This document shows positions 1 through 64,000 of a DNA stretch of 64,000 nt, piece after piece. This stretch comes from Frankiaceae bacterium. GTDB lineage: Bacteria > Actinomycetota > Actinomycetes > JADGOV01. Numbering within the stretch: the first letter of the stretch is position 1; each line of letters starts with the position of its first letter. Below the pieces are notes generated by a model. The model saw only the letters and a program-made list of their open reading frames with translations. It did no database searches and had not been told where the DNA came from. The position numbers and the translations under genes are program-made. The stretch covers positions 1,521 through 65,520 of the forward strand of contig JADGOV010000004.1 in the NCBI GenBank assembly GCA_017882785.1. Direction: 5' to 3'.

Positions 1-439
1 AGAACCGCTCCCCCGCCACACCGGAGAAGAGCCGGGACTCCGGCGGCGGCCTGAGCGTGTTCCACCCCATGTGCGGCAACACCGGGGCGACCAGCCGGGT
101 CACGTCGCCGGGCAGGACACCGACCCCGTCGGAGAGCACGCCGTGCTCGTCCCCGCGGGTGAAGAGCACCTGCATGCCGACACAGATGCCGAGCACTGGC
201 CGCCCGAGTCGCTTCCGCTCCTGGATGAGCCGGACGCCGTCGACCCCCTTCAGTCCGCTCATGCAGGCGGCGAAGGCCCCTACCCCCGGGACGAGCAGGC
301 CGTCCGCCCGCAGCGCCTCCTCGGTCGACGCCGTCACGGTGACCGCACCGCCGGCCCGGGCCACCGCCCGCTCCGCCGAGCGCAGGTTGCCGGAGCCGTA
401 GTCCAACACGACGATGGTCGGCCGCACCCCGGCCGTCAC
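1..439 (-). CDS. hisH: Imidazole glycerol phosphate synthase glutamine amidotransferase subunit HisH. Only the N-terminal ~145 aa are present; the C-terminus runs off the window start.
   Basis: The minus-strand translation from a GTG at 439 reads [26 protein letters not shown]...[10 protein letters not shown]...HMGWN, which is class-I glutamine amidotransferase HisH. The GTG overlaps the stop of the upstream small ORF (GTGA). Confidence 0.8.
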
Positions 440-609
440 GACAACTCCCCCATCCGGTTCAGTGCGAGAAACAGGAGGAGCGCGGCCACGGCCGCCATCA
501 GCACGGCCAGGAACCATCCTTTCCGGCTGCGGTTGGTACGCCGCACCACAGCCATCGCGCCGCCGGTGAGGAAGCCGGCGGCGCCGAGGAGGAAGAGCAA
601 GGTGCCCAC
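436..609 (-). CDS. Small two-TM membrane protein (57 aa) between hisB and hisH.
   Basis: Minus-strand [60 protein letters not shown]. It begins right after the hisB stop, and its stop overlaps the hisH GTG. A small ORF occupies the same position in Streptomyces-type his operons, as recalled from memory. Confidence 0.4.
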
Positions 610-1173
610 CTACAGCACGCCCTTCGTGCTCGGCACGCCGGAGCCCTCCAGCCGCACCGCTTCCCGCAGTGCCCGGGCCACCGCCTTGAACTGGGCCTCG
701 ACGAGGTGGTGCGCATTGCGACCGGCCAGCACCCGCACGTGCAGACAGATCTGCGCCGACGCGGTGAGCGACTCCCAGATGTGGCGGGTCAGCGACGTGT
801 CGTAGCTGCCGATCAGTTCGATCATCTCCGGTTCGGAGTGCACGCAGTACGGCCGCCCTGACAGGTCGACCGCGGCCTGCACCAGCGCCTCGTCCAGCGG
901 CACCAACGCGTCGCCGAAGCGCCGGATCCCGGCCTTGTCCCCCAACGCCTGCCGGAGCGCCTGACCCAGGGTGATCGCGGTGTCCTCGACGGTGTGGTGC
1001 GCGTCGACGTCGAGGTCACCGTCGGCGTGCGCGGTGAGGTCGAAGCCGCCGTGCCTGCCCAACTGCGCGAGCATGTGGTCGAAGAACGGCACGCCGGTTG
1101 CGACGTCGATCACGCCCGCCCCGTCCAGGGTCAGCTCGACCACGATGCGCGACTCGGCCGTCGCCCGCTCCAC
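610..1173 (-). CDS. hisB: Imidazoleglycerol-phosphate dehydratase HisB.
   Basis: C-terminal part of the 610..2610 ORF: [20 protein letters not shown]...[16 protein letters not shown]...[18 protein letters not shown], the IGPD signature. The GTG at 1173 is an inferred start just after the hisC stop. Confidence 0.85.
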
Positions 1174-1187
1174 CCGCGCCCGCCGAT

Positions 1188-3562
<2,375 letters not shown>

Positions 3563-3671
3563 GTACGGCTCCTCAGCGGTGCGTGTCCCAGTGCGGATGG
3601 GCGTTGGGTGTCGGGGCGATACGGGACGGCGGTGCAGCCCCGGGTCGAGATTACCGCCGTACGCTGCACGC

Positions 3672-4361
3672 ATGACCGCCGGTCAGACCACGAGGCTGCC
3701 GCTGTTCCCCCTCGGCAGCGTCCTGTTCCCGGGTCTCGTGCTGCCGCTGCACATCTTCGAGGACCGCTACCGACGGCTGGTTCGGGAACTACTCACCCAG
3801 CCCGAAGGCACCCGACGTTTCGGTGTCGTGGCGATTCGGTACGGCGCGGAGGCGGGGCAGCGCGAGCCGGTGCTCTACGAGATCGGTTGCACCGCCGAAC
3901 TGCGCCGGATCGACCCGTTGGCGGACGGCCGGTTCAACATCGTCGCGGTGGGCGGGAGTCGCTTCCGGGTCCATGCGGTCGACCCGTCGCGCCCGTACCT
4001 GGTGGGCGACGTGGAAGAACTGGCGGAGGAGGCCGGCGACCCGGCCGTGGCCACCGTGCTCGCCCAGCGCCTGCACCGCCTCTTCGCCGACTACCTCGAG
4101 GCGCTCGGCGAACTGCGAGCACCGAATGAGGATCCACCCGGGTCTCCGGACCTACCGCTGGACCCCGTGCAGCTCTCCCACCTCGTGCCGGCGGTGGCCC
4201 TACTCGACATCGCCGACAAGCAGCGCCTGCTCGCGGAACTGGACGCTGTGTCGCGCCTGCGCGCCGCGCTGGGGATCCTCGCCCGGGAGCGGACGGTGGT
4301 CACCCTCCTGCACGCCGTCCCGGCGCCGGAGCTCCTCCAGGTCCCTCGCAGCGCCAACTGA
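3672..4361 (+). CDS. LON N-terminal (PUA-like) domain protein; the peptidase S16 N-domain only.
   Basis: ATG at 3672. [37 protein letters not shown] is typical of the Lon N-terminal substrate-binding domain. No ATPase or protease domain is present. It is divergent from hisD. Confidence 0.7.
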
Positions 4362-4406
4362 GGATCCGCCGGCGACTGCGGCGTCAGCCCTCCTGGGCCT
4401 TCGGAC

Positions 4407-4916
4407 TCACTCCGACGTGTCTGCGGACCGGCCTTGCAGCGTGGCCTGGAAGCGGCGGGCCGCCTCGGTGAGCGCCTTCTGCTGCTCCTCGAACGCCTCC
4501 TGCAGCCGGCCGACAGCGTCGAGGACGGCGTGCTCCTGCTCCTCGAAGGCCGCCTTCAGGCGGTGGGCGATCTCCGAGGACCCGACGTTGGACTGCACCG
4601 CGGACTGCAGCCGCTCCACCGCCTCCTCGACCGCCTTCTGTTGTTCGGCGAATACCGACTGCAGCCGCTGGCTCACGTCGCTCCCCTGCAACCGTTCGGC
4701 GGCTTCGGCGACCGCTCGTTCCTGAGCCTCGAAGACAGACTGGATCTTGGCGAGGACCTCACCAGGCTGCAGTCGGCTGATGACCTCGGTAACCATCTTC
4801 TGTTGCGCCTCGAAGATCGGCTGGAGTCGGGTCGCCTCGAAGAACGCCTGGAAGCGCGCGGAGATGTCATCCTGGAAGGTCCCGCTGGAGCTCGACTCAC
4901 TCGACTTTTCGGCCAC
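4407..4916 (-). CDS. Hypothetical coiled-coil protein with approximately 18-aa amphipathic tandem repeats (RLQxxFEEQxxAxxEAxx).
   Basis: GTG start at 4916 with AAAGGGG 6 nt upstream. The protein repeats RLQSVFAEQQKAVEEAVE / RLKAAFEEQEHAVLDAVG / RLQEAFEEQQKALTEAAR. The DNA shows matching periodicity. Confidence 0.55.
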   Translation of the reverse strand: MAEKSSESSSSGTFQDDISARFQAFFEATRLQPIFEAQQKMVTEVISRLQPGEVLAKIQSVFEAQERAVAEAAERLQGSDVSQRLQSVFAEQQKAVEEAVERLQSAVQSNVGSSEIAHRLKAAFEEQEHAVLDAVGRLQEAFEEQQKALTEAARRFQATLQGRSADTSE

Positions 4917-5414
4917 CGGGGGCCCCTTTCGGTGTCAGCGGCTCAGGCCCGGCGCACTGGTCGGCACCGGATTGTCCCGCCAGCCTGGCACGCCCGGAAC
5001 GTCCGGGACGATCCGGGGGGGCGTCGACCTGCACCCGGACTCGAGTGGGCGTTCCGCGACGGCAAGATCTGCTATTACCGCGGTTCGTTGGATGCCCGTT
5101 CAGTCGGCCGCCCGTCGGAGAACCGTGAACGTGATGTTACGTTGCGTCATTACCGCTGCGTGGACGGGCGGACCCAGAGATGCTTAAACGCATGAATGTG
5201 GCACGCTTGGCCACCGGGATCCGCAGCGTCTGCGGCCTGCCCTCGCGGGCCGTGCGCAGGTGCATCGCCATCAGCCAGTTCATCAGCTGCGGCGAAGCCC
5301 GGTCGGCGTTGGTGTCGGCGCGGCCTGTCGACGTCGGCGGCCGCCACGGGGCGGCGACGCGGGCGACACCTCTGCGCTTCGACGGGTAGCCGGGCACTCC
5401 GCGAACTGGGCAGC

Positions 5415-6071
5415 TCAGCTCTCGGTCGCCTGGCTCATCCAGACCACGATGTCCAGCGCACGCAGCGGGGTCAGCGTCGGCCCGTCCGCCGGCGCCAACG
5501 CGGTGAGCTCGGCGAACGCAGTCGGGTTGGCCTGCAGGTCCTCGCGCATGGCCAGCGTGAGCTGGCGCAGGTAGTCCTCCCAGCAGTGCTCCTGCCGGTT
5601 GATCAGCACACACCCCGCGTCGCGGTAGAACGTGAACACCCGGGAGTCCCAGACCGGGATGAGACCGGGCCGCTTGCGGTGCAGCACCTTCGCCACCAGC
5701 GACGGCTTGATGTCGGCGGTGTCCACGTGTTCATCGTCCAGCACCGCCCAGAGCGCGGCCACGGCGTCGCAGTCGGCGTCAGTAGCCTGCGCCAGGTGCG
5801 CCACCGAGGGCAGGGCGGCTAGCGCCTCCTGCAGCGGCTGCTGCATCGAGACCAGTCCGGCCATGACGTCGGCGTCGACCGGCGCGCCGAGAAGGGCCGG
5901 AGCCAGGTAGTCCCCGGTCACCAGCACGTCCGGTCGCCCGTTGGTCACCAGGCTGTCGTAGAACGGCCAGGAGAAACGGCGCTTGCGTGGACGGGCCACA
6001 TCCAGGTAGTCCTCGACGAGGCTCGTCGGGTCGAACAGTTCACGGGTACCGCGGGCCAGGATGAGCGTCAC
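5415..6071 (-). CDS. Conserved hypothetical protein (actinobacterial DUF).
   Basis: 218-aa ORF with good GC3 codon bias and no recognisable catalytic motifs. Confidence 0.5.
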   Translation of the reverse strand: MTLILARGTRELFDPTSLVEDYLDVARPRKRRFSWPFYDSLVTNGRPDVLVTGDYLAPALLGAPVDADVMAGLVSMQQPLQEALAALPSVAHLAQATDADCDAVAALWAVLDDEHVDTADIKPSLVAKVLHRKRPGLIPVWDSRVFTFYRDAGCVLINRQEHCWEDYLRQLTLAMREDLQANPTAFAELTALAPADGPTLTPLRALDIVVWMSQATES

Positions 6072-6133
6072 GGTGTCATTGCATCACGCGCAGGGGCACC
6101 ACGGGTCAGTCCGCCTCGGGTCAGGGACCGTCC

Positions 6134-6149
6134 GTGCCCCGATGGGCAC
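6134..6149 (-). terminator. Candidate stem-loop downstream of the hemerythrin-like gene.
   Basis: GTGCCC-cgat-GGGCAC is a perfect 6-bp stem with a 4-nt loop, 35 nt beyond the minus-strand stop at 6182. There is no U-tract, which is common in high-GC genomes. Confidence 0.2.
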
Positions 6150-6181
6150 ACGGCGATCTCCCCCGGGAATGGGCGCGGGTC

Positions 6182-6961
6182 CTACATCGGCCAGAGCCGG
6201 CTGATGAACCTCGCAAACCGTTCCTGGCCACTGTCCTGCCAGGACTGCCGAGCCGAGGTCGGCACAGCAGCGAGGAGACGCTTGCGCTGCTCCGGCGTCA
6301 TCTCGTCCTGCACGAGTCCGAAGACCAACCACGGCTGGGCGTCGGGGATGGCGGCCAGTGCGGCCGTACGCAGCTCCGCCCACTCCGCGGCGGACACGAG
6401 GTCCTCGGCCAGCGGTAGGAGATGCTCCTCCTCGTGCTGCAACTGGTCGCTGAGCGGCACGAGTAGAGCGCTCAGTGCCACGGCCAGCGGTACGCCCCGG
6501 TAGATGCTGGGCTCCTCGGTCCAAGAGTCCAGGCAGTCATCGGCGGCCTCCAGTGCCGCTCCCACTGCGTCCTGGTGATCGACGAGCAGCCTCGTCGAGT
6601 CGCTGCTGGTGGGATCCGGCGACAGCCGCGCGCGCAGGCGCCCCCACAGGTACTCCTCCTCCAGGTCGTGGTGGACGTGCAGCAACGCCAGTATGTGTGC
6701 GTAGTACATGGCCACGACGGCGGCCCGGTCGCTGTCCGGGGTCTGGACGCCGCCGACGAGTTGCGGCGCGGCCGCCAGCGCCGTGCGGAACACGTCGTGC
6801 ACGGCGAGGACATCGCGGATCGCGTGCGCGGGCGCGTCAAGAACCTCGGACACGGACACTCCTGGGGAAGGGCTGCCCCGCCGAGACCGGACGGCCGGAA
6901 CGGGTGGTGCTAGACGGGAACTTCGGCACCCGCCCCATCGATCTGTAACAGACCGGGACAC
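6182..6961 (-). CDS. Hemerythrin HHE cation-binding domain protein. The true start is probably the GTG near 6855.
   Basis: Contains H…HHDLEEEYLW… and …QLQHEEEHLLP… iron-binding His/Glu motifs typical of the hemerythrin HHE family. Confidence 0.55.
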   Translation of the reverse strand: MSRSVTDRWGGCRSSRLAPPVPAVRSRRGSPSPGVSVSEVLDAPAHAIRDVLAVHDVFRTALAAAPQLVGGVQTPDSDRAAVVAMYYAHILALLHVHHDLEEEYLWGRLRARLSPDPTSSDSTRLLVDHQDAVGAALEAADDCLDSWTEEPSIYRGVPLAVALSALLVPLSDQLQHEEEHLLPLAEDLVSAAEWAELRTAALAAIPDAQPWLVFGLVQDEMTPEQRKRLLAAVPTSARQSWQDSGQERFARFISRLWPM

Positions 6962-6973
6962 GAGCAGCCGGTG

Positions 6974-9900
6974 TCAGCCTCCGCCGATCGCCGCCGAGCC
7001 GAGCAGTGCCTTGAGGTCACCCATCAGCGCCGGCGTGGCGGCCACCCGGAGTCGCTCGTCCAGGCGCAGGCGGGTCGTCGCCGCGCCCGACTGGAGCGCG
7101 AGGTGCACCTCCGTCGTGCCCGGGTGGGTGGCCAGCACCTCCCGGAGCCGGTCGACGACCGGCGGCGTGCACCGGGTGGCCGGCATGGCGATCACGACCG
7201 GGCCGCGCGGGGTGGTGCTCAGATCCGGCAGCGACAGGTCCCTCGCGATGAGCTTGGGCACGTCCTCCCGGCGGTCGACCCGGCCGCGCACGCACACCAC
7301 GGTGTCCTCGGCCAGCAGCGTGCCGTACTGCTCGTAGGTCTGTGGGAAGAACATCACCTCGACGGCGGCCTCGAGGTCTTCCAGGGCGGCCACCGCCCAG
7401 GGCTTGCCGGCCTTGGTCACCCGGCGGGTGATGCTGGACAGGATCCCGGCCACGGTGACCGTCGCGCCGTCGGCCAGCGTGGACTCCTCGAACAGCCGCA
7501 TGCAAGGCGTGTCGGCCACACCGGCGAGCACGTGCTCGACACCGAAGAGGGGGTGGTCGGAGACGTAGAGGCCCAACATCTCACGTTCGAAGGCGAGCAG
7601 ATCACGCTTGTCCCACTCGCCGGCCGGCACGACGACGGCGAACGGACCCGTCTGGAACGGACCGGTGTCGACGCCCTGGTCGTCGGCCGGCTGCTCCGCC
7701 GAGCTGAACAGGTCGAACTGGCCCACGGCCTCCGCCCGTTTGGTGTCCAGGCAGGCGTCGATGGCCTCGGCGTGGATGTGCAGCAGACCGCGCCGGGAGT
7801 GCCCCATCGAGTCGAAGGCGCCCGCCTTGATCAACGACTCGACGACCCGCTTGTTGCAGGCGCAGGGCTCAACCTTGCGGAGGAAGTCAGCGAAGTCGGC
7901 GAACCTCCCCTTGGCCCGTCGGGTGGCGACGACGGAGGCCACGACGTTCTCCCCGACGTTGCGGACGGCAGCCAGTCCGAACCGGATGTCCCCTCCCCGG
8001 GGGGTGAAGTCGCTGTCGGAGTCGTTGACGTCCGGCGGCAGCACCTTGATGCCCATCTTGCGGCACTCGGAGAGGTAGACGGCGCTCTTGTCCTTGTCGT
8101 CCCTGACCGAGGTGAGCAGCGCAGCCATGTATTCCGCGGGGTAGCGAGCCTTGAGGTACGCCGTCCAGTAGGACACCACGCCGTAGCCGGCGGAGTGTGC
8201 CTTGTTGAAGGCGTAGTCGGCGAACGGCACCAACTGCTCGAACAGCGCATCGGCCAACTGCTGGGAGTAGCCCCTGGCCAGCATTCCGTCGACGAACGGG
8301 ACCTTCTCCTTGTCGAGGATCTCGCGCTTCTTCTTGCCCATCGCCCGGCGCAGCATGTCGGCCTGGCCGAGGGTGTAGCCGGCGAGCTGCTGGGCGATGG
8401 TCATCACCTGCTCCTGGTAGACGATCACCCCGTAGGTCTCGCCGAGGATCACCTCCAGGTCCGGGTGGAGGTAGCTCACCGCCCGCCGCCCGTGCTTGCG
8501 TTCGACGTAGTCGATGTGCGCGCCGGCGCCCATCGGCCCCGGCCGGTAGAGCGCGATGAGGGCGGAGATGTCCTCGAACGTGGTCGGCTGCAGCGAGCGC
8601 ATCAGCGACCGCATCGGTCCGCCCTCGAGCTGGAACACGCCGATCGACTCTCCGCGGCACAGCAGTGCGTAGGCCTGCGGGTCGTCGAGGCCGACGTCTT
8701 CCAACACCACCCGCTCGCCCCGGTTGGCTGCGATGTGCTCCAGGCAGTCGTCGAGCACAGTGAGGTTGCGCAGGCCCAGGAAATCCATCTTCAGCAGCCC
8801 GAGGGCCTCACAGGTGCCCATCTCGAACTGGGTGATCACGCAGCCGTCGGCGTCCCGCCGCCAGACCGGGATGTGGTCGGTGAGCGGATCGCGGCAGATG
8901 ACCACACCGGCCGCGTGCACGCCCGCTTGGCGCTTGAGCCCCTCCAGGCCACGCGCCGTCTCCAGCACACTCTTCGCCTCGGCATCGGCCTCGAACGACG
9001 CCCGCAGATCACCGGCCTCCCGGTACCGTTCGGCGTGCGGGTCGAAACAGTCGGCCAGCGACACGTCGCGCCCCATGACCGAAGGCGGCATGAGCTTGGA
9101 CAGCCGGTCCCCGACGGCATAGGGATAGCCGAGCACACGGGCGGAGTCACGGATCGCCTGCTTGCCCTTGATGGTGCCGAAGGTGACAATCTGGGCGACC
9201 CGGTCCTCGCCGTAGGTCTCGGTGGCGTAGCGGATCATGTCGGCCCGGCGGCGCTCGTCGAAGTCCATGTCGATGTCCGGCATCGAGATGCGCTCCGGGT
9301 TGAGGAACCGCTCGAAGATCAGACCGTGCACGAGCGGATCCAGCTCCGTGATGCCCAAGCAGTAGGAGACCGTGCAGCCGGCCGCGCTCCCCCGGCCCGG
9401 ACCGACCCGGATGCCGTTCTCCCTGGCGTGCCGCACGAGATCGGCGACGATGAGGAAGTACGCCGGGAAGCCCATCTGGTTGATCACGGCAATCTCGTAC
9501 TCGACCTGGGCCCGCTGCCGCTCGCTGGGCACCGCCCCCCAGCGGCGGACCATGCCGGCTTCGACCTCGTGGCGGAACCAGGAGTCCTCCGTCTCCCCGG
9601 CGGGCACCGCGAACCGCGGCAGCAGCCGCTGTCCTTCGGGAATGGTGACCGCACAGCGCTCGGCGATGAGCAGGGTGTTGTCACAGGCCTGCGGGAGCTC
9701 GCGCCACACCTCACGCATCTGGGCGGGTGACTTGAGGTAGAACTCCTCGGCGTCGAAGCGGAACCGGCTCGGGTCGGCCAACGTCGCACCGGTCTGCACG
9801 CAGAGCAGCACCTCGTGCGCGACGGCGTCCTCCCGCCGGGTGTAGTGCAGGTCGTTGGTGGCCACCAGCGGCAGGCCGACCTCACCGGCCAGCTCGATCA

Positions 9901-10480
9901 GCTGCCGCTGGGTGGACCGCTCGATCGCCAGCCCGTGGTCCATCAGCTCGACGTAGAAGTTGCCCTCGCCGAAGAGGTCCCGATAGTCCGCCAACACCTG
10001 GCGGGCCGCCGCGCGCTGCCCGGTCTGGAGCAGCCGGTTCACCTCACCGGAGGGACACCCTGAGGTGGCGATCAACCCGTCGGAGTACTCGGCGAGCAGC
10101 TCCCGGTCCATCCGCGGCTTGTAGTAGTACCCCTCCAGGCTCGCCCGGCTGGCCAGCTTGATGAGGTTGCGCCAGCCTTGGTCGTCGGCCGCGAGCAGCG
10201 TCAGGTGGTAGTACTTCTCGTTCTTGACGTCACCGCCGCCGCCGCTCTTGTCATACCGCGACCCGGGCGCCAGGTAGGCCTCAATGCCGAGGATCGGCTT
10301 GACCCCGGCGGCCCGACCGGCGGTGGCGAACTCGTAGGCACCGTGCAGGTTCCCGTGGTCAGTGATCGCGACCGCCGGCATCCCCATCCGGTCGGCCTCG
10401 GCGAACAGGTCCTTCACCCGAGCGGCGCCGTCGAGCATCGAATACTCGCTGTGCACGTGCAGGTGCACGAACGAGTCCAT
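6974..10480 (-). CDS. dnaE: DNA polymerase III alpha subunit DnaE1.
   Basis: 1168 aa. The N-terminus MDSFVHLHVHSEYSMLDGAARV (PHP domain), the pol III core and OB-fold regions are all recognisable. Confidence 0.95.
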   Translation of the reverse strand: MDSFVHLHVHSEYSMLDGAARVKDLFAEADRMGMPAVAITDHGNLHGAYEFATAGRAAGVKPILGIEAYLAPGSRYDKSGGGGDVKNEKYYHLTLLAADDQGWRNLIKLASRASLEGYYYKPRMDRELLAEYSDGLIATSGCPSGEVNRLLQTGQRAAARQVLADYRDLFGEGNFYVELMDHGLAIERSTQRQLIELAGEVGLPLVATNDLHYTRREDAVAHEVLLCVQTGATLADPSRFRFDAEEFYLKSPAQMREVWRELPQACDNTLLIAERCAVTIPEGQRLLPRFAVPAGETEDSWFRHEVEAGMVRRWGAVPSERQRAQVEYEIAVINQMGFPAYFLIVADLVRHARENGIRVGPGRGSAAGCTVSYCLGITELDPLVHGLIFERFLNPERISMPDIDMDFDERRRADMIRYATETYGEDRVAQIVTFGTIKGKQAIRDSARVLGYPYAVGDRLSKLMPPSVMGRDVSLADCFDPHAERYREAGDLRASFEADAEAKSVLETARGLEGLKRQAGVHAAGVVICRDPLTDHIPVWRRDADGCVITQFEMGTCEALGLLKMDFLGLRNLTVLDDCLEHIAANRGERVVLEDVGLDDPQAYALLCRGESIGVFQLEGGPMRSLMRSLQPTTFEDISALIALYRPGPMGAGAHIDYVERKHGRRAVSYLHPDLEVILGETYGVIVYQEQVMTIAQQLAGYTLGQADMLRRAMGKKKREILDKEKVPFVDGMLARGYSQQLADALFEQLVPFADYAFNKAHSAGYGVVSYWTAYLKARYPAEYMAALLTSVRDDKDKSAVYLSECRKMGIKVLPPDVNDSDSDFTPRGGDIRFGLAAVRNVGENVVASVVATRRAKGRFADFADFLRKVEPCACNKRVVESLIKAGAFDSMGHSRRGLLHIHAEAIDACLDTKRAEAVGQFDLFSSAEQPADDQGVDTGPFQTGPFAVVVPAGEWDKRDLLAFEREMLGLYVSDHPLFGVEHVLAGVADTPCMRLFEESTLADGATVTVAGILSSITRRVTKAGKPWAVAALEDLEAAVEVMFFPQTYEQYGTLLAEDTVVCVRGRVDRREDVPKLIARDLSLPDLSTTPRGPVVIAMPATRCTPPVVDRLREVLATHPGTTEVHLALQSGAATTRLRLDERLRVAATPALMGDLKALLGSAAIGGG

Positions 10481-10612
10481 CAGGGCAGCCTCCTACCGGC
10501 GGGATCGTGCGGGCCGGGGGAAGTCGGCCGTGCTGTGGACTGGGCTTGGCTCTGGGCTCGGGTCTGGGCTGAAAGCTGTGCGGGGGCGTGCACCACGACG
10601 GTAACCGGCGCC

Positions 10613-11554
10613 TCAGCTCTCGGCGCGCAGCTGGGCCAGCGCGTCGGCAAGGTCCGCCGGGAGGGGGCTGAGGTAGGCCACCGGGCGGCCGTCGGAAGGG
10701 TGGGCGAAGCCGAGTCGGGAGGCGTGCAGCCACTGCCGACGGAGGCCGAGCCGCTCGGCCAGTGTGGGGTCCGCCCCATAGGCCAGGTCCCCGACGCAGG
10801 GGTGGCGTACGGCGGCCAGGTGCACCCGGATCTGGTGGGTGCGGCCGGTCTCCAGCCGCACGTCGAGCAGCGAGGCCGCCCGGAAGGCCTCGACGGTGTC
10901 GTAGTGGGTGATGCTGGGCTTGCCGCCGGCAACCACCGCGAACTTGTAGTCGGCGCCGGGATGCCGGCCGATCGGCGCGTCGATGGTGCCGCGCAGCGGA
11001 TCCGGATGGCCCTGCACGAGCGCGGCGTACTGCTTGTCCACGTTCCGGTCGCGGAATGCCGACTTGAGCACCGCGTACGCCCGATCGCTCTTGGCCACGA
11101 CCATCAGGCCGGTGGTGCCGACGTCGAGCCGGTGCACGACACCCTGCCGCTCGGCGGCGCCGCTGACGGCCAACGTATGACCGGCCGCCGCCAACCCGCC
11201 GGTGACGGTGGGTCCGTCCCAGCCGGGACTGGGGTGCGCCGCCACCCCGACCGGCTTGTCCACGACCACCAGGTCCTCGTCCTCGGCGACGACGACCAGG
11301 CCGGGGACGACCGCGGCCGAGGCGACCGCCGCCGGTCGCGGGTCGGGCAGGTCGACCTCCAGCCAGTCCCCGGCACGCACCCGGTCGGACTTGGTCGCCG
11401 TGGCGCCACCGAGGCGAGCCGCGCCGGCGATGACGAGGTCGGCGGCCGCTGTCCTGGACACGCCGAGCAGCCGGACGAGGGCCGCGTCCAGGCGCAGCCC
11501 GTCCAACCCGTCGGGCACCGGCAGCCCCCGGCTGGATCGGCTCGGACTAGACAC
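10613..11554 (-). CDS. RluA-family 23S rRNA pseudouridine synthase (RluD-like).
   Basis: Has an S4 domain followed by the [16 protein letters not shown] catalytic motif. Its start overlaps the lspA stop by 8 nt. Confidence 0.85.
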
Positions 11555-12140
11555 CGGCGTCGGGAGGCTTGGCGTCGGGAGAGGTGGCGTCCGAGGTGCG
11601 CCGGCCGTCCAACCCGACGCCCCGGGCGGACAGCAGCACCGCGCACAGCCCGCCCACGACGATCGCGGAGTCGGCCACGTTGAACACCGGCCAGTGCGGC
11701 AGCTCGATCCAGTCCACGACGTGCCCCCGGAACGGGCCCGGAGCGCGGAACATCCGATCGGCGAGGTTGCCCAGCGCGCCGCCGAGGAGCAGGCCGAGGG
11801 TGACCGCCCAGGCTGTGCTGCTCAGCCGGGAGGCGGTCCGGGCGATGACCACCACCACGGTCAACGCCACAGTGGTGAACACGACGGTCGCGCCGGCTCC
11901 GAGCCCGAACGCGGCGCCGGAGTTTCGGGTCAGGGTGAGGTGCACGGCGCCGCCGAGCAGCCGAACTGGCGCCCGGTCGGCGAGTCGGTCGACTGCCACC
12001 AGCTTGCTGAGCAGGTCCAGCGCGGCCACGCCGACGGCGACCGCGCCGAGGACGACCAGAGCCGCCAGCCGACGGGGAGGACCCTCCGCCGAGGTCGTCT
12101 GGACTGCGGCGGACGGCGGCGGTGCGGTCTTCTTACGCAT
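11547..12140 (-). CDS. lspA: Lipoprotein signal peptidase II.
   Basis: 197 aa with NSGAAFGL and FNVADSAI motifs and four TM segments. The lspA-rluD pairing is a conserved arrangement. Confidence 0.85.
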
Positions 12141-12230
12141 GTCCTGCCCAGTGTCCCTGATCGGCGGACGACGCGGGGCCGCACCTCTAGCCCGGTCCGG
12201 CGACCCGCGTCGCGTGGTCGACGAGGAGCG

Positions 12231-13607
12231 CTACCCCGCGCTGACCGCGCCGAACTCGACCTGTGGCGCAGCCACCCCGCCCTCACGCATGGCGGCGTCG
12301 AGGATGTCGACGAGCTCGTTGCGGGTCGGCCCGGGGCTGGCCGCCGGCCGCCAGCCGGACTCGTAGACGGCGCGGGCCAGGGGCTCGACGGGGTCCAGGC
12401 AGGAGGGCAGACCGCGCATCGTCAGGTAGCCGGGGCTCGCGCGACCGATCCGGGGGTCCACCGAGGCGGCGGACAGGATCAGGTCCGACGGCAGCCGCCG
12501 GGTCAGGTCGACATCGCCTCCCTGCCAGCGGCGGACGAGGTCACCGTCCATGTACGTGTGGTCGAGCACCCAGGGCAGCATGCTGTCCGTGCACCACGCG
12601 TCGAACGGCTCGCCCACCAGCGCGGGGTCGGTCCCGGTGTCGAGCAGGGCGAGCAGCTGTCGGACCTGGAGGAAGGTGGTGGCCAGGCCGCGACCGAAGG
12701 TCGGCGTGGTGGTCGCGACCGCGTCACCGACACTTACGAGTCCGGGCAGCGCCGGCCGCCCGTCGACGCCCCGCTGTCCGCGGTAGGCGTTGCGGAGCGG
12801 ACCGCCCGGAAGCACGTCGGTGACCGGCAGAGCGCGGCCCGGGTCCGTCCACTCGGCAAGCCCTGGAATGGCCCGGCAGGCGGCCTCGAAGGCGGCCGGG
12901 TGGCGCAGGTTCTTCAGGGCCGCATCGGCCGTCGGCCGCACCAGCAACACCGAGAAGTGACCACGCTCGTGCAGGAAGACGATCGTCTGGTAGCCGTCGA
13001 AGTCGGCCTGCCAGGCAAGGGGATTGGCCATCGGCCCCGGCTCGGCCCCCTTGCGCAGGCGGTACTGACGGTCGACGTAGGCCATGCCGCACAGGCCGCC
13101 GACGGTCGAGGGCGCGCGCAGATCGTCGGCGGCCCGGCCTGACCGTCCGGACGCGTCGACCACGAGGTCGGCTTCCAGTCGGGAGCCGTCGACCACGACC
13201 CCGCGGACCCACCCACCCGAGGACAGCACGCCGTCCACGTGTCCCTGCTCGACCGAGAGGCCCGACACGTCGTTTGAGATCGTCCGGAGCGCGCGTTCGA
13301 AGGTTTCCCGGCGGGACCGGTATCCGCCGGGCACCGGTCCGATGCCGGGGAGTTCGAAGGTGATCGGTTCGGCACCGAGCGCCAGCCAGGCGGTGAACGC
13401 CGCCGGCCACTCGTCCTGCAGGACAAGGCCCACCTGCGGCCGGAAGCCGTGCGCGTGGTGGAACTGCATCACCCCGCGGCGGGGCCAGCGTCCGTGGCGC
13501 GGTGGGCCGGCGTCACGGTCCAGGGCGACGACCTCGTGGCCGCGGCCGGCCAGGGCACTACCGACGAGCAGACCCGCCGGGCCGGCTCCGATGATGGCGA
13601 CCCGCAT
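12231..13607 (-). CDS. FAD-dependent oxidoreductase (flavin monooxygenase / reductase family).
   Basis: ATG at 13607. MRVAIIGAGPAGLLVGSALAGRGHEVVALDRD is a Rossmann FAD-binding fold; a GRSG motif is also present. It is divergent from the TetR gene. Confidence 0.75.
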   Translation of the reverse strand: MRVAIIGAGPAGLLVGSALAGRGHEVVALDRDAGPPRHGRWPRRGVMQFHHAHGFRPQVGLVLQDEWPAAFTAWLALGAEPITFELPGIGPVPGGYRSRRETFERALRTISNDVSGLSVEQGHVDGVLSSGGWVRGVVVDGSRLEADLVVDASGRSGRAADDLRAPSTVGGLCGMAYVDRQYRLRKGAEPGPMANPLAWQADFDGYQTIVFLHERGHFSVLLVRPTADAALKNLRHPAAFEAACRAIPGLAEWTDPGRALPVTDVLPGGPLRNAYRGQRGVDGRPALPGLVSVGDAVATTTPTFGRGLATTFLQVRQLLALLDTGTDPALVGEPFDAWCTDSMLPWVLDHTYMDGDLVRRWQGGDVDLTRRLPSDLILSAASVDPRIGRASPGYLTMRGLPSCLDPVEPLARAVYESGWRPAASPGPTRNELVDILDAAMREGGVAAPQVEFGAVSAG

Positions 13608-13613
13608 GACAGT

Positions 13614-13661
13614 CCTCCGCACTGATAGTCCCTCGCACTGATAGTCCTCCGCACTGATAGT
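13614..13661. promoter_or_regulatory. Three tandem 16-bp direct repeats in the divergent promoter / 5'UTR region; a candidate operator for the adjacent TetR-family regulator.
   Basis: Minus-strand reading: ACTATCAGTGCGGAGG, ACTATCAGTGCGAGGG, ACTATCAGTGCGGAGG, then ctgtcATG. Each unit carries CTATCAGTG, which matches a tetO half-site (9/9), plus an SD-like GGAGG. The last unit sits 5 nt before the oxidoreductase ATG. Confidence 0.4.
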
Positions 13662-13717
13662 GTGGTGACGACGCCAATGGTGTTGCCAACCGCCGCTCGA
13701 CGTCAAGGGACTTTTCT

Positions 13718-14719
13718 GTGCCCATCCGGCCTACCCGCACACCGACCGGCTCGGAGGTCGACACAGCGCGGCCGGCCTATTCCTCGGCAGTGCGCTCCAA
13801 CCAGGCCCGCGCGACCCGGCGGACCATCGTCGCGGTTGCCGGCGAGCTCTTCGTCGAGCACGGCTACGCTGCCACCACAATCGACGCCGTCGCGGCGCGG
13901 GCCGGTGTCGGCCGCAAGACCGTCTTCTCCTCCGTCGGGGGCAAGGGCGCGCTGCTGAAGCTGGCGTGGGACTGGACGATCGCTGGCGACGACGAGCCCA
14001 TCCCCATGTCCGAGCGTCCCGCTGTGCAGGCGATGCTCGCGGAGCGGGACCCGGGCCGGCTGGTCCGGATGTGGGTCGACATGCTGCTGGACGTGGGCTC
14101 GCGGGCAGCACCGCTCGGGGCCGTCGTCCTCGCCGCGGCCGACGTCGACGCCGAGGCCCGTGCCCTTACTGAGATGATCCGCCGCGAAAGCCTGGCTGGC
14201 GCCACCGCGTTCGTCACCCACCTCGCCGGCGGCGGCGGCCTTCGAGCGGACGTCAGCATCGAACGTGGAGCCGACGCCTGTTGGGCGCTGGTCAATTCCC
14301 TGCTCCTGCACCTCCTCGTGGCCACCCGTGGCTGGTCGCTGCAGGAGTACGGCGAGTGGCTGGTGCAGGTAGCCTCCACGATGCTGCTGGAGCCGGCGGG
14401 CCCCGCGAGGTCACGACCCGCCCTGGACATCCGGACCGTGCACGAGCAGACGCGAGAGCGATACCAGGCATCAGTCGACGGTCGGGTCGCGGGGCACCTG
14501 TCATACCAGCTCACCGAACGGCTCGTCCTGTTCACCCACACCGAGGTCGACCCGGGCTTCGACGAGCGCGGCGTGGCCGACGCGCTGGTGCGCAGGGCGC
14601 TCGATGACCTGCGGGCCGACGGCACGCGTCGCGTCGTCCCCCTGTGTCACTTCGTCGCCTGGTGGATCGGCCGGCACCCCGACTACGCCTCGCTGGTGTA
14701 CGACGCCGCCGCCAACTGA
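13718..14719 (+). CDS. TetR-family transcriptional regulator fused to a C-terminal GNAT-like (PF14542-type) acetyltransferase domain.
   Basis: GTG start. The N-terminal HTH is TIVAVAGELFVEHGYAATTIDAVAARAGVGRKTVF. The C-terminal ~95 aa end with RRVVPLCHFVAWWIGRHPDY, which matches the CPFV…HPEY signature of small GNAT acetyltransferases. Confidence 0.7.
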   Translation: MPIRPTRTPTGSEVDTARPAYSSAVRSNQARATRRTIVAVAGELFVEHGYAATTIDAVAARAGVGRKTVFSSVGGKGALLKLAWDWTIAGDDEPIPMSERPAVQAMLAERDPGRLVRMWVDMLLDVGSRAAPLGAVVLAAADVDAEARALTEMIRRESLAGATAFVTHLAGGGGLRADVSIERGADACWALVNSLLLHLLVATRGWSLQEYGEWLVQVASTMLLEPAGPARSRPALDIRTVHEQTRERYQASVDGRVAGHLSYQLTERLVLFTHTEVDPGFDERGVADALVRRALDDLRADGTRRVVPLCHFVAWWIGRHPDYASLVYDAAAN

Positions 14720-14847
14720 ACGACCAAGTCAGGCACCCAACCGCCCCGAAAGGCCGCCGAGCTGCGTGGACGCCACCCAAGATCACGGTAGCCAGCTAGG
14801 CTTAGGACGGCAGCAGGCGTTGAGTGAGTGTTGAGGGGGGCATCGTG

Positions 14848-17800
14848 ATGTTCCGCCCGCTGCCGGCCCGTGTCGACCTGCCGGCGCTGGAACGGGAGGT
14901 CCTCACCCGCTGGCGAGAGTGCGGTGTGTTCGCCCGCTCGCTGGCCCAGACCGCCGACGGACCGCTTTGGGTCTTCTACGAGGGCCCGCCGACGGCGAAT
15001 GGCCGGCCGGGGACGCACCACACCGAGGCCCGCGCCGTCAAGGACATCTACTGCCGGTTCAAGACCATGCAGGGGTTCTCCGTGCCCCGCCGGGCCGGCT
15101 GGGACTGCCACGGCCTGCCCGTGGAACTGGCCGTGGAGAAGGAACTCGGGTTCACCGGCAAGGGTGACATCGAGGCGTACGGCGTGGCCGAGTTCAACGC
15201 CCGCTGCCGGGAGTCCGTGCTGCGCCACGTCGCCGAGTTCGAGCAGCTGACCGAACGGCTGGGCTACTGGTGCGACATGGCGGATGCCTACCGCACGATG
15301 GACCCGCAGTACATCGAGTCGGTCTGGTGGTCGTTGAAGGTCATCTTCGACAAGGGTCTGCTCGTCCAGGATCATCGAGTGTCGCCGTACTGCCCGCGCT
15401 GCGGCACCGGCCTCTCCGACCATGAGGTGGCCCAGGGCTACCTCATGGTCACCGACCCCAGCGTCTACGTACGCTTCCCGGTGACCAGCGGCGAGTGGGC
15501 CGGGCGGGCGTCCCTGCTGGTCTGGACGAGCACCCCCTGGACATTGATCTCCAACACCGCGGTCGCGGTGCACCCGGACGTGACCTACGTCGCCGCCCGG
15601 GTCACCGGACCGGGTGCTGAGACCCTCATCGTGGCCGAGCCGCTGCGTGCCAGGGTCCTCGGCGAGGACGCCGAGGTGCTCGCCACGATCCCCGGGCGGG
15701 AGCTGGAGCACGTCGGCTACGAGCGGCCGTTCGACCTGCTCGCGATCCCGGACGCGCACTACGTCGGCCTGGCCGACTACGTGACCGTGGAGGACGGGAC
15801 CGGCCTGGTCCACCAGTCCCCAGCGTTCGGCGCGGACGACCTCGAGGTGGCCCGCCGCTACGGGCTGCCGGTGGTCAACCCGGTCGGGCTCGACGGACGC
15901 TTCGCCGCCGACCTGCCACTGGTCGGCGGTCAGTTCTTCAAGTCCGCCGACCCCCACATCGTTGCCGACCTCCGCGCCCGGGGCCTGCTCTACCGCTACG
16001 CCGACTACAGCCACAGCTATCCGCACTGCTGGCGCTGCGACACACCGCTGATCTACTACGCGCTGCCGTCGTGGTACATCCGCACCACCGCGATCCAGGA
16101 TGCGCTGCTGCGGGAGAACGCCGCCACCGACTGGCACCCGCCGCGGGTGAAGACCGGGCGCTACGGCGACTGGCTGGCGAACAACGTCGACTGGGCACTG
16201 TCCCGCAACCGCTACTGGGGGACGCCGCTGCCGATCTGGCGCTGCGCGGCGGAGGGCGACCCGCACCTCACCGTGGTGGGTTCCCTTGCCGAGCTCTCCA
16301 CGCTGGCCGGTGCCGATCTCAGCGGTCTCGACCCGCACCGCCCGTACCTCGACGAGGTCACCTTCCCCTGCCCCGAGTGCGGCTTGCCGGCCAGCCGCGT
16401 GCCGGAAGTGATCGACGCCTGGTACGACTCCGGCGCGATGCCGTTCGCCCAGTGGGGTGCGCCGCACCGCCGCGAGGAGGAGTTCCGCGCCGCCTATCCC
16501 GCCCAGTTCATCGCCGAGGCCATCGACCAGACCCGCGGCTGGTTCTACACGCTGATGGCAGTCGGCACGCTGGTATTCGACCGGTCCTCCTACGAGACAG
16601 TGTTGTGCCTGGGCATCATCCTCGACGAGCACGGTCGCAAGATGAGCAAGCACCTGGGCAACGTGCTCGACCCGTTCTCCCTCTTCGACCAGCACGGTGC
16701 GGACGCGGTGCGCTGGTTGATGCTCTGCGGCGGGTCACCCTGGGCGGACCGGCGGGTCGGCAACGAGCCGCTTGCCGAGGTGGTGCGCAAGGTACTGCTC
16801 ACCTACTGGAACACCGTGTCGTTCTTTACCCTCTACGCCAGCGTCAACGACTGGACCCCGCAGAGCGCGCCCCCACCGGCCGTGGCGGAACGGCCGGCTC
16901 TGGACCGGTGGGCGCTGTCGGAGCTGCACGAGACCGTGCGCGTCGTGACCGATGCCCTGGACGGCTTCGACTCAGCCGGTGCCGGTCGTCGCCTGAGCAG
17001 ATTCATCGACGACCTGTCGAACTGGTACGTCCGCCGCTCCCGCCGGCGGTTCTGGGTCGGTCAGCCCGCAGCGCTGGGCACATTGCACGAGTGTCTGGAG
17101 GTGCTCACCCGCCTGCTGGCGCCGTTCGTCCCATTCGTCACCGACGAGGTGCACCAGCGCATCGTCGGCGACGTCCGGCCCGACCTCCCGGACTCGGTGC
17201 ACCTGCGGGAATGGCCAGTCGGTGACCCCGCCCTGGTCGATGAGCCGCTGGCCGAACAGATGGGGCTCGTACGGCGGCTCGTGGAACTGGGACGCGGGGC
17301 CCGGGCGTCGTCCAAGCTGCCCACCCGCCAGCCGCTGGGCCGGGCCTTGGTCGTGGCCCACGGGTGGGACGGGCTGGCGGCCGACTTGCGGGCGGAGGTG
17401 CTCGAGGAGCTGAACGTCACAGCCGTCGAGGTGGGCAGGGTTGAGGTGGACATCTCGGTCAAGCCCAACTTCCGCGAACTCGGGCGCCGTTTCGGGCCAC
17501 GGACCAAGGCCGTCGCCGCGGCGGTTGCCCAACTGGTCCCGGCGCAGGTAGCCGCAGCCCTGGCCGAGACCGGATCGGTGGGTGTGTGGGTCGGAGGCGC
17601 CGACGAGCCGCCGGAGAGGATCAGCGCGGCCGAACTGCAGGTCACCGAGACGCCACGGGAGGGCTGGGCGGCGGCCACGGCCGCCGGTGAGACCGTGGCC
17701 CTGGACCTCACTCTGACCGCTGAGCTGCGCCGCGCCGGCCGGCTACGGGAGGTTGTCCGGTTGGTGCAGGAGGCCCGGAAGACGACCGACCTGGAGGTGG

Positions 17801-17991
17801 CCGACCGGATCGAGTTGTGGTGGCGGGCCGTCGACCCGGTCACCGCGCAGGCGCTGCGGGAGGGCCGCGAGCACCTGGCCGGTGAGGTGCTCGCAGTCAC
17901 CGTCACCGAGGGCGAACCGCTGGCGGCAATCGTGCCCCACGCCGCGGAGGACCTCGGGCTGACATTCTGGCTGCGCGTCGTGGGCGGTTGA
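14848..17991 (+). CDS. ileS: Isoleucyl-tRNA synthetase.
   Basis: GPPTANGRPGTHH (HIGH-class) and KMSKHLGN motifs, with zinc-finger cysteines. The ATG at 14848 is preceded by GAGGGGGG. The track ORF starts at an upstream GTG, 14824. Confidence 0.95.
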   Translation: MFRPLPARVDLPALEREVLTRWRECGVFARSLAQTADGPLWVFYEGPPTANGRPGTHHTEARAVKDIYCRFKTMQGFSVPRRAGWDCHGLPVELAVEKELGFTGKGDIEAYGVAEFNARCRESVLRHVAEFEQLTERLGYWCDMADAYRTMDPQYIESVWWSLKVIFDKGLLVQDHRVSPYCPRCGTGLSDHEVAQGYLMVTDPSVYVRFPVTSGEWAGRASLLVWTSTPWTLISNTAVAVHPDVTYVAARVTGPGAETLIVAEPLRARVLGEDAEVLATIPGRELEHVGYERPFDLLAIPDAHYVGLADYVTVEDGTGLVHQSPAFGADDLEVARRYGLPVVNPVGLDGRFAADLPLVGGQFFKSADPHIVADLRARGLLYRYADYSHSYPHCWRCDTPLIYYALPSWYIRTTAIQDALLRENAATDWHPPRVKTGRYGDWLANNVDWALSRNRYWGTPLPIWRCAAEGDPHLTVVGSLAELSTLAGADLSGLDPHRPYLDEVTFPCPECGLPASRVPEVIDAWYDSGAMPFAQWGAPHRREEEFRAAYPAQFIAEAIDQTRGWFYTLMAVGTLVFDRSSYETVLCLGIILDEHGRKMSKHLGNVLDPFSLFDQHGADAVRWLMLCGGSPWADRRVGNEPLAEVVRKVLLTYWNTVSFFTLYASVNDWTPQSAPPPAVAERPALDRWALSELHETVRVVTDALDGFDSAGAGRRLSRFIDDLSNWYVRRSRRRFWVGQPAALGTLHECLEVLTRLLAPFVPFVTDEVHQRIVGDVRPDLPDSVHLREWPVGDPALVDEPLAEQMGLVRRLVELGRGARASSKLPTRQPLGRALVVAHGWDGLAADLRAEVLEELNVTAVEVGRVEVDISVKPNFRELGRRFGPRTKAVAAAVAQLVPAQVAAALAETGSVGVWVGGADEPPERISAAELQVTETPREGWAAATAAGETVALDLTLTAELRRAGRLREVVRLVQEARKTTDLEVADRIELWWRAVDPVTAQALREGREHLAGEVLAVTVTEGEPLAAIVPHAAEDLGLTFWLRVVGG

Positions 17992-18156
17992 GCGGCCCCG
18001 CGATCAGGACAGGTTCAGGACAGCCACATCCGGCGCACGTAGACGAAGATGACGACGAGGAGGACGGCCAGGACGACCTTCCACAGCACGCGGCGTTCCG
18101 AGCGGCGATCCCGCGCCAGTTCCTCGGCCGGTGGATCCCGAGGCGGCGGTAGGTCC

Positions 18157-19704
18157 TCACCCACTGCGGAGGTCGACCTGCCCGGTCTTCTCGGTCTTGT
18201 CCCAGCGCATCTCCGCATTGCGCATTTCCGCGATGTAGGCGGTGAGGGTGACCATGCAGAGCAACGGTCCGTAGCCGCCGATGTAGATCAGTAACGGGGA
18301 CAGCCGGCGGAACCTGGTCGACTCCAGTCGCTTGGCCAGCCACGCCACTGCCATGCAGCCGGCCACCCAAGCGAAGCTGAAGATAGTCACCGCCGTACGG
18401 GTCGGGCCGCGCCAGGACGGCCCTATCCACGACATGAAGTGGGCCCCGAGCCAGTCCGCCGCGACCGGGACGCAGGTCAGCAGGATGATCGACAATGAGA
18501 TCGCTCCAGGAAACAGCAGCGCCTCCCGCCAGACCCGCCGGCCGGTCGGCGGATCCAGGGCAAGGGTCAGCGAGGTGATGAAGAGCCAGCTGACCGCATT
18601 CACGATCCACAGCGCGTGGAAGACCTGCCAGGCGCGGCCGACGTCGAGGACGTACAGCAGGAGCAGGCTGAGGCAGGAGGCGATCATCAATGCCGGCAGG
18701 AGCAGCAGGCAGAACCAGAGGATGCCGAAGCCGATGCTGCCCAGCCGATGGTCCGGGGAGGGGCGGAACCACACGCTGCGGAAGCGCCGGGTGACCTGGA
18801 TGTTGCCGCGGGCCCATCGCAACCGCTGCTTGCAGAGCCCACTCAGTGTCGCCGGCTCCTCGGCCCACACGACGGCGTGCGGCTCGAAGACCACCCGTCG
18901 CCCACCGAGCTGGGTGAGGAATGTCGTGACGGTGTCCTCGGCAAGGGTGCTGGGGTCGATCCGGCCGCCGACCGCGATCAGGTTCTCCCGGGTCAGCAGC
19001 TGGGCGCCGCCGGCGAGACAGGCCATCGCGCCGAGAACGTTCTGTGCGCGGCGCCCGCCGGCCTGCGCCGCGGCGTACTCGAAGGCGACGAACCGGGTGA
19101 GGTAGTTCCCCGGCCGGGAGCCTTCCTTGATGTAGGCGGTGACGGCGCCTACCCGCGGATCGGCGAGGTGTCGGGTCATCCGGCGCAGCGACGACGCCTC
19201 GTAGACGACGTCGGCGTCCATGATCAAGAGGGCCTGCATCCAGTCGTCGGCGAGGATCTCGCGCAGGCCGTGGTTGAGGGTGTGCGCCTTGCCTTCCCCA
19301 CCTTTCTCCCGACGTACGTGCACCACCTGCCCATGGTGCCGGCGGGCCAGCGCCTGCACCACCTGCGGCGTGTCGTCGGTGCTGGCGTCGTCGACGACGT
19401 AGACCCGCAGTTGGTCGCCGGGGTAGTCCAGCGACACCAGCCGCTCGATGCTGCAGTCCAGGACCGCGCCTTCGTTCCAGGCTGGCACGAGGATCGCGAC
19501 CCGCGGGCTGGACGGTCCGACGGCGTCGTAGTGGTCGCGCCAGCGGTGCGCGCCGACGAGTAGGAACTGGTAGGCCCCCGCCGCCAGCGGCGCCGCACCG
19601 AGCACCACCAGCACCACGAGCACCCACCAGCCGGACTGCCAAACCGCCTGCCAGGCCGTAGCCCAAGAAGTCGCGGACAATCCATACGGCATCTTGCCGG
19701 CCAT
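18157..19704 (-). CDS. Membrane GT2 processive (synthase-type) glycosyltransferase, PgaC/IcaA/NodC/cellulose-synthase-like.
   Basis: ATG at 19704. An N-terminal TM helix is followed by the GT2 catalytic domain (VYVVDDAS…DAD…QRLRWARG, the QxxRW motif) and C-terminal multi-TM helices. Confidence 0.8.
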   Translation of the reverse strand: MAGKMPYGLSATSWATAWQAVWQSGWWVLVVLVVLGAAPLAAGAYQFLLVGAHRWRDHYDAVGPSSPRVAILVPAWNEGAVLDCSIERLVSLDYPGDQLRVYVVDDASTDDTPQVVQALARRHHGQVVHVRREKGGEGKAHTLNHGLREILADDWMQALLIMDADVVYEASSLRRMTRHLADPRVGAVTAYIKEGSRPGNYLTRFVAFEYAAAQAGGRRAQNVLGAMACLAGGAQLLTRENLIAVGGRIDPSTLAEDTVTTFLTQLGGRRVVFEPHAVVWAEEPATLSGLCKQRLRWARGNIQVTRRFRSVWFRPSPDHRLGSIGFGILWFCLLLLPALMIASCLSLLLLYVLDVGRAWQVFHALWIVNAVSWLFITSLTLALDPPTGRRVWREALLFPGAISLSIILLTCVPVAADWLGAHFMSWIGPSWRGPTRTAVTIFSFAWVAGCMAVAWLAKRLESTRFRRLSPLLIYIGGYGPLLCMVTLTAYIAEMRNAEMRWDKTEKTGQVDLRSG

Positions 19705-19709
19705 GGCGG

Positions 19710-20465
19710 CTAGGCCGCTGCCGCGAGGTCGTCCACCACAGCCCGGACGTAGGACCAGCGCGCCACCTCGGCGGGGGCGTGGGCGTCGCTGCCCGCGGTG
19801 AGCAGGACGCCTTGTCGGGCGAGCATCCGCACGACCCGGCTGGAGGGGCAACGCCACTTCTCGTTGATCTCTACTGCGGACGCGGTACGCCGGCAGGTGG
19901 CGGCGAGGCGGTTGAGGTGCTCCTTGCCCACCGCCGTCTCCGTGAGCCCGCACTTGGGCAGCACGCTGAACAGGTGAGCGATGATCGCTGGGAGCGGTGA
20001 GGATTCCAGTGCCCGCACCGTCGCCTCGATCAGCGCGTCCACAACCGCCGCCGCCGGAAGCTCACCCCGGTCGATGGCGGACCGCACGTCGGCCGGATGC
20101 AGCGGGCCGTCGAGAGCAGGCACCCGGTGGTCGGCGACGAGCACGTAGTCGACGCCGGCCAGCGCGTGGGGCAGGTCAAGTCGCCCCCGGGTGTCCAGGA
20201 TCTTCGCCTCGACCCCGCACCGGACCGGCAGGGCGGCGAGACGGCGGGCTGAGCGCACGGCGCGCACGTACTCCGGCACCCAGTCGGTGTCCGACCGGAC
20301 GTGGTCGCTCACCCCCATTCCGCTGAGGTCGAGACGCTCGGCCTGAGCGATCATGTCGGCAAGCGGGGCGTGCCCGTCGCTGGTTGTCGTGTGCATGTGC
20401 AGGTCCACGGCCAACGCCGGCGGGCTCAGGCCGCGGCTCGCCGTAGGGTCGAGACCGGGGGTCAC
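19710..20465 (-). CDS. PHP-family metal-dependent phosphoesterase (CpsB/HisK-like).
   Basis: DLHMHTTTSDGHAPLADM is the N-terminal PHP motif, and downstream His/Asp metal ligands are present. 251 aa. Confidence 0.65.
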   Translation of the reverse strand: MTPGLDPTASRGLSPPALAVDLHMHTTTSDGHAPLADMIAQAERLDLSGMGVSDHVRSDTDWVPEYVRAVRSARRLAALPVRCGVEAKILDTRGRLDLPHALAGVDYVLVADHRVPALDGPLHPADVRSAIDRGELPAAAVVDALIEATVRALESSPLPAIIAHLFSVLPKCGLTETAVGKEHLNRLAATCRRTASAVEINEKWRCPSSRVVRMLARQGVLLTAGSDAHAPAEVARWSYVRAVVDDLAAAA

Positions 20466-21505
20466 GCCGGCACCGCGACCCGCTGCTCGCCGCGCCTGAG
20501 CAGGTCATCGACCTCGCTCACCGGCACGTAGCGTTCCGCCCAGTAGCGCACGACGGCGATGTCCCGATACGCCAGCGACGTCGGCAGCGGCCGGCCCAGC
20601 AGGTCGTGCAGGGCCCATGCGGGCAGGTCAACACCGGCCTGCACGGTAAGAGGCATTGTCCCGGGAAAACGCGGGTTCACTTCCAGCAGTGCAGGACGCC
20701 CGGCCGAGTCCGCACGACACTGCACGTTGGCCACCCAGCGCAGGCCGACCGCTCTGGCCACCCGCTTGCCGAAGTCCTCCAGGGCCGGATCGCTGACCGT
20801 CCGTGCGGCGACGGCGATCCCGGAGTCCACCTTGTCCCGCCGCCGCGGCACCACGGCCACGACGCGGCCCGGGCCGGCGAGCACGTCGAGGGACCACTCC
20901 GCCCCCGGCAGCAACTCCTGGACGATCATCGAGCCGTCCCGCGGGAGGTCGGCCAGGCCGGCTGGGGCGGTGACCTGCGCTACCCCGCGCCCGCCCGCCC
21001 CCCGCCGAGGCTTGACCACGACGGCCCCGGTGAGCCCCGCGGCCGCGAGCGCCCCGTCATCGAGCCCATGATCGAGGACTCGGGTGTGCGGCACGCGCAC
21101 TGCGCCGGCACAGACCCGGACGAGCGTCGCCTTGTCCAGGGTTCGGGCCAGCGTGGCGGGTGACTCGACGAGGACCCGGACCCCGTGCTGGGCGAAATCC
21201 GCGACCCGGCGACTTATCGGTGCCAGCTCGACGTCGACGGTGGGCACCAGCACGTCGACCTTGTGCCGCACGCACGCCGCGAGCAGGGCCGTGGTGAACT
21301 CGGGAGCGTCACCACGCGGCAGCAGCTCTCGGCGAGTCGGCGGAACCAGATACAGCCCCGCCGCGTACGGATCGAGGTCGGCCGCGATGAGGTCCACCCG
21401 GTCTTCGAGGTCGCGCAGGAAGGCCACCGCTGCGGCACCGCCGGCACCGGTGACCAGCACCCGCAGCCGGCGGCCCTGCGGGCCGCTGAGATCAGGTGAG
21501 GGCAC
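20462..21505 (-). CDS. ATP-grasp domain protein (carboxylate-amine ligase family). The start may be the internal GTG at 21460.
   Basis: Shows a pre-ATP-grasp region and the ATP-grasp fold (…VVKPRRGAGGRGV…IVQELLPG…LEVNPR…), resembling CPSase/RimK-like ligases. Confidence 0.65.
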   Translation of the reverse strand: MPSPDLSGPQGRRLRVLVTGAGGAAAVAFLRDLEDRVDLIAADLDPYAAGLYLVPPTRRELLPRGDAPEFTTALLAACVRHKVDVLVPTVDVELAPISRRVADFAQHGVRVLVESPATLARTLDKATLVRVCAGAVRVPHTRVLDHGLDDGALAAAGLTGAVVVKPRRGAGGRGVAQVTAPAGLADLPRDGSMIVQELLPGAEWSLDVLAGPGRVVAVVPRRRDKVDSGIAVAARTVSDPALEDFGKRVARAVGLRWVANVQCRADSAGRPALLEVNPRFPGTMPLTVQAGVDLPAWALHDLLGRPLPTSLAYRDIAVVRYWAERYVPVSEVDDLLRRGEQRVAVPA

Positions 21506-22982
21506 GAGTGCCGTCCTTCATGTCGCCGTCCTTCATCTGAGGAGCCACGTCGAAGGCCGCGGAGGCCGGGGTGCTCTCCCGCAGCACCTCCAGTGGCTCG
21601 GCGTAGGTCGTGCCGGTGGCCGTGCCGTGCACGCGGGCCTGGGCGATGAGCAGATCCTCGGCCAGGTAGTCGCGTTGGCCGATCTGGGACGCGAAGGCCG
21701 CCAGCAGAGCGATCTTTCGGGACATCACCGAGCCCACGTCGACGAAGCGGGTTGGGCGGAAGTCCACGGTCGCCGAAGGCGAACGGTAGCCGTACACCCG
21801 GCCGACCCGTCGGGTGGCGATCATCGCCGCCGAGTGCACCGCCCGGTGGTCCTGGTGGTGATCGTGGCTGGAGTGCACGTAGACGATGGTCGGGCGTACC
21901 GCAGCCACGACCTCCTCCACCACGTCGATCGTGGGCCGGCCCTCCGGGATCGCCGTGTCCGGCAGCTCGCCGAGGTAGAGGCGAGCGTCCAACAGCGCGG
22001 CGGCGCGCACCGACTCCTCCTGGCGCCGCGCCGGGTCGCCGCCGGTGGCCCCCGCGCTCATCGTCAGCACCGTGACCTCGTCGGCCTGCGCTGCGTGCAC
22101 GAGCAGCGCGCCGCCCGCGCCGATCTCCACATCATCCGGATGCGCACCGATGGCGAGCACCCGTTCCCGTCTGTCCTGGAAACGGGAAATCGCCCGCTGC
22201 ACAGCCTCGACCAACGCGGCGGGACGAATGGGCTTGGCCACGAAGTCGGCCGCGCCGGCGCGCATCGCCTCCACCGCGGTGGACATTCGGGCGTCGCCGG
22301 TCACGAGCACGGTCGGCAGCCCGGGCCGGGCTGCCTGCACGGCGGCGGCGAGTTCGAGGCCGTTGCGGCCGCTCATGTGGATGTCGGACACCACCGCATC
22401 ACAGACGCTCCCATCCCCGAGGGCGAGCAGCGCCTCTTCCGCGCTGGCCAGTGCGGTCACGGAATACCCACCCCGCTGGGTGAGCACCAACTCGAGCAGA
22501 CGCCGCAGATCAGGGTCGTCGTCGGCCACGATCACGCGGCCCCGCCGTTCCCGAGCCAGCCGGACGAGGTCGGCCGCGGCCACCACCGGCTCGCCGGAAC
22601 TCTCCCTGTGACGGCGCAGGAGGGCCTCGATCCGGGCCAGCAACTCATTCGCCCGGTAGGGCTTGGTCAGGTAGTCGTCGGCGCCGGACCGCAGGCCGCG
22701 GACGACGTCGCTGGGCCCGCCCTCCGCGGTGAGCATGATCACCGGCACGTCGCTGTGTCGGCGCACCCGCTGCAGCACCTGCCAGCCGTCCAGCTCCGGC
22801 AACCCGACATCGAGCACCACCAGATCCGGCTGCTCCTCCAGGACCGCCTGCAGCCCGGAGCGCCCGTCCTGCCGCGAGAACGTCTGGTAGCCATGCTCAG
22901 TGAGAAGCAACTCCAGCGCGCGGCGGATGTCGGCGTCGTCCTCGATGAGTACCACCCGCGCAGGTGACTGTCCGCCCGCCAT
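21492..22982 (-). CDS. Dual-receiver response regulator fused to a PIG-L/LmbE-family N-acetylglucosaminyl deacetylase domain (REC-REC-LmbE).
   Basis: REC1 is VVLIEDD…VVLDVGLPELDG…LTKPY. REC2 is VIVADDD…VVSDIHMSG…VAKPI. The C-terminal domain carries AIGAHPDDVEIGAGG and HSSHDHHQDH zinc-deacetylase motifs. The ATG at 22982 overlaps the histidine-kinase stop (ATGA). Confidence 0.75.
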   Translation of the reverse strand: MAGGQSPARVVLIEDDADIRRALELLLTEHGYQTFSRQDGRSGLQAVLEEQPDLVVLDVGLPELDGWQVLQRVRRHSDVPVIMLTAEGGPSDVVRGLRSGADDYLTKPYRANELLARIEALLRRHRESSGEPVVAAADLVRLARERRGRVIVADDDPDLRRLLELVLTQRGGYSVTALASAEEALLALGDGSVCDAVVSDIHMSGRNGLELAAAVQAARPGLPTVLVTGDARMSTAVEAMRAGAADFVAKPIRPAALVEAVQRAISRFQDRRERVLAIGAHPDDVEIGAGGALLVHAAQADEVTVLTMSAGATGGDPARRQEESVRAAALLDARLYLGELPDTAIPEGRPTIDVVEEVVAAVRPTIVYVHSSHDHHQDHRAVHSAAMIATRRVGRVYGYRSPSATVDFRPTRFVDVGSVMSRKIALLAAFASQIGQRDYLAEDLLIAQARVHGTATGTTYAEPLEVLRESTPASAAFDVAPQMKDGDMKDGTRALT

Positions 22983-24247
22983 CACCGGGCCTGCCACAAC
23001 GGAATCCGGATGCCGATGGTCGTGCCGACTCCGAGCTCGCTGGACATGGTGATCTGGCCACCGTGCCGGGACACGATCACCCGGGAGATCAGCAGTCCCA
23101 TGCCGGTACCGGGGATGCCCTCGGTCCGGGTGTTCGAGGCCCGGAAGACGTCGTGGAAGATCCGGTCCTGCTCCGCAACGGGGATGCCGATGCCGGTGTC
23201 CGCCACGTCGAGGGCCCATTGGGCACCCTCGCGCCTGGACCGCAGGCTCACCCGTCCCCCGGCAGGGGTGTACTTCACCGCGTTACCGACCACGTTGTCG
23301 AGAACCTGGGCCATTCGCTCCCGATCGACCTCGCTGCGAAGGCCGTCCTCGACCTCGTCCCCGACAAGGTCAAGGCCCTTCCGCTCGCTATAGGCGGCGC
23401 GGTGCCGCAACGCGTCGCGGGCCAGCTGACCTGTATCCACACTGGCCAGCCGCAGCGGCTCGTCCTCCCATTCCAGGGAGGCGATGAGCCGCAGATCCTC
23501 GACCAACCGGATGAGCCGCCGGGCGTTGCGCTCGATGACCTCGACGTATTCGGCCACAGCCGGGTCGGAGGTGCCGTCCAGGGACTCCGCCAGCAGTTCG
23601 GCGAAGCTCACCACCGAGGTGAGCGGCGTGCGCAGTTCGTGGGAGATCATCCGGGCCAGACCGGGCTCGCCGGGCTCGCCACGGCCGGCCGGCTCGTCCA
23701 AGCCGTAGATCACCAAACCCTGCACGGCCGGCTCGTCCCGCAGGTCGCGCACCACGGTGCGCAGGCTGCGGTAGCCGCCGTCGCGGTGGCGCACCCGCAG
23801 CGTGAACGGGGCGCTCGCGGCCGGCGGATCGCTGAGCTGACGTACCAAGCCGGCGCGGTCGTCCGGATGAACGAGCTCAAGCACTTCCACCGGAGGCTGA
23901 TCCTGCGGATAACTCAGCGTCTGCATCCCTTGCGAGGACAGCCATTGCCAGTTTCCGTCGGCGTCCAGCAGTCCGACCAACGCGGGGATCTGGTCGAGAA
24001 CGACCGCGCGCAGCCGATCGCTCGCGTCACCCGCCCCGATCTGCTCGGCCAGCGGGTGGCCACCGTCGGCCGCCAGAGCCACGGACGACCTCGGTGGTCC
24101 GGGGACGCCCGAGGGTGCCGAATCCGCCCCCGCCGGCGAGGACTGGCGCGGCACCGTCCGAGACGACGGAACATCCGAGGTCGGCTGCAGAGCCTGCAGA
24201 GCGCTCGGGTCACGGCTCGGGTCGGGGGTCACGTTTGGCACGCGCAC
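22982..24247 (-). CDS. Cytoplasmic PAS-domain sensor histidine kinase.
   Basis: A PAS region is followed by the HisKA H-box MISHELRTPLTSV and HATPase_c (N, G1 DTGIGI, G2 GTGMGL). No TM segments are present. It is translationally coupled to the downstream response regulator. Confidence 0.8.
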   Translation of the reverse strand: MRVPNVTPDPSRDPSALQALQPTSDVPSSRTVPRQSSPAGADSAPSGVPGPPRSSVALAADGGHPLAEQIGAGDASDRLRAVVLDQIPALVGLLDADGNWQWLSSQGMQTLSYPQDQPPVEVLELVHPDDRAGLVRQLSDPPAASAPFTLRVRHRDGGYRSLRTVVRDLRDEPAVQGLVIYGLDEPAGRGEPGEPGLARMISHELRTPLTSVVSFAELLAESLDGTSDPAVAEYVEVIERNARRLIRLVEDLRLIASLEWEDEPLRLASVDTGQLARDALRHRAAYSERKGLDLVGDEVEDGLRSEVDRERMAQVLDNVVGNAVKYTPAGGRVSLRSRREGAQWALDVADTGIGIPVAEQDRIFHDVFRASNTRTEGIPGTGMGLLISRVIVSRHGGQITMSSELGVGTTIGIRIPLWQAR

Positions 24248-24273
24248 GGCCTGAGCCGGCGTGCCTGCCTTGG

Positions 24274-24354
24274 CCCTGCCATGACAGTGTCTTCGGCCCG
24301 CGTCGGGCCGGCCTGAAGCGAAGCGGGCTCGCCAGTGAGCCGCTGCCTACGAGG
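24274..24354. repeat. Copy A of a conserved ~80-nt element (core CAGTGTCTTCGGCCCGCGYCGGRCCGGCCTGAAGC).
   Basis: It shares a 36-nt core (2 mismatches) and a similar 3' tail with copy B at 27617..27703. It contains a GGCCCG-cgt-CGGGCC hairpin. It lies 27 nt upstream of the histidine-kinase start (minus) and about 217 nt upstream of the GT4 gene (plus). Confidence 0.5.
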
Positions 24355-24570
24355 AGAAAGTCGCGAGACCTGCTGCCCGTGAACGGCCATTGCGGCCCGG
24401 CGGCAAGCTGAGAAGCTGCCGATGAACGGCTGCTATCGTGGGGTCCTGGAATATGATTAGCAGATTCGCACAATGAGGTTCGGATCTTTTCTGGACGTCT
24501 CCCCCCAGCCCGGGCAGCTATCCATTACAGCCCTGCTGGCGGGACATTGGTTCCGGGAGACGTGGTGGGA

Positions 24571-26121
24571 ATGCGCATTCTGATATTCCATGGCTACCTC
24601 CTGCGGGGCACAGGAAGTAATATCTACAATACGGAGCTGGCCCGGTGGCTGGTCGATCTCGGCCACGAGGTACATCTGTTGTGCCAGGAAAGGCACGCGG
24701 CGGAATTCGATTTCGTGGATGCCGTCGGCCGCTGGCGTCACGGGCGGCTGGACGTCGAGGTCACGCGCCGTCCGGTCCGCTGTACTGCTTACCTCCCGGA
24801 CATCGGCGGCCTCCTGCCGGTCTATGTGGCCGATCACTACGAGGGATTCGACGCGCGCCCCTTTCCGGAGCTGACAGACGGTCAGATCGAACATTACATC
24901 GCGGCAAACACCGCCGCCGTTCGCGACGTCGTCGCGGCGGTCGAGCCGGACGGGGCCCTCGCGAACCACCTGGTGATGGGCCCGGTGATCCTGGCCCGCG
25001 CGCTGGCTGGCCGCGTCCCCTATGCGATCAAGATCCACGGTTCGGCCCTCGAGTACACCGTCCGGCCCAACGTCGGACGATTCGGCTCCTACGCCCGCGA
25101 GGGCCTGGCGGGAGCAACCGGGGTCCTCGTCGGCTCACGCCATACCGCCGAGAGCCTGTGGGAGGTCGTCGGTCTGCCGGACCTTCCGGCTCGCACCCGG
25201 CTCCTCCCGCCAGGTGTCGACGTCCGCAGGTTCCACCCCCGCCCGCCCGGGGAGGCCAAGGATGGGTTGCGTGCGCTGGCAGCACGCGTGGAGGCGGACC
25301 CGCCCACCTGGGGCGGGGAAGCCGACGCGGCGCAAGCCATCAGGGCAGCCGACCCCACCCGGGATCGGATTGTCAGCTATGTCGGGAAACTCATCGCCTC
25401 GAAGGGCGTGGACCTGCTCATTGCGGCCTGGCCACTGGTCATCGACCGCGCTCCTGACGCCCGCCTCATGATCGCCGGCTTTGGCGCCTATCGTCACGCG
25501 CTGCTCCAACTCGCCCGCGCCCTGGGCGAGGGCGATCTGGCGGCCGCGCGGGTCATCGCCAGCCGCGGACGGGAACTGGAAGGAGGGCCTCCGGGGGAGC
25601 TTCGCTACCTGGCCGCGTTCCTCGATGGCCTCACCGGCGCGGAGCAAGAACGCTACCTGAACGCCTCCCCGGCCGCTATGCGGCGTATCCATTTCACCGG
25701 GCGGATCGAACACGATGATGTCTCCGAACTCATGTGCGCGTCCCAGGCGGTGGTCGTCCCGAGTACATTCCCGGAGGCTTTCGGCATGGTCCTCGCAGAA
25801 GCCGCGTGTTGCGGGGCGATGCCGCTGTCGGCAGCCCACTCGGGGCTCGCGGAGGTGACTGAGGTGCTAGCGCCCGCATTGCGTAAGGACCTGCGCCCTC
25901 AGCTGTCCTTCCAGCTGGGCCCCGGCGCCGTGCGGGAGATCGCCGATAAGCTGGCTTGTTGGCTGTCGTTCACTGCGAACACACCGAATGCCTGGAGACA
26001 GGCCCGCGAGGACCTGGCCGATCTTGCCTGCGCCCAGTTTGGCTGGCAGGAAGTGGCCAAGGGTGTCGCGGCGGCCGCCCGGGGCCAGCTCGGCGGGCTG
26101 CCGCCCGTGCCCGTGGACTGA
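24571..26121 (+). CDS. GT4-family (GT-B) glycosyltransferase.
   Basis: ATG at 24571. MRILIFHGYLLRGTGSNIYNTELARWLVDLGHEVHLL opens the N-domain; the C-domain contains EAFGMVLAEAACCGAMPL (E-x7-E region). 516 aa. Confidence 0.8.
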   Translation: MRILIFHGYLLRGTGSNIYNTELARWLVDLGHEVHLLCQERHAAEFDFVDAVGRWRHGRLDVEVTRRPVRCTAYLPDIGGLLPVYVADHYEGFDARPFPELTDGQIEHYIAANTAAVRDVVAAVEPDGALANHLVMGPVILARALAGRVPYAIKIHGSALEYTVRPNVGRFGSYAREGLAGATGVLVGSRHTAESLWEVVGLPDLPARTRLLPPGVDVRRFHPRPPGEAKDGLRALAARVEADPPTWGGEADAAQAIRAADPTRDRIVSYVGKLIASKGVDLLIAAWPLVIDRAPDARLMIAGFGAYRHALLQLARALGEGDLAAARVIASRGRELEGGPPGELRYLAAFLDGLTGAEQERYLNASPAAMRRIHFTGRIEHDDVSELMCASQAVVVPSTFPEAFGMVLAEAACCGAMPLSAAHSGLAEVTEVLAPALRKDLRPQLSFQLGPGAVREIADKLACWLSFTANTPNAWRQAREDLADLACAQFGWQEVAKGVAAAARGQLGGLPPVPVD

Positions 26122-27426
26122 TGAGGGTTCGCGCACGAATGACTCTCGTTTGGCTGGTACAAGCGATCGGCCGTGCGGACCGGAAATCAGGAAGAAGGGG
26201 TCAGTCTTCCCAGCGGCGAGGATGTACCAGGCGGTCGCCCCGGTGTGCAGCGACGCGTAGTAGGAGCCGCCGCCGCAGTCGCTGAGCCCGTTCCTCGAGG
26301 CCGATATGATGCCGAGGCCGTCGCTGTTCGGCCCGTGCGCCTGGGCATGGTAGATGTCCGACAAGTACTCTGCTGCCCTTGCGCCGTCCCCGGGACCGCC
26401 GCGCAGTTCAAGCGCGTCAGCGAGGTGCGCGGTTCCCTCGAACCAGACGCCCGTACGGTCTCCACCGCAGAAGCTCACGCCGCTGAAACCGCCGGCGGAG
26501 ACGGCGAGGTTCCGCACATCCCAACCGACCGATGCGGCGTAGCCGGGATCTCGCAAGGCGAGATATGACCAGCTGTTGACATCTTCGGGAGTCACACTGT
26601 CGTTGGGGGTCTTCCCGTCGCTGGTTGTTCCGATGTAGAACCGGCCTTGCCGTGCGTCCCACACCCCCGCGACGAAGCGTCTCGCCCACGCCGCCCTGAC
26701 CGACCAGGCCGGGTCGCGCGTCTTCATGGCAAGCAGGCTGAAGAAGGCGTAGAGGTCGATGTTGTGCTCGGCGGACTTCCATTCGATCTTCTGGCCGTTC
26801 GCCGACTCGCCGCCCGTGTACCCGCCCGGCCCCCGCGTGTCGTGGCAGTGGGCCTGGACCCAGTTCCCGATCGCTTCCGCTCCCGTGAGGTAAACCCTCC
26901 GGCCGGTGGCCGCGTAGAGCTGGACAAGGGCCTGGCCGGCCCACGCCATGGCTCCTACGTGGCTGGCCGCGTCGGTGACCGTCACATCGCTCGGGCTGCG
27001 CAGTGGGGCTGGCGAGTACGCGGCGCGAACGCGGCCGTCATGCTGCGGATCGTGCGCCTGCACATACAGCAGCCCGTTGCCGATGACCTCTGCCCTGGAC
27101 CGTCCGCCCGGGGTGCCTGCCGCCAGGTACGCATCGACGAGGAGCGCGTCGTCGTAGGTCTCCGAGGCCGTGAAGTGCTGCTGTCCGAGAACGCCCCCGG
27201 TGAAGCTCTGCACGAGGCGTGGGGTCGAGCCTGCGGCGTACTTGTCCATCATCTGGCTGAGGAACGAATAAGCATCCGCGACGCTGCTCTGCAGCTGCCT
27301 GGCCGGAACCTGCGCGGGCGGGCCCGCGGCGCCTCGATCCCCGGCTGGGGCGCAGCCCACGATGCCGGCCGTGGTTGCGGCCAGCACGGCTGCCACGGCA
27401 GCACCCGCCAGGTCGACCCGACTCAT
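25867..27426 (-). CDS. Secreted lipoprotein, possibly an (alpha/alpha)6-type glycoside-hydrolase-like protein.
   Basis: ATG at 27426 with GGGAGAG upstream. Signal peptide plus lipobox MSRVDLAGAAVAAVLAATTAGIVGC. The body is rich in W/Y/D/G. The last ~85 codons overlap the convergent GT4 3' end and look non-protein-like, so a frameshift or mis-called end is possible. Confidence 0.5.
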   Translation of the reverse strand: MSRVDLAGAAVAAVLAATTAGIVGCAPAGDRGAAGPPAQVPARQLQSSVADAYSFLSQMMDKYAAGSTPRLVQSFTGGVLGQQHFTASETYDDALLVDAYLAAGTPGGRSRAEVIGNGLLYVQAHDPQHDGRVRAAYSPAPLRSPSDVTVTDAASHVGAMAWAGQALVQLYAATGRRVYLTGAEAIGNWVQAHCHDTRGPGGYTGGESANGQKIEWKSAEHNIDLYAFFSLLAMKTRDPAWSVRAAWARRFVAGVWDARQGRFYIGTTSDGKTPNDSVTPEDVNSWSYLALRDPGYAASVGWDVRNLAVSAGGFSGVSFCGGDRTGVWFEGTAHLADALELRGGPGDGARAAEYLSDIYHAQAHGPNSDGLGIISASRNGLSDCGGGSYYASLHTGATAWYILAAGKTDPFFLISGPHGRSLVPAKRESFVREPSSVHGHGRQPAELAPGGRRDTLGHFLPAKLGAGKIGQVLAGLSPGIRCVRSERQPTSQLIGDLPHGAGAQLEGQLRAQVLTQCGR

Positions 27427-27616
27427 CGCCACTCTCCCGCCGTGGTCGTGGCGGTGAAGGTGGCCGGCGTCGATCTCACGCTTCTGGGGAGGCGCGGTGA
27501 CGCCTGCCTCCGCCGCCAGCCGCCGAGGCCCGTGGGACGGTTGCTGTCCCCTTGGCGTCCCTGGTGAGAGCCGGGGCGGTCGTCCTCGGCCGTGACGGTC
27601 AGGCTCAGCGCAACGC

Positions 27617-27703
27617 CCCCTGCCTCGGCCCCGCCAGTGTCTTCGGCCCGCGCCGGACCGGCCTGAAGCAGGGGGCCTGCCAGCGAGCTGCTACGAACCG
27701 AGG
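27617..27703. repeat. Copy B of the conserved ~80-nt element.
   Basis: CCCCTGCC…CAGTGTCTTCGGCCCGCGCCGGACCGGCCTGAAGC…CTGCCAGCGAGCTGCTACGAACCGAGG. It lies immediately downstream of the yggT stop and about 190 nt upstream of the lipoprotein gene start, both on the minus strand. Confidence 0.5.
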
Positions 27704-27981
27704 TCGGCGACCACTGTCCGGAGGATGTTCACCAGGATGAACAGCACGAGGAAGGCCAGATCCAGCGCGACCCCGCCGATCCGCAGGGGTGGAATGATCC
27801 GTCGCAGCAGTCGCAGCGGTGGATCTGTGATCGAGTAGGTGATCTCCAAGACGATCACCATCACCCCGGTCGGCCGATAGCTGCGGGAGAGTTGGAAGAC
27901 CCACTCCATGACGAGCCGGAAGATCAGCAGGAGCAGGAAGATCAGCAGAGCGTCGCTCAACAGGCGAGCCACCAGTGCCAC
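27691..27981 (-). CDS. YggT-family small membrane protein (cell-division cluster).
   Basis: GTG at 27981 with GGGAGG upstream. VALVARLLSDALLIFLLLLIFRLVMEWV… is typical of YggT/YlmG. It lies downstream of sepF. Confidence 0.6.
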   Translation of the reverse strand: MALVARLLSDALLIFLLLLIFRLVMEWVFQLSRSYRPTGVMVIVLEITYSITDPPLRLLRRIIPPLRIGGVALDLAFLVLFILVNILRTVVADLGS

Positions 27982-28045
27982 GAAAGTACGGCCTCCCTGC
28001 AGACCCGCAAATGGTGGCGGGGAACGCCACCTGCCTTCCTCCAGG

Positions 28046-28552
28046 CTAGCTCTGGTTGAAGAAGCCACCTTCGGCGATGCGCTGCTTGTCCTCGGCGGTG
28101 ATCTGAACGTTGGCCGGCGACAGGAGGAAGACCTTGGCTGTCACCCGCTCGATGCTGCCGCGCAAGCCGAAGATCAACCCCGCGGCGAAATCGACGAGGC
28201 GCTTCGCGTCGTTATCGTCCATCTCGGAGAGGTTCATGATGACCGGCGTGCCTTCGCGGAAATGCTCACCGATGGTCCGCGCCTCGTTGTAGGTGCGGGG
28301 GTGCAGTGTGGTGATCCGCTGAGGCGGGCGCTCCACCTTGGCGCCAGGCTCGACGGTGCGGACCGCGGTCGCCACTCCCGCGGGACGGGAATCCTCCAGG
28401 CGGCGCACGCTGCCAGCCCGAGGGGCGGGGTCCTCAGCGGCACGCCGAGGGTGTTCGCCGCTCTCGGCCTCGTCGAGGTCGACATCGTACCGATCGTCGT
28501 CATCCTCGACCAGGCCGAGGTAGACCGCCATCTTTCGCATCGCGCCGGGCAT
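28046..28552 (-). CDS. sepF: Cell division protein SepF.
   Basis: M(P)[16 protein letters not shown]… at the N-terminus and the conserved C-terminal SepF domain (…[26 protein letters not shown]…). Confidence 0.85.
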
Positions 28553-28654
28553 GCTCGCGGGTCCTCCGGCTTCTCGGTGCTGGGTGTACCTGTGTGTACA
28601 AATATTGGTGCGAATGTCGGCGCCTACTGGGGGTCCAACTGCGTGCCGCCGACC

Positions 28655-29410
28655 TTATCCCAGGAGCATAGGCGGACGGCTTCCGAAGACTGCTGTTCCG
28701 ACACGCACAAGCGTGGCGCCGCAGGCGATGGCCGCCTCCAGGTCGGCACTCATCCCGGCCGAGATCGTGGCGGCGCTCGGGTGGTTCGCCCGCAGCCGGG
28801 CAGAGACGTCGGCGAGCACTGCGAAGGCCGCCACCGGGTCGGCACCGAGGGGCGCAACAGCCATCACGCCGCCGAACCGCAGCGAGGCCGCGGCGGCGAT
28901 CCGGTCGGCCAGCGCCGGAACGTCGGCAGGGGCGGCCCCGCCACGGCCCGGCCGACCGGTTCCAGCGCCCAGATCGACAGGGTCCAGGCTGACTTGGACG
29001 AGCGCGCGCACCTGGCGTCCGGCGCGGTCCGCGCCGCGTGCGAGCGCGTCGATGAGGTCCGGTCGGTCGAGGGAGTGCACGACGGCCGCGTACCGGGCGA
29101 CCGAAGCTGCCTTGTTGCGCTGCAGGCGCCCCACGAAGTGCCAGCGCACGTCAAGATCGGCCAGCTCTGCTGCCTTGACCCTCGCCTCCTGGTCACGGTT
29201 CTCCCCCAGGTCGTTGATCCCCAGGGCGACGGCGACCCGGATGTCGGTGGCCGGGAAGGTCTTCGAGACCGCCACCAGGGTCACCTCCGCCGGATCGCGA
29301 CCGGCGTCGGCGCAGGCCGCGGCGATCCGCGCACGCACGGCGCGCCATCCCCGCAGGATCTGCTCCCGCCGAATCTGCTCCTCGGTGCTGGTCTGCTCGC
29401 CGCCGCTCAC
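28655..29410 (-). CDS. YggS-family pyridoxal-phosphate homeostasis protein.
   Basis: GTG at 29410. …AEVTLVAVSKTFPA…GENRDQEA…WHFVGRLQRNK… is the alanine-racemase-N-like YggS fold. Confidence 0.8.
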   Translation of the reverse strand: MSGGEQTSTEEQIRREQILRGWRAVRARIAAACADAGRDPAEVTLVAVSKTFPATDIRVAVALGINDLGENRDQEARVKAAELADLDVRWHFVGRLQRNKAASVARYAAVVHSLDRPDLIDALARGADRAGRQVRALVQVSLDPVDLGAGTGRPGRGGAAPADVPALADRIAAAASLRFGGVMAVAPLGADPVAAFAVLADVSARLRANHPSAATISAGMSADLEAAIACGATLVRVGTAVFGSRPPMLLG

Positions 29411-29417
29411 CGGCGGC

Positions 29418-30173
29418 TCACCGGCGGACCACGACGCCCGCAAAGCGACCCGTGACCCCGGAGCGTCGGTAGGAGTAGAACCGCTCGTCCTCCGCGGTAC
29501 AGACCGCCTCACGGTGCACCTGCCGCACACCGAGACCGCGCAGGACCGTCACCGCGGTCCGCGGCAGGTCCAGCGACGGCGTGCCCCACCGGGTGGTCGA
29601 CACGCTCTGTGGCACCCATCCCGCGACCTGCGCTTGCAGGTCAGCCGGCACCTCGTAGCAGCAGCCCCCGACTGCCGGGCCGATGGCGGCCACCACTGCT
29701 GTCGGTTCACTCCCGTACGCGGCCATGGCGGCCACACACCGCGCCAGCACACCGGCCACCAGCCCGCGGCGCCCGGCATGGGCCGCCGCCACCACGCCGG
29801 CCACCGGGTCGGCGAGCAGGACCGGCACACAATCCGCGACGAGCACGCCGAGGGCGACCCCGGGGCGGTTGGTGACCAGCGCATCGCAGGTCGGAGTGAC
29901 CTCAGCGCCAGGCGGGTCGGCCCCCACGACGTGCACCGTCGCGCCATGCACCTGCCGGCCGAAGTGCACCCCGTCCACCCCGAGCCAGCTCGCGATGGCC
30001 GCTCGGTTGGCCCCGACCGCGGCCGGGTCGTCACCGACCGCAGCAGCCAGGTTCAACTCTGCGTACGGCCCCGTGCTGCATCCGCCCCAGCGGGTGGTGA
30101 AGATGCCGGTGACGTCCTTCGGTAGCCGGGCTACCAGCGGTGCCAGTCCAGCCGGCGGTGAGGCGCCGGCCAC
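29418..30173 (-). CDS. pgeF: PgeF/YfiH family (laccase-domain) purine nucleoside phosphorylase / peptidoglycan editing factor.
   Basis: …TTRWGGCS…DALVTNRPGVALGVLVADCVPVLL…HAGRRG… are YfiH motifs. It lies immediately downstream of ftsZ. Confidence 0.8.
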   Translation of the reverse strand: MAGASPPAGLAPLVARLPKDVTGIFTTRWGGCSTGPYAELNLAAAVGDDPAAVGANRAAIASWLGVDGVHFGRQVHGATVHVVGADPPGAEVTPTCDALVTNRPGVALGVLVADCVPVLLADPVAGVVAAAHAGRRGLVAGVLARCVAAMAAYGSEPTAVVAAIGPAVGGCCYEVPADLQAQVAGWVPQSVSTTRWGTPSLDLPRTAVTVLRGLGVRQVHREAVCTAEDERFYSYRRSGVTGRFAGVVVRR

Positions 30174-31541
30174 CTACTTGAGAAAGTCGGGGATGTCGAG
30201 TTCGTCCGGGTCCTCATAGGCGGTCCGGCGAGCTGGCCCGGGCGGGGGCGCGGTCGGCCGGGCAGGCTCCCGACGGGGTGGTGCGGTCGGTTCGTAGCGC
30301 TGCTCAGTCCGTTCCCGACGCTCGACCGGCTCCGCCCGCTCGGACTCGGCCGCCCGGCCGGACTGCGCCGGATCCGCTCCGACCGGGGGCCGGGACGGGT
30401 CATCGAGGCGGATCTCGCGAGTTGGTTCCGTCGTCGCCGGCCGCGGCGGGTCGTCGAGGCGGATCTCGCGATGCGCGCTCGACAGGGGCTCGGGCTGACG
30501 CGGCTCGGGACGGTGGTCGCGACGGACCTCCTCCCGGCGCGGATCGGAGCGGCGCGGTTCGGGCACCCCGGGCGCGTCCCTTCGGCGCGTCGGCTGGCCC
30601 CCGTCGAAGCCAGCCGCGATGACCGTCACCCGCACCTCGTCGCCGAGCGCGTCGTCGATCACCGCGCCAAAGATGATGTTGGCCTCGGTATGCGCCGCCT
30701 CGCTGATGAGGCGTGCCGCCTCGTTGATCTCGAACAACCCGAGGTCGGAGCCACCGGAGATGTTGAGCAGGACCCCGTACGCCCCGTCGATCGAGGCCTC
30801 GAGCAGCGGGCTGGCGATGGCCATTTCCGCCGCCACCGCGGCCCGGTCCTCACCACGGGCGGAGCCGATGCCCATGAGCGCCGACCCAGCGCCAGCCATG
30901 ATCGACTTGACGTCGGCAAAGTCCAGGTTGATCAGGCCCGGGGTCGTGATGAGGTCGGTGATGCCCTGCACGCCGGAGAGCAGCACCTGATCGGCGGAGC
31001 GGAAGGCATCGATAAGGCTCACTTGCCGGTCGCTGATGGACAGCAGGCGGTCGTTGGGAATGACGATGAGCGTGTCGACCTCACTGCGCAGCTCGTCGAT
31101 CCCGCTTTCCGACTGCGTCGCCCGCCGCCGCCCCTCGAAGCTGAACGGGCGAGTCACCACGCCGATCGTCAACGCCCCAAGAGACTTGGCGATCCGGGCG
31201 ACCACGGGCGCGCCGCCGGTGCCTGTGCCGCCGCCTTCACCAGCGGTGACGAACACCATGTCGGCGCCCTTGAGCACCTCCTCGATGTCGTCGGAGTGAT
31301 CGTCAGCGGCCTTCCGGCCGACCTCGGGATTCGCCCCCGCGCCCAGACCCCTGGTCAGCTCCCTGCCGACGTCGAGCTTGACGTCGGCATCGCTCATCAG
31401 GAGTGCCTGCGCATCAGTGTTGATGGCGATGAACTCGACACCCTTGAGGCCAACTTCGATCATGCGGTTGATGGCGTTGACGCCGCCTCCACCGATGCCG
31501 ACGACCTTGATGACCGCGAGGTAGTTCTGCGGTGCTGCCAC
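30174..31541 (-). CDS. ftsZ: Cell division GTPase FtsZ.
   Basis: [26 protein letters not shown]…[13 protein letters not shown]… matches FtsZ. The start is inferred as the GTG at 31541 (VAAPQNY); the track ORF extends to a TTG at 31724. The long disordered C-terminal linker contains a duplicated REIRLDDP segment. Confidence 0.9.
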
Positions 31542-31858
31542 GTTCTGCACGTCCTTATCGCGACGGCGGGCTGGGCGCGCGGCGTCCAGCTGACTGACGG
31601 AGGGGCTGTTGCCCGCTGATGGCGAGGGGAAGGCGCCACCGCAGCCGAACGCGTCGGCCGTGGGCTGAGCTTGAGCGTATCCGAGGCTTGCATCACCTTC
31701 AGGTTGAGGGTTACTGTGGCTCAACCTTCGGCTTAGGGCTGGACACTAGACCGGCCACCTAGGCGGGTCAAGGACGCCGCGCGAGCCGTTCGGCGACGGT
31801 GCCTCACTGGTGCGTATTTGACCCACAAGCTCCCCCTGACCCGCACCCGCCGATCTCC

Positions 31859-31923
31859 GCCGATCATGCTCGAACGCGCGTTGCACAGCGCCGCGGAGGC
31901 TCACATCGAGCATGATCGGCGCG
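31859..31923. repeat. Palindromic interspersed element, copy 1 (16-bp inverted-repeat arms GCCGATCATGCTCGAA … TCGAGCATGATCGGCG).
   Basis: gccgatcatgctcgaacgcgcgttgcacagcgccgcggaggctcacatcgagcatgatcggcgc, in the ftsQ-ftsZ intergenic region. Confidence 0.6.
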
Positions 31924-32000
31924 TTCCAGGGAGGCCGGATTCGCCCCGGGCGACTATCCGGCGACTGACGGCCATGTGCAGCAGGGGCCATCAGCCAGGA

Positions 32001-32906
32001 TCAACCCGAGACGGTCACGACGTTTGGGGCCGAGATGTCATAGACACGCCCCTTTCGCGACAACAACGCGGCAAGCACATGCGCTTTGTCGACCGATCGG
32101 TCGGCGGACCCCCACACCACCCTGCGACCGTCACGAAGATAGAGGGTGACGGCGTTGCCTGTCGCCGCGTTCAGACGTTGGAGATGTGCGCGCAGCTCGG
32201 GGTTGAGTGCCTGCAACACGCTGAGTACGGCCCGAGTGGCCGGATCCGTACGGCTGACCGTGGCCAGCCGGACAATCGGCAACTGGGCGGGGGCTGAGTT
32301 CACTGTGCCGAAAGCCACGCCGTCCCGGTCCACCAAGGAGAAGCCGCCGGGTCGCGGCACGGCCAGGAGCGGCACGCGCTCGCTGACTCGAATCCGAACG
32401 CTGTGCGGAAAGTGCCGGCGGACGTCGACCGCGGCCACCGCGGGCAACGCGGCCACCCGGCGTGCGATCGCACCCGTGTCCAGCCGCGCCAGGGGGACCC
32501 CCGAGGGCACGCGGGCCGCCTGCCGGACCTCCTGGCTGGACACTCGAGAGGTGCCGGTCACACTCACGCCGCGGGCGAGGAAGAGGTGGGAGAACAGGAG
32601 CAGGTAGCCGACACCGACCAAGGTGGCGACCACGAGCGGCAGGGCCAGGCGGAGCGGCACTCGGACGGCCCGCAGACGGACGTGCCGGAGCCAGTCGGCG
32701 GGCACCCGAACGCTGGGCACCCGAACGCTGGGCAGACGAACGCTGGGCAGACGAAAAGCGGGCAGCCCAGAGGGCCACCGCAGCCTGTGACCCCACCGAG
32801 CGGAGGGCGGCCGGCCGGCGGAGTCCGCAGCCTCGCCGGTCGAGGCCGCCTGGTCAGGGATCGGCGCCGCCTGCCCGGCCGGGTCCGGCCGACGTCTCCT
32901 CAGCAC
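32001..32906 (-). CDS. ftsQ: Cell division protein FtsQ/DivIB.
   Basis: A single TM segment is followed by POTRA and FtsQ beta domains (…VSVTGTSRVSSQEVRQAA…). The N-terminal tail contains a (L/V)PSVR pentapeptide ×4 encoded by a 15-bp tandem repeat. The start is uncertain. Confidence 0.75.
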   Translation of the reverse strand: MLRRRRPDPAGQAAPIPDQAASTGEAADSAGRPPSARWGHRLRWPSGLPAFRLPSVRLPSVRVPSVRVPADWLRHVRLRAVRVPLRLALPLVVATLVGVGYLLLFSHLFLARGVSVTGTSRVSSQEVRQAARVPSGVPLARLDTGAIARRVAALPAVAAVDVRRHFPHSVRIRVSERVPLLAVPRPGGFSLVDRDGVAFGTVNSAPAQLPIVRLATVSRTDPATRAVLSVLQALNPELRAHLQRLNAATGNAVTLYLRDGRRVVWGSADRSVDKAHVLAALLSRKGRVYDISAPNVVTVSG

Positions 32907-33066
32907 GCCGTGCTGCCCGCGGGCGGACGACGGGCGGGACGACGAGCGTGGACACGCGGGGCGCCGGGACGCCGTCTGTGACAGCAGCGCATACCTCGCA
33001 CGGTGCCAGACACCCTCCGCAGCCGGGTTCCGCCACGCCGAGCGGGCTGAACTACCAGGCCTGTTA

Positions 33067-34470
33067 TCAATCCTGCAAGCCTGTCACCGGGGCCGCCTCC
33101 AAGGCGGCGAGCACCTCTCCGCCCAACATCGTGACGTCGCCGGCGCCGATGGTGAGCACGAGATCGCCAGGCCGGGCCAGCGTGGCCACCCGTGCGGCCA
33201 CTGCCAGCCACGAGGGCTCGAAGGCGACCCGCTCCGGCGGCAGGGTCACCTCCGCGGCGACGGTGGCGCCGCTGACGCCGGGGATCGGGTCCTCCCCCGC
33301 CGAGTACACCTCCATCACCACGACCTCGTCCGCGGCAGAGAGGACCCTGCCGAAGTCGGTGGCGAAGCCGGCGGTCCGGCTGTATCGGTGGGGCTGGAAG
33401 ACGGCGATGATCCGACCGTCGCCGACGACCTGGCGCGCGGCCTGAAGCGCGGCCGCGATCTCCGTCGGATGGTGGGCATAGTCGTCTATCACCCTGACCC
33501 CGGCCGAGGTGCCCTTGAGCTCGAAGCGGCGACGAGCACCGGTGAAGCCGGCCAGACCTTCCGCCATCCCGTCGAAGGGCAAACCCAGGCCCAGCCCGGC
33601 CGCCAGGGCCGCCGCGGAGTTCAGCACGTTGTGCTGCCCCGGCACGTTCAGGGTGACCTCGCCCAACTCGGCACCGCGCCAGATCGCCCGGTAGGCGGCG
33701 GTGCCGCGGATCAGCGAGACCTCCTGCAGGCGGAGGTCGCTACCGGAGCTGAGGCCGTAGCGCCGCACGTCACGGCCACCGGCGGCGGCGTCCGCGGCCA
33801 GCCGGGCCGATCCGGGGTCGTCGGCACAGGCCACGAGGAACCCGTCCGGGGCCAGCCGGTCGACGAAGGAGCGGAACGCGGCCTCGACGGCCGGCAGGTC
33901 CGGATAGTGATCGAGGTGGTCGACCTCGACGTTGGTGACCACACCGGCGTACGGCGACAGCAACAAGAACGACCCGTCACTCTCGTCGGCCTCGGCGATG
34001 AAATGCGGCCCGCTGCCGGCGTGCGCGTTGGACCCCGGCTCGGCGAGGTCGCCACCGATGGCGAAGGACGGGTCGAGGCCGCAGTGCTGCAGGAGGACGG
34101 TGAGCATCGAGGTGGTCGTCGTCTTGCCGTGGGTGCCTGCCACCGCGACGCCTCGTGAACCGGCCATGACCGCGGCCAACGCCGCAGCTCTCGGCAGGAT
34201 CCGCAAGCCCCGTCGCCGGCTCTCTACCACCTCGGGATTGGTGTCCCGGATCGCTGTGGAGACCACCACTGTGTCCGCGCCATCGACATGGCCCGCGTCG
34301 TGGCCCACCCAGACCTGGGCACCCAACGCGGCCAGCGCCGCGAGACTGCGGGAGTCCTTGGCATCGCTGCCCGAGACCCGCACGCCGCGGGCCAGCAGGA
34401 TCCTGGCGATGCCGGACATACCCGCCCCGCCTATGCCGACGAAGTGCACCCGCCCCAACTGCACGGTCAC
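33067..34470 (-). CDS. murC: UDP-N-acetylmuramate--L-alanine ligase.
   Basis: VHFVGIGGAGMSGIA…GTHGKTTTTSM… with Mur ligase domains, located between murG and ftsQ. Confidence 0.9.
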   Translation of the reverse strand: MTVQLGRVHFVGIGGAGMSGIARILLARGVRVSGSDAKDSRSLAALAALGAQVWVGHDAGHVDGADTVVVSTAIRDTNPEVVESRRRGLRILPRAAALAAVMAGSRGVAVAGTHGKTTTTSMLTVLLQHCGLDPSFAIGGDLAEPGSNAHAGSGPHFIAEADESDGSFLLLSPYAGVVTNVEVDHLDHYPDLPAVEAAFRSFVDRLAPDGFLVACADDPGSARLAADAAAGGRDVRRYGLSSGSDLRLQEVSLIRGTAAYRAIWRGAELGEVTLNVPGQHNVLNSAAALAAGLGLGLPFDGMAEGLAGFTGARRRFELKGTSAGVRVIDDYAHHPTEIAAALQAARQVVGDGRIIAVFQPHRYSRTAGFATDFGRVLSAADEVVVMEVYSAGEDPIPGVSGATVAAEVTLPPERVAFEPSWLAVAARVATLARPGDLVLTIGAGDVTMLGGEVLAALEAAPVTGLQD

Positions 34471-34483
34471 GCTACGGGCTCAC

Positions 34484-35647
34484 TCATGCCGCAGCCCGCT
34501 CGCCGGCAGCGGCGAGGACCATCCGGGCAAGGACCACGTCGGCGTTGCGACGACCCAGCCCAGCGGCGGCCTTACTCATGGTCGCCAGTGTGACGGTGTC
34601 GGTAACCAGGGGCAGCACCACTCGGGTGATCCAGGTCCCGTCAACGCGCTCGTCGTCGACCAGGAGCGCACCCCCTGCGGTGACGATCGGCATCGCGTTG
34701 AGCCGCTGCTCACCGTTACCGATTGGCAGCGGTACGTAGACGGCGGGCAGGCCGACGGCGGCCAACTCGGCGCAGGTCATCGCGCCGGCCCGGCAGAGCG
34801 CGAGGTCGGTAGCGGCGTAGGCCAGCTCCATCCGGTCGGTATAGGGCAGCAGGACATAGCGGCCACCCTCCGCCGGCCGGCCCACCGCGCCCAGTGCTCC
34901 GGCCACGTCCGCCACCTGGGTGGGGCCAGCCAGATGCAGCACCTGCACCCCGGCCCGGGCGAGCGCCGGTGCGGCGGCCACCATCGCCGTGTTGATGCGC
35001 TGCGCGCCCTGCGAGCCGCCCGTGACCAGGAGAGTCGGTCGCGCCGGGTCCAGGCCGAAGGCGGCGGCCGCCGCGGCACGCAGGGCCGGCCGGTCCAGGG
35101 TGGCGATCGCGTTGCGCAGCGGAATGCCGATGTGTCGGGCGTGCGGGAGCGGGCAGTCGGGCGTGGCCGCGGCGACGTGGCGGGTCAGCCGAGCACCCAG
35201 CCGGTTGGCCAGGCCCGGTCGCGCGTTGGCCTCGTGCAGCACGATCGGGACGCGACGCCAGCGGGCGGCCAGGTAGCCGGGGACAGCGACGTACCCGCCG
35301 AATCCGAGCAGTACGTCCGCGCCGGTGTCGTCGAGGACCCGCGCGGCGGCCGCCACGGCACTGGCGAGGCGGCCGGGCACGGTCAGCAACTCCGTGGTCA
35401 GCCGACGGGGCAGCGGGACCGCGGGCAGCAACTCGAGGGGATAGCCCCGAGCCGGGACCAGCCGGGTCTCCAGCCCGCGCTCGGTGCCCAGCGCGGTGAT
35501 GCCGATGCCGGGAGCCAGCCGGCGCAGGGCGTCGGCGGCCGCCAGGGCCGGCTCGATGTGACCAGCCGTGCCACCACCGGCCAGGACCACGTGCACGATC
35601 AGCGCCTCCGGCCGCTCGACCGCCGGAGCCGACGCTCGCCGAGCCAC
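34484..35647 (-). CDS. murG: UDP-GlcNAc:lipid I GlcNAc transferase MurG.
   Basis: …[16 protein letters not shown]… is the GT28 N-terminus and …LVTGGSQGA… is the C-domain. The start is probably internal, near 35590. Confidence 0.85.
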
Positions 35648-36900
35648 CTCGTCTCGACTGTCCGCCGCCGCCCGGGACGCTGACTGGGCCGCCGACCGAC
35701 CCTGCGCAGACGCAGGCGGGTCAACGCCGACGGACCGCGAGCCGCCAGCGCCGCGGCGGCACCGGGCTCACAGCGAGCGAACGCGGCCAGGGCGCCGACG
35801 GCGAACATGCTGGGCACGAGCGCCGAGCCACCGTAGGACACCAACGGCAACGGGATGCCGGTGATCGGCAGCAGGCCCACCACCGCGCCCATGTTGACCA
35901 GCGCCTGAGCGAGCAGCCAGCAGGTGATCGCACCTGCGGCGAGGCGGCAGAACGGGTCACGGTTGCGCCGGGCGGTGCGGATACCGGCGAAACCGAGCAC
36001 GCCGAACAGCGTCAGCACCGCCAGCGTCCCGATGAGGCCGAGCTCCTCGCCGATGATGGCGAAGATGTAGTCGGTGTACTGGTTGGGCAGGTAGGACCAC
36101 TTCTGCCGACTGGCGCCGAGGCCGAGGCCCCACCAGCCGCCGGACGCGAGCGTCATCAACCCTTGTGAAGCCTGGTATCCGGCCCCGAGGGAGTCCGACC
36201 AGGGATCCCAGAAGTGCGCGAAGCGGCGCAGCCGGTAGGGCTCCGCCGCGATGAGTGTCGCGACGACCGCGCCGACGGCCGCGCTGAGGACGCCGAACAG
36301 TCGAGCCGGTGCACCGACGATCCACAGCAGACCGAGGGTGATCGCGAGCAGCACGAGAGTCGTTCCCATGTCGGGTTGGATCATCACCAGCCCGGCGAGC
36401 ACGGCGACCATCGGCAGCAACGGCACGAGCAGGTGCCGCCACCGTCCCAGCAGCCGATCTTTGCGGCAGAGCAGGTCGGCTCCCCACAGCGCGAGGGCCA
36501 GCTTGGCCGGCTCGCTGGGCTGGATCTGGATCAGCCCGAGATCGATCCACCGGGTGGCCCCGTAGGCCGACGATCCAATCACCGGCACCAGCGCGAGCAG
36601 CGCGAGCGACACCACCAGCAGCGGGTAGCCGAGCCAGCGGTAGATCCGCACCGGCAGGCGGATCGCGACCATCATCGCCGGCACGCCGAGCAGGACGCCG
36701 ATGCCCTGCCGGTAGAAGTAGTAGAACGACGAGCCGGTACGGGCATAGGCCGTGACGCTCGACGCGGACAACACCATGACCAGCCCGATGACGGTCAGCA
36801 GTGCCGCGCTGCCGAGAATGAGGTAGTAGGAGGTGAGTGGACGCGCCAGCACCGGCTGGCGGGCCGCCCGGACCGATGTGGCGGTCGTCGCGGCGGTCAC
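35599..36900 (-). CDS. ftsW: Peptidoglycan glycosyltransferase FtsW (SEDS family).
   Basis: 10-TM SEDS protein with …[16 protein letters not shown]… and …[11 protein letters not shown]…. Confidence 0.85.
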
Positions 36901-38540
36901 CGGCCCGCTCCCGGCAGCCGCCGGACCGCCGCCGCGAACTCGTCGCCGCGGGCCGCGTAGTCGCGGAACTGGTCCATCGACGCCGCGGCCGGAGCCAACA
37001 GCACGGTGTCCCCCGGGTCGGCCAGAACGGCCGCGGCGGCCACCGCGGCGCTCATCACCCCCGCCGCGCCCGTCCCGGTGACGGCGGCCCGGACCGCTCG
37101 ATCACCACCCGCCTGGCTGGACCGGGCGGGTGCGCCGGGCGGGGCGGGGGGGACAGTCGCGGACACCTCCCCAGTCTCGGTGACCGCGACCTCAACGACC
37201 GGCACGTTCGGGGCGTGTCGCGCCAACGCCTGCCGGATCGCGGCGCGGTCCGCGCCGAGAAGCACCGCGGCCCGCATCCGCACAGCCGTCGCGCTTACCA
37301 GCGGGGCGACGTCAGCGCCCTTGAGCAGCCCGCCGGCGATCCAGACCACCCGGTCATAGGCTGCGAGACTGGCCGCCGCGGCGTGCGGATTGGTCGCCTT
37401 CGAGTCGTCCACGAAGCTGACACCGGACACCACGGCAACCGGCGCGTTCCGGTGGCCGTCCGGGGTGAAGCCGCGCAACCCGACCCGAACGGCCGCCGGC
37501 GGCACGCCGTAGGCGCGGGCCAGAGCGGCGGCAGCCAGCGCGTTGGCCACGTTGTGTCCGCCCGCGGGTCCGACGTCGTCCACACCGGCGACGACCGTGT
37601 CGGTGTCGGTGTCGGTGCCTGCGTCGGGTTGGAAGGCCCGGTCCACCAGTTGCCCGTCGGCCACGCCGAACTGCCCGCGCCCCGGTACGCCCAGCGTGAA
37701 GGACACCCTGCGCTGCGCGTAGGCAGCCCGCAGGAGCACCGCCGTCAGCTCGTCATCGGCGTTACCCACCGCGACCGGGATCCGCGGCTGCGGGCAGTAC
37801 GCTAGGCGCGCCCGTACCGACCAGCCCCCCTCGCTCCGGTGCACCTCGCCGCCGTTGACGGGATCCCGCCAGATCCGGTGCTTGTCGCTGGCGTAGGCCT
37901 CGAACGACCCGTGCCAGTCCAGGTGGTCCTGCGCGACGTTGAGGATGGCGGCGGCCGCCGGGCGTATCGAGTGGGTCCAGTGCAGCTGGAAGCTGGACAG
38001 CTCGACGGCCAGGACGTCGTACGCTGGCTCGGCGAGCACCGCCTCGACCAGCGGCCGGCCGACGTTGCCGGCGGCGGCCGCGCGCCGGCCGGCGGCGGTG
38101 AGCATCGCGGCCAGCATCCGGACCGTCGTCGTCTTGCCGTTGGTCCCGGTCAGCGCCAGCCAGGGCGCGGCGTTCGGCGGGCGCAGCCGCCAGGCCAGCT
38201 CCACCTCGCCGTATACCGGGATCTGGCTATCGGCGGCGGCGAGGAGCAGTCGGTGGCCCGGTGGCCAGCCCGGCGAAGTGATCACCACCTCGGTGCCGGC
38301 GGGGGGCCGCCCGAGCGCGCCATCGCCGAGTGAGACGGCCGCCCCGAGAGCGCGCAACGTGGCGGCCCGTTCCTCCTGTACCGCCCCGGCCTGGGCATCG
38401 ACCACGGTCACGGCCGCACCCAGCCCCAGCAAGGCGGTGGCGGCGGCGGCGCCGGAGAGGCCAAGCCCGGTCACGAGGACCTTCCGGTCCGCCCACCCAG
38501 CCCGCCCCTCGGCTGCGCCGGCGGCACCGGTGGCGGTCAC
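36897..38540 (-). CDS. murD: UDP-N-acetylmuramoyl-L-alanine--D-glutamate ligase MurD.
   Basis: …[14 protein letters not shown]… and …[11 protein letters not shown]… are Mur ligase motifs. Its position between mraY and ftsW is the expected one. Confidence 0.85.
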
Positions 38541-39601
38541 AGCAGGCTGCCACGGGCGACGAAGTCGGCGTAGAACACGCCGAGACCGAAGGCCACCGCG
38601 AGTCCCGCAATGATCCAGAACCGAATGACGATCGTGACCTCGGCCCAGCCGGAAAGCTCGAAGTGATGTTGCAGCGGCGCCATCTTGAAGACCCGCCGAC
38701 CGCTGACCTTGTAGGCCGCCACCTGGATGATCACTGAAAGCGTGATGACCACGAAGAGGCCGCCGAACAGGATGAGCAGCAACTGGGTACGGGTGCAGAT
38801 GGCCAGCCCGGCCAACGCGCCGCCGAGGCTCAGCGAGCCGGTGTCACCCATGAAGATCCGCGCCGGCGGAGCGTTCCACCACAGGAAACCGAAGCAGGCG
38901 CCCATCGCCGCCGCAGCGACGATGGCCAGGTCGAGTGGATCCCGCACCTGGTAGCAGTTGGGGTTCACCCCTGTGCAGGCGTTGCCGAACTCCCAGAAGG
39001 CGACGACGACGTAGGCCCCGAAGACCATCACGCAGGCCCCGGTGGCCAGCCCGTCCAACCCGTCGGTGAGGTTCACCCCGTTGGACGCGCCGGAAACGAT
39101 GATGTAGGCGATGAGCACGAACCCGACCGGGCTCAGGGAGATCGCCGAGTCCCGGACGAAGGAGAGATGGGTGGACCCCGGCGTCAGTCCGCTGCCGTTC
39201 GGGAACCGCAGCGCCAGGACGGCGAAGACCAGCCCGATGCCGAGCTGGCCGACCAGCTTCGCCCGGGCGGACAGGCCCAGGCTGCGCTGCTTGCGCACCT
39301 TGATGTAGTCATCAGCGAAACCGACCAGGCCCATACCGGTCATGAGGAACAGCACGAGCAGGCCGCTGGCGGTGAACTGGTAGGGCGCGAACAGGTGGGC
39401 CGCGGCGTACCCCAGCAGCGTCGCGGCCAGGATCACCGTCCCGCCCATGGTCGGTGTGCCCCGCTTGATGTGGTGGGTGGTAGGGCCGTCATCGCGGATC
39501 AGCTGACCGTAGCCGCGCTCGCGGAGCAGCCGGATTGTCGCCGGCGTGCCCAGTAACGACACGACCAGCGAGACCAGCGCGGCGACGAGGACGTGGGTCA
39601 C
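38537..39601 (-). CDS. mraY: Phospho-N-acetylmuramoyl-pentapeptide transferase MraY.
   Basis: …[13 protein letters not shown]… and …[12 protein letters not shown]… are MraY motifs; the protein is multi-TM. Confidence 0.9.
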
Positions 39602-40998
39602 GACGCCCCTTCGAGCAGGGCGGCGGCGATGCGTTCCAGGCCGGCGGCCCGCGATGCCTTGACCAGGACGACGTCCCCGGGGGCCACGGCGGCCCGCAGC
39701 AACTCCGCCGCGGCGGGCACGTCGGCCACGGCGAGCGCGACTCCGCCCGCCGACTCCACGGCCTCCGCGATCGGGCGCGCGGGTTCGCCGACAGCGAGCA
39801 CGCGGTCGATCCCCAGCGCGACGGCGATCCGGCCTACCTCGGCGTGCGCGGCGGGCGCAGCCGCTCCGAGTTCGGCCATCGGGCCGAGGACGGCCCAGGA
39901 TCGGCGGGATGTGCCGGACGGTGGGCAGGCCATCGCGATCAGCGCCTCGAGTGCGGCGCGCATGGACTCCGGGTTGGCGTTGTAGGCGTCATTGACCACA
40001 CGCACCCCCTCGGGGGTATCGCTGACCTCCATCCGCCAGCGGCTGACCGCCTTCGCCGCACCGAGCGCAGCCGCCACCTCCGGCAGTCCCAGACCCAGCT
40101 CGAGGGCCACCGCGGCGGCGGCCAGCGCGTTTCCCACGTGGTGGGCACCGTGCAGGCGCAGCTGGACGGGTGCCGACCCCGCCCCGATGACCAGCCGGAA
40201 GCCCGGGCGGCCTGCGGAGTCGAGCCGGACGTCGCGCCCGGCCACGTCCACCCCGGGGCCGGTACCCACGGTGCGCACGGCGGCGGCGGTCCGGGTGGCC
40301 ATCGCGGCCACCACCGGGTCGTCGGCGTTGAGCACGGCCAGCCCGCCGGGCCCCAGCGCCTCGACGAGCTCGCCCTTGGCTCGTGCGGTGTTCTGGCGGC
40401 TGCCGAAGACGCCCACGTGCGCGGTCCCGACGTTGAGGACGATGCCGATCCGCGGCGGGGCGACGGCGCACAGCGCCGCGATGTGTCCGACGCCGCGGGC
40501 GCTGTATTCCAGCACGAGATGCCGGGTCGTCGGCTGTGCCCGGAGTACCGTCAGCGGCAGTCCGAGCTCGTTGTTCCAGCTCCCGGCGGGCGCCACCGTC
40601 GGTCCGATCCCGGCCAGCAGAACAGCCAGCATGTCCTTGGTGCTGGTCTTACCCGAGGACCCGGTCACGCCGATGACCGCCGCCGAAGGGAGCTGATCCA
40701 GCACGGCCCTGGCCAGCCGTCCGAGGGCCGATACGACCTCGGGGACCACGACGGTCGGCACGCCCAGCGGCCGATCGGCGAGCACGCCGACAGCGCCGGC
40801 GGCGACGGCCGCCGCCGCGAACTCCGCCCCGTCGACGTGCTCCCCCCGCAGGGCGACGAACAGGGCGCCCGGCTCGACAGTGCGGGAGTCGATGGCTGGC
40901 GCGGCGGTGACCCGGGCGTACGCCGGGGCGTCGTGCAGCCGGCCGCCGGTGGCCGCGGCCACCTCGGCCAACGTCAGTGGGATCACGCCTTCGACCAA
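39598..40998 (-). CDS. murF: UDP-MurNAc-tripeptide--D-Ala-D-Ala ligase MurF.
   Basis: …[16 protein letters not shown]… and …[11 protein letters not shown]… are MurF motifs. Confidence 0.9.
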
Positions 40999-42677
40999 CC
41001 CCCGAGCCGGCGCAGGCTCTCGGCCAGCACGAACCGATCGTCGAAGGGCAGCAGGGACTCGCCGACCTGCTGCCCCTGCTCGTGGCCCTTGCCCGCCACG
41101 ACCACGGTGTCCCCGGCGCTGGCCAGGCCGACCGCCGTCGCGATGGCCGCAGCCCGGTCCGGCTCGAAAACCAGCCGGGCGCGGTGCGCAACCGGTATCC
41201 GCTCGGCCCCGGCGGCCATCGCGTCGAGGATGCGATGCGGGTCTTCCGATCGGGGATTGTCGCTGGTGAGGACGGCGACGTCAGCGCCCTCGGCGACGGC
41301 CGCGCCCATCAGCGGCCGCTTGCCGCGGTCGCGGTCACCTCCGCAGCCGAGCACCGCCAGCAGGTGGCCGCGGGTCACCTCACGCAATGCGCCGAGCAGG
41401 GTCGCCACCGCCCGCGGGGTGTGCGCGTAGTCCACCACGGCAAGGAAGGGCTGTCCGATGTCCACCCGTTCCATCCGGCCCGGCACCGAGCGAAGCTCGC
41501 CGATGCCGGCGGCGGCCTCCTCCGCGGTGACCCCGGCCTGCAGCAGGGCGACGTAGGCGGCGATCGCGTTGTCGACGTTGAAGCCGCCGGGCAGTCGCAC
41601 GAGGAGTTCTGCACCGATGCCACCGGGCCCGATCAGAGTGGCCGTGCTCCCGGCAGCGCCCACACCGACCGATTCGGCCCGCCAGTCCGCCTCCGGGCGG
41701 CCACTCGGGGAGACCGTGACCACCGGGACCGATGCTGTTGCGGCCAGCCGCCTGCCGAAGTCGTCGTCGATGTCGACGACCGCCCGGACGGCGTGCGCCG
41801 GGGTGAACAGCCGGGCCTTCGCGGCGAAGTAGTCCGCCATGTCGGCGTGGAAGTCCAGGTGATCCTGGGAAAGATTGGTGAAGACCGCGACGTCGACGAC
41901 GGTGCCGTCGACGCGGCCCAAGGCCAGCGCGTGGCTGGACACCTCCATCGCGGCTGCGTCAACGCCGCTGTCCACCATCGTGGCGAACAGCGCCTGCAGG
42001 TCCGGTGCCTCCGGGGTGGTCCGCTCACTGGGCACGCTGCGCCCCGCGATCCGGGTCTCAATGGTACCGATCAGGCCGGTGACGTGGCCGGCTGCGCGCA
42101 GACCGGCCTCCACGAGATACGCGGTGGTGGTCTTGCCGTTGGTACCGGTAACACCGACGAGCAGCAGACTGTCGGCGGGTGAGCCGTAGGCCCAGCGCGC
42201 CACCGTGCCAAGCACAGCACGGACATCCGGGACGACGACAACCGGTACGCCGGCGGCCAGCGCGTCCGCCTTGCCGGCCGGGTCGGTGAGCACCGCCACG
42301 GCGCCGTCGGCCACCGCCGCGGCGCTGAAGGCCGCGCCATGCGCCCGCGACCCGGGCAGGGCGGCGTAGAGGTAGCCGGGTCGAACGCGACGGGAGTCGT
42401 GCGTCAGTCCGCTGACGGTGACCTCACTCAGCGGCACTCCCGCAACGGCCACCCGAGGCTCGCTCGGCACCGCGCCTGCTGTCGGCTCCCCCGCCCCCAG
42501 CAGGGCGACCAGTTCCGACACCCGGCGTGGTGCCACCCCAGACGGGGGCGGCGGGCCGGCTGCCGGCACGGGAGGGGACACGGGCGACCACGTTAGCGGC
42601 CGAGGAACAGGTGTCGGCGACACCTGCTCACGGCGCGAGCAACCGGACGGTTGGCGGTGTCGTCCCCGTCGGCGCAA
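40983..42677 (-). CDS. murE: UDP-MurNAc-L-Ala-D-Glu--2,6-diaminopimelate ligase MurE. The start is probably an internal GTG near 42536.
   Basis: …[15 protein letters not shown]… and …DNPRSEDP… are MurE motifs. The longest ORF overlaps the ftsI 3' end by 50 nt. Confidence 0.85.
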   Translation of the reverse strand: MRRRGRHRQPSGCSRREQVSPTPVPRPLTWSPVSPPVPAAGPPPPSGVAPRRVSELVALLGAGEPTAGAVPSEPRVAVAGVPLSEVTVSGLTHDSRRVRPGYLYAALPGSRAHGAAFSAAAVADGAVAVLTDPAGKADALAAGVPVVVVPDVRAVLGTVARWAYGSPADSLLLVGVTGTNGKTTTAYLVEAGLRAAGHVTGLIGTIETRIAGRSVPSERTTPEAPDLQALFATMVDSGVDAAAMEVSSHALALGRVDGTVVDVAVFTNLSQDHLDFHADMADYFAAKARLFTPAHAVRAVVDIDDDFGRRLAATASVPVVTVSPSGRPEADWRAESVGVGAAGSTATLIGPGGIGAELLVRLPGGFNVDNAIAAYVALLQAGVTAEEAAAGIGELRSVPGRMERVDIGQPFLAVVDYAHTPRAVATLLGALREVTRGHLLAVLGCGGDRDRGKRPLMGAAVAEGADVAVLTSDNPRSEDPHRILDAMAAGAERIPVAHRARLVFEPDRAAAIATAVGLASAGDTVVVAGKGHEQGQQVGESLLPFDDRFVLAESLRRLGGWSKA

Positions 42678-44567
42678 TGGCTTCCGACTTCAGGGCAAAG
42701 GACATGATCCGGTGAAAGACCGGGGCGGCCAAGTGCCCGCCGAAGTGGCCGTTGACGGGCCTCTGGAGAACCACAGAGACGAGCAACTGGGGGTTGTCGG
42801 CCGGGGCGAAGCCGACGAAGGAGGCTGTGTAGCCACCTCCCCGGTAGCAGTGGCATCTCGGGTTCGGAATCTGGGCGGTGCCGGTCTTGCCAGCGACGCG
42901 GTAGCCGGCGATGCGGGCCGCGGGTGCGGTGCCCTCATCGCTGGTGACCGCCTCCAGCATGTCCCGCACCTGCAGGGCCACTCCGGCGTCGATCACCCTG
43001 CGCGGAGCGGGTTGGGCCCGCGGGGTGGCCTTCCCGTCCGCCGACACGGTGGCCTTGATCAGCGTCGGCGCCACCCGGATCCCGCCGTTGGCCACCGTCG
43101 CGTACACCGAGGCCATCTGCAGCGCGGTCACCCCGATGCCCTGGCCGAAGGCGATGGTGTGCTCCTGGGAGCCGCTCCACTGCTGTGGCGGGGGCAGGAT
43201 GCCGCGGGATTCCCCGGGGATGCCGACGCCGGTGTCGGCCCCGAAACCGAAGGCGCGAAGAAAGTCATACAGCCGGTTCTTGCCCAGCCGTTCGCCGATC
43301 TGGATCGTGCCGACGTTGCTGGATTTGGCAAGCACGCCCGCGGTGGTCAACCGCTCCACCCTGTGCACTTCGGCGTCGTGAAAGGTGCGGTCGCCGACAT
43401 GGAGCTCCCAGGGCACCCTGAACGGGGTGTCGGGGGTCACCCTGCGGTCCTGCAAGGCACCGGCCACGGTGATCACCTTGTTGACGCTGCCCGGCTCGTA
43501 GGTCTCGGCCACGGCCGGGTTGCCGCTGACCGCCATCGCAGGTCGGACCGGTGCGTTCGGATCGAAGGTCGGGGCGGTGGCGACGGCCAGCAACTCGCCG
43601 GTCCTGATGTCCTGCACGATGGCGGTGCCGCCCTTCGCCTTCACCGCCTTGACCTGGGCAGCGATGGCCTCCTGGGCGGCCCACTGGATGTCCCGGTCCA
43701 GAGTGAGCTGCACGGTCGAACCGGGCACCGGTGCCTGCCCAGCGTGCTCGCCAGCGGGAATCTCCCGCCCACCCGCGCCGAACTCCGCGGTCACCTTGCC
43801 GTCTCGGCCGGCGAGGAGGCGGTTGGCGCTCAACTCCAGGCCGGCACCGCCGGTGGCCGGACCGGTGGTCTGGACGGTCGGGGGGAAGCCAAGGAGTGTG
43901 GCGGCCAGGCCGCCGCCCGGGTAGAAGCGGCGACTCTGAATCTGCGTGCCTATGCCCGTCAGACCATTGGCACGCAGCACCTGCAGTGTGCGCTGGGCGA
44001 CCCCGGGGTCGATGCCACGGGCCAGGATGGCGTAGCGGGTGTCGGTCCGGGTGAGCTGGGACAGCAGATCCGACTGCGGCACGTTGAGCAGCGGGGACAG
44101 GGCCTGGGCCAGGGGCAGCGCCGTGCGTGGCGGGATCTCTGTGGGATCGGCGAAGACCGTGCGGGTTTCGACGCTGAGCGCGAGCGGGTTGCCGTTGCGG
44201 TCCACGATCGCCCCGCGGCTGGCCGGCAGCGTTCGGGCCTGCCGGCGCTGCAGTTCCGCGCGCTGGGCATAGGCGGCACCGTCCAGGCCCTGCAGCTGCA
44301 CCAGTCGGACGCCGAGAACGGCCAACAACAACACCAGCACGGAGAACACCACCTGCAGGCGACGCGCCGGCCGCGCGGAACGCCGAGGGCCGCGCGGCGG
44401 CGCGGAGCCAGGCCCGGATCCGCTGCCCGAGCCGGCACCCCAGCCCGGGCGGTGGGCCGGGCGTGGCGAGGCCCGGTGCGGCGGGTAGGAGCGGCCCCCG
44501 GCGGTTCCGCCGGAACGGCTGCCCATGCCGCGCGGGCCCGGCCGGGTTGGGACGTCCCGCGATCGCG

Positions 44568-44571
<4 letters not shown>
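42628..44571 (-). CDS. ftsI: Penicillin-binding protein FtsI (class B PBP transpeptidase).
   Basis: A TM anchor and PBP dimerisation domain precede the transpeptidase domain (…SVNKV… SxxK, …SSN…, …KTGTA…). The start is uncertain. Confidence 0.85.
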
Positions 44572-45265
<694 letters not shown>

Positions 45266-45269
<4 letters not shown>

Positions 45270-46240
45270 CCGGCATCCCGGACCCGCTCCGCGGCCCGTA
45301 GCCGGGCCGAGGCCGCTCGCGGGTTGGACGCGATCTCTGCGTCGTCGGCTACCTCGGCGCCGCGGGTGAGCAGCCGCAGCTCCGGCGCGCGTTCCGCGAG
45401 CCGGACCGGCAGACCCGGCGGGGTTCGGTCAGCCGCCCCAGCGCTCAGTAGCCGCTTGACGATGCGGTCCTCGAGCGACTGATAGGCGAGCACAGCAATC
45501 CGGCCACCGATTCCCAGCGAGCTCAGGGCTATGGGAACCGCACGCTGCAGGGCGGCCAACTCGCCGTTCACCTCGATGCGCAGCGCCTGGAAGACCCGCT
45601 TGGCGGGGTGGCCGCCACTGCGCCTGGCCGGTGCGGGTATGGCGCCGCGGATGACGTCCACCAGCCGGGCCGATGTCGTGAACGGCGCCCGCTCGCGCTC
45701 GACCGCGACCGCCCTGGCGATGCGTCGGGCGTAGCGTTCATCGCCGTAATTGCGCAGCACGCGGGCCAGATCGTCCACCGGGTACCTGTTCAGCACGTCC
45801 GCCGCAGTTCGCTCCGCCGCCTGATCCATTCGCATGTCAAGCGGCGCGTCCTGGGCATAGGCAAAGCCTCTCCCGGTCTCGTCGATTTGCAGTGACGACA
45901 CACCGAGGTCGAACAGGACACCGTCCACGACGGACAGCCGTTGCGCGCCAAGCACGGTCGGAAGCTCGTCGAAGACGGCGTGCACCAGGACCGTCCTGGC
46001 GGCGTAGTCGCGCAGCCGGGTCCGAGCCGCGGCCAAGGCCTCGGGGTCGCGGTCGATCCCCACCAGGCGTAGCCCCGGATGATCGTCGAGGAGAGCTGCG
46101 GCATGTCCGCCCAAGCCCACGGTGGCGTCGAGGAGCACAGCACCCGGAACCGCCAGTGCCGGCGCCAACAGGGCCCGGACACGGTCAAGGAGAACCGGAA
46201 CATGCCGCCGCGCGGCCGAGGCCGGCGGCGGCTCCGGCAT
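45266..46240 (-). CDS. rsmH: 16S rRNA (cytosine1402-N4)-methyltransferase RsmH (MraW).
   Basis: HVPVLL…[10 protein letters not shown]…VGIDRDPEA…[11 protein letters not shown]… is the RsmH signature. Confidence 0.9.
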
Positions 46241-46243
46241 CAG

Positions 46244-46414
46244 TCAGCCGACGGCCCGCACCATGACGTGCGCGCAGAGCGCCACGCCGGCGGTGACCAT
46301 CAGGGTGAAGAGAAAGATGAGCAGAGTTCCCAGTACTTCTGCCCGCAGATCGGGGCTCGCGGCGTGTCCGAGCGCGGGCACAGAGTGTGCGCCGAGTGCA
46401 GGCTTGCTGTCCAT
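46244..46414 (-). CDS. Candidate small single-TM membrane protein (56 aa) in the large mraZ-rsmH gap.
   Basis: ATG at 46414 with GAAGGG 7 nt upstream. MDSKPALGAHSVPALGHAASPDLRAEVLGTLLIFLFTLMVTAGVALCAHVMVRAVG*. The track ORF (109 aa) is trimmed to the RBS-supported start. Confidence 0.3.
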   Translation of the reverse strand: MDSKPALGAHSVPALGHAASPDLRAEVLGTLLIFLFTLMVTAGVALCAHVMVRAVG

Positions 46415-46622
46415 GTCGACCCTTCGGATGCGGAGTTCGTATACGGGAGGTAGACGCCGTCGCACAGTCCGGTCCCCGCCCGCTCGCACCTGGCACCGGG
46501 GAAGGTGCGCCAGGGGCATCCGAGGACGTCCCTGCAAGAAGCAAGCGAACAATCGAGCGGGTGGGAAACGCACCCCACGTTTGGGGTCCTGGGTTTCGCA
46601 AAGCTACTGAGCAGGAAGCGGG

Positions 46623-47063
46623 TCAGAACAATCCAGGGAGCACCTCCTCTGAGAGGTCGGCGAAGGACTGTTCAGAGGTGGCCAGGAACGCCTGCCACGC
46701 GGGCGCGTCCCAGATCTCCACATGGTTGCTGGCCCCGATCACCGCAATGTCCCGGTCCAGGCCGGCGTACTCGCGTAAGGCTGTCGGAAGCGTGACCCGT
46801 CCCTGCTTGTCGGGGACCTCGAAGCTGGCCCCGGCGAAGAACACCCGGACGTAGTCCCGAACGGCCTTGGCTGACAACGAGGCCTGCTGGATGCGCTCGC
46901 CGAAGACGGCGAACTGCTCCTCGGCAAAGACGTAGAGGCAGCGATCCTGCCCCTTGGTCATCACCAAGCCTCCTGCCAGTTGCTCCCGAAACTTGGCCGG
47001 CAGGAAGAGCCGGCCCTTCTCGTCGAGCTTGGGGAAGTGGGTGCCGACGAACACTGCCGCCAT
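46623..47063 (-). CDS. mraZ: Transcriptional regulator MraZ.
   Basis: [29 protein letters not shown]… carries a duplicated MraZ/SpoVT-AbrB domain. It is the first gene of the dcw cluster. Confidence 0.85.
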
Positions 47064-47074
47064 CCCCCTCTAAG

Positions 47075-47100
47075 CTCCACTTCGCTCCACCATACTCCAC
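47075..47100 (-). promoter_or_regulatory. Three direct GTGGAG repeats at 10-bp spacing (candidate MraZ operator) overlapping a putative mraZ promoter.
   Basis: Minus strand: TTGACC-N16-TATGGT, with the -10 inside cGTGGAGtatgGTGGAGcgaaGTGGAGcttagaggggATG. The third repeat ends 11 nt before the mraZ ATG. MraZ proteins are known to bind GTGG(G/T)G-type direct-repeat series in their own promoters. Confidence 0.45.
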
Positions 47101-47220
47101 GGGGTCCCTCGGTCAACGTCTTTCGTTGACGGTCACCCAGGTCACGTATGTCCCGCGGGAGCTTGGCTGGGCGACATTCCGACCGCCCTCCCCGATCCCG
47201 CACCGTGGGTGCGGCCCTTC

Positions 47221-47283
47221 GCCGATCATGCTCGAACGAACGTCGCGAATCGGTTGGCAACGCGCATTCGAGCATGATCGGCG
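47221..47283. repeat. Palindromic interspersed element, copy 2.
   Basis: gccgatcatgctcgaacgaacgtcgcgaatcggttggcaacgcgcattcgagcatgatcggcg, about 160 nt upstream of mraZ and 130 nt upstream of the divergent membrane-protein gene. Confidence 0.6.
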
Positions 47284-47413
47284 TATGGCGGCGCGGCCCA
47301 GCGCGCAGCAACGGCTCAGCGGCTCAGCCGCGGCCGTCCTCGGACTTTCCCCACGGGCGGTACGTGCCGATGATGACGAGTATGCGAAGGGGGCGGAATC
47401 CGTGAGCGGGTTC

Positions 47414-48154
47414 ATGCACGTCTACCACCGGCACATCCTCGAGCCCGGTAAGCAGCCCCTCGTTCTGCTGTTTCTTTCCTTCATCGTCGCCTTCCTCTTC
47501 ATCCGCCTCAGTGTGCGGATGATCCGCGCCGAGGTGTCCTGGTGGCCGGGCAACGTCCAGCCGGGTGGGCTGCACATCCACCACGTCGTGTTCGGCACCG
47601 CCCTGCTGATCGTGACCGGCGTGGTCTCCTTCGCGCCGCTCGCGCAGTCGCTGCTCTGGCAGAGCGTGCTCGGCGCGGGGTTCGGCATCGGCGCGGCGCT
47701 CGTCCTCGACGAATTCGCGCTGATCCTGCACCTGGAGGACGTGTACTGGACCGCGGAAGGGCGCACCTCGGTGGATGCCGTCTTCGTCGGGGTCGCCCTG
47801 ACCGGGCTGCTCCTGCTGGGCGCGGCTCCGTTCGGTGTCAACAACCTCTCCGCGTCCGAAGAGGGCGGCGGCTGGGCGGTGACCGTCAGTGTGCTGCTCA
47901 ACGCGGTCTTCGTCGTCATCACCTTCGCCAAGGGCAAGGTGTGGACCGGTCTCGTCGGCCTGCTGGTACCGGTCTTCGCGTTGGTCGGGACGATCCGGGC
48001 GGCCAGGCCCTCCTCGCTGTGGGCTCGGCGGTTCTACGGGACGGACACCTACCGCATGCACCGGGCCCTCCACCGGGAGGCGGGCTTTCGCCGTAGGGTC
48101 ACCCGCGCCCGGACGGCGCTCTCCGACGCGGTGGCCGGCAAGCCGGACGCGTGA
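47414..48154 (+). CDS. Hypothetical integral membrane protein.
   Basis: ATG at 47414. Multiple hydrophobic helices (…LVLLFLSFIVAFLFIRL…, …HVVFGTALLIVTGVV…, …AVFVGVALTGLLLLGAA…). The upstream part of the track ORF covers the palindromic element and is excluded. Confidence 0.55.
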   Translation: MHVYHRHILEPGKQPLVLLFLSFIVAFLFIRLSVRMIRAEVSWWPGNVQPGGLHIHHVVFGTALLIVTGVVSFAPLAQSLLWQSVLGAGFGIGAALVLDEFALILHLEDVYWTAEGRTSVDAVFVGVALTGLLLLGAAPFGVNNLSASEEGGGWAVTVSVLLNAVFVVITFAKGKVWTGLVGLLVPVFALVGTIRAARPSSLWARRFYGTDTYRMHRALHREAGFRRRVTRARTALSDAVAGKPDA

Positions 48155-48293
48155 TCAGCGCCTGCACTCGGAGCTCCCGGGCCGCCAGCTGCCTCGAGCG
48201 TCCCCCGTCGTCACACTGGCGATAACCGGCGAACAGAGTGACACTGAACGGGGCCCAGGACAGGGCGCCCCCCCGAGCGAACGAGGGAGGTCC

Positions 48294-49287
48294 GGTGAAG
48301 GCGAGCGCGGCGCCCACGGAACATCCCGCCGACCTCGACGGGCTCACCACCGCCGCCGCCCGGGTCAGTGGCGCCGTCGAGCAGGTGATCGAGGGCAAGC
48401 CCGACGTCGTCCGACTGGCGCTGACCGTGCTGCTGGCCGAGGGTCACCTGCTGATCGAGGACGTGCCCGGGGTTGGCAAGACCATGCTGGCCAAGGCGCT
48501 GGCCCGGTCCATCGACTGCTCGGTCCGCCGCATCCAGTTCACCCCCGACCTGCTGCCCAGCGACGTGACCGGTGTGTCCGTCTACAACCAGGAGCTCCGC
48601 GAGTTCGACTTCAAGCCCGGTGCGGTGTTCGCCAACATCGTGGTCGGCGACGAGATCAACCGAGCCTCCCCGAAGACCCAGTCCGCGCTGCTGGAGTGCA
48701 TGGAGGAACGTCAGGTCACCGTCGACACGGTGACCTACGAGCTCGAGCCGCCGTTCATGGTGATCGCCACCCAGAACCCGATAGAGATGGAGGGCACGTA
48801 TCCGCTGCCTGAGGCCCAGCGGGACCGCTTCATGGCCCGGGTGTCCATGGGGTATCCATCCCAGCTGGCCGAGTTGGCCATGTTGGACAGCCACTCGAGC
48901 ACCTCCCCGCTCGATGACCTCGAGCCGGTCACGGACGCCCGCGAGGTGAGCAAACTCATCGACGCGGTCCGGCAGGTCTACGTCGCCGAGTCGCTGCGGC
49001 GCTACACCGTCGAGGTTGTGACCGCCACCCGCACCTCCCGGGAACTCCGTCTGGGCGCCTCCCCGCGGGCCTCACTGCACCTGGTCCGGGCCGCGCGAGC
49101 GGCCGCCGCGCTGGACGGACGGGACTTCGTCCTGCCAGATGACATCCAAGCCCTTGCCGTGTCAGTGCTGGCCCACCGGCTCCTCCCCAGTCCGGAAGCG
49201 CAGATCTCCCGACACCCCCCGGAGGAGGTGGTCCGGAGCATCCTGGCCGCGGTGCCGGTACCCATGGGTGGGGCTCGGGGACGCTGA
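48294..49287 (+). CDS. MoxR-family AAA+ ATPase.
   Basis: GTG at 48294 with GGGAGG 5 nt upstream. Walker A EDVPGVGKT, …VVGDEINRASPKTQSALLECMEE…, and the MoxR lid are present. Confidence 0.85.
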
Positions 49288-49288
49288 G

Positions 49289-50650
49289 GTGGCCCAAATA
49301 TTTGGGCCAGTATTCGGCCAGGTATCCGGGCGGCTGTCCGGCCTGACCGTCCGGGGCCGCTGCTTCATGGCCTCAGGGGTAGCGTGCGCCGCCTGCGGCG
49401 TCCTCTTCGGTGAACGCGACCTGATGCGCCTGGGCGTCTTCCTGCTCGCCTTGCCGGTCCTGGCGCTGGTCGCGCTCTACCGCACGCGTTACCGCATGTC
49501 CTGCACGCGTCGGCTGGACCCGGCCCGGATTCCCGTCGGTCGATCGACGAACGTCACCCTGCGCTTGGAGAACCTGTCCCGGCTGCCGACCGGACTGTTG
49601 CTCGGCGAGGACCGGCTGCCCTACATCCTCGGCGGCCGCCCCCGGTTCGTGCTCGACCGCGTGGAGCCGATGGGTGTCCGGGAGGTCGGATACGACCTTC
49701 GGTCCGAGATCCGCGGCCGGTTCCCGCTCGGCCCGCTGACCATCCGACTCGCCGACCCCTTCGGACTGGCCGAACTGACCCGCTCCTTCACCAACCGGGA
49801 CACCCTCGTCGTCACCCCCGAGGTCGTGCGGCTGCCGCGGGTCGCGTTGGGCGGTGAGTGGTCCGGCGGCGGCGACAGCCGAGCCCGCTCCGTGGCCAGC
49901 GCCGGCCAGCAGGATGTCGCGCCGCGGGAGTATCGGGACGGGGACGACCTGCGCCGGGTGCACTGGCGATCCACCGCCCGCTACGGCGAACTCATGGTGC
50001 GCCAGGAGGAGCAGCCCTGGCAGGCGCGAGCCTCGATGCTGCTCGACACCCGGGTGGCGGCGCACCGCGGAGAGGGCCCGGACTCCTCCTTCGAATGGGC
50101 GGTGACCGCGGCGGCCTCGATCTCGGTGCACCTGGCTCGAGGAGGGTACGTGCTGCGATTCCTCGACGACGCGGGCGAGGAGTTGGCCGGGGACGGTGAA
50201 GCCGAACCGGAGAGTCGCTTGCTCGACTCGCTGGCCGTGGTGGAGCGCAGCGGCGGCACTTCGTTGATCAGTGGGCTGGAAGGCCTGCGCCGTGGCGGCG
50301 GTGAGGGTTTGCTGGTGGCCGTCCTGGGTCTGCTCTCCCCGGCGGAGGTGCAGGCCGTGGCCCGGCTCCGCCACGGTGGCACCACATCGGTGGCCCTGCT
50401 GCTGGACGCCGAGTCCTGGCTCGCCGACCCGGCGCAGGAGGGTCGCGAATCGGGTCGCGGCGGCAGCGTCGCGTACCAGGCCAACCAGGCGATGCTGCGG
50501 GCCGCCGGCTGGCGGGTCATCCCGGTAGCCCGCGGCGCCACCGTGCCCGACGTGTGGCAGGTTGCCGGCGCCAAGCTCGCGCCTCGACGACGGATCGACG
50601 CGGTCGGCGGCTTCCTCGGCGCAGCGGCCCACACCGGAGGTCACCGGTGA
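49289..50650 (+). CDS. DUF58-domain (vWA-like) protein, the MoxR partner.
   Basis: Its start abuts the MoxR stop. …DLRRVHWRSTARYGELMVRQEE… is the DUF58 signature. It lies between the MoxR and transglutaminase genes, as in conserved actinobacterial triads. Confidence 0.7.
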   Translation: MAQIFGPVFGQVSGRLSGLTVRGRCFMASGVACAACGVLFGERDLMRLGVFLLALPVLALVALYRTRYRMSCTRRLDPARIPVGRSTNVTLRLENLSRLPTGLLLGEDRLPYILGGRPRFVLDRVEPMGVREVGYDLRSEIRGRFPLGPLTIRLADPFGLAELTRSFTNRDTLVVTPEVVRLPRVALGGEWSGGGDSRARSVASAGQQDVAPREYRDGDDLRRVHWRSTARYGELMVRQEEQPWQARASMLLDTRVAAHRGEGPDSSFEWAVTAAASISVHLARGGYVLRFLDDAGEELAGDGEAEPESRLLDSLAVVERSGGTSLISGLEGLRRGGGEGLLVAVLGLLSPAEVQAVARLRHGGTTSVALLLDAESWLADPAQEGRESGRGGSVAYQANQAMLRAAGWRVIPVARGATVPDVWQVAGAKLAPRRRIDAVGGFLGAAAHTGGHR

Positions 50651-53088
50651 CCGACCGTGATCGACTCTCGCTGTGTGCTGCGGCAGCCACCGCGCTGACG
50701 TGCAGCGTGCTGTTTTCGATCTTTCTGGGCGCCCGGTGGGTGCCGGCGCTGCTCGGCGTCGTCGTCGTTGTCGCCTCGTTCAGCGCGCTCGGCCGCTGGC
50801 TGCGGCTGCCGGCGGCCCTGGGCCCGGTGTTCACCGCCGCCGGGTTGGCGATGTACGTGACCGCGGTGTTCGCCTCCTCGGCCGCGATCGGACGGATACT
50901 GCCTGGTCCGGCGGCGCTACGGGTGCTCCGGACCCGGGTGGACGGGGGGTTCGCCGACATCCAGGCGCTCGCTCCGCCGGTCCCCAGTGATTCTGGCGTG
51001 CTGCTCATCACCGTGCTCGGCGTTGCCGCGGTGGCGCTTGCTGTCGACGTCCTGGCGGCCACGCTGCGCCGACCGCCGCTGGCCGGCGTGCCTCTGCTCG
51101 CAGTGTTCGCCGTACCCGCCGCGTTATCCCCGCAGGGCAGCGGCGTCGTCCCGTTCGCGCTGTCGGTGAGTGGATATCTGCTTCTGCTCGGTGCCGACAA
51201 CCAGGATCGGGTGGCCCGTTGGGGCCGGCCGCTGCGCACGACGGCCCAACTGGACGCCTTGAGTCGACTCACCTCCGCCAGTTACGCCGAGGAGCCCCCC
51301 ACCGCTGCGATGGGTCGCCGGATCGGTCTGGGCGCCATTGGGCTGGCGCTGCTCGTCCCCGTACTCATCCCCGGTCTGCACGTCGGGTACCTCGGCGGCA
51401 CGGGCGGTTCCGGGGTGGGACCCGGCGGCGGCCACGGCAGCAGCGTGACCACGTACAACCCCATCGTCCGACTGCGCGATCAGCTCACCGCGACGCGGAC
51501 CACCGTGCTCCTGCGCGTCCGCACGGCCGGCGGCAATCCCAATGGTTACCTGCGGATGGCCGCCCTCGACGTCTTCGACGGCAGTACGTGGTCGCAGGGG
51601 TCGCTGCGCGCCAGCAGGTCAGATCGGGTCTCGGCCCCGTCGGCGCTGCCGCACCCGGCGCTTCCCGGACCCACCACCCGGGCGTCGGTAGCGGTCTCCA
51701 CCGACCTCGTCGCCCGATGGCTGCCGCTGCCCTACCAACCCACGAGCATCAGCATCCAGGGCGACTGGCGGTATGAGAACCGGACCGGGACGGTGTTCTC
51801 CACCCGCGACACCACCCGTGGGCAGACCTACACGGTGTCCTCCGCGCAGCTGTCGGCGAACCCGACGACGCTCGACAAGGCCCAACTCGCCCCAGCCGAC
51901 CAACCGGCCTTCAGCGCCTACGTCTCCTACCCCCGCAACCTGCCGCGAGTGATCAGAGACACTGTCGACGGCATCGTGTCGCAGGCGAAGGCCACAACGC
52001 CCTATCAGCAGGCCGTTGCCATCCAGGACTACTTCCGCTCGGGCCGGTTCACCTACAGCCTGCGGGTCCCGGCGGGCAACAGCGATGACGCCGTCGTCAA
52101 CTTCCTGCAGGCGCGCCGGGGCTTCTGCGAGCAGTTCGCCGCCACCATGGCGCTCTTCGCGCGGATGGAGGGCATCCCCGCCCGCGTGGCCGTGGGTTTC
52201 ACCTACGGTGAGCGGGCCGCCGACGGGGAGTACGTCGTCACCACGAAGGACGCTCACGCCTGGCCGGAGCTCTATTTCCCCGGCGCCGGCTGGTTGCCCT
52301 TCGAGCCCACCCCCGTCGCCGGCCGAGCGCAGACCGTGCCGCCGGCGTACACCGGCGGCGGAGGCACGACTGGAGCTGCCGCCAGCAGCGACCTCGCCGT
52401 CCGGAGCCAGCAGCGCGGCTCCCTGCAGGACCGCCGTTTCGGCAACCGGGACGAGGAGGCGGGCGGATCGGTCCCCGCGGCCTCGCCGAAGGCGAGGACC
52501 GCCACGTTCAGCACTCGATGGCGGTGGACCGTCGCCGCGGTGGGGGCGGCGTCCCTGCTGCTGACTCCAGCGCTGATCAGGGTTGCCGCCCGGCGGCGAC
52601 GATGGCGCCGGGTCCGCTCCGCCGCCTGGCCGGCGATGCCGACGGCAGCCGCGCACGCCGCCTGGCAGGACCTGCGCGAGGACGCCCTCGACTTCGGCCT
52701 GCCCTGGCCGGCGAGCGCTTCCCCCCGCGGCGCCGCCGCCTGGCTGCGTGCCCGGGTGACCCTACCGCTCGTGGCCGCCACCGCACTCGACATGCTCGTC
52801 CGCGCCGAGGAACGGGCGAGTTTCCGCCCCGACGGCCGTGAAGGGATGGCCGGAGCAACTGCCGGGTTGCCGGCGGCCGAGCTCCGAGCCGCGGCCGCGA
52901 CGGTCCGGGCAGCCTTGGTCCGCCACGCCGGGCCTCGTCGACGGTGGCGGGCCAGGCTGGCGCCGAGCTCCGCGCTGGAGCGCCTGCGGGTAGCCGCCGG
53001 CCGGCTGGCCGTTGTCGGGGACCGGGCGGACCGCGCCCTCGCCCGCATCACCCGTACGCTGCTGCGCCGTCGGCCGGCCGCTCGCTAG
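50647..53088 (+). CDS. Transglutaminase-like domain membrane protein (DUF3488 / TGase / DUF4129 architecture).
   Basis: GTG start overlaps the DUF58 stop (GTGA). It has N-terminal multi-TM segments and a Cys-His-Asp core (…RRGFCEQFAATMALFAR…DAHAWPELYF…LPFEPTP…). Confidence 0.8.
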   Translation: MTDRDRLSLCAAAATALTCSVLFSIFLGARWVPALLGVVVVVASFSALGRWLRLPAALGPVFTAAGLAMYVTAVFASSAAIGRILPGPAALRVLRTRVDGGFADIQALAPPVPSDSGVLLITVLGVAAVALAVDVLAATLRRPPLAGVPLLAVFAVPAALSPQGSGVVPFALSVSGYLLLLGADNQDRVARWGRPLRTTAQLDALSRLTSASYAEEPPTAAMGRRIGLGAIGLALLVPVLIPGLHVGYLGGTGGSGVGPGGGHGSSVTTYNPIVRLRDQLTATRTTVLLRVRTAGGNPNGYLRMAALDVFDGSTWSQGSLRASRSDRVSAPSALPHPALPGPTTRASVAVSTDLVARWLPLPYQPTSISIQGDWRYENRTGTVFSTRDTTRGQTYTVSSAQLSANPTTLDKAQLAPADQPAFSAYVSYPRNLPRVIRDTVDGIVSQAKATTPYQQAVAIQDYFRSGRFTYSLRVPAGNSDDAVVNFLQARRGFCEQFAATMALFARMEGIPARVAVGFTYGERAADGEYVVTTKDAHAWPELYFPGAGWLPFEPTPVAGRAQTVPPAYTGGGGTTGAAASSDLAVRSQQRGSLQDRRFGNRDEEAGGSVPAASPKARTATFSTRWRWTVAAVGAASLLLTPALIRVAARRRRWRRVRSAAWPAMPTAAAHAAWQDLREDALDFGLPWPASASPRGAAAWLRARVTLPLVAATALDMLVRAEERASFRPDGREGMAGATAGLPAAELRAAAATVRAALVRHAGPRRRWRARLAPSSALERLRVAAGRLAVVGDRADRALARITRTLLRRRPAAR

Positions 53089-53309
53089 CGGCTTCGACAG
53101 GTCCGCCCGCGGTCATTGGCCTATCGTCAGGCGCCTCTGAGGCGACGAACCCGCAGCTGAGGCCCCCTGAAGGGCGTGATGTTCGCGTCGGGTTCCCGAC
53201 GTGATGGAGGGTGGGCCGGTTGAGCGGCCGACACCCGCTGCGCTGATCGCTGGCGCCCATCCGGCGAGCCACGCTAGGTCCGAGAACCGGCAGGCTGCAC
53301 GCTGTTCTC

Positions 53310-53816
53310 ATGCGCACACTCGTCATCGTCCGGCATGCCAAGGCTGAATCCCCGGACGGCGTTCGCGACATCGACCGTCACCTCTCGGCGCGGGGCCGGC
53401 GGGACTCCCGGCAGGCGGGCACATGGCTGCGCCACTCGACCAAGCGTCCGGACCTCGTGCTGTCATCGCCGTCCCGACGGACCATGGAGACTGCCGATGA
53501 GATAGTCAGCGGCTACGACGCTCCTGCCCCCACGGTGCGCTCCGAGCAGCGGCTCTACGAGGCGTCCCTCTCCGATGTCCTCGAGGTGCTCCGCGCCCTG
53601 CCCAAGAAGGCCGGCACGGTCGTCCTCATCGGCCACAACCCGTCGGTGAGTGCTCTGGCCACCGAGCTGGCGGGACAGCCGGTTGATCTGCGGACCTGCG
53701 GTGTGGCGGTCGTATCGGTCCCACGCGCCTGGGCCGAGATCGCCGGGGGAGGGGGCTTGCTGGAGACGGTACAGACGCCACGGGGGGTGAAACCCCACGA
53801 TTCAGGCGCGTCGTGA
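53310..53816 (+). CDS. SixA-type histidine phosphatase (phosphohistidine phosphatase family).
   Basis: MRTLVIVRHAKAE… is the RHA motif of the histidine phosphatase superfamily; 168 aa. Confidence 0.7.
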   Translation: MRTLVIVRHAKAESPDGVRDIDRHLSARGRRDSRQAGTWLRHSTKRPDLVLSSPSRRTMETADEIVSGYDAPAPTVRSEQRLYEASLSDVLEVLRALPKKAGTVVLIGHNPSVSALATELAGQPVDLRTCGVAVVSVPRAWAEIAGGGGLLETVQTPRGVKPHDSGAS

Positions 53817-53817
53817 G

Positions 53818-54285
53818 TCAGTGGCCACGCTCATCCCAGCGGCGGCGCCAGCGCTCCTCCAGACGACCCTTCCAGGATCCGCGCCGCCGTTCCCGACGGG
53901 GCCGCAGGCGTGTCACGGCGGCGACGCTGGGGGCGCCCTGGGGTCGATTCTGCCGGCCACCCTCCCGATGACCGGTCAGCCGCTGCCAGCTCGTCACACC
54001 GAACAGCAACGCGGCCAGCATCACCACGAAACCGAAGACACCGACCAGTGGTTCCTTGCTGATCACTCCGACCATCAGCAGGATGATGCCGAGGATGAAC
54101 AGGAGCGCGCAGCGCAGGATGCGTCGCGAGTAGTGCTTGCGAAGATTGGTGGAGCGATAGGACGAGGCAAACTTCGGGTCCTCGGCGTACAGCGCGCGCT
54201 CGATCTGGTCGAGCAGGCGCTGCTCGTGGTCAGAGAGCGGCACGGTGCTCCTCCCAGGTGGCCGGCGCGGGTGCCAGGAGGACAT
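53818..54285 (-). CDS. DUF3040-family small membrane protein.
   Basis: PLSDHEQRLLDQIERALYAEDPKFAS is followed by two TM helices. The true start is probably the GTG near 54245. Confidence 0.55.
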   Translation of the reverse strand: MSSWHPRRPPGRSTVPLSDHEQRLLDQIERALYAEDPKFASSYRSTNLRKHYSRRILRCALLFILGIILLMVGVISKEPLVGVFGFVVMLAALLFGVTSWQRLTGHREGGRQNRPQGAPSVAAVTRLRPRRERRRGSWKGRLEERWRRRWDERGH

Positions 54286-54438
54286 CGAACCTCTGCCACG
54301 TCGCGAAAGCGGATCCGCAGGACTTGAGGATACGGTCGGTCGGGCCGCCGCGAAAGCAGTCCAGGCAGGCTCGCACCGCGCTTTCCCCCGCTGATCCAGA
54401 CTCCAGCACCGCTCGGATGGTACGCCTGTCCGAAGTGG

Positions 54439-55638
54439 TCACGGTCCGGGGTCCGGCGGACGGCGGCCGAAGAGCGTCCCGGGGCGCACGGCACCGGCGC
54501 CGAAACGTCGAGCAGCCCGGTCGGCTGCCTGCTCGGCCTCCCGCCAGCCGAAGGCCCGCTGGCCGAGCACGAGTTGCCGCGGTTGGGCAGCTGCCGGGCC
54601 CAGCCCCTCCACCCGGACGCCGACCAGCCGGAGCCGAGCCCGCTGCAAGCCCAGACGATCGACCAACGCGGTGGCCACCGCGTAGATGTCTCGGCCCACG
54701 TCGGTCGCCTCGGGCAGCGTTCGCGACCGCGTTATCGTGCTGAAGTCGGAAAATCGAATCTTGACGCTGACGGTGCGGCCGACCTGCCCGCTGTCCCGGA
54801 GCCGGCCTGCGGTGCGTTCGGACAGCCGGAGCAGCTCCCGGCGGATCCGTACCGGATCGTCCACGTCCCGCTCGAAGGTCTCCTCCGAGCCGATGCTCCG
54901 ATCGGGCTCAGTGGGGATGACCGATCGTGGATCGCGGCCCCAGGCGAGGGCGGCCAGGTGGGCACCGGCCGCCGATCCGACGGCCCGTTGCAAGGTGGAT
55001 ACCGGGGTGTCCGCCAGATCACCCACCGTCCGCAGGCCGAGTCGGAGAAGGCTCTCCTCGGTGCGCTCCCCCACACCCCACAGGGCGGCCACTGGCAGTG
55101 GATGCAGGAAGGCGACCACCCGTTCGGGCGGCACCGCCAGCAGTCCGTCGGGCTTGGCCCGCGTCGAGGCCAGCTTGGCGACGAACTTGGTGCTGGCCAC
55201 CCCGACCGAGCAGGGGATGTCCTGCTCGTCGGCGATCCGGGCACGGATCCACTCGCCGATCTCGACCGGCCCGCCCAGTCGGCGACGGGCACCGGACACC
55301 TCGAGGAAGGCCTCGTCGAGCGCGATCGGTTCGACCAGCGGGGTGACCGATCGGAACACCTCCATGATGCCGGCGGACACCGCGGAGTAGGCGGCGAAGT
55401 CGGGCGGGATCACGACCGCGTCCGGGCAGAGTCGGTGGGCACGGCTCATGGGTAGCGCGCTGCGCACACCGAAGGCCCGCGCCTCATACGTTGCCGACAG
55501 CACGACCCCACGGGTGCTGGAGCCACCCACGATCACCGGCTGGCCGCGCAGCTCGGGGTGCCGCCGCAGTTCCACGCTGGCGTAGAAGGCGTCCATGTCG
55601 ACGTGCAGGATCGAGCACGCCGCCGCGTGCCCTGTCAT
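54439..55638 (-). CDS. dinB: DNA polymerase IV (Y-family, DinB).
   Basis: ILHVDMDAFYASVE…GVASTKFVAKLAS… are Y-family pol motifs. It lies downstream of dnaE2 on the same strand. Confidence 0.85.
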   Translation of the reverse strand: MTGHAAACSILHVDMDAFYASVELRRHPELRGQPVIVGGSSTRGVVLSATYEARAFGVRSALPMSRAHRLCPDAVVIPPDFAAYSAVSAGIMEVFRSVTPLVEPIALDEAFLEVSGARRRLGGPVEIGEWIRARIADEQDIPCSVGVASTKFVAKLASTRAKPDGLLAVPPERVVAFLHPLPVAALWGVGERTEESLLRLGLRTVGDLADTPVSTLQRAVGSAAGAHLAALAWGRDPRSVIPTEPDRSIGSEETFERDVDDPVRIRRELLRLSERTAGRLRDSGQVGRTVSVKIRFSDFSTITRSRTLPEATDVGRDIYAVATALVDRLGLQRARLRLVGVRVEGLGPAAAQPRQLVLGQRAFGWREAEQAADRAARRFGAGAVRPGTLFGRRPPDPGP

Positions 55639-55671
55639 GGGAACGCTGTCATGGGAACGCTGTCATGTGGA
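55634..55671 (-). repeat. Tandem 14-bp duplication spanning the dinB start codon, creating two stacked mini-uORFs.
   Basis: Minus strand: ATGACAGCGTTCCC ATGACAGCGTTCCC ATGACAGGGCACG. The first two ATGs open 5-codon ORFs (MTAFP*), and each TGA overlaps the next ATG (ATGA). Confidence 0.6.
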
Positions 55672-55769
55672 CGAGCACCGCCACGATGCAGGATTCGGCA
55701 GGCAGAATTCGAGCAGCCTGAATTCCAGCAGCGTAGTGCGATGAACCCGGCGACGGCCCAGCGGTGGAG

Positions 55770-58700
55770 TCATCGGCCGGCGCTGCCGGAACTGGAATGC
55801 CAGAGCTTGCGCGAAGTGCCGCCGCTCGCCGGCTGCCCACCCGCCGACCTGGCTCCCACCTGCGCACCGCCCACCGGGACGGGGGCCGGCACGGGTCGGG
55901 TGGACCGGCTCTCGGCTGCCCCGCGCACAGCAGCCTCGAGCACCGCTGTCGTCCGCCCGGGCGGACGGGCCAGGATTCTCGCCACCGCGGGCAGGCCACC
56001 GTCGACCCAGCTGGCACACAGGGTAGGCAGCTCCCAACAGCCGGTTGCCCGGATCGAGATGCCGCGCGGTCCGGTGCGGCGGGTAATTCCGCGCAGCACC
56101 AGCAACCAGGAGTTGAACAGCGTGCTCGCGTACCCCACCTGGGCGTCTTCGAAGAACGTCGCGTCCAACGCCCCGGTCGCGTCGTCGAGGGTGACGAAGA
56201 CCACCCGGCGGCCCGAACGCACCGGTGGGGTCTGGGTCGCCACCTTCACCCCCGCGACGAGTACCTCCGACCGGGTCCGGCGGCAGAGCAGATCGCGTGC
56301 CCGGGTGACACCGAGGGCGTCCATGAACGGGACGTACCCGGCGAGCACGTGCTGGCTGGCGTCGAGGCCCAGCACGTCGAGTTCGGCCCGCACGCGCTCG
56401 GCGCCGTTCATTTCCGGCAGCCCGCTCGGCGCCACCACCCCCGGTGCGTCCCCGAGGTCGAGGGTGAGCTGGACGGCGAGGTCGGCCGGGGCCGGTGCGG
56501 CCGCCTGAGATTGCCGGGCCGCCAACTCCCGGACGGTGAGCGCGCCGGCCGCAGCCGTGATGCCGTCCGTGGCGCCCGGACCGGACGGCAGAACCGCGGC
56601 CGGACGGTGACGGCCGCGGACGGACCGCGCAGCCCTGGCGGTCGACCGACTCCAGCTGTCCAGTTCGACGACCTGGAGCAGGAGATCTCGGCGGGTCACC
56701 CGCCCCCGGCGACGTACGATCAGCGCCGAGCCAATGCCGTACAGATCGTCGAAGGCGCCAGCCACCACCAGCCGCTCGGCGATCGGCCGGGACACCCCGG
56801 CCCGGTGCCAGAAGTCGGAAAGTGACGCGTAGGGCCGGCCTGCGACGGTCCGGGCCATCTCGGCCTCCGTGATGCCCTTGACGTCGGCCAGGCTGAGTCG
56901 GATGCCGTAGTCCCGACCGTCGGGTAGTCCCGGCGGCGGTGCGGACCGCGGCTGGGCGTCGAGGATCTCCGGCGGTGGCTCGTCGTAGCGGCCTACCCGT
57001 TCGATGCGGTACTGCCCGTCGGAGCGGTTGACATCCAGGCCGAGCACGGCGATACCGAGCTGGCGGGCGTCGTCGAGAATGAGCCGCTTGGGGTACATGC
57101 CGGGGTCATGGGTCAGCACACCGGCCAAGAATGCCGCCGGATGGTGTGCCTTGAGCCAGGCCGACTGGTAGGTAGGCACGGCGAACGCCGCCGCGTGCGC
57201 CTTGCAGAAACCGAACGATCCGAAGCCCTTGAGAACCTCCCAGACCTGTTCGACGGTGGCGAGCGGATAGCCGTGGTCGAGCGCGGCGGGCAGGAACCAG
57301 GTCCTGACCTCTGGCTGGCCGAGTGGATCACCGAGCGCGCGCCGGACCTCGTCGGCCTCGGCGAGGGAGCACCCGGTGAACGTGGCGACGATGCACAGCA
57401 CCTGCTCGTGGAAGACGACGACGCCGCGGGTCTCCGCGAGCACTGGCTCCAGATCCGGATGGAGGTAGCTGGGCTGCCGCCAGCCCTGCCGGGCTTCGAG
57501 GAACGGGGTAACCATGTCGGTTTTGACCGGCCCCGGCCGGAACAGCGAGATGTCGATGATCAAATCGGCGAACGTCTCCGGCGCGAACTTCCCGATCAAT
57601 TCACGCTGGCCGGGCGATTCGATCTGGAAACAACCGAGTGTCTTGGTGGACTGCACCAGCGCGTAGGTAGCCGGATCATCACGCGGCACCGCGTCGATGT
57701 CGATCTCGACCCCGTCGACCCGACGCGCCTCGCCCACGGCGTGCGCGATGGCGGACTGCATGCGGATACCGAGCAGGTCGAGCTTGAGCAATCCCAGCGC
57801 CTCGACGTCGTCCTTGTCGAACTGGCTCATCGGAAACCCCAGCCAGCTCGACTCGACCGGGGTGCGATCGAGCAACGTGGCGTCGGAGAGCACCACTCCG
57901 CATGGGTGCAGCGCGATGTGCCGGGGCAGGCCGTCGAGGCGCTCCACCAGTCGGAACAGCAGATCCAGCCGACCACCGCGGCCGTCCGGGTCGGCCAAAC
58001 CGCTGGCCCGCAGCTCCGGCAGATCACGCAGCGCCGCCCGTACCTGGCTGGCCCGCAGATGCGGGAACGCCTTGGCGATCGTGTCGATCTCCCCCGGTGG
58101 CAGGCCGAGGGCAGCCCCGACGTCGCGGATCGCGTGCCGGACGCGGTAGGTGTCCATCATCGACACGCACGCGCAACGCTCGGCGCCGAAGCGGGCGAGC
58201 ACCGCCTCGTAGACCTCGGTCCGCCGGGCGGACTCGACGTCGATGTCGATATCAGGCAGTTGGTGACGCAGCGGTGAGAGAAAGCGCTCCATCAGCAGCC
58301 CGTGCTGCAGCGGGTCGACGTCGGAGACCCCGAGCAGGTAGGTGACCAGGCTGCCGGCACCGGACCCGCGGGCGGCGCAACGCACCCTCATACCCTTGAT
58401 GATCTCCACCACGTCGCCGACGGTGAGGAAGTACGACGCGTAGCCCAGCTTGGCGATCACTGTCAGTTCCTCGTCCAGCCGGCGCTCGGCCTCAGCGGTG
58501 GCCGGCCGGCCGCGCCGCCCGTACCCGGCCGTACAGCGGGCCCGGAGCACCGCGTCCGCCGCTCCGGCACTGCCCAGACCGGCACTGCCCAGACCGGCAC
58601 TGCCCAGACCGGTGCCCAACTCGGGGAAGTGCACCTCGCCGAGACCCAGGCCGCCGGCGCCGGGAACCAGCGCGCACTGCTCGGCGACGAGTCGGGTACG

Positions 58701-59588
58701 GACGAGCAGGTCCGCACCGGTGCGCCCGCTTCCACCGACCAACCGGGTCAGCTCGTCAGCGACCTCGGCCATCTCCTTCCCCGACTTCAGGTAGCCCTCG
58801 GCGTTGTCGCGGTCGACGTGCCGGGAATTGAGGACGACGAGCCGCCTGGCGGCGTCGAGGACATCGGCCACCGGTGCGTCCGCCCGGTCGACGTACCGGA
58901 CGGCATTGGTGAGCACCGCCGGCACCCGCTGCTCGGTGGCGAAGGCGAGCAGCCTGGCCGCACGATGTCCGGCACCGGGGCCCCGGTGGTGGACGATCTC
59001 GACGAGCAGGTCGTCGGTGCCGACCGCGTCCCGCCAGCGGTCCAGGTGCCGGCGTGCGAGATCCGGTCGGCGGGTGGCCAGTGCGCGGCCGACGTCGGAG
59101 TCGGGTCCGAGCAGCACGAACAACCGTCGGGCATGCGCGGTGACCAAGTCGACGCTGCTCACCGGCCGGCCACGCTCGCCGGCAAGATGAGTGGCACTGA
59201 TGAGTCGGCACAGCGCGCCCCAACCCTCGATGTCCCGAGCCAGCACCGTGATCCGCGGGTGCCCAGGGTCGACGTAGGCCCCGCCGCGGGCCGGCACCCG
59301 GCGCACCCCCCGGCCACCAGCCGCCCGGTCCGACCTCCGGTGACCGGGGTCGGTGACGTCGACCGGAACCTCGTCGACGGCGAGGTCGACTCCGAGGATC
59401 GGCCGCACCCCAGCCGATTGGCAGGCCTGGATGAACCTCACCGCACCATAGGCACCGTCCCGATCGGTCAGCGCGAGCGCCTCCTGGCCGTGCTCGGCGG
59501 CCCGCTCGACGAGCGCATGCGGGTGCGTCGCGCCGTAGCGCATCGAGTAGCCGGACGCCACGTGCAGGTGGGTGAATGGATCACTCAC
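55770..59588 (-). CDS. dnaE2: Error-prone DNA polymerase DnaE2 (ImuC).
   Basis: 1272 aa. VSDPFTHLHVASGYSMRYG is the PHP N-terminus and the pol III alpha core follows. The GTG start overlaps the stop of the upstream HEPN gene (GTGA). Confidence 0.9.
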   Translation of the reverse strand: MSDPFTHLHVASGYSMRYGATHPHALVERAAEHGQEALALTDRDGAYGAVRFIQACQSAGVRPILGVDLAVDEVPVDVTDPGHRRSDRAAGGRGVRRVPARGGAYVDPGHPRITVLARDIEGWGALCRLISATHLAGERGRPVSSVDLVTAHARRLFVLLGPDSDVGRALATRRPDLARRHLDRWRDAVGTDDLLVEIVHHRGPGAGHRAARLLAFATEQRVPAVLTNAVRYVDRADAPVADVLDAARRLVVLNSRHVDRDNAEGYLKSGKEMAEVADELTRLVGGSGRTGADLLVRTRLVAEQCALVPGAGGLGLGEVHFPELGTGLGSAGLGSAGLGSAGAADAVLRARCTAGYGRRGRPATAEAERRLDEELTVIAKLGYASYFLTVGDVVEIIKGMRVRCAARGSGAGSLVTYLLGVSDVDPLQHGLLMERFLSPLRHQLPDIDIDVESARRTEVYEAVLARFGAERCACVSMMDTYRVRHAIRDVGAALGLPPGEIDTIAKAFPHLRASQVRAALRDLPELRASGLADPDGRGGRLDLLFRLVERLDGLPRHIALHPCGVVLSDATLLDRTPVESSWLGFPMSQFDKDDVEALGLLKLDLLGIRMQSAIAHAVGEARRVDGVEIDIDAVPRDDPATYALVQSTKTLGCFQIESPGQRELIGKFAPETFADLIIDISLFRPGPVKTDMVTPFLEARQGWRQPSYLHPDLEPVLAETRGVVVFHEQVLCIVATFTGCSLAEADEVRRALGDPLGQPEVRTWFLPAALDHGYPLATVEQVWEVLKGFGSFGFCKAHAAAFAVPTYQSAWLKAHHPAAFLAGVLTHDPGMYPKRLILDDARQLGIAVLGLDVNRSDGQYRIERVGRYDEPPPEILDAQPRSAPPPGLPDGRDYGIRLSLADVKGITEAEMARTVAGRPYASLSDFWHRAGVSRPIAERLVVAGAFDDLYGIGSALIVRRRGRVTRRDLLLQVVELDSWSRSTARAARSVRGRHRPAAVLPSGPGATDGITAAAGALTVRELAARQSQAAAPAPADLAVQLTLDLGDAPGVVAPSGLPEMNGAERVRAELDVLGLDASQHVLAGYVPFMDALGVTRARDLLCRRTRSEVLVAGVKVATQTPPVRSGRRVVFVTLDDATGALDATFFEDAQVGYASTLFNSWLLVLRGITRRTGPRGISIRATGCWELPTLCASWVDGGLPAVARILARPPGRTTAVLEAAVRGAAESRSTRPVPAPVPVGGAQVGARSAGGQPASGGTSRKLWHSSSGSAGR

Positions 59589-60109
59589 CCGGACGCCACT
59601 GCGCGTACCGGAAGCAACGGCTGGTGAACATGGCCGAGGAATTCCTCGACCAGGCCGAGAAAGGTCTGTGCATCCCGGAGCAGGTCATCTGCGTCCCGCC
59701 GGGTGACCGCCCCCACCAACCCGGCCTCCGCGGCGGCCCGCTTGCCGGCCCCCGCCGCGAAGAAGGCCGCCCACTCGGTCAACGGTGGCAGCACCACCGG
59801 CAACAACGCCCAGACACTTCTCGGTCCGCGTCGCCGCCCACCAGCGTCGTCCGGCCGCGCCCGGGCGGCGAGGACTGCGGCGGCAGCCCGCAGCGCTGCC
59901 AGGTGAGCGGCGGCGTACCGCTCGGCGGCGGTCTCCGTCGCAGCCGCTTCGGTGAGCCCGCGACGGGCAAGACCGAGAAGATCGTCAGCGGCGGCTGCGC
60001 TGCGCCGCGACGGACCCGGCACGGTCGGACCAGCGGGGCTTCGCCCGGTAAGAACTGACCGCCGATCGACACCGGATGCCCGGGACGAGGCGGGAGGGGA
60101 GACGGACAT
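59585..60109 (-). CDS. Hypothetical protein, probably a SAV_6107-like HEPN-domain protein.
   Basis: Ala/Arg-rich helical protein (…ERYAAAHLAALRAAAAVLA…EWAAFFAAGAGKRAAAEAGL…). It is translationally coupled to dnaE2. The family assignment is from recall and not certain. Confidence 0.4.
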   Translation of the reverse strand: MSVSPPASSRASGVDRRSVLTGRSPAGPTVPGPSRRSAAAADDLLGLARRGLTEAAATETAAERYAAAHLAALRAAAAVLAARARPDDAGGRRRGPRSVWALLPVVLPPLTEWAAFFAAGAGKRAAAEAGLVGAVTRRDADDLLRDAQTFLGLVEEFLGHVHQPLLPVRAVASG

Positions 60110-60118
60110 CGCAGGCGC

Positions 60119-60679
60119 TCAATCCAGGACGCGGGTGATGGTCCAGGTCCCCGCGCTCCAGTCGAAGCAGAGGTCATAGACCCCCGTGTCGGCCGCCCGA
60201 CCGGCGCCTGCCTCCACCCGCCAGCACTCCCGCTCACCGTCGTCGACCGCGATGCTGCCGACGGATGCTCCGATGTCGGGCGCCGGCTCCCCCCAGGCCC
60301 GCTGCCCCCATTTCGGCGCAGCCGGAATCGGTGTCAGTCGCAGATCATCTGACCCTGACTCTGGCCCTGGCCCGGCCGATGACCCGGCCGATCCGAGCCC
60401 CGAAGCCTCCTCAACGCCGAAGAGCGGCCGGGCCGCCGCACTGCGCCACCAACCGCCGGACTCCACCCAGCAGGTGAGGACCGCTCGGACCACATAGAGC
60501 CGTCCACGCCACAGGAACTGCTCGGGGGCCTCGTCCCTCCGGCGAACCTCGATGGTCTCTCCACACCGCCGCGACATTTCACCCGCTCCTTCCGCCCAGC
60601 CAGCAAGATCATCAGATCGGCACCGGGGGAAGGCGGCGCGACGGCGCCGGCGGAGAGATGCTTCCCCACACCTCTCCAC
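60119..60679 (-). CDS. Hypothetical protein with an internally duplicated domain (DUF6504-like); first gene of the dnaE2 operon.
   Basis: Two similar segments, ETIEVRRRDEAPEQFLWRGRLYVVRAVLTCWVESGGWW and ERECWRVEAGAGRAADTGVYDLCFDWSAGTWTITRVLD. A LexA box lies 64 nt upstream. Confidence 0.4.
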   Translation of the reverse strand: MERCGEASLRRRRRAAFPRCRSDDLAGWAEGAGEMSRRCGETIEVRRRDEAPEQFLWRGRLYVVRAVLTCWVESGGWWRSAAARPLFGVEEASGLGSAGSSAGPGPESGSDDLRLTPIPAAPKWGQRAWGEPAPDIGASVGSIAVDDGERECWRVEAGAGRAADTGVYDLCFDWSAGTWTITRVLD

Positions 60680-60742
60680 CGGCCCGCCGGGATGCGATGC
60701 TGACCGGTGGGTCGAGAACCGGCCTGCACCTACATTCCATCA

Positions 60743-60758
60743 TCGAACGTATGTTCGA
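60743..60758. promoter_or_regulatory. LexA (SOS) box TCGAACGTATGTTCGA.
   Basis: A perfect match to the actinobacterial SOS-box consensus TCGAAC-N4-GTTCGA, sitting upstream of the DUF6504-HEPN-dnaE2(-dinB) gene string. Confidence 0.7.
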
Positions 60759-60828
60759 AGATGGACTAAGTTAACTCCGGTCCGGCCGTTCGGTCAAGGG
60801 TGAACGGCGCCGGTCCCCCACCGGTTAC

Positions 60829-60923
60829 GCCGATCATGCTCGAAGGTGCGTTGACCTCGCCGATCATGCTCGAAGGTACGTTCGGGATCGACTCGAGGCG
60901 TACGAACGAGCATGATCGGCGCG
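60829..60923. repeat. Palindromic interspersed element, copy 3, with a tandemly duplicated left arm.
   Basis: gccgatcatgctcgaaggtgcgttgacctc + gccgatcatgctcgaaggtacgttcggg…cgaacgagcatgatcggcgcg, located 70 nt from the LexA box. Confidence 0.6.
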
Positions 60924-61004
60924 GGGGCGGGCGCGGGGGGAGCCGGGGAGCCGGGGAGCCAGGTAAAGCGCGGCAAGTGCCCGGAGCGCGTAGCCTCGGA
61001 TCCC

Positions 61005-61493
61005 GTGCACCGCAACGCCCGCCGCGTCCAGCAGGCCCTCGACGAGGCGCAGGCCCGGGTCGCCGTCGTGGAGCTCGACGACACAGCCCGGACCGCCGTC
61101 GACGCGGCGGCAGCCCTCGGTTGCCCGGTCGGGGCCATCGTCAAATCGCTCGTGTTCACCGCCGACGGCGAGCCACTGCTGGTTCTGGCTAGTGGCGCCC
61201 ACCAGGTCGACACCTCCCGAGTGGCGACCCTCGTCGGGGCCGCCTCAGTCCGGCGAGCGCCCGCGGATCTCGTCCGGACAGCGACCGGCTTCCCGATCGG
61301 CGGCGTGGCGCCGCTGGGTCACCCACGCCCGCTGCACACGCTCGTCGACGTCGCGCTGGCCGACTACGAGCGGATCTGGGCCGCCGCCGGCACTCCGCAC
61401 ACGGTGTTTCCCACCACGTACGCCGACTTGCTCCGCCTCACCATCGGCACCCCCGCCCAGGTCGCCGCCGCGCCGCCGGACCCTCACCCGTGA
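61005..61493 (+). CDS. YbaK/ProX-type aminoacyl-tRNA deacylase domain protein.
   Basis: …VVELDDTARTAVDAAAALGCPVGAIVKSLVF…PLLVLASG…FPIGGVAPLGH… is the YbaK fold. The GTG start at 61005 is inferred. Confidence 0.65.
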   Translation: MHRNARRVQQALDEAQARVAVVELDDTARTAVDAAAALGCPVGAIVKSLVFTADGEPLLVLASGAHQVDTSRVATLVGAASVRRAPADLVRTATGFPIGGVAPLGHPRPLHTLVDVALADYERIWAAAGTPHTVFPTTYADLLRLTIGTPAQVAAAPPDPHP

Positions 61494-62179
61494 TCGTCGC
61501 GTTGCACGTGTGGCAGGTGGCGGCGAAGGGGGTTCCGGCAGCGCTTGTCAGGGTGGCTGGTACGCACGTGAGACTGCGTCACACCGCCCGCCTCCGCTTC
61601 GGGAAAATGCTCGGTACGGGCAACGGCCAGACCTTCACCGCCAGGGACGCCACCCCCCGCCGGTGGGCGCTGCTCACCGTGTGGGACGACACGCTGGACA
61701 CCGCCGCATTCGAGAGGTCGGGCACAATCCGCCGCTGGGATGCCGCAGCGGAGGAACGCTGGCGCGGGTTGCTCACGCCCGTCGCGGTTCGCGGCCGCTG
61801 GTCCCGGCGAGCCCCTTTCGGCGACCCACAACCGAGCCAACACGAGGGTCCGGTCGCGGCAGTGACCCGAGCAAGGATCGCCCCGCACAAACTGGCCACG
61901 TTCTGGCGCGCGGTGCCACCGGTCTCCACCGACCTCCACCATTCCCCTGGCCTGCTCCTCGCCATGGGCATCGGCGAGGCGCCGATCGGCCTGCAGGGCA
62001 CCTTCAGCCTGTGGCGCTCCGGGGTCGATCTCAACGACTTCGCGCACCGCCGCGCCCCGCATGTCGAGGCCATCCGGCGCACCGCCACCGAGGGCTGGTA
62101 CGTGGAGGAGTTGTTCGCCCGCTTCGCCGTGGTGGAGGCAACCGGCAGCATTCAGGGCCGGGACCCGTTGACCGAGTAA
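61490..62179 (+). CDS. Conserved hypothetical protein.
   Basis: 229-aa ORF whose GTG overlaps the preceding stop (GTGA). Good codon bias and no diagnostic motif. Confidence 0.45.
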   Translation: MIVALHVWQVAAKGVPAALVRVAGTHVRLRHTARLRFGKMLGTGNGQTFTARDATPRRWALLTVWDDTLDTAAFERSGTIRRWDAAAEERWRGLLTPVAVRGRWSRRAPFGDPQPSQHEGPVAAVTRARIAPHKLATFWRAVPPVSTDLHHSPGLLLAMGIGEAPIGLQGTFSLWRSGVDLNDFAHRRAPHVEAIRRTATEGWYVEELFARFAVVEATGSIQGRDPLTE

Positions 62180-62231
62180 CCGCCGCCGTGGCCGTCTCGT
62201 GCCCCGCGGGCGGCTACCCGGCCCACTGCTC

Positions 62232-63056
62232 TCAGCCGGGCCTGCCTGCTGTCAGGCTCGCGTAGGCGACGTGGCCGAAGAACGCATTCTCATCGACTCG
62301 AACGCGCGCCTCAGCCTTGAGCGCGTCGGCAAGAGGTGCCCGGATCATGCCGCTCGCCCGCAGCGCGTCCGCTCCCCGATCGACGATGCTCAGTAAGTAC
62401 TCCGGCTCCTCGATCTGCACGTACCCGTGACTCCGGACCTGTTGCCCGACGAAACCGGCGTGGACGGTGAGTCTCGACAGCCGCCGTACGATCCACGGAT
62501 CGTGGACGTAGCCCTCCTGGAACGCGGAAACACAGGCCTGCAACGGATCACCGGCACCGGCCGCCACTGTGACCGTCGAGTAGTCGCCGTCGAAGACCGC
62601 CAGGCGACCACCGGGACACAGCAGGCGGAACGCCTCGGCGAGCACCCGATCGGGTCCGGGGACGTGCGACAACACCCGATGCAGCACGACCGCATCGAAC
62701 ACACCGTCCACAATGGGCACCGCGCGGCCGTCGGCCACCTGGAAAGTCAGGTTTGGGAACCCCTCGCTCAGCTCGCGGGCTCTCGCCACCAGACCGGGCG
62801 AGGGATCGAGACCGAGAACCCCGGCCACGCCCGGCCACCGAGCTAGCACCCGACTGATAACCCCGGTGCCGCAGCCGATCTCCAGAACCCGCGAATCCTT
62901 GCGCATGTCCAAGTCGGCCAGGTAGAGGTCGATCATGGCTCGCAACTGGGGATCGGCCGCGTTCTGTTCCAGCACGCGAGCAACCTGGTCGACGATCGCA
63001 TCGTCGACCTCGGTGATAACCGCATAAACGTCCAGCATGGCTAATCCGCTGGCCAT
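62232..63056 (-). CDS. Class I SAM-dependent methyltransferase.
   Basis: ATG at 63056. VLEIGCGTGVISRVLA is motif I (GxGxG), followed by …LDPSPGLV… and …LLCPGGRLAVFD…. Confidence 0.7.
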   Translation of the reverse strand: MASGLAMLDVYAVITEVDDAIVDQVARVLEQNAADPQLRAMIDLYLADLDMRKDSRVLEIGCGTGVISRVLARWPGVAGVLGLDPSPGLVARARELSEGFPNLTFQVADGRAVPIVDGVFDAVVLHRVLSHVPGPDRVLAEAFRLLCPGGRLAVFDGDYSTVTVAAGAGDPLQACVSAFQEGYVHDPWIVRRLSRLTVHAGFVGQQVRSHGYVQIEEPEYLLSIVDRGADALRASGMIRAPLADALKAEARVRVDENAFFGHVAYASLTAGRPG

Positions 63057-63431
63057 CCAACCATAGGGTCCGCCGGCCGTGAACGATCGACGCCGCAGTT
63101 GTAGCGAGGTCTTCGAGAACGTACGTTGACGCCCGCGAGCCGCAGCCACCGCCGGCGAGCAGAGGCAACAGCCACGAGAGCAGGGGTGCCTTCGTCGATT
63201 CCGGGCCACGGAGGCAATCGCGCGGCCGTCGGTGCCGGCAGAAAAGGACACTCAGTACGATCCCGCTCGGAAGCAGTTCCGGGCCGTTGACACTCGCCGC
63301 AACCGGGACCAATCATGGCGCTGTCAGCGTGGTCGGGTGCCCGCGTGTTGGTCACCTCGGCAGCCGAGGCACGTTCCGCCGAACTCGGCGACCGCTTCGC
63401 TTTCTACCATTCCACCCAGACCAGGAGGATG

Positions 63432-64000
63432 CGATGGACCGGACCCTCGACAAGGGTGGCTTGTGGGACCTGTTCAAGCGGCGGGCCGTGATAGCCACCG
63501 ACTTGCCACCGGGGCCTACCCGGGACATTGCCTACCAGGTGAACGAAGCTGAAGGGCGCGGTGACGCGACCCTGCGGACGAAGGCTGAGTACTCCGCACT
63601 GTTCGACGCCTTGTTGCGTGCTGAGTCCGCCACAGCGGGCGGCGTGCTGACCTTGCGGGACAATGGCCAGCTCACCAATGCCGGGCAGGCGATCGAGGAC
63701 TACCTCAAGGTCGCGGTCGACACCGACGAGTTCTTCGACCACCCGATGTACGCGGTGCACGTCACCGGTTGGCCGGCGAATGCCATGCAACCCGAGCAAC
63801 CGGTGGACGCCCCCGCCGGGGCCCGCCTCGAGGTGTGGCGGATCGACCCTGCCGACGCCCAGCCGAACCCTGCGCCAGGCGCCGAGGGTGTGTTGTTCAG
63901 TTCACCGACGTTCTCCTTGGTGAACAGCGGCAACCGGACCCTGCGCGTGCCGAAGCGGTCCTGGAAGGTCAACCTCGAGGCGCACGGCGCCGACGGCCGC
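63432..64000 (+). CDS. Partial ORF (N-terminal ~190 aa) that runs off the window end; possibly a CotH-kinase-family protein.
   Basis: AGGAGG lies 5 nt upstream of the ATG at 63432. There are no stops to the window end and GC3 is high. …SLVNSGNRTLRVPKRSWKVNLEA resembles the CotH RGNSS…PKKSYK(L)KF motif. It is absent from the supplied ORF track, probably because no stop occurs in-window. Confidence 0.35.

Follow-up and report, generated by a model that had tools for sequence, protein, structure and literature searches.

Interspersed 64-bp palindromes in the spacers of a Frankiaceae lineage: a probable REPIN/BIME-like repeat family

Three palindromes of 64 bp lie in the 64,000-nucleotide stretch of Frankiaceae DNA analysed here (the window), each in a spacer beside division genes or a DnaE2 operon, and the question that they raise is whether they are regulatory sites linking division to the SOS response or copies of an interspersed repeat. 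A preliminary description had offered both readings; the palindromes exist as it claimed, at coordinates good to within one base, and it placed them correctly with respect to mraZ, ftsQ/ftsZ and the DnaE2 operon. Copy 1 (31858–31921, no strand assigned; arms 31858–31873 and 31906–31921) has arms of 16 nt that are 100% complementary, a spacer of 32 nt and an unrelated centre; it is situated between ftsQ and ftsZ, 78 nt past the ftsQ stop codon and ~320 nt before the probable GTG start of ftsZ. Abutting it, part of the arm's end is directly duplicated (CGCCGATCTC, 31848–31857, plus strand); TRF reports 1.9 copies of a period of 10 here, overlapping the arm start. Copy 2 (47220–47283, no strand assigned; arms 47220–47236 and 47267–47283, 17 nt, perfect) separates two divergent genes, mraZ (minus strand, start at 47063) and one for a membrane protein (plus strand, start at ~47414); the sole promoter-like hexamer pair for mraZ has the copy ~105 nt upstream of it. 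Copy 3 (60858–60921, no strand assigned; arms 60858–60872 and 60907–60921) has perfect arms of 15 nt, the 16th position being mismatched; in its divergent spacer it has a DUF6504/HEPN/DnaE2 operon on one side, on the minus strand, and on the other a gene for a YbaK-like tRNA-editing protein, on the plus strand. The left-arm duplication described earlier for this copy is an extra arm unit in direct orientation (CGCCGATCATGCTCGAAGGTGCGTTGACCT, 60828–60857, plus strand), 30 nt upstream of the left arm, which scores as a half-element in nhmmer (23 bits). The 15-mer CGCCGATCATGCTCG occurs exactly seven times in the window, against 0.05 expected from dinucleotide shuffles (seven reached in 0 of 100), and these seven cores are accounted for by the three palindromes and the extra direct arm. 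The copies are the window's longest short-range inverted repeats; between them, whole-copy identity is 68–73%, nearly all of it contributed by the arms, the spacers being near random.

The palindromes belong to a family that extends beyond the window: three or more related genomes carry no fewer than 19 sites, and the genomic contexts of these are unrelated. Of the 19 distinct sites in public data, the window's population contributes 13, a single Frankiaceae MAG five and a further metagenome one. When 185,579 species genomes were searched, the Frankiaceae MAG with its five sites was the sole one with exact matches, and JGI metagenomes yielded ~27 family loci; the apparent copy number is in the tens, not the hundreds. 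A third genome (GCA_038232055.1) carries a related variant palindrome that shares the terminal CGCCGATCATG alone. Strains L083, L095 and L177 share copy 1, copy 2 is unchanged in nine strain contigs, and copy 3 is the same in strain L035.

The anatomy of the element is uniform. All 19 sites have invariant arms, and the distance GATC..GATC is 56 nt in 17 of them and 55 nt in the other two, so that the layout is the inverted doublet of conserved units with a kept spacer length that is typical of REP-type families. The arm unit measures 26–30 nt (consensus yCGCCGATCATGCTCGwwsGnnsGTy); its CGCC ends are 96% conserved (1.5–2.0 bits), although they lay outside the search pattern, and the inner positions G+15, G+19 and T+20 hold 1.3–1.6 bits. 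The centre of ~10 nt is of fixed length and unrelated in sequence between copies (~0 bits). Mismatch-tolerant scans for arm pairs and nhmmer searches with the family profile found no decayed copies in the 64-kb window or its flanks, only arms adjoining known elements; the lack of shared centres and of decayed copies makes the family unlike one to which a master copy gave rise in recent times, and unlike one that is decaying neutrally. A pairing rule between arm subtypes (GAA.. vs GTWC..) was dropped, as the counts match random assortment, and a C-rich flank motif (CCCCC..CCCGCAC), found at 4–5 window-lineage sites and nowhere else, and varying in its distance, is not counted with the element.

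The ends of the element are sites of local duplication. Extra direct arms, spaced 30 or 41 nt, occur at 6 of the 13 window-lineage sites, and strains L054 and L092 differ by a 41-nt duplication of arm plus flank. At six or more sites the flanks carry tandem repeats that overlap with the end of the arm, starting inside the terminal CGCC / CGCCGATC. When the flanks of all copies were compared, no target-site duplication was found, there being no direct repeat of 2–10 nt abutting the ends.

Comparison of orthologous spacers, which the preliminary description had proposed, revealed relatives without the element at three places: the era-recO spacer is 42–67 nt long and empty in three relatives (RecO 77–87% identical), in contrast to ~355 nt with an element in the Frankiaceae MAG; the region upstream of mraZ in L169 and the ftsQ-ftsZ spacer of L097 likewise lack it. 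The latter two spacers bear different palindromes in relatives. Together with the unrelated contexts of the sites, these absences support the suggestion of a MITE- or REP-like interspersed repeat. Among strains closely related to the window (99.0–99.8% identical; contigs found by MraZ and FtsQ look-ups), elements are present in all and no presence/absence polymorphism was seen, so that these strains lend no support to current mobility.

The element shows no tie to promoters, contrary to the preference proposed earlier. The spacers of 15 of the 19 sites could be classified, ~8 being tandem, 3–4 divergent and 3 convergent (GT2 facing pgi, ROK facing tag, and an oxidoreductase facing an epimerase), and a promoter preference is not supported because convergent spacers, where no promoter is expected, hold copies. 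Across the family, no common function links the genes next to the copies, and neither a sigma-70 promoter nor its consensus was found within the element. The distribution is rather that of REP-type repeats: extragenic, in spacers irrespective of gene function, and with tandem clusters that include the flanks.

Two readings assign the arms a role in expression. The first places the primary role at the RNA level, with the hairpin as a terminator or attenuator, an RNase site, a stabiliser of mRNA 3' ends or a small RNA; either strand is indeed predicted to form a strong hairpin (−40 to −58 kcal/mol, z −2.7 to −8), and several copies lie 30–140 nt past stop codons. Such a role is nevertheless improbable, as the stem shows neither covariation nor compensatory change: inner-arm matches amount to 6.7 of 13 both within and between elements (p=0.54, permutation), real elements fold no better than chimeras of left and right halves (p=0.66), paired cells reach 81.7% compared with 82.2% in shuffles (a value equalled or exceeded by 370 of 500 shuffles), and covariation is 0.087 compared with 0.094 in shuffles. 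The halves of one element thus match no better than the halves of different elements. A single unit of the window type does not fold (−1.5 kcal/mol, z +0.8) and one of the MAG type folds weakly (−6.5 kcal/mol, z −1.6). The element is symmetric and hence has no strand preference; no window copy has a terminator-like site, and the flanks contain no T-run (U-tract in RNA) after the stem on either strand; Rfam 15 gave no match at gathering score in the whole window and none at E≤1 around copy 3; and 3–4 copies lie in divergent spacers, where an upstream transcript is not expected. The other reading, in which LexA or a LexA-like factor would bind TCGAAC-N4-GTT strings in the arms and so couple division genes to the SOS response, is highly improbable. 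It draws on the arm-internal strings TCGAACGCGCGTTGCA and TCGAAGGTACGTTCGG, which are two mismatches from the actinobacterial box TCGAAC-N4-GTTCGA, on a metagenomic arm in L012 (TCGAACGCAGGTTCGC) with one mismatch, and on repair genes among the neighbours (the dnaE2 operon, recO, tag and an ATP-dependent ligase). The arm does resemble the box in having TCGAA followed by GTT 4–5 nt on; however, the two mismatches include core positions, the C of GAAC (box position 6) varies, most arms have GTTGC as the right half-site where the box has GTTCG, and in the MAG variant the string is wholly replaced by GATCGGACGTCAT. Matches of equal quality occur by chance inside genes, most neighbours are unconnected with SOS or division, and the window has a single LexA box that fits the consensus, a perfect one at 60743–60758, 70 nt outside the repeat of copy 3. 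The link between LexA and division genes suggested in the preliminary description is accordingly not upheld, and on the best reading the family is not an SOS-division regulatory site family.

Perfect arms, a fixed length and an arbitrary centre, in the absence of a pairing constraint, point to sequence recognition by a putative protein. REP, BIME and REPIN families are well studied in proteobacteria. REPINs have been described as having invariant 16-bp inverted ends and a less conserved spacer whose length matters, a random extragenic distribution and tandem clusters including flanks (PMC3116915). The present family is similar in its two invariant ~16-bp inverted regions with a less conserved spacer of kept length, its extragenic location in any type of spacer, its singlet arms and tandem clusters with flanks, and its restriction to a lineage with diverged variants in related genomes. 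It differs from REPs and REPINs in lacking the GT(A/G)G head, neither GTAG nor GTGG being present at either end, in a window-lineage unit that is not itself palindromic, and in the stem without compensatory changes; it also differs from REPINs in its wholly unrelated centres, its length of only 64 bp, its tens of copies and its actinobacterial host. No RAYT or cognate transposase was found either, ~200 kb of family loci containing no RAYT-like (HUH/Y1) ORF. The BIMEs of E. coli are mosaics of REP units Y and Z with defined linkers and are bound by IHF, gyrase and Pol I. Alternating or direct units at set distances, local arrays and intergenic location are common to BIMEs and the present elements, and protein binding to the duplex may by analogy be a plausible role here; the linkers of BIMEs, however, are conserved motif types, in contrast to the arbitrary centre, and there is no sequence relation. 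The literature search returned neither the exact arm sequence nor a paper joining REPs, RAYTs and Actinobacteria.

A classical MITE, derived from a DDE insertion sequence by loss of its interior and having the arms for terminal inverted repeats, would account for perfect termini, small size, intergenic dispersal and absence from orthologous sites. MITEs such as the Correia elements of Neisseria, which can alter the expression of neighbouring genes, are likewise short, have terminal inverted repeats and are dispersed in spacers near promoters or terminators, but they possess target-site duplications and shared internal sequence, both of which are lacking here. In addition, no longer element with the same ends (CGCCGATCATG... 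termini) was found in family loci, plasmids or viral contigs, and no distant arm pairs exist in the family loci; this origin is improbable. Searches for other mobile carriers gave chance matches only: a plasmid or IS origin gained no support from blastn against PLSDB (E≥0.2, none actinobacterial), and a phage origin was rejected on a viral-contig scan with the 16-nt arm (69 single matches, no paired arms). Integron attC sites were rejected as well, as the ends are CGCCGATC and not R''/R' cores (RYYYAAC / GTTRRRY), and the copies stand singly between housekeeping genes, not in a cassette array.

The explanation that accounts best for these observations, with a probability of roughly 0.58, is that the three palindromes are members of a lineage-restricted, non-autonomous, REPIN/BIME-like family of ~64-bp interspersed repeats that is read by a putative sequence-specific protein. 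The element is an inverted doublet of the 26–30-nt unit around an arbitrary centre of ~10 nt, at fixed length: non-coding DNA that, like REPINs and BIMEs, may have been copied into many intergenic spacers of every type. The arm sequence would be read in trans by a protein encoded elsewhere, presumably transposase-like or another site-specific DNA-binding enzyme, and the arms would not be maintained for base-pairing in a hairpin. The ends readily undergo local tandem duplication, the source of the flank repeats from CGCC / CGCCGATC and of the additional arms 30 or 41 nt away. In transcribed copies, the G+C-rich stem of 15–17 bp would fold into a strong hairpin, and a change in read-through or in the stability of the mRNA may follow as a by-product, as in the ftsQ-ftsZ spacer. 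The data show the family, its anatomy and distribution, the empty orthologous sites, the lack of covariation and the local duplications; that the element moves by means of a cognate protein, or acts on RNA at all, is inferred.

Much of the same evidence is compatible with sites of host function, which would have spread once and then been kept under purifying selection, with a chromosomal protein binding two inverted 26-nt sites at a distance of ~44 bp, or four helical turns. Candidates for such a protein would be a global regulator or a factor with an architectural or topological role, the latter on the model of gyrase and IHF in BIMEs. Perfect arms with conserved CGCC ends, random centres and fixed spacing, arms that each obey a sequence consensus and not pairing rules, the missing decayed copies, extra arms at distances close to whole helical turns, and the other palindromes in the mraZ-upstream and ftsQ-ftsZ spacers of relatives all fit such sites. 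This alternative is less probable, though not as improbable as the MITE or RNA readings: convergent spacers are among the sites and the neighbours share no function, the positions are not conserved at orthologous sites of relatives, a separate host use of every dispersed copy is implausible, and no candidate protein was found.

For this little-studied group of soil actinobacteria, no description of a short palindromic repeat family was found, and the present one combines a REPIN-like layout with the lack of REP hallmarks. Its recognition removes the tempting regulatory story of LexA control over ftsZ and mraZ and flags spacers prone to insertion and slippage, which matters for annotation and for the reading of dcw-cluster promoters; palindromes at contig ends are also relevant to assembly in these organisms. 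A bolder and unlikely possibility is that actinobacteria have a counterpart of the REPIN-RAYT system with a different kind of enzyme, of which the family is the half that can be seen, or that the family comprises the dedicated sites of a chromosome-organising factor. In a REPIN-RAYT counterpart, a sequence-specific protein that binds duplex DNA would recognise two inverted 26-nt sites in a fixed 44-bp register, nick near CGCCGATC^ATG, a breakpoint that recurs in the tandem repeats of the flanks, and keep the arms homogeneous while the centre drifts. If either version is true, the repeats would belong to a protein-DNA system of a kind still to be reported from Actinobacteria.

The three palindromes of the preliminary description are indeed present in the window, each as a 64-bp interspersed element in which two inverted arm units of 26-30 nt surround an arbitrary centre of ~10 nt. 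Copy 1 (31858-31921) lies in the ftsQ-ftsZ spacer, 78 nt past the ftsQ stop codon; copy 2 (47220-47283) is in the region from which mraZ and a membrane-protein gene (start near 47414) diverge, ~105 nt upstream of the single promoter-like hexamer pair found for mraZ; and copy 3 (60858-60921), accompanied by an additional direct arm unit (60828-60857), is positioned between the DUF6504/SAV_6107-HEPN/DnaE2 operon and a YbaK-like gene. The dcw cluster is encoded on the minus strand (ftsZ ORF, 30174-31724, with a probable GTG near 31538; ftsQ, 32001-32906; mraZ, 46623-47063). The SOS mutagenesis cassette (55770-60758), consisting of genes for a DnaE2-type polymerase (55770-59588), a SAV_6107-like HEPN protein (59585-60109) and a DUF6504 protein (60119-60679), differs from the textbook imuA'-imuB-dnaE2 arrangement and is adjoined by a DinB-like IMS gene and a DUF3040 gene. 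The arm pairs are the strongest short-range inverted repeats of the window (71% G+C), and the 15-mer CGCCGATCATGCTCG has seven exact occurrences as compared to 0.05 expected from dinucleotide shuffles. Whole-copy identity (68-73%) stems almost entirely from the arms, outside which the copies are approximately random.

The window harbors further features. A second small intergenic repeat (24268-24319 and 27618-27669; 83% identity over 52 nt, …CCAGTGTCTTCGGCCCGCGYCGGRCCGGCCTGAAGC), one copy of which has a local inverted repeat of its own (27615-27676), has no match in Rfam. A 35-nt stretch (53125-53159) missing from three strain contigs (L006, L007 and L009) that are otherwise 99.0-99.8% identical is an intergenic indel polymorphism. 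Five in-frame tandem copies of a 54-nt unit (4445-4819; spacings of 54, 81 and 105 nt) are located within a minus-strand ORF (4407-4934), which probably encodes a repetitive coiled-coil protein.

Of 185,579 species genomes, only the Frankiaceae MAG GCA_040002735.1 (JBDUDX01) matched an exact paired-arm pattern, at five sites. A similar pattern retrieved 85 loci from JGI metagenomes, of which ~27 are high-G+C family members with CGCC/GGCG ends and a GATC-to-GATC distance of exactly 56 nt. Once identical loci were merged, 19 distinct sites remained; 13 belong to the window lineage, five to the MAG and one to a further metagenome. Contigs that carry genes of the window itself match it at 99.0-99.8% identity, and the window-lineage contigs obtained via MraZ and FtsQ thus represent one population; we infer that the other metagenome-derived sites likewise come from it. 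The remaining JGI loci are unrelated to the element and comprise an AT-rich MITE-like palindrome, an ABC-2 permease coding sequence and other palindromes. The AT-rich family (41-50% G+C; long inverted ends AGTGATGGRCACGATCATGCTCGAGCA; L026, L028, L037, L047, L050 and other loci of the Ga03075xx metagenomes) has the 12-mer GATCATGCTCGA in common with the actinobacterial arms by coincidence.

Alignment of all 38 arms of the 19 sites from the outer end inwards yields the consensus yCGCCGATCATGCTCGwwsGnnsGTy. The CGCC ends carry 1.5-2.0 bits, though they are outside the search pattern, and three inner positions carry 1.3-1.6 bits, with no information in the central ~10 nt. The two lineages differ in preference (...GAAsGnnCGTTGC in the window, ...GATCGGACGTCAT in the MAG), and the length from GATC to GATC is fixed at 56 nt in 17 sites and 55 nt in two. 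Co-evolution of the two halves was detected neither by inner-arm complementarity (6.7/13 both within and between elements, p=0.54), nor by folding (-39.2 kcal/mol for real elements vs. -39.7 kcal/mol for left/right chimeras, p=0.66), nor by pairing counts (81.7% paired cells in the symmetric structure vs. 82.2% in shuffles); an isolated window-type arm unit folds into no structure of its own. The interior is thus partly palindromic because both arms follow one sequence consensus, a signature of sequence recognition and not of a selected stem.

The sites were assigned to spacer types by ORF, GC3-phase and Pfam analysis of their flanks, which classified 15 of 19 and left four spacers unclassified. 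About eight are tandem (ftsQ-ftsZ, era-recO, ppk2|..ndk, rny|sensor, GGDEF|ATP-dependent ligase, decarboxylase|ECF sigma, TPP enzyme|JmjC and trp operon|lgt), three to four are divergent and three are convergent (GT2|pgi, ROK|tag and oxidoreductase|epimerase). These counts roughly correspond to random placement in spacers, and the promoter preference proposed initially did not hold; the same flank analysis revealed no common theme among neighboring genes. Three of the five copies in the MAG (L001 4010-4032, L002 1675-1696 and L004 205-227) begin 2-3 nt past a hairpin and T-run (junction …GGTTTTCG|CGCC…) that looks like the intrinsic terminator of the upstream gene; insertion may therefore favor positions just beyond terminators. 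The suggested LexA link between division and SOS genes was not supported: internal strings differ from TCGAAC-N4-GTTCGA at two positions, similar to chance intragenic matches, core positions vary, and the perfect LexA box TCGAACGTATGTTCGA (60743-60758) is outside the copy 3 repeat. Judged by the consensus features of intrinsic terminators and sigma-70 promoters, the element is neither; no Rfam family matched it, a scan of viral contigs led to rejection of a phage origin, and a PLSDB search gave no support for a plasmid origin.

The surroundings of the element are unstable. Six of the 13 window-lineage sites have an additional direct-orientation arm at a distance of 30 or 41 nt; at one of these loci (L086), the flank and inner arm of the 41-nt duplicate have changed, with the 15-nt core intact, and a 41-nt tandem duplication of arm and flank is polymorphic between strains (L092 vs. 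L054). At copy 1, L002 (on either side), L173, L005, L036 and L175, TRF detected tandem repeats in the flanks (units of 8-26 nt, at most six copies) that reach into the terminal 3-8 nt of the arm, with a recurrent breakpoint inside the arm terminus, suspected at CGCCGATC^ATG. In L005 (5899-6200), the 3' end of an epimerase/3-beta-HSD-like ORF crosses 21-nt flanking repeats (…QSAPPPG x3…) and its stop codon falls within the element; the C-terminus of this protein may have been remodeled by the repeat region.

Orthologous spacers of relatives, proposed in the preliminary description for a presence/absence comparison, lack the element at three places. The era-recO spacer of the MAG (~355 nt) contains the element with tandem repeats on either side, and measures 67, 48 and 42 nt in relatives with RecO identities of 87%, 81% and 77%; the element is missing upstream of mraZ in a relative with 79% MraZ identity (L169); and the ftsQ-ftsZ spacer of a relative with 63% FtsQ identity (L097) holds a different palindrome (11082-11139). 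Yet another palindrome, with GCCAAGGAGATC arms, is located upstream of mraZ in two further relatives, and a 66-bp palindrome in GCA_038232055.1 (JBBSIN01) has only the terminal CGCCGATCATG in common with the family. With orthologous spacers empty or occupied by other palindromes, these repeats therefore turn over and diversify among related genomes. No presence/absence difference was observed inside the population of the window.

Published REPINs have invariant inverted ends and a spacer whose length outweighs its sequence; they are placed at random in extragenic DNA and form tandem clusters together with their flanks (PMC3116915). The layout of the element agrees with this description, and the family is therefore read, with a probability of roughly 0.6, as a REPIN/BIME-like non-autonomous repeat, its arms probably recognized by a putative protein. 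The REP/MITE-like reading proposed at the outset is supported, except in its classical MITE form, since the copies have neither a target-site duplication nor a common interior; a canonical REP is likewise rejected, as the GT(A/G)G head and a hairpin of the unit are both missing. Two observations do not fit a simple selfish repeat: perfect arms stand beside unrelated centers, with no decayed copies found in the 64-kb window and the flanks, and the flank repeats break recurrently inside the arm terminus. Both keep alive the rival view, which we consider unlikely, that the sites are maintained for protein binding. For a REPIN/BIME-like repeat, any influence of the hairpin on transcripts would be incidental. 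Palindromes of 58-82 bp other than the family element in relatives (L097 11082-11139, L171 1665-1746, L172 2-80, L176 6530-6609 and L175 2180-2245) occupy ftsQ-ftsZ, mraZ-upstream and era-upstream spacers; some arms contain GATC, that of L175 also has the terminal CGCCGATCATG, and one arm in L171 has CGTACGGACG in common with the variant of the MAG. Such sequences suggest a wider set of palindrome families in the clade, or hot-spot spacers.
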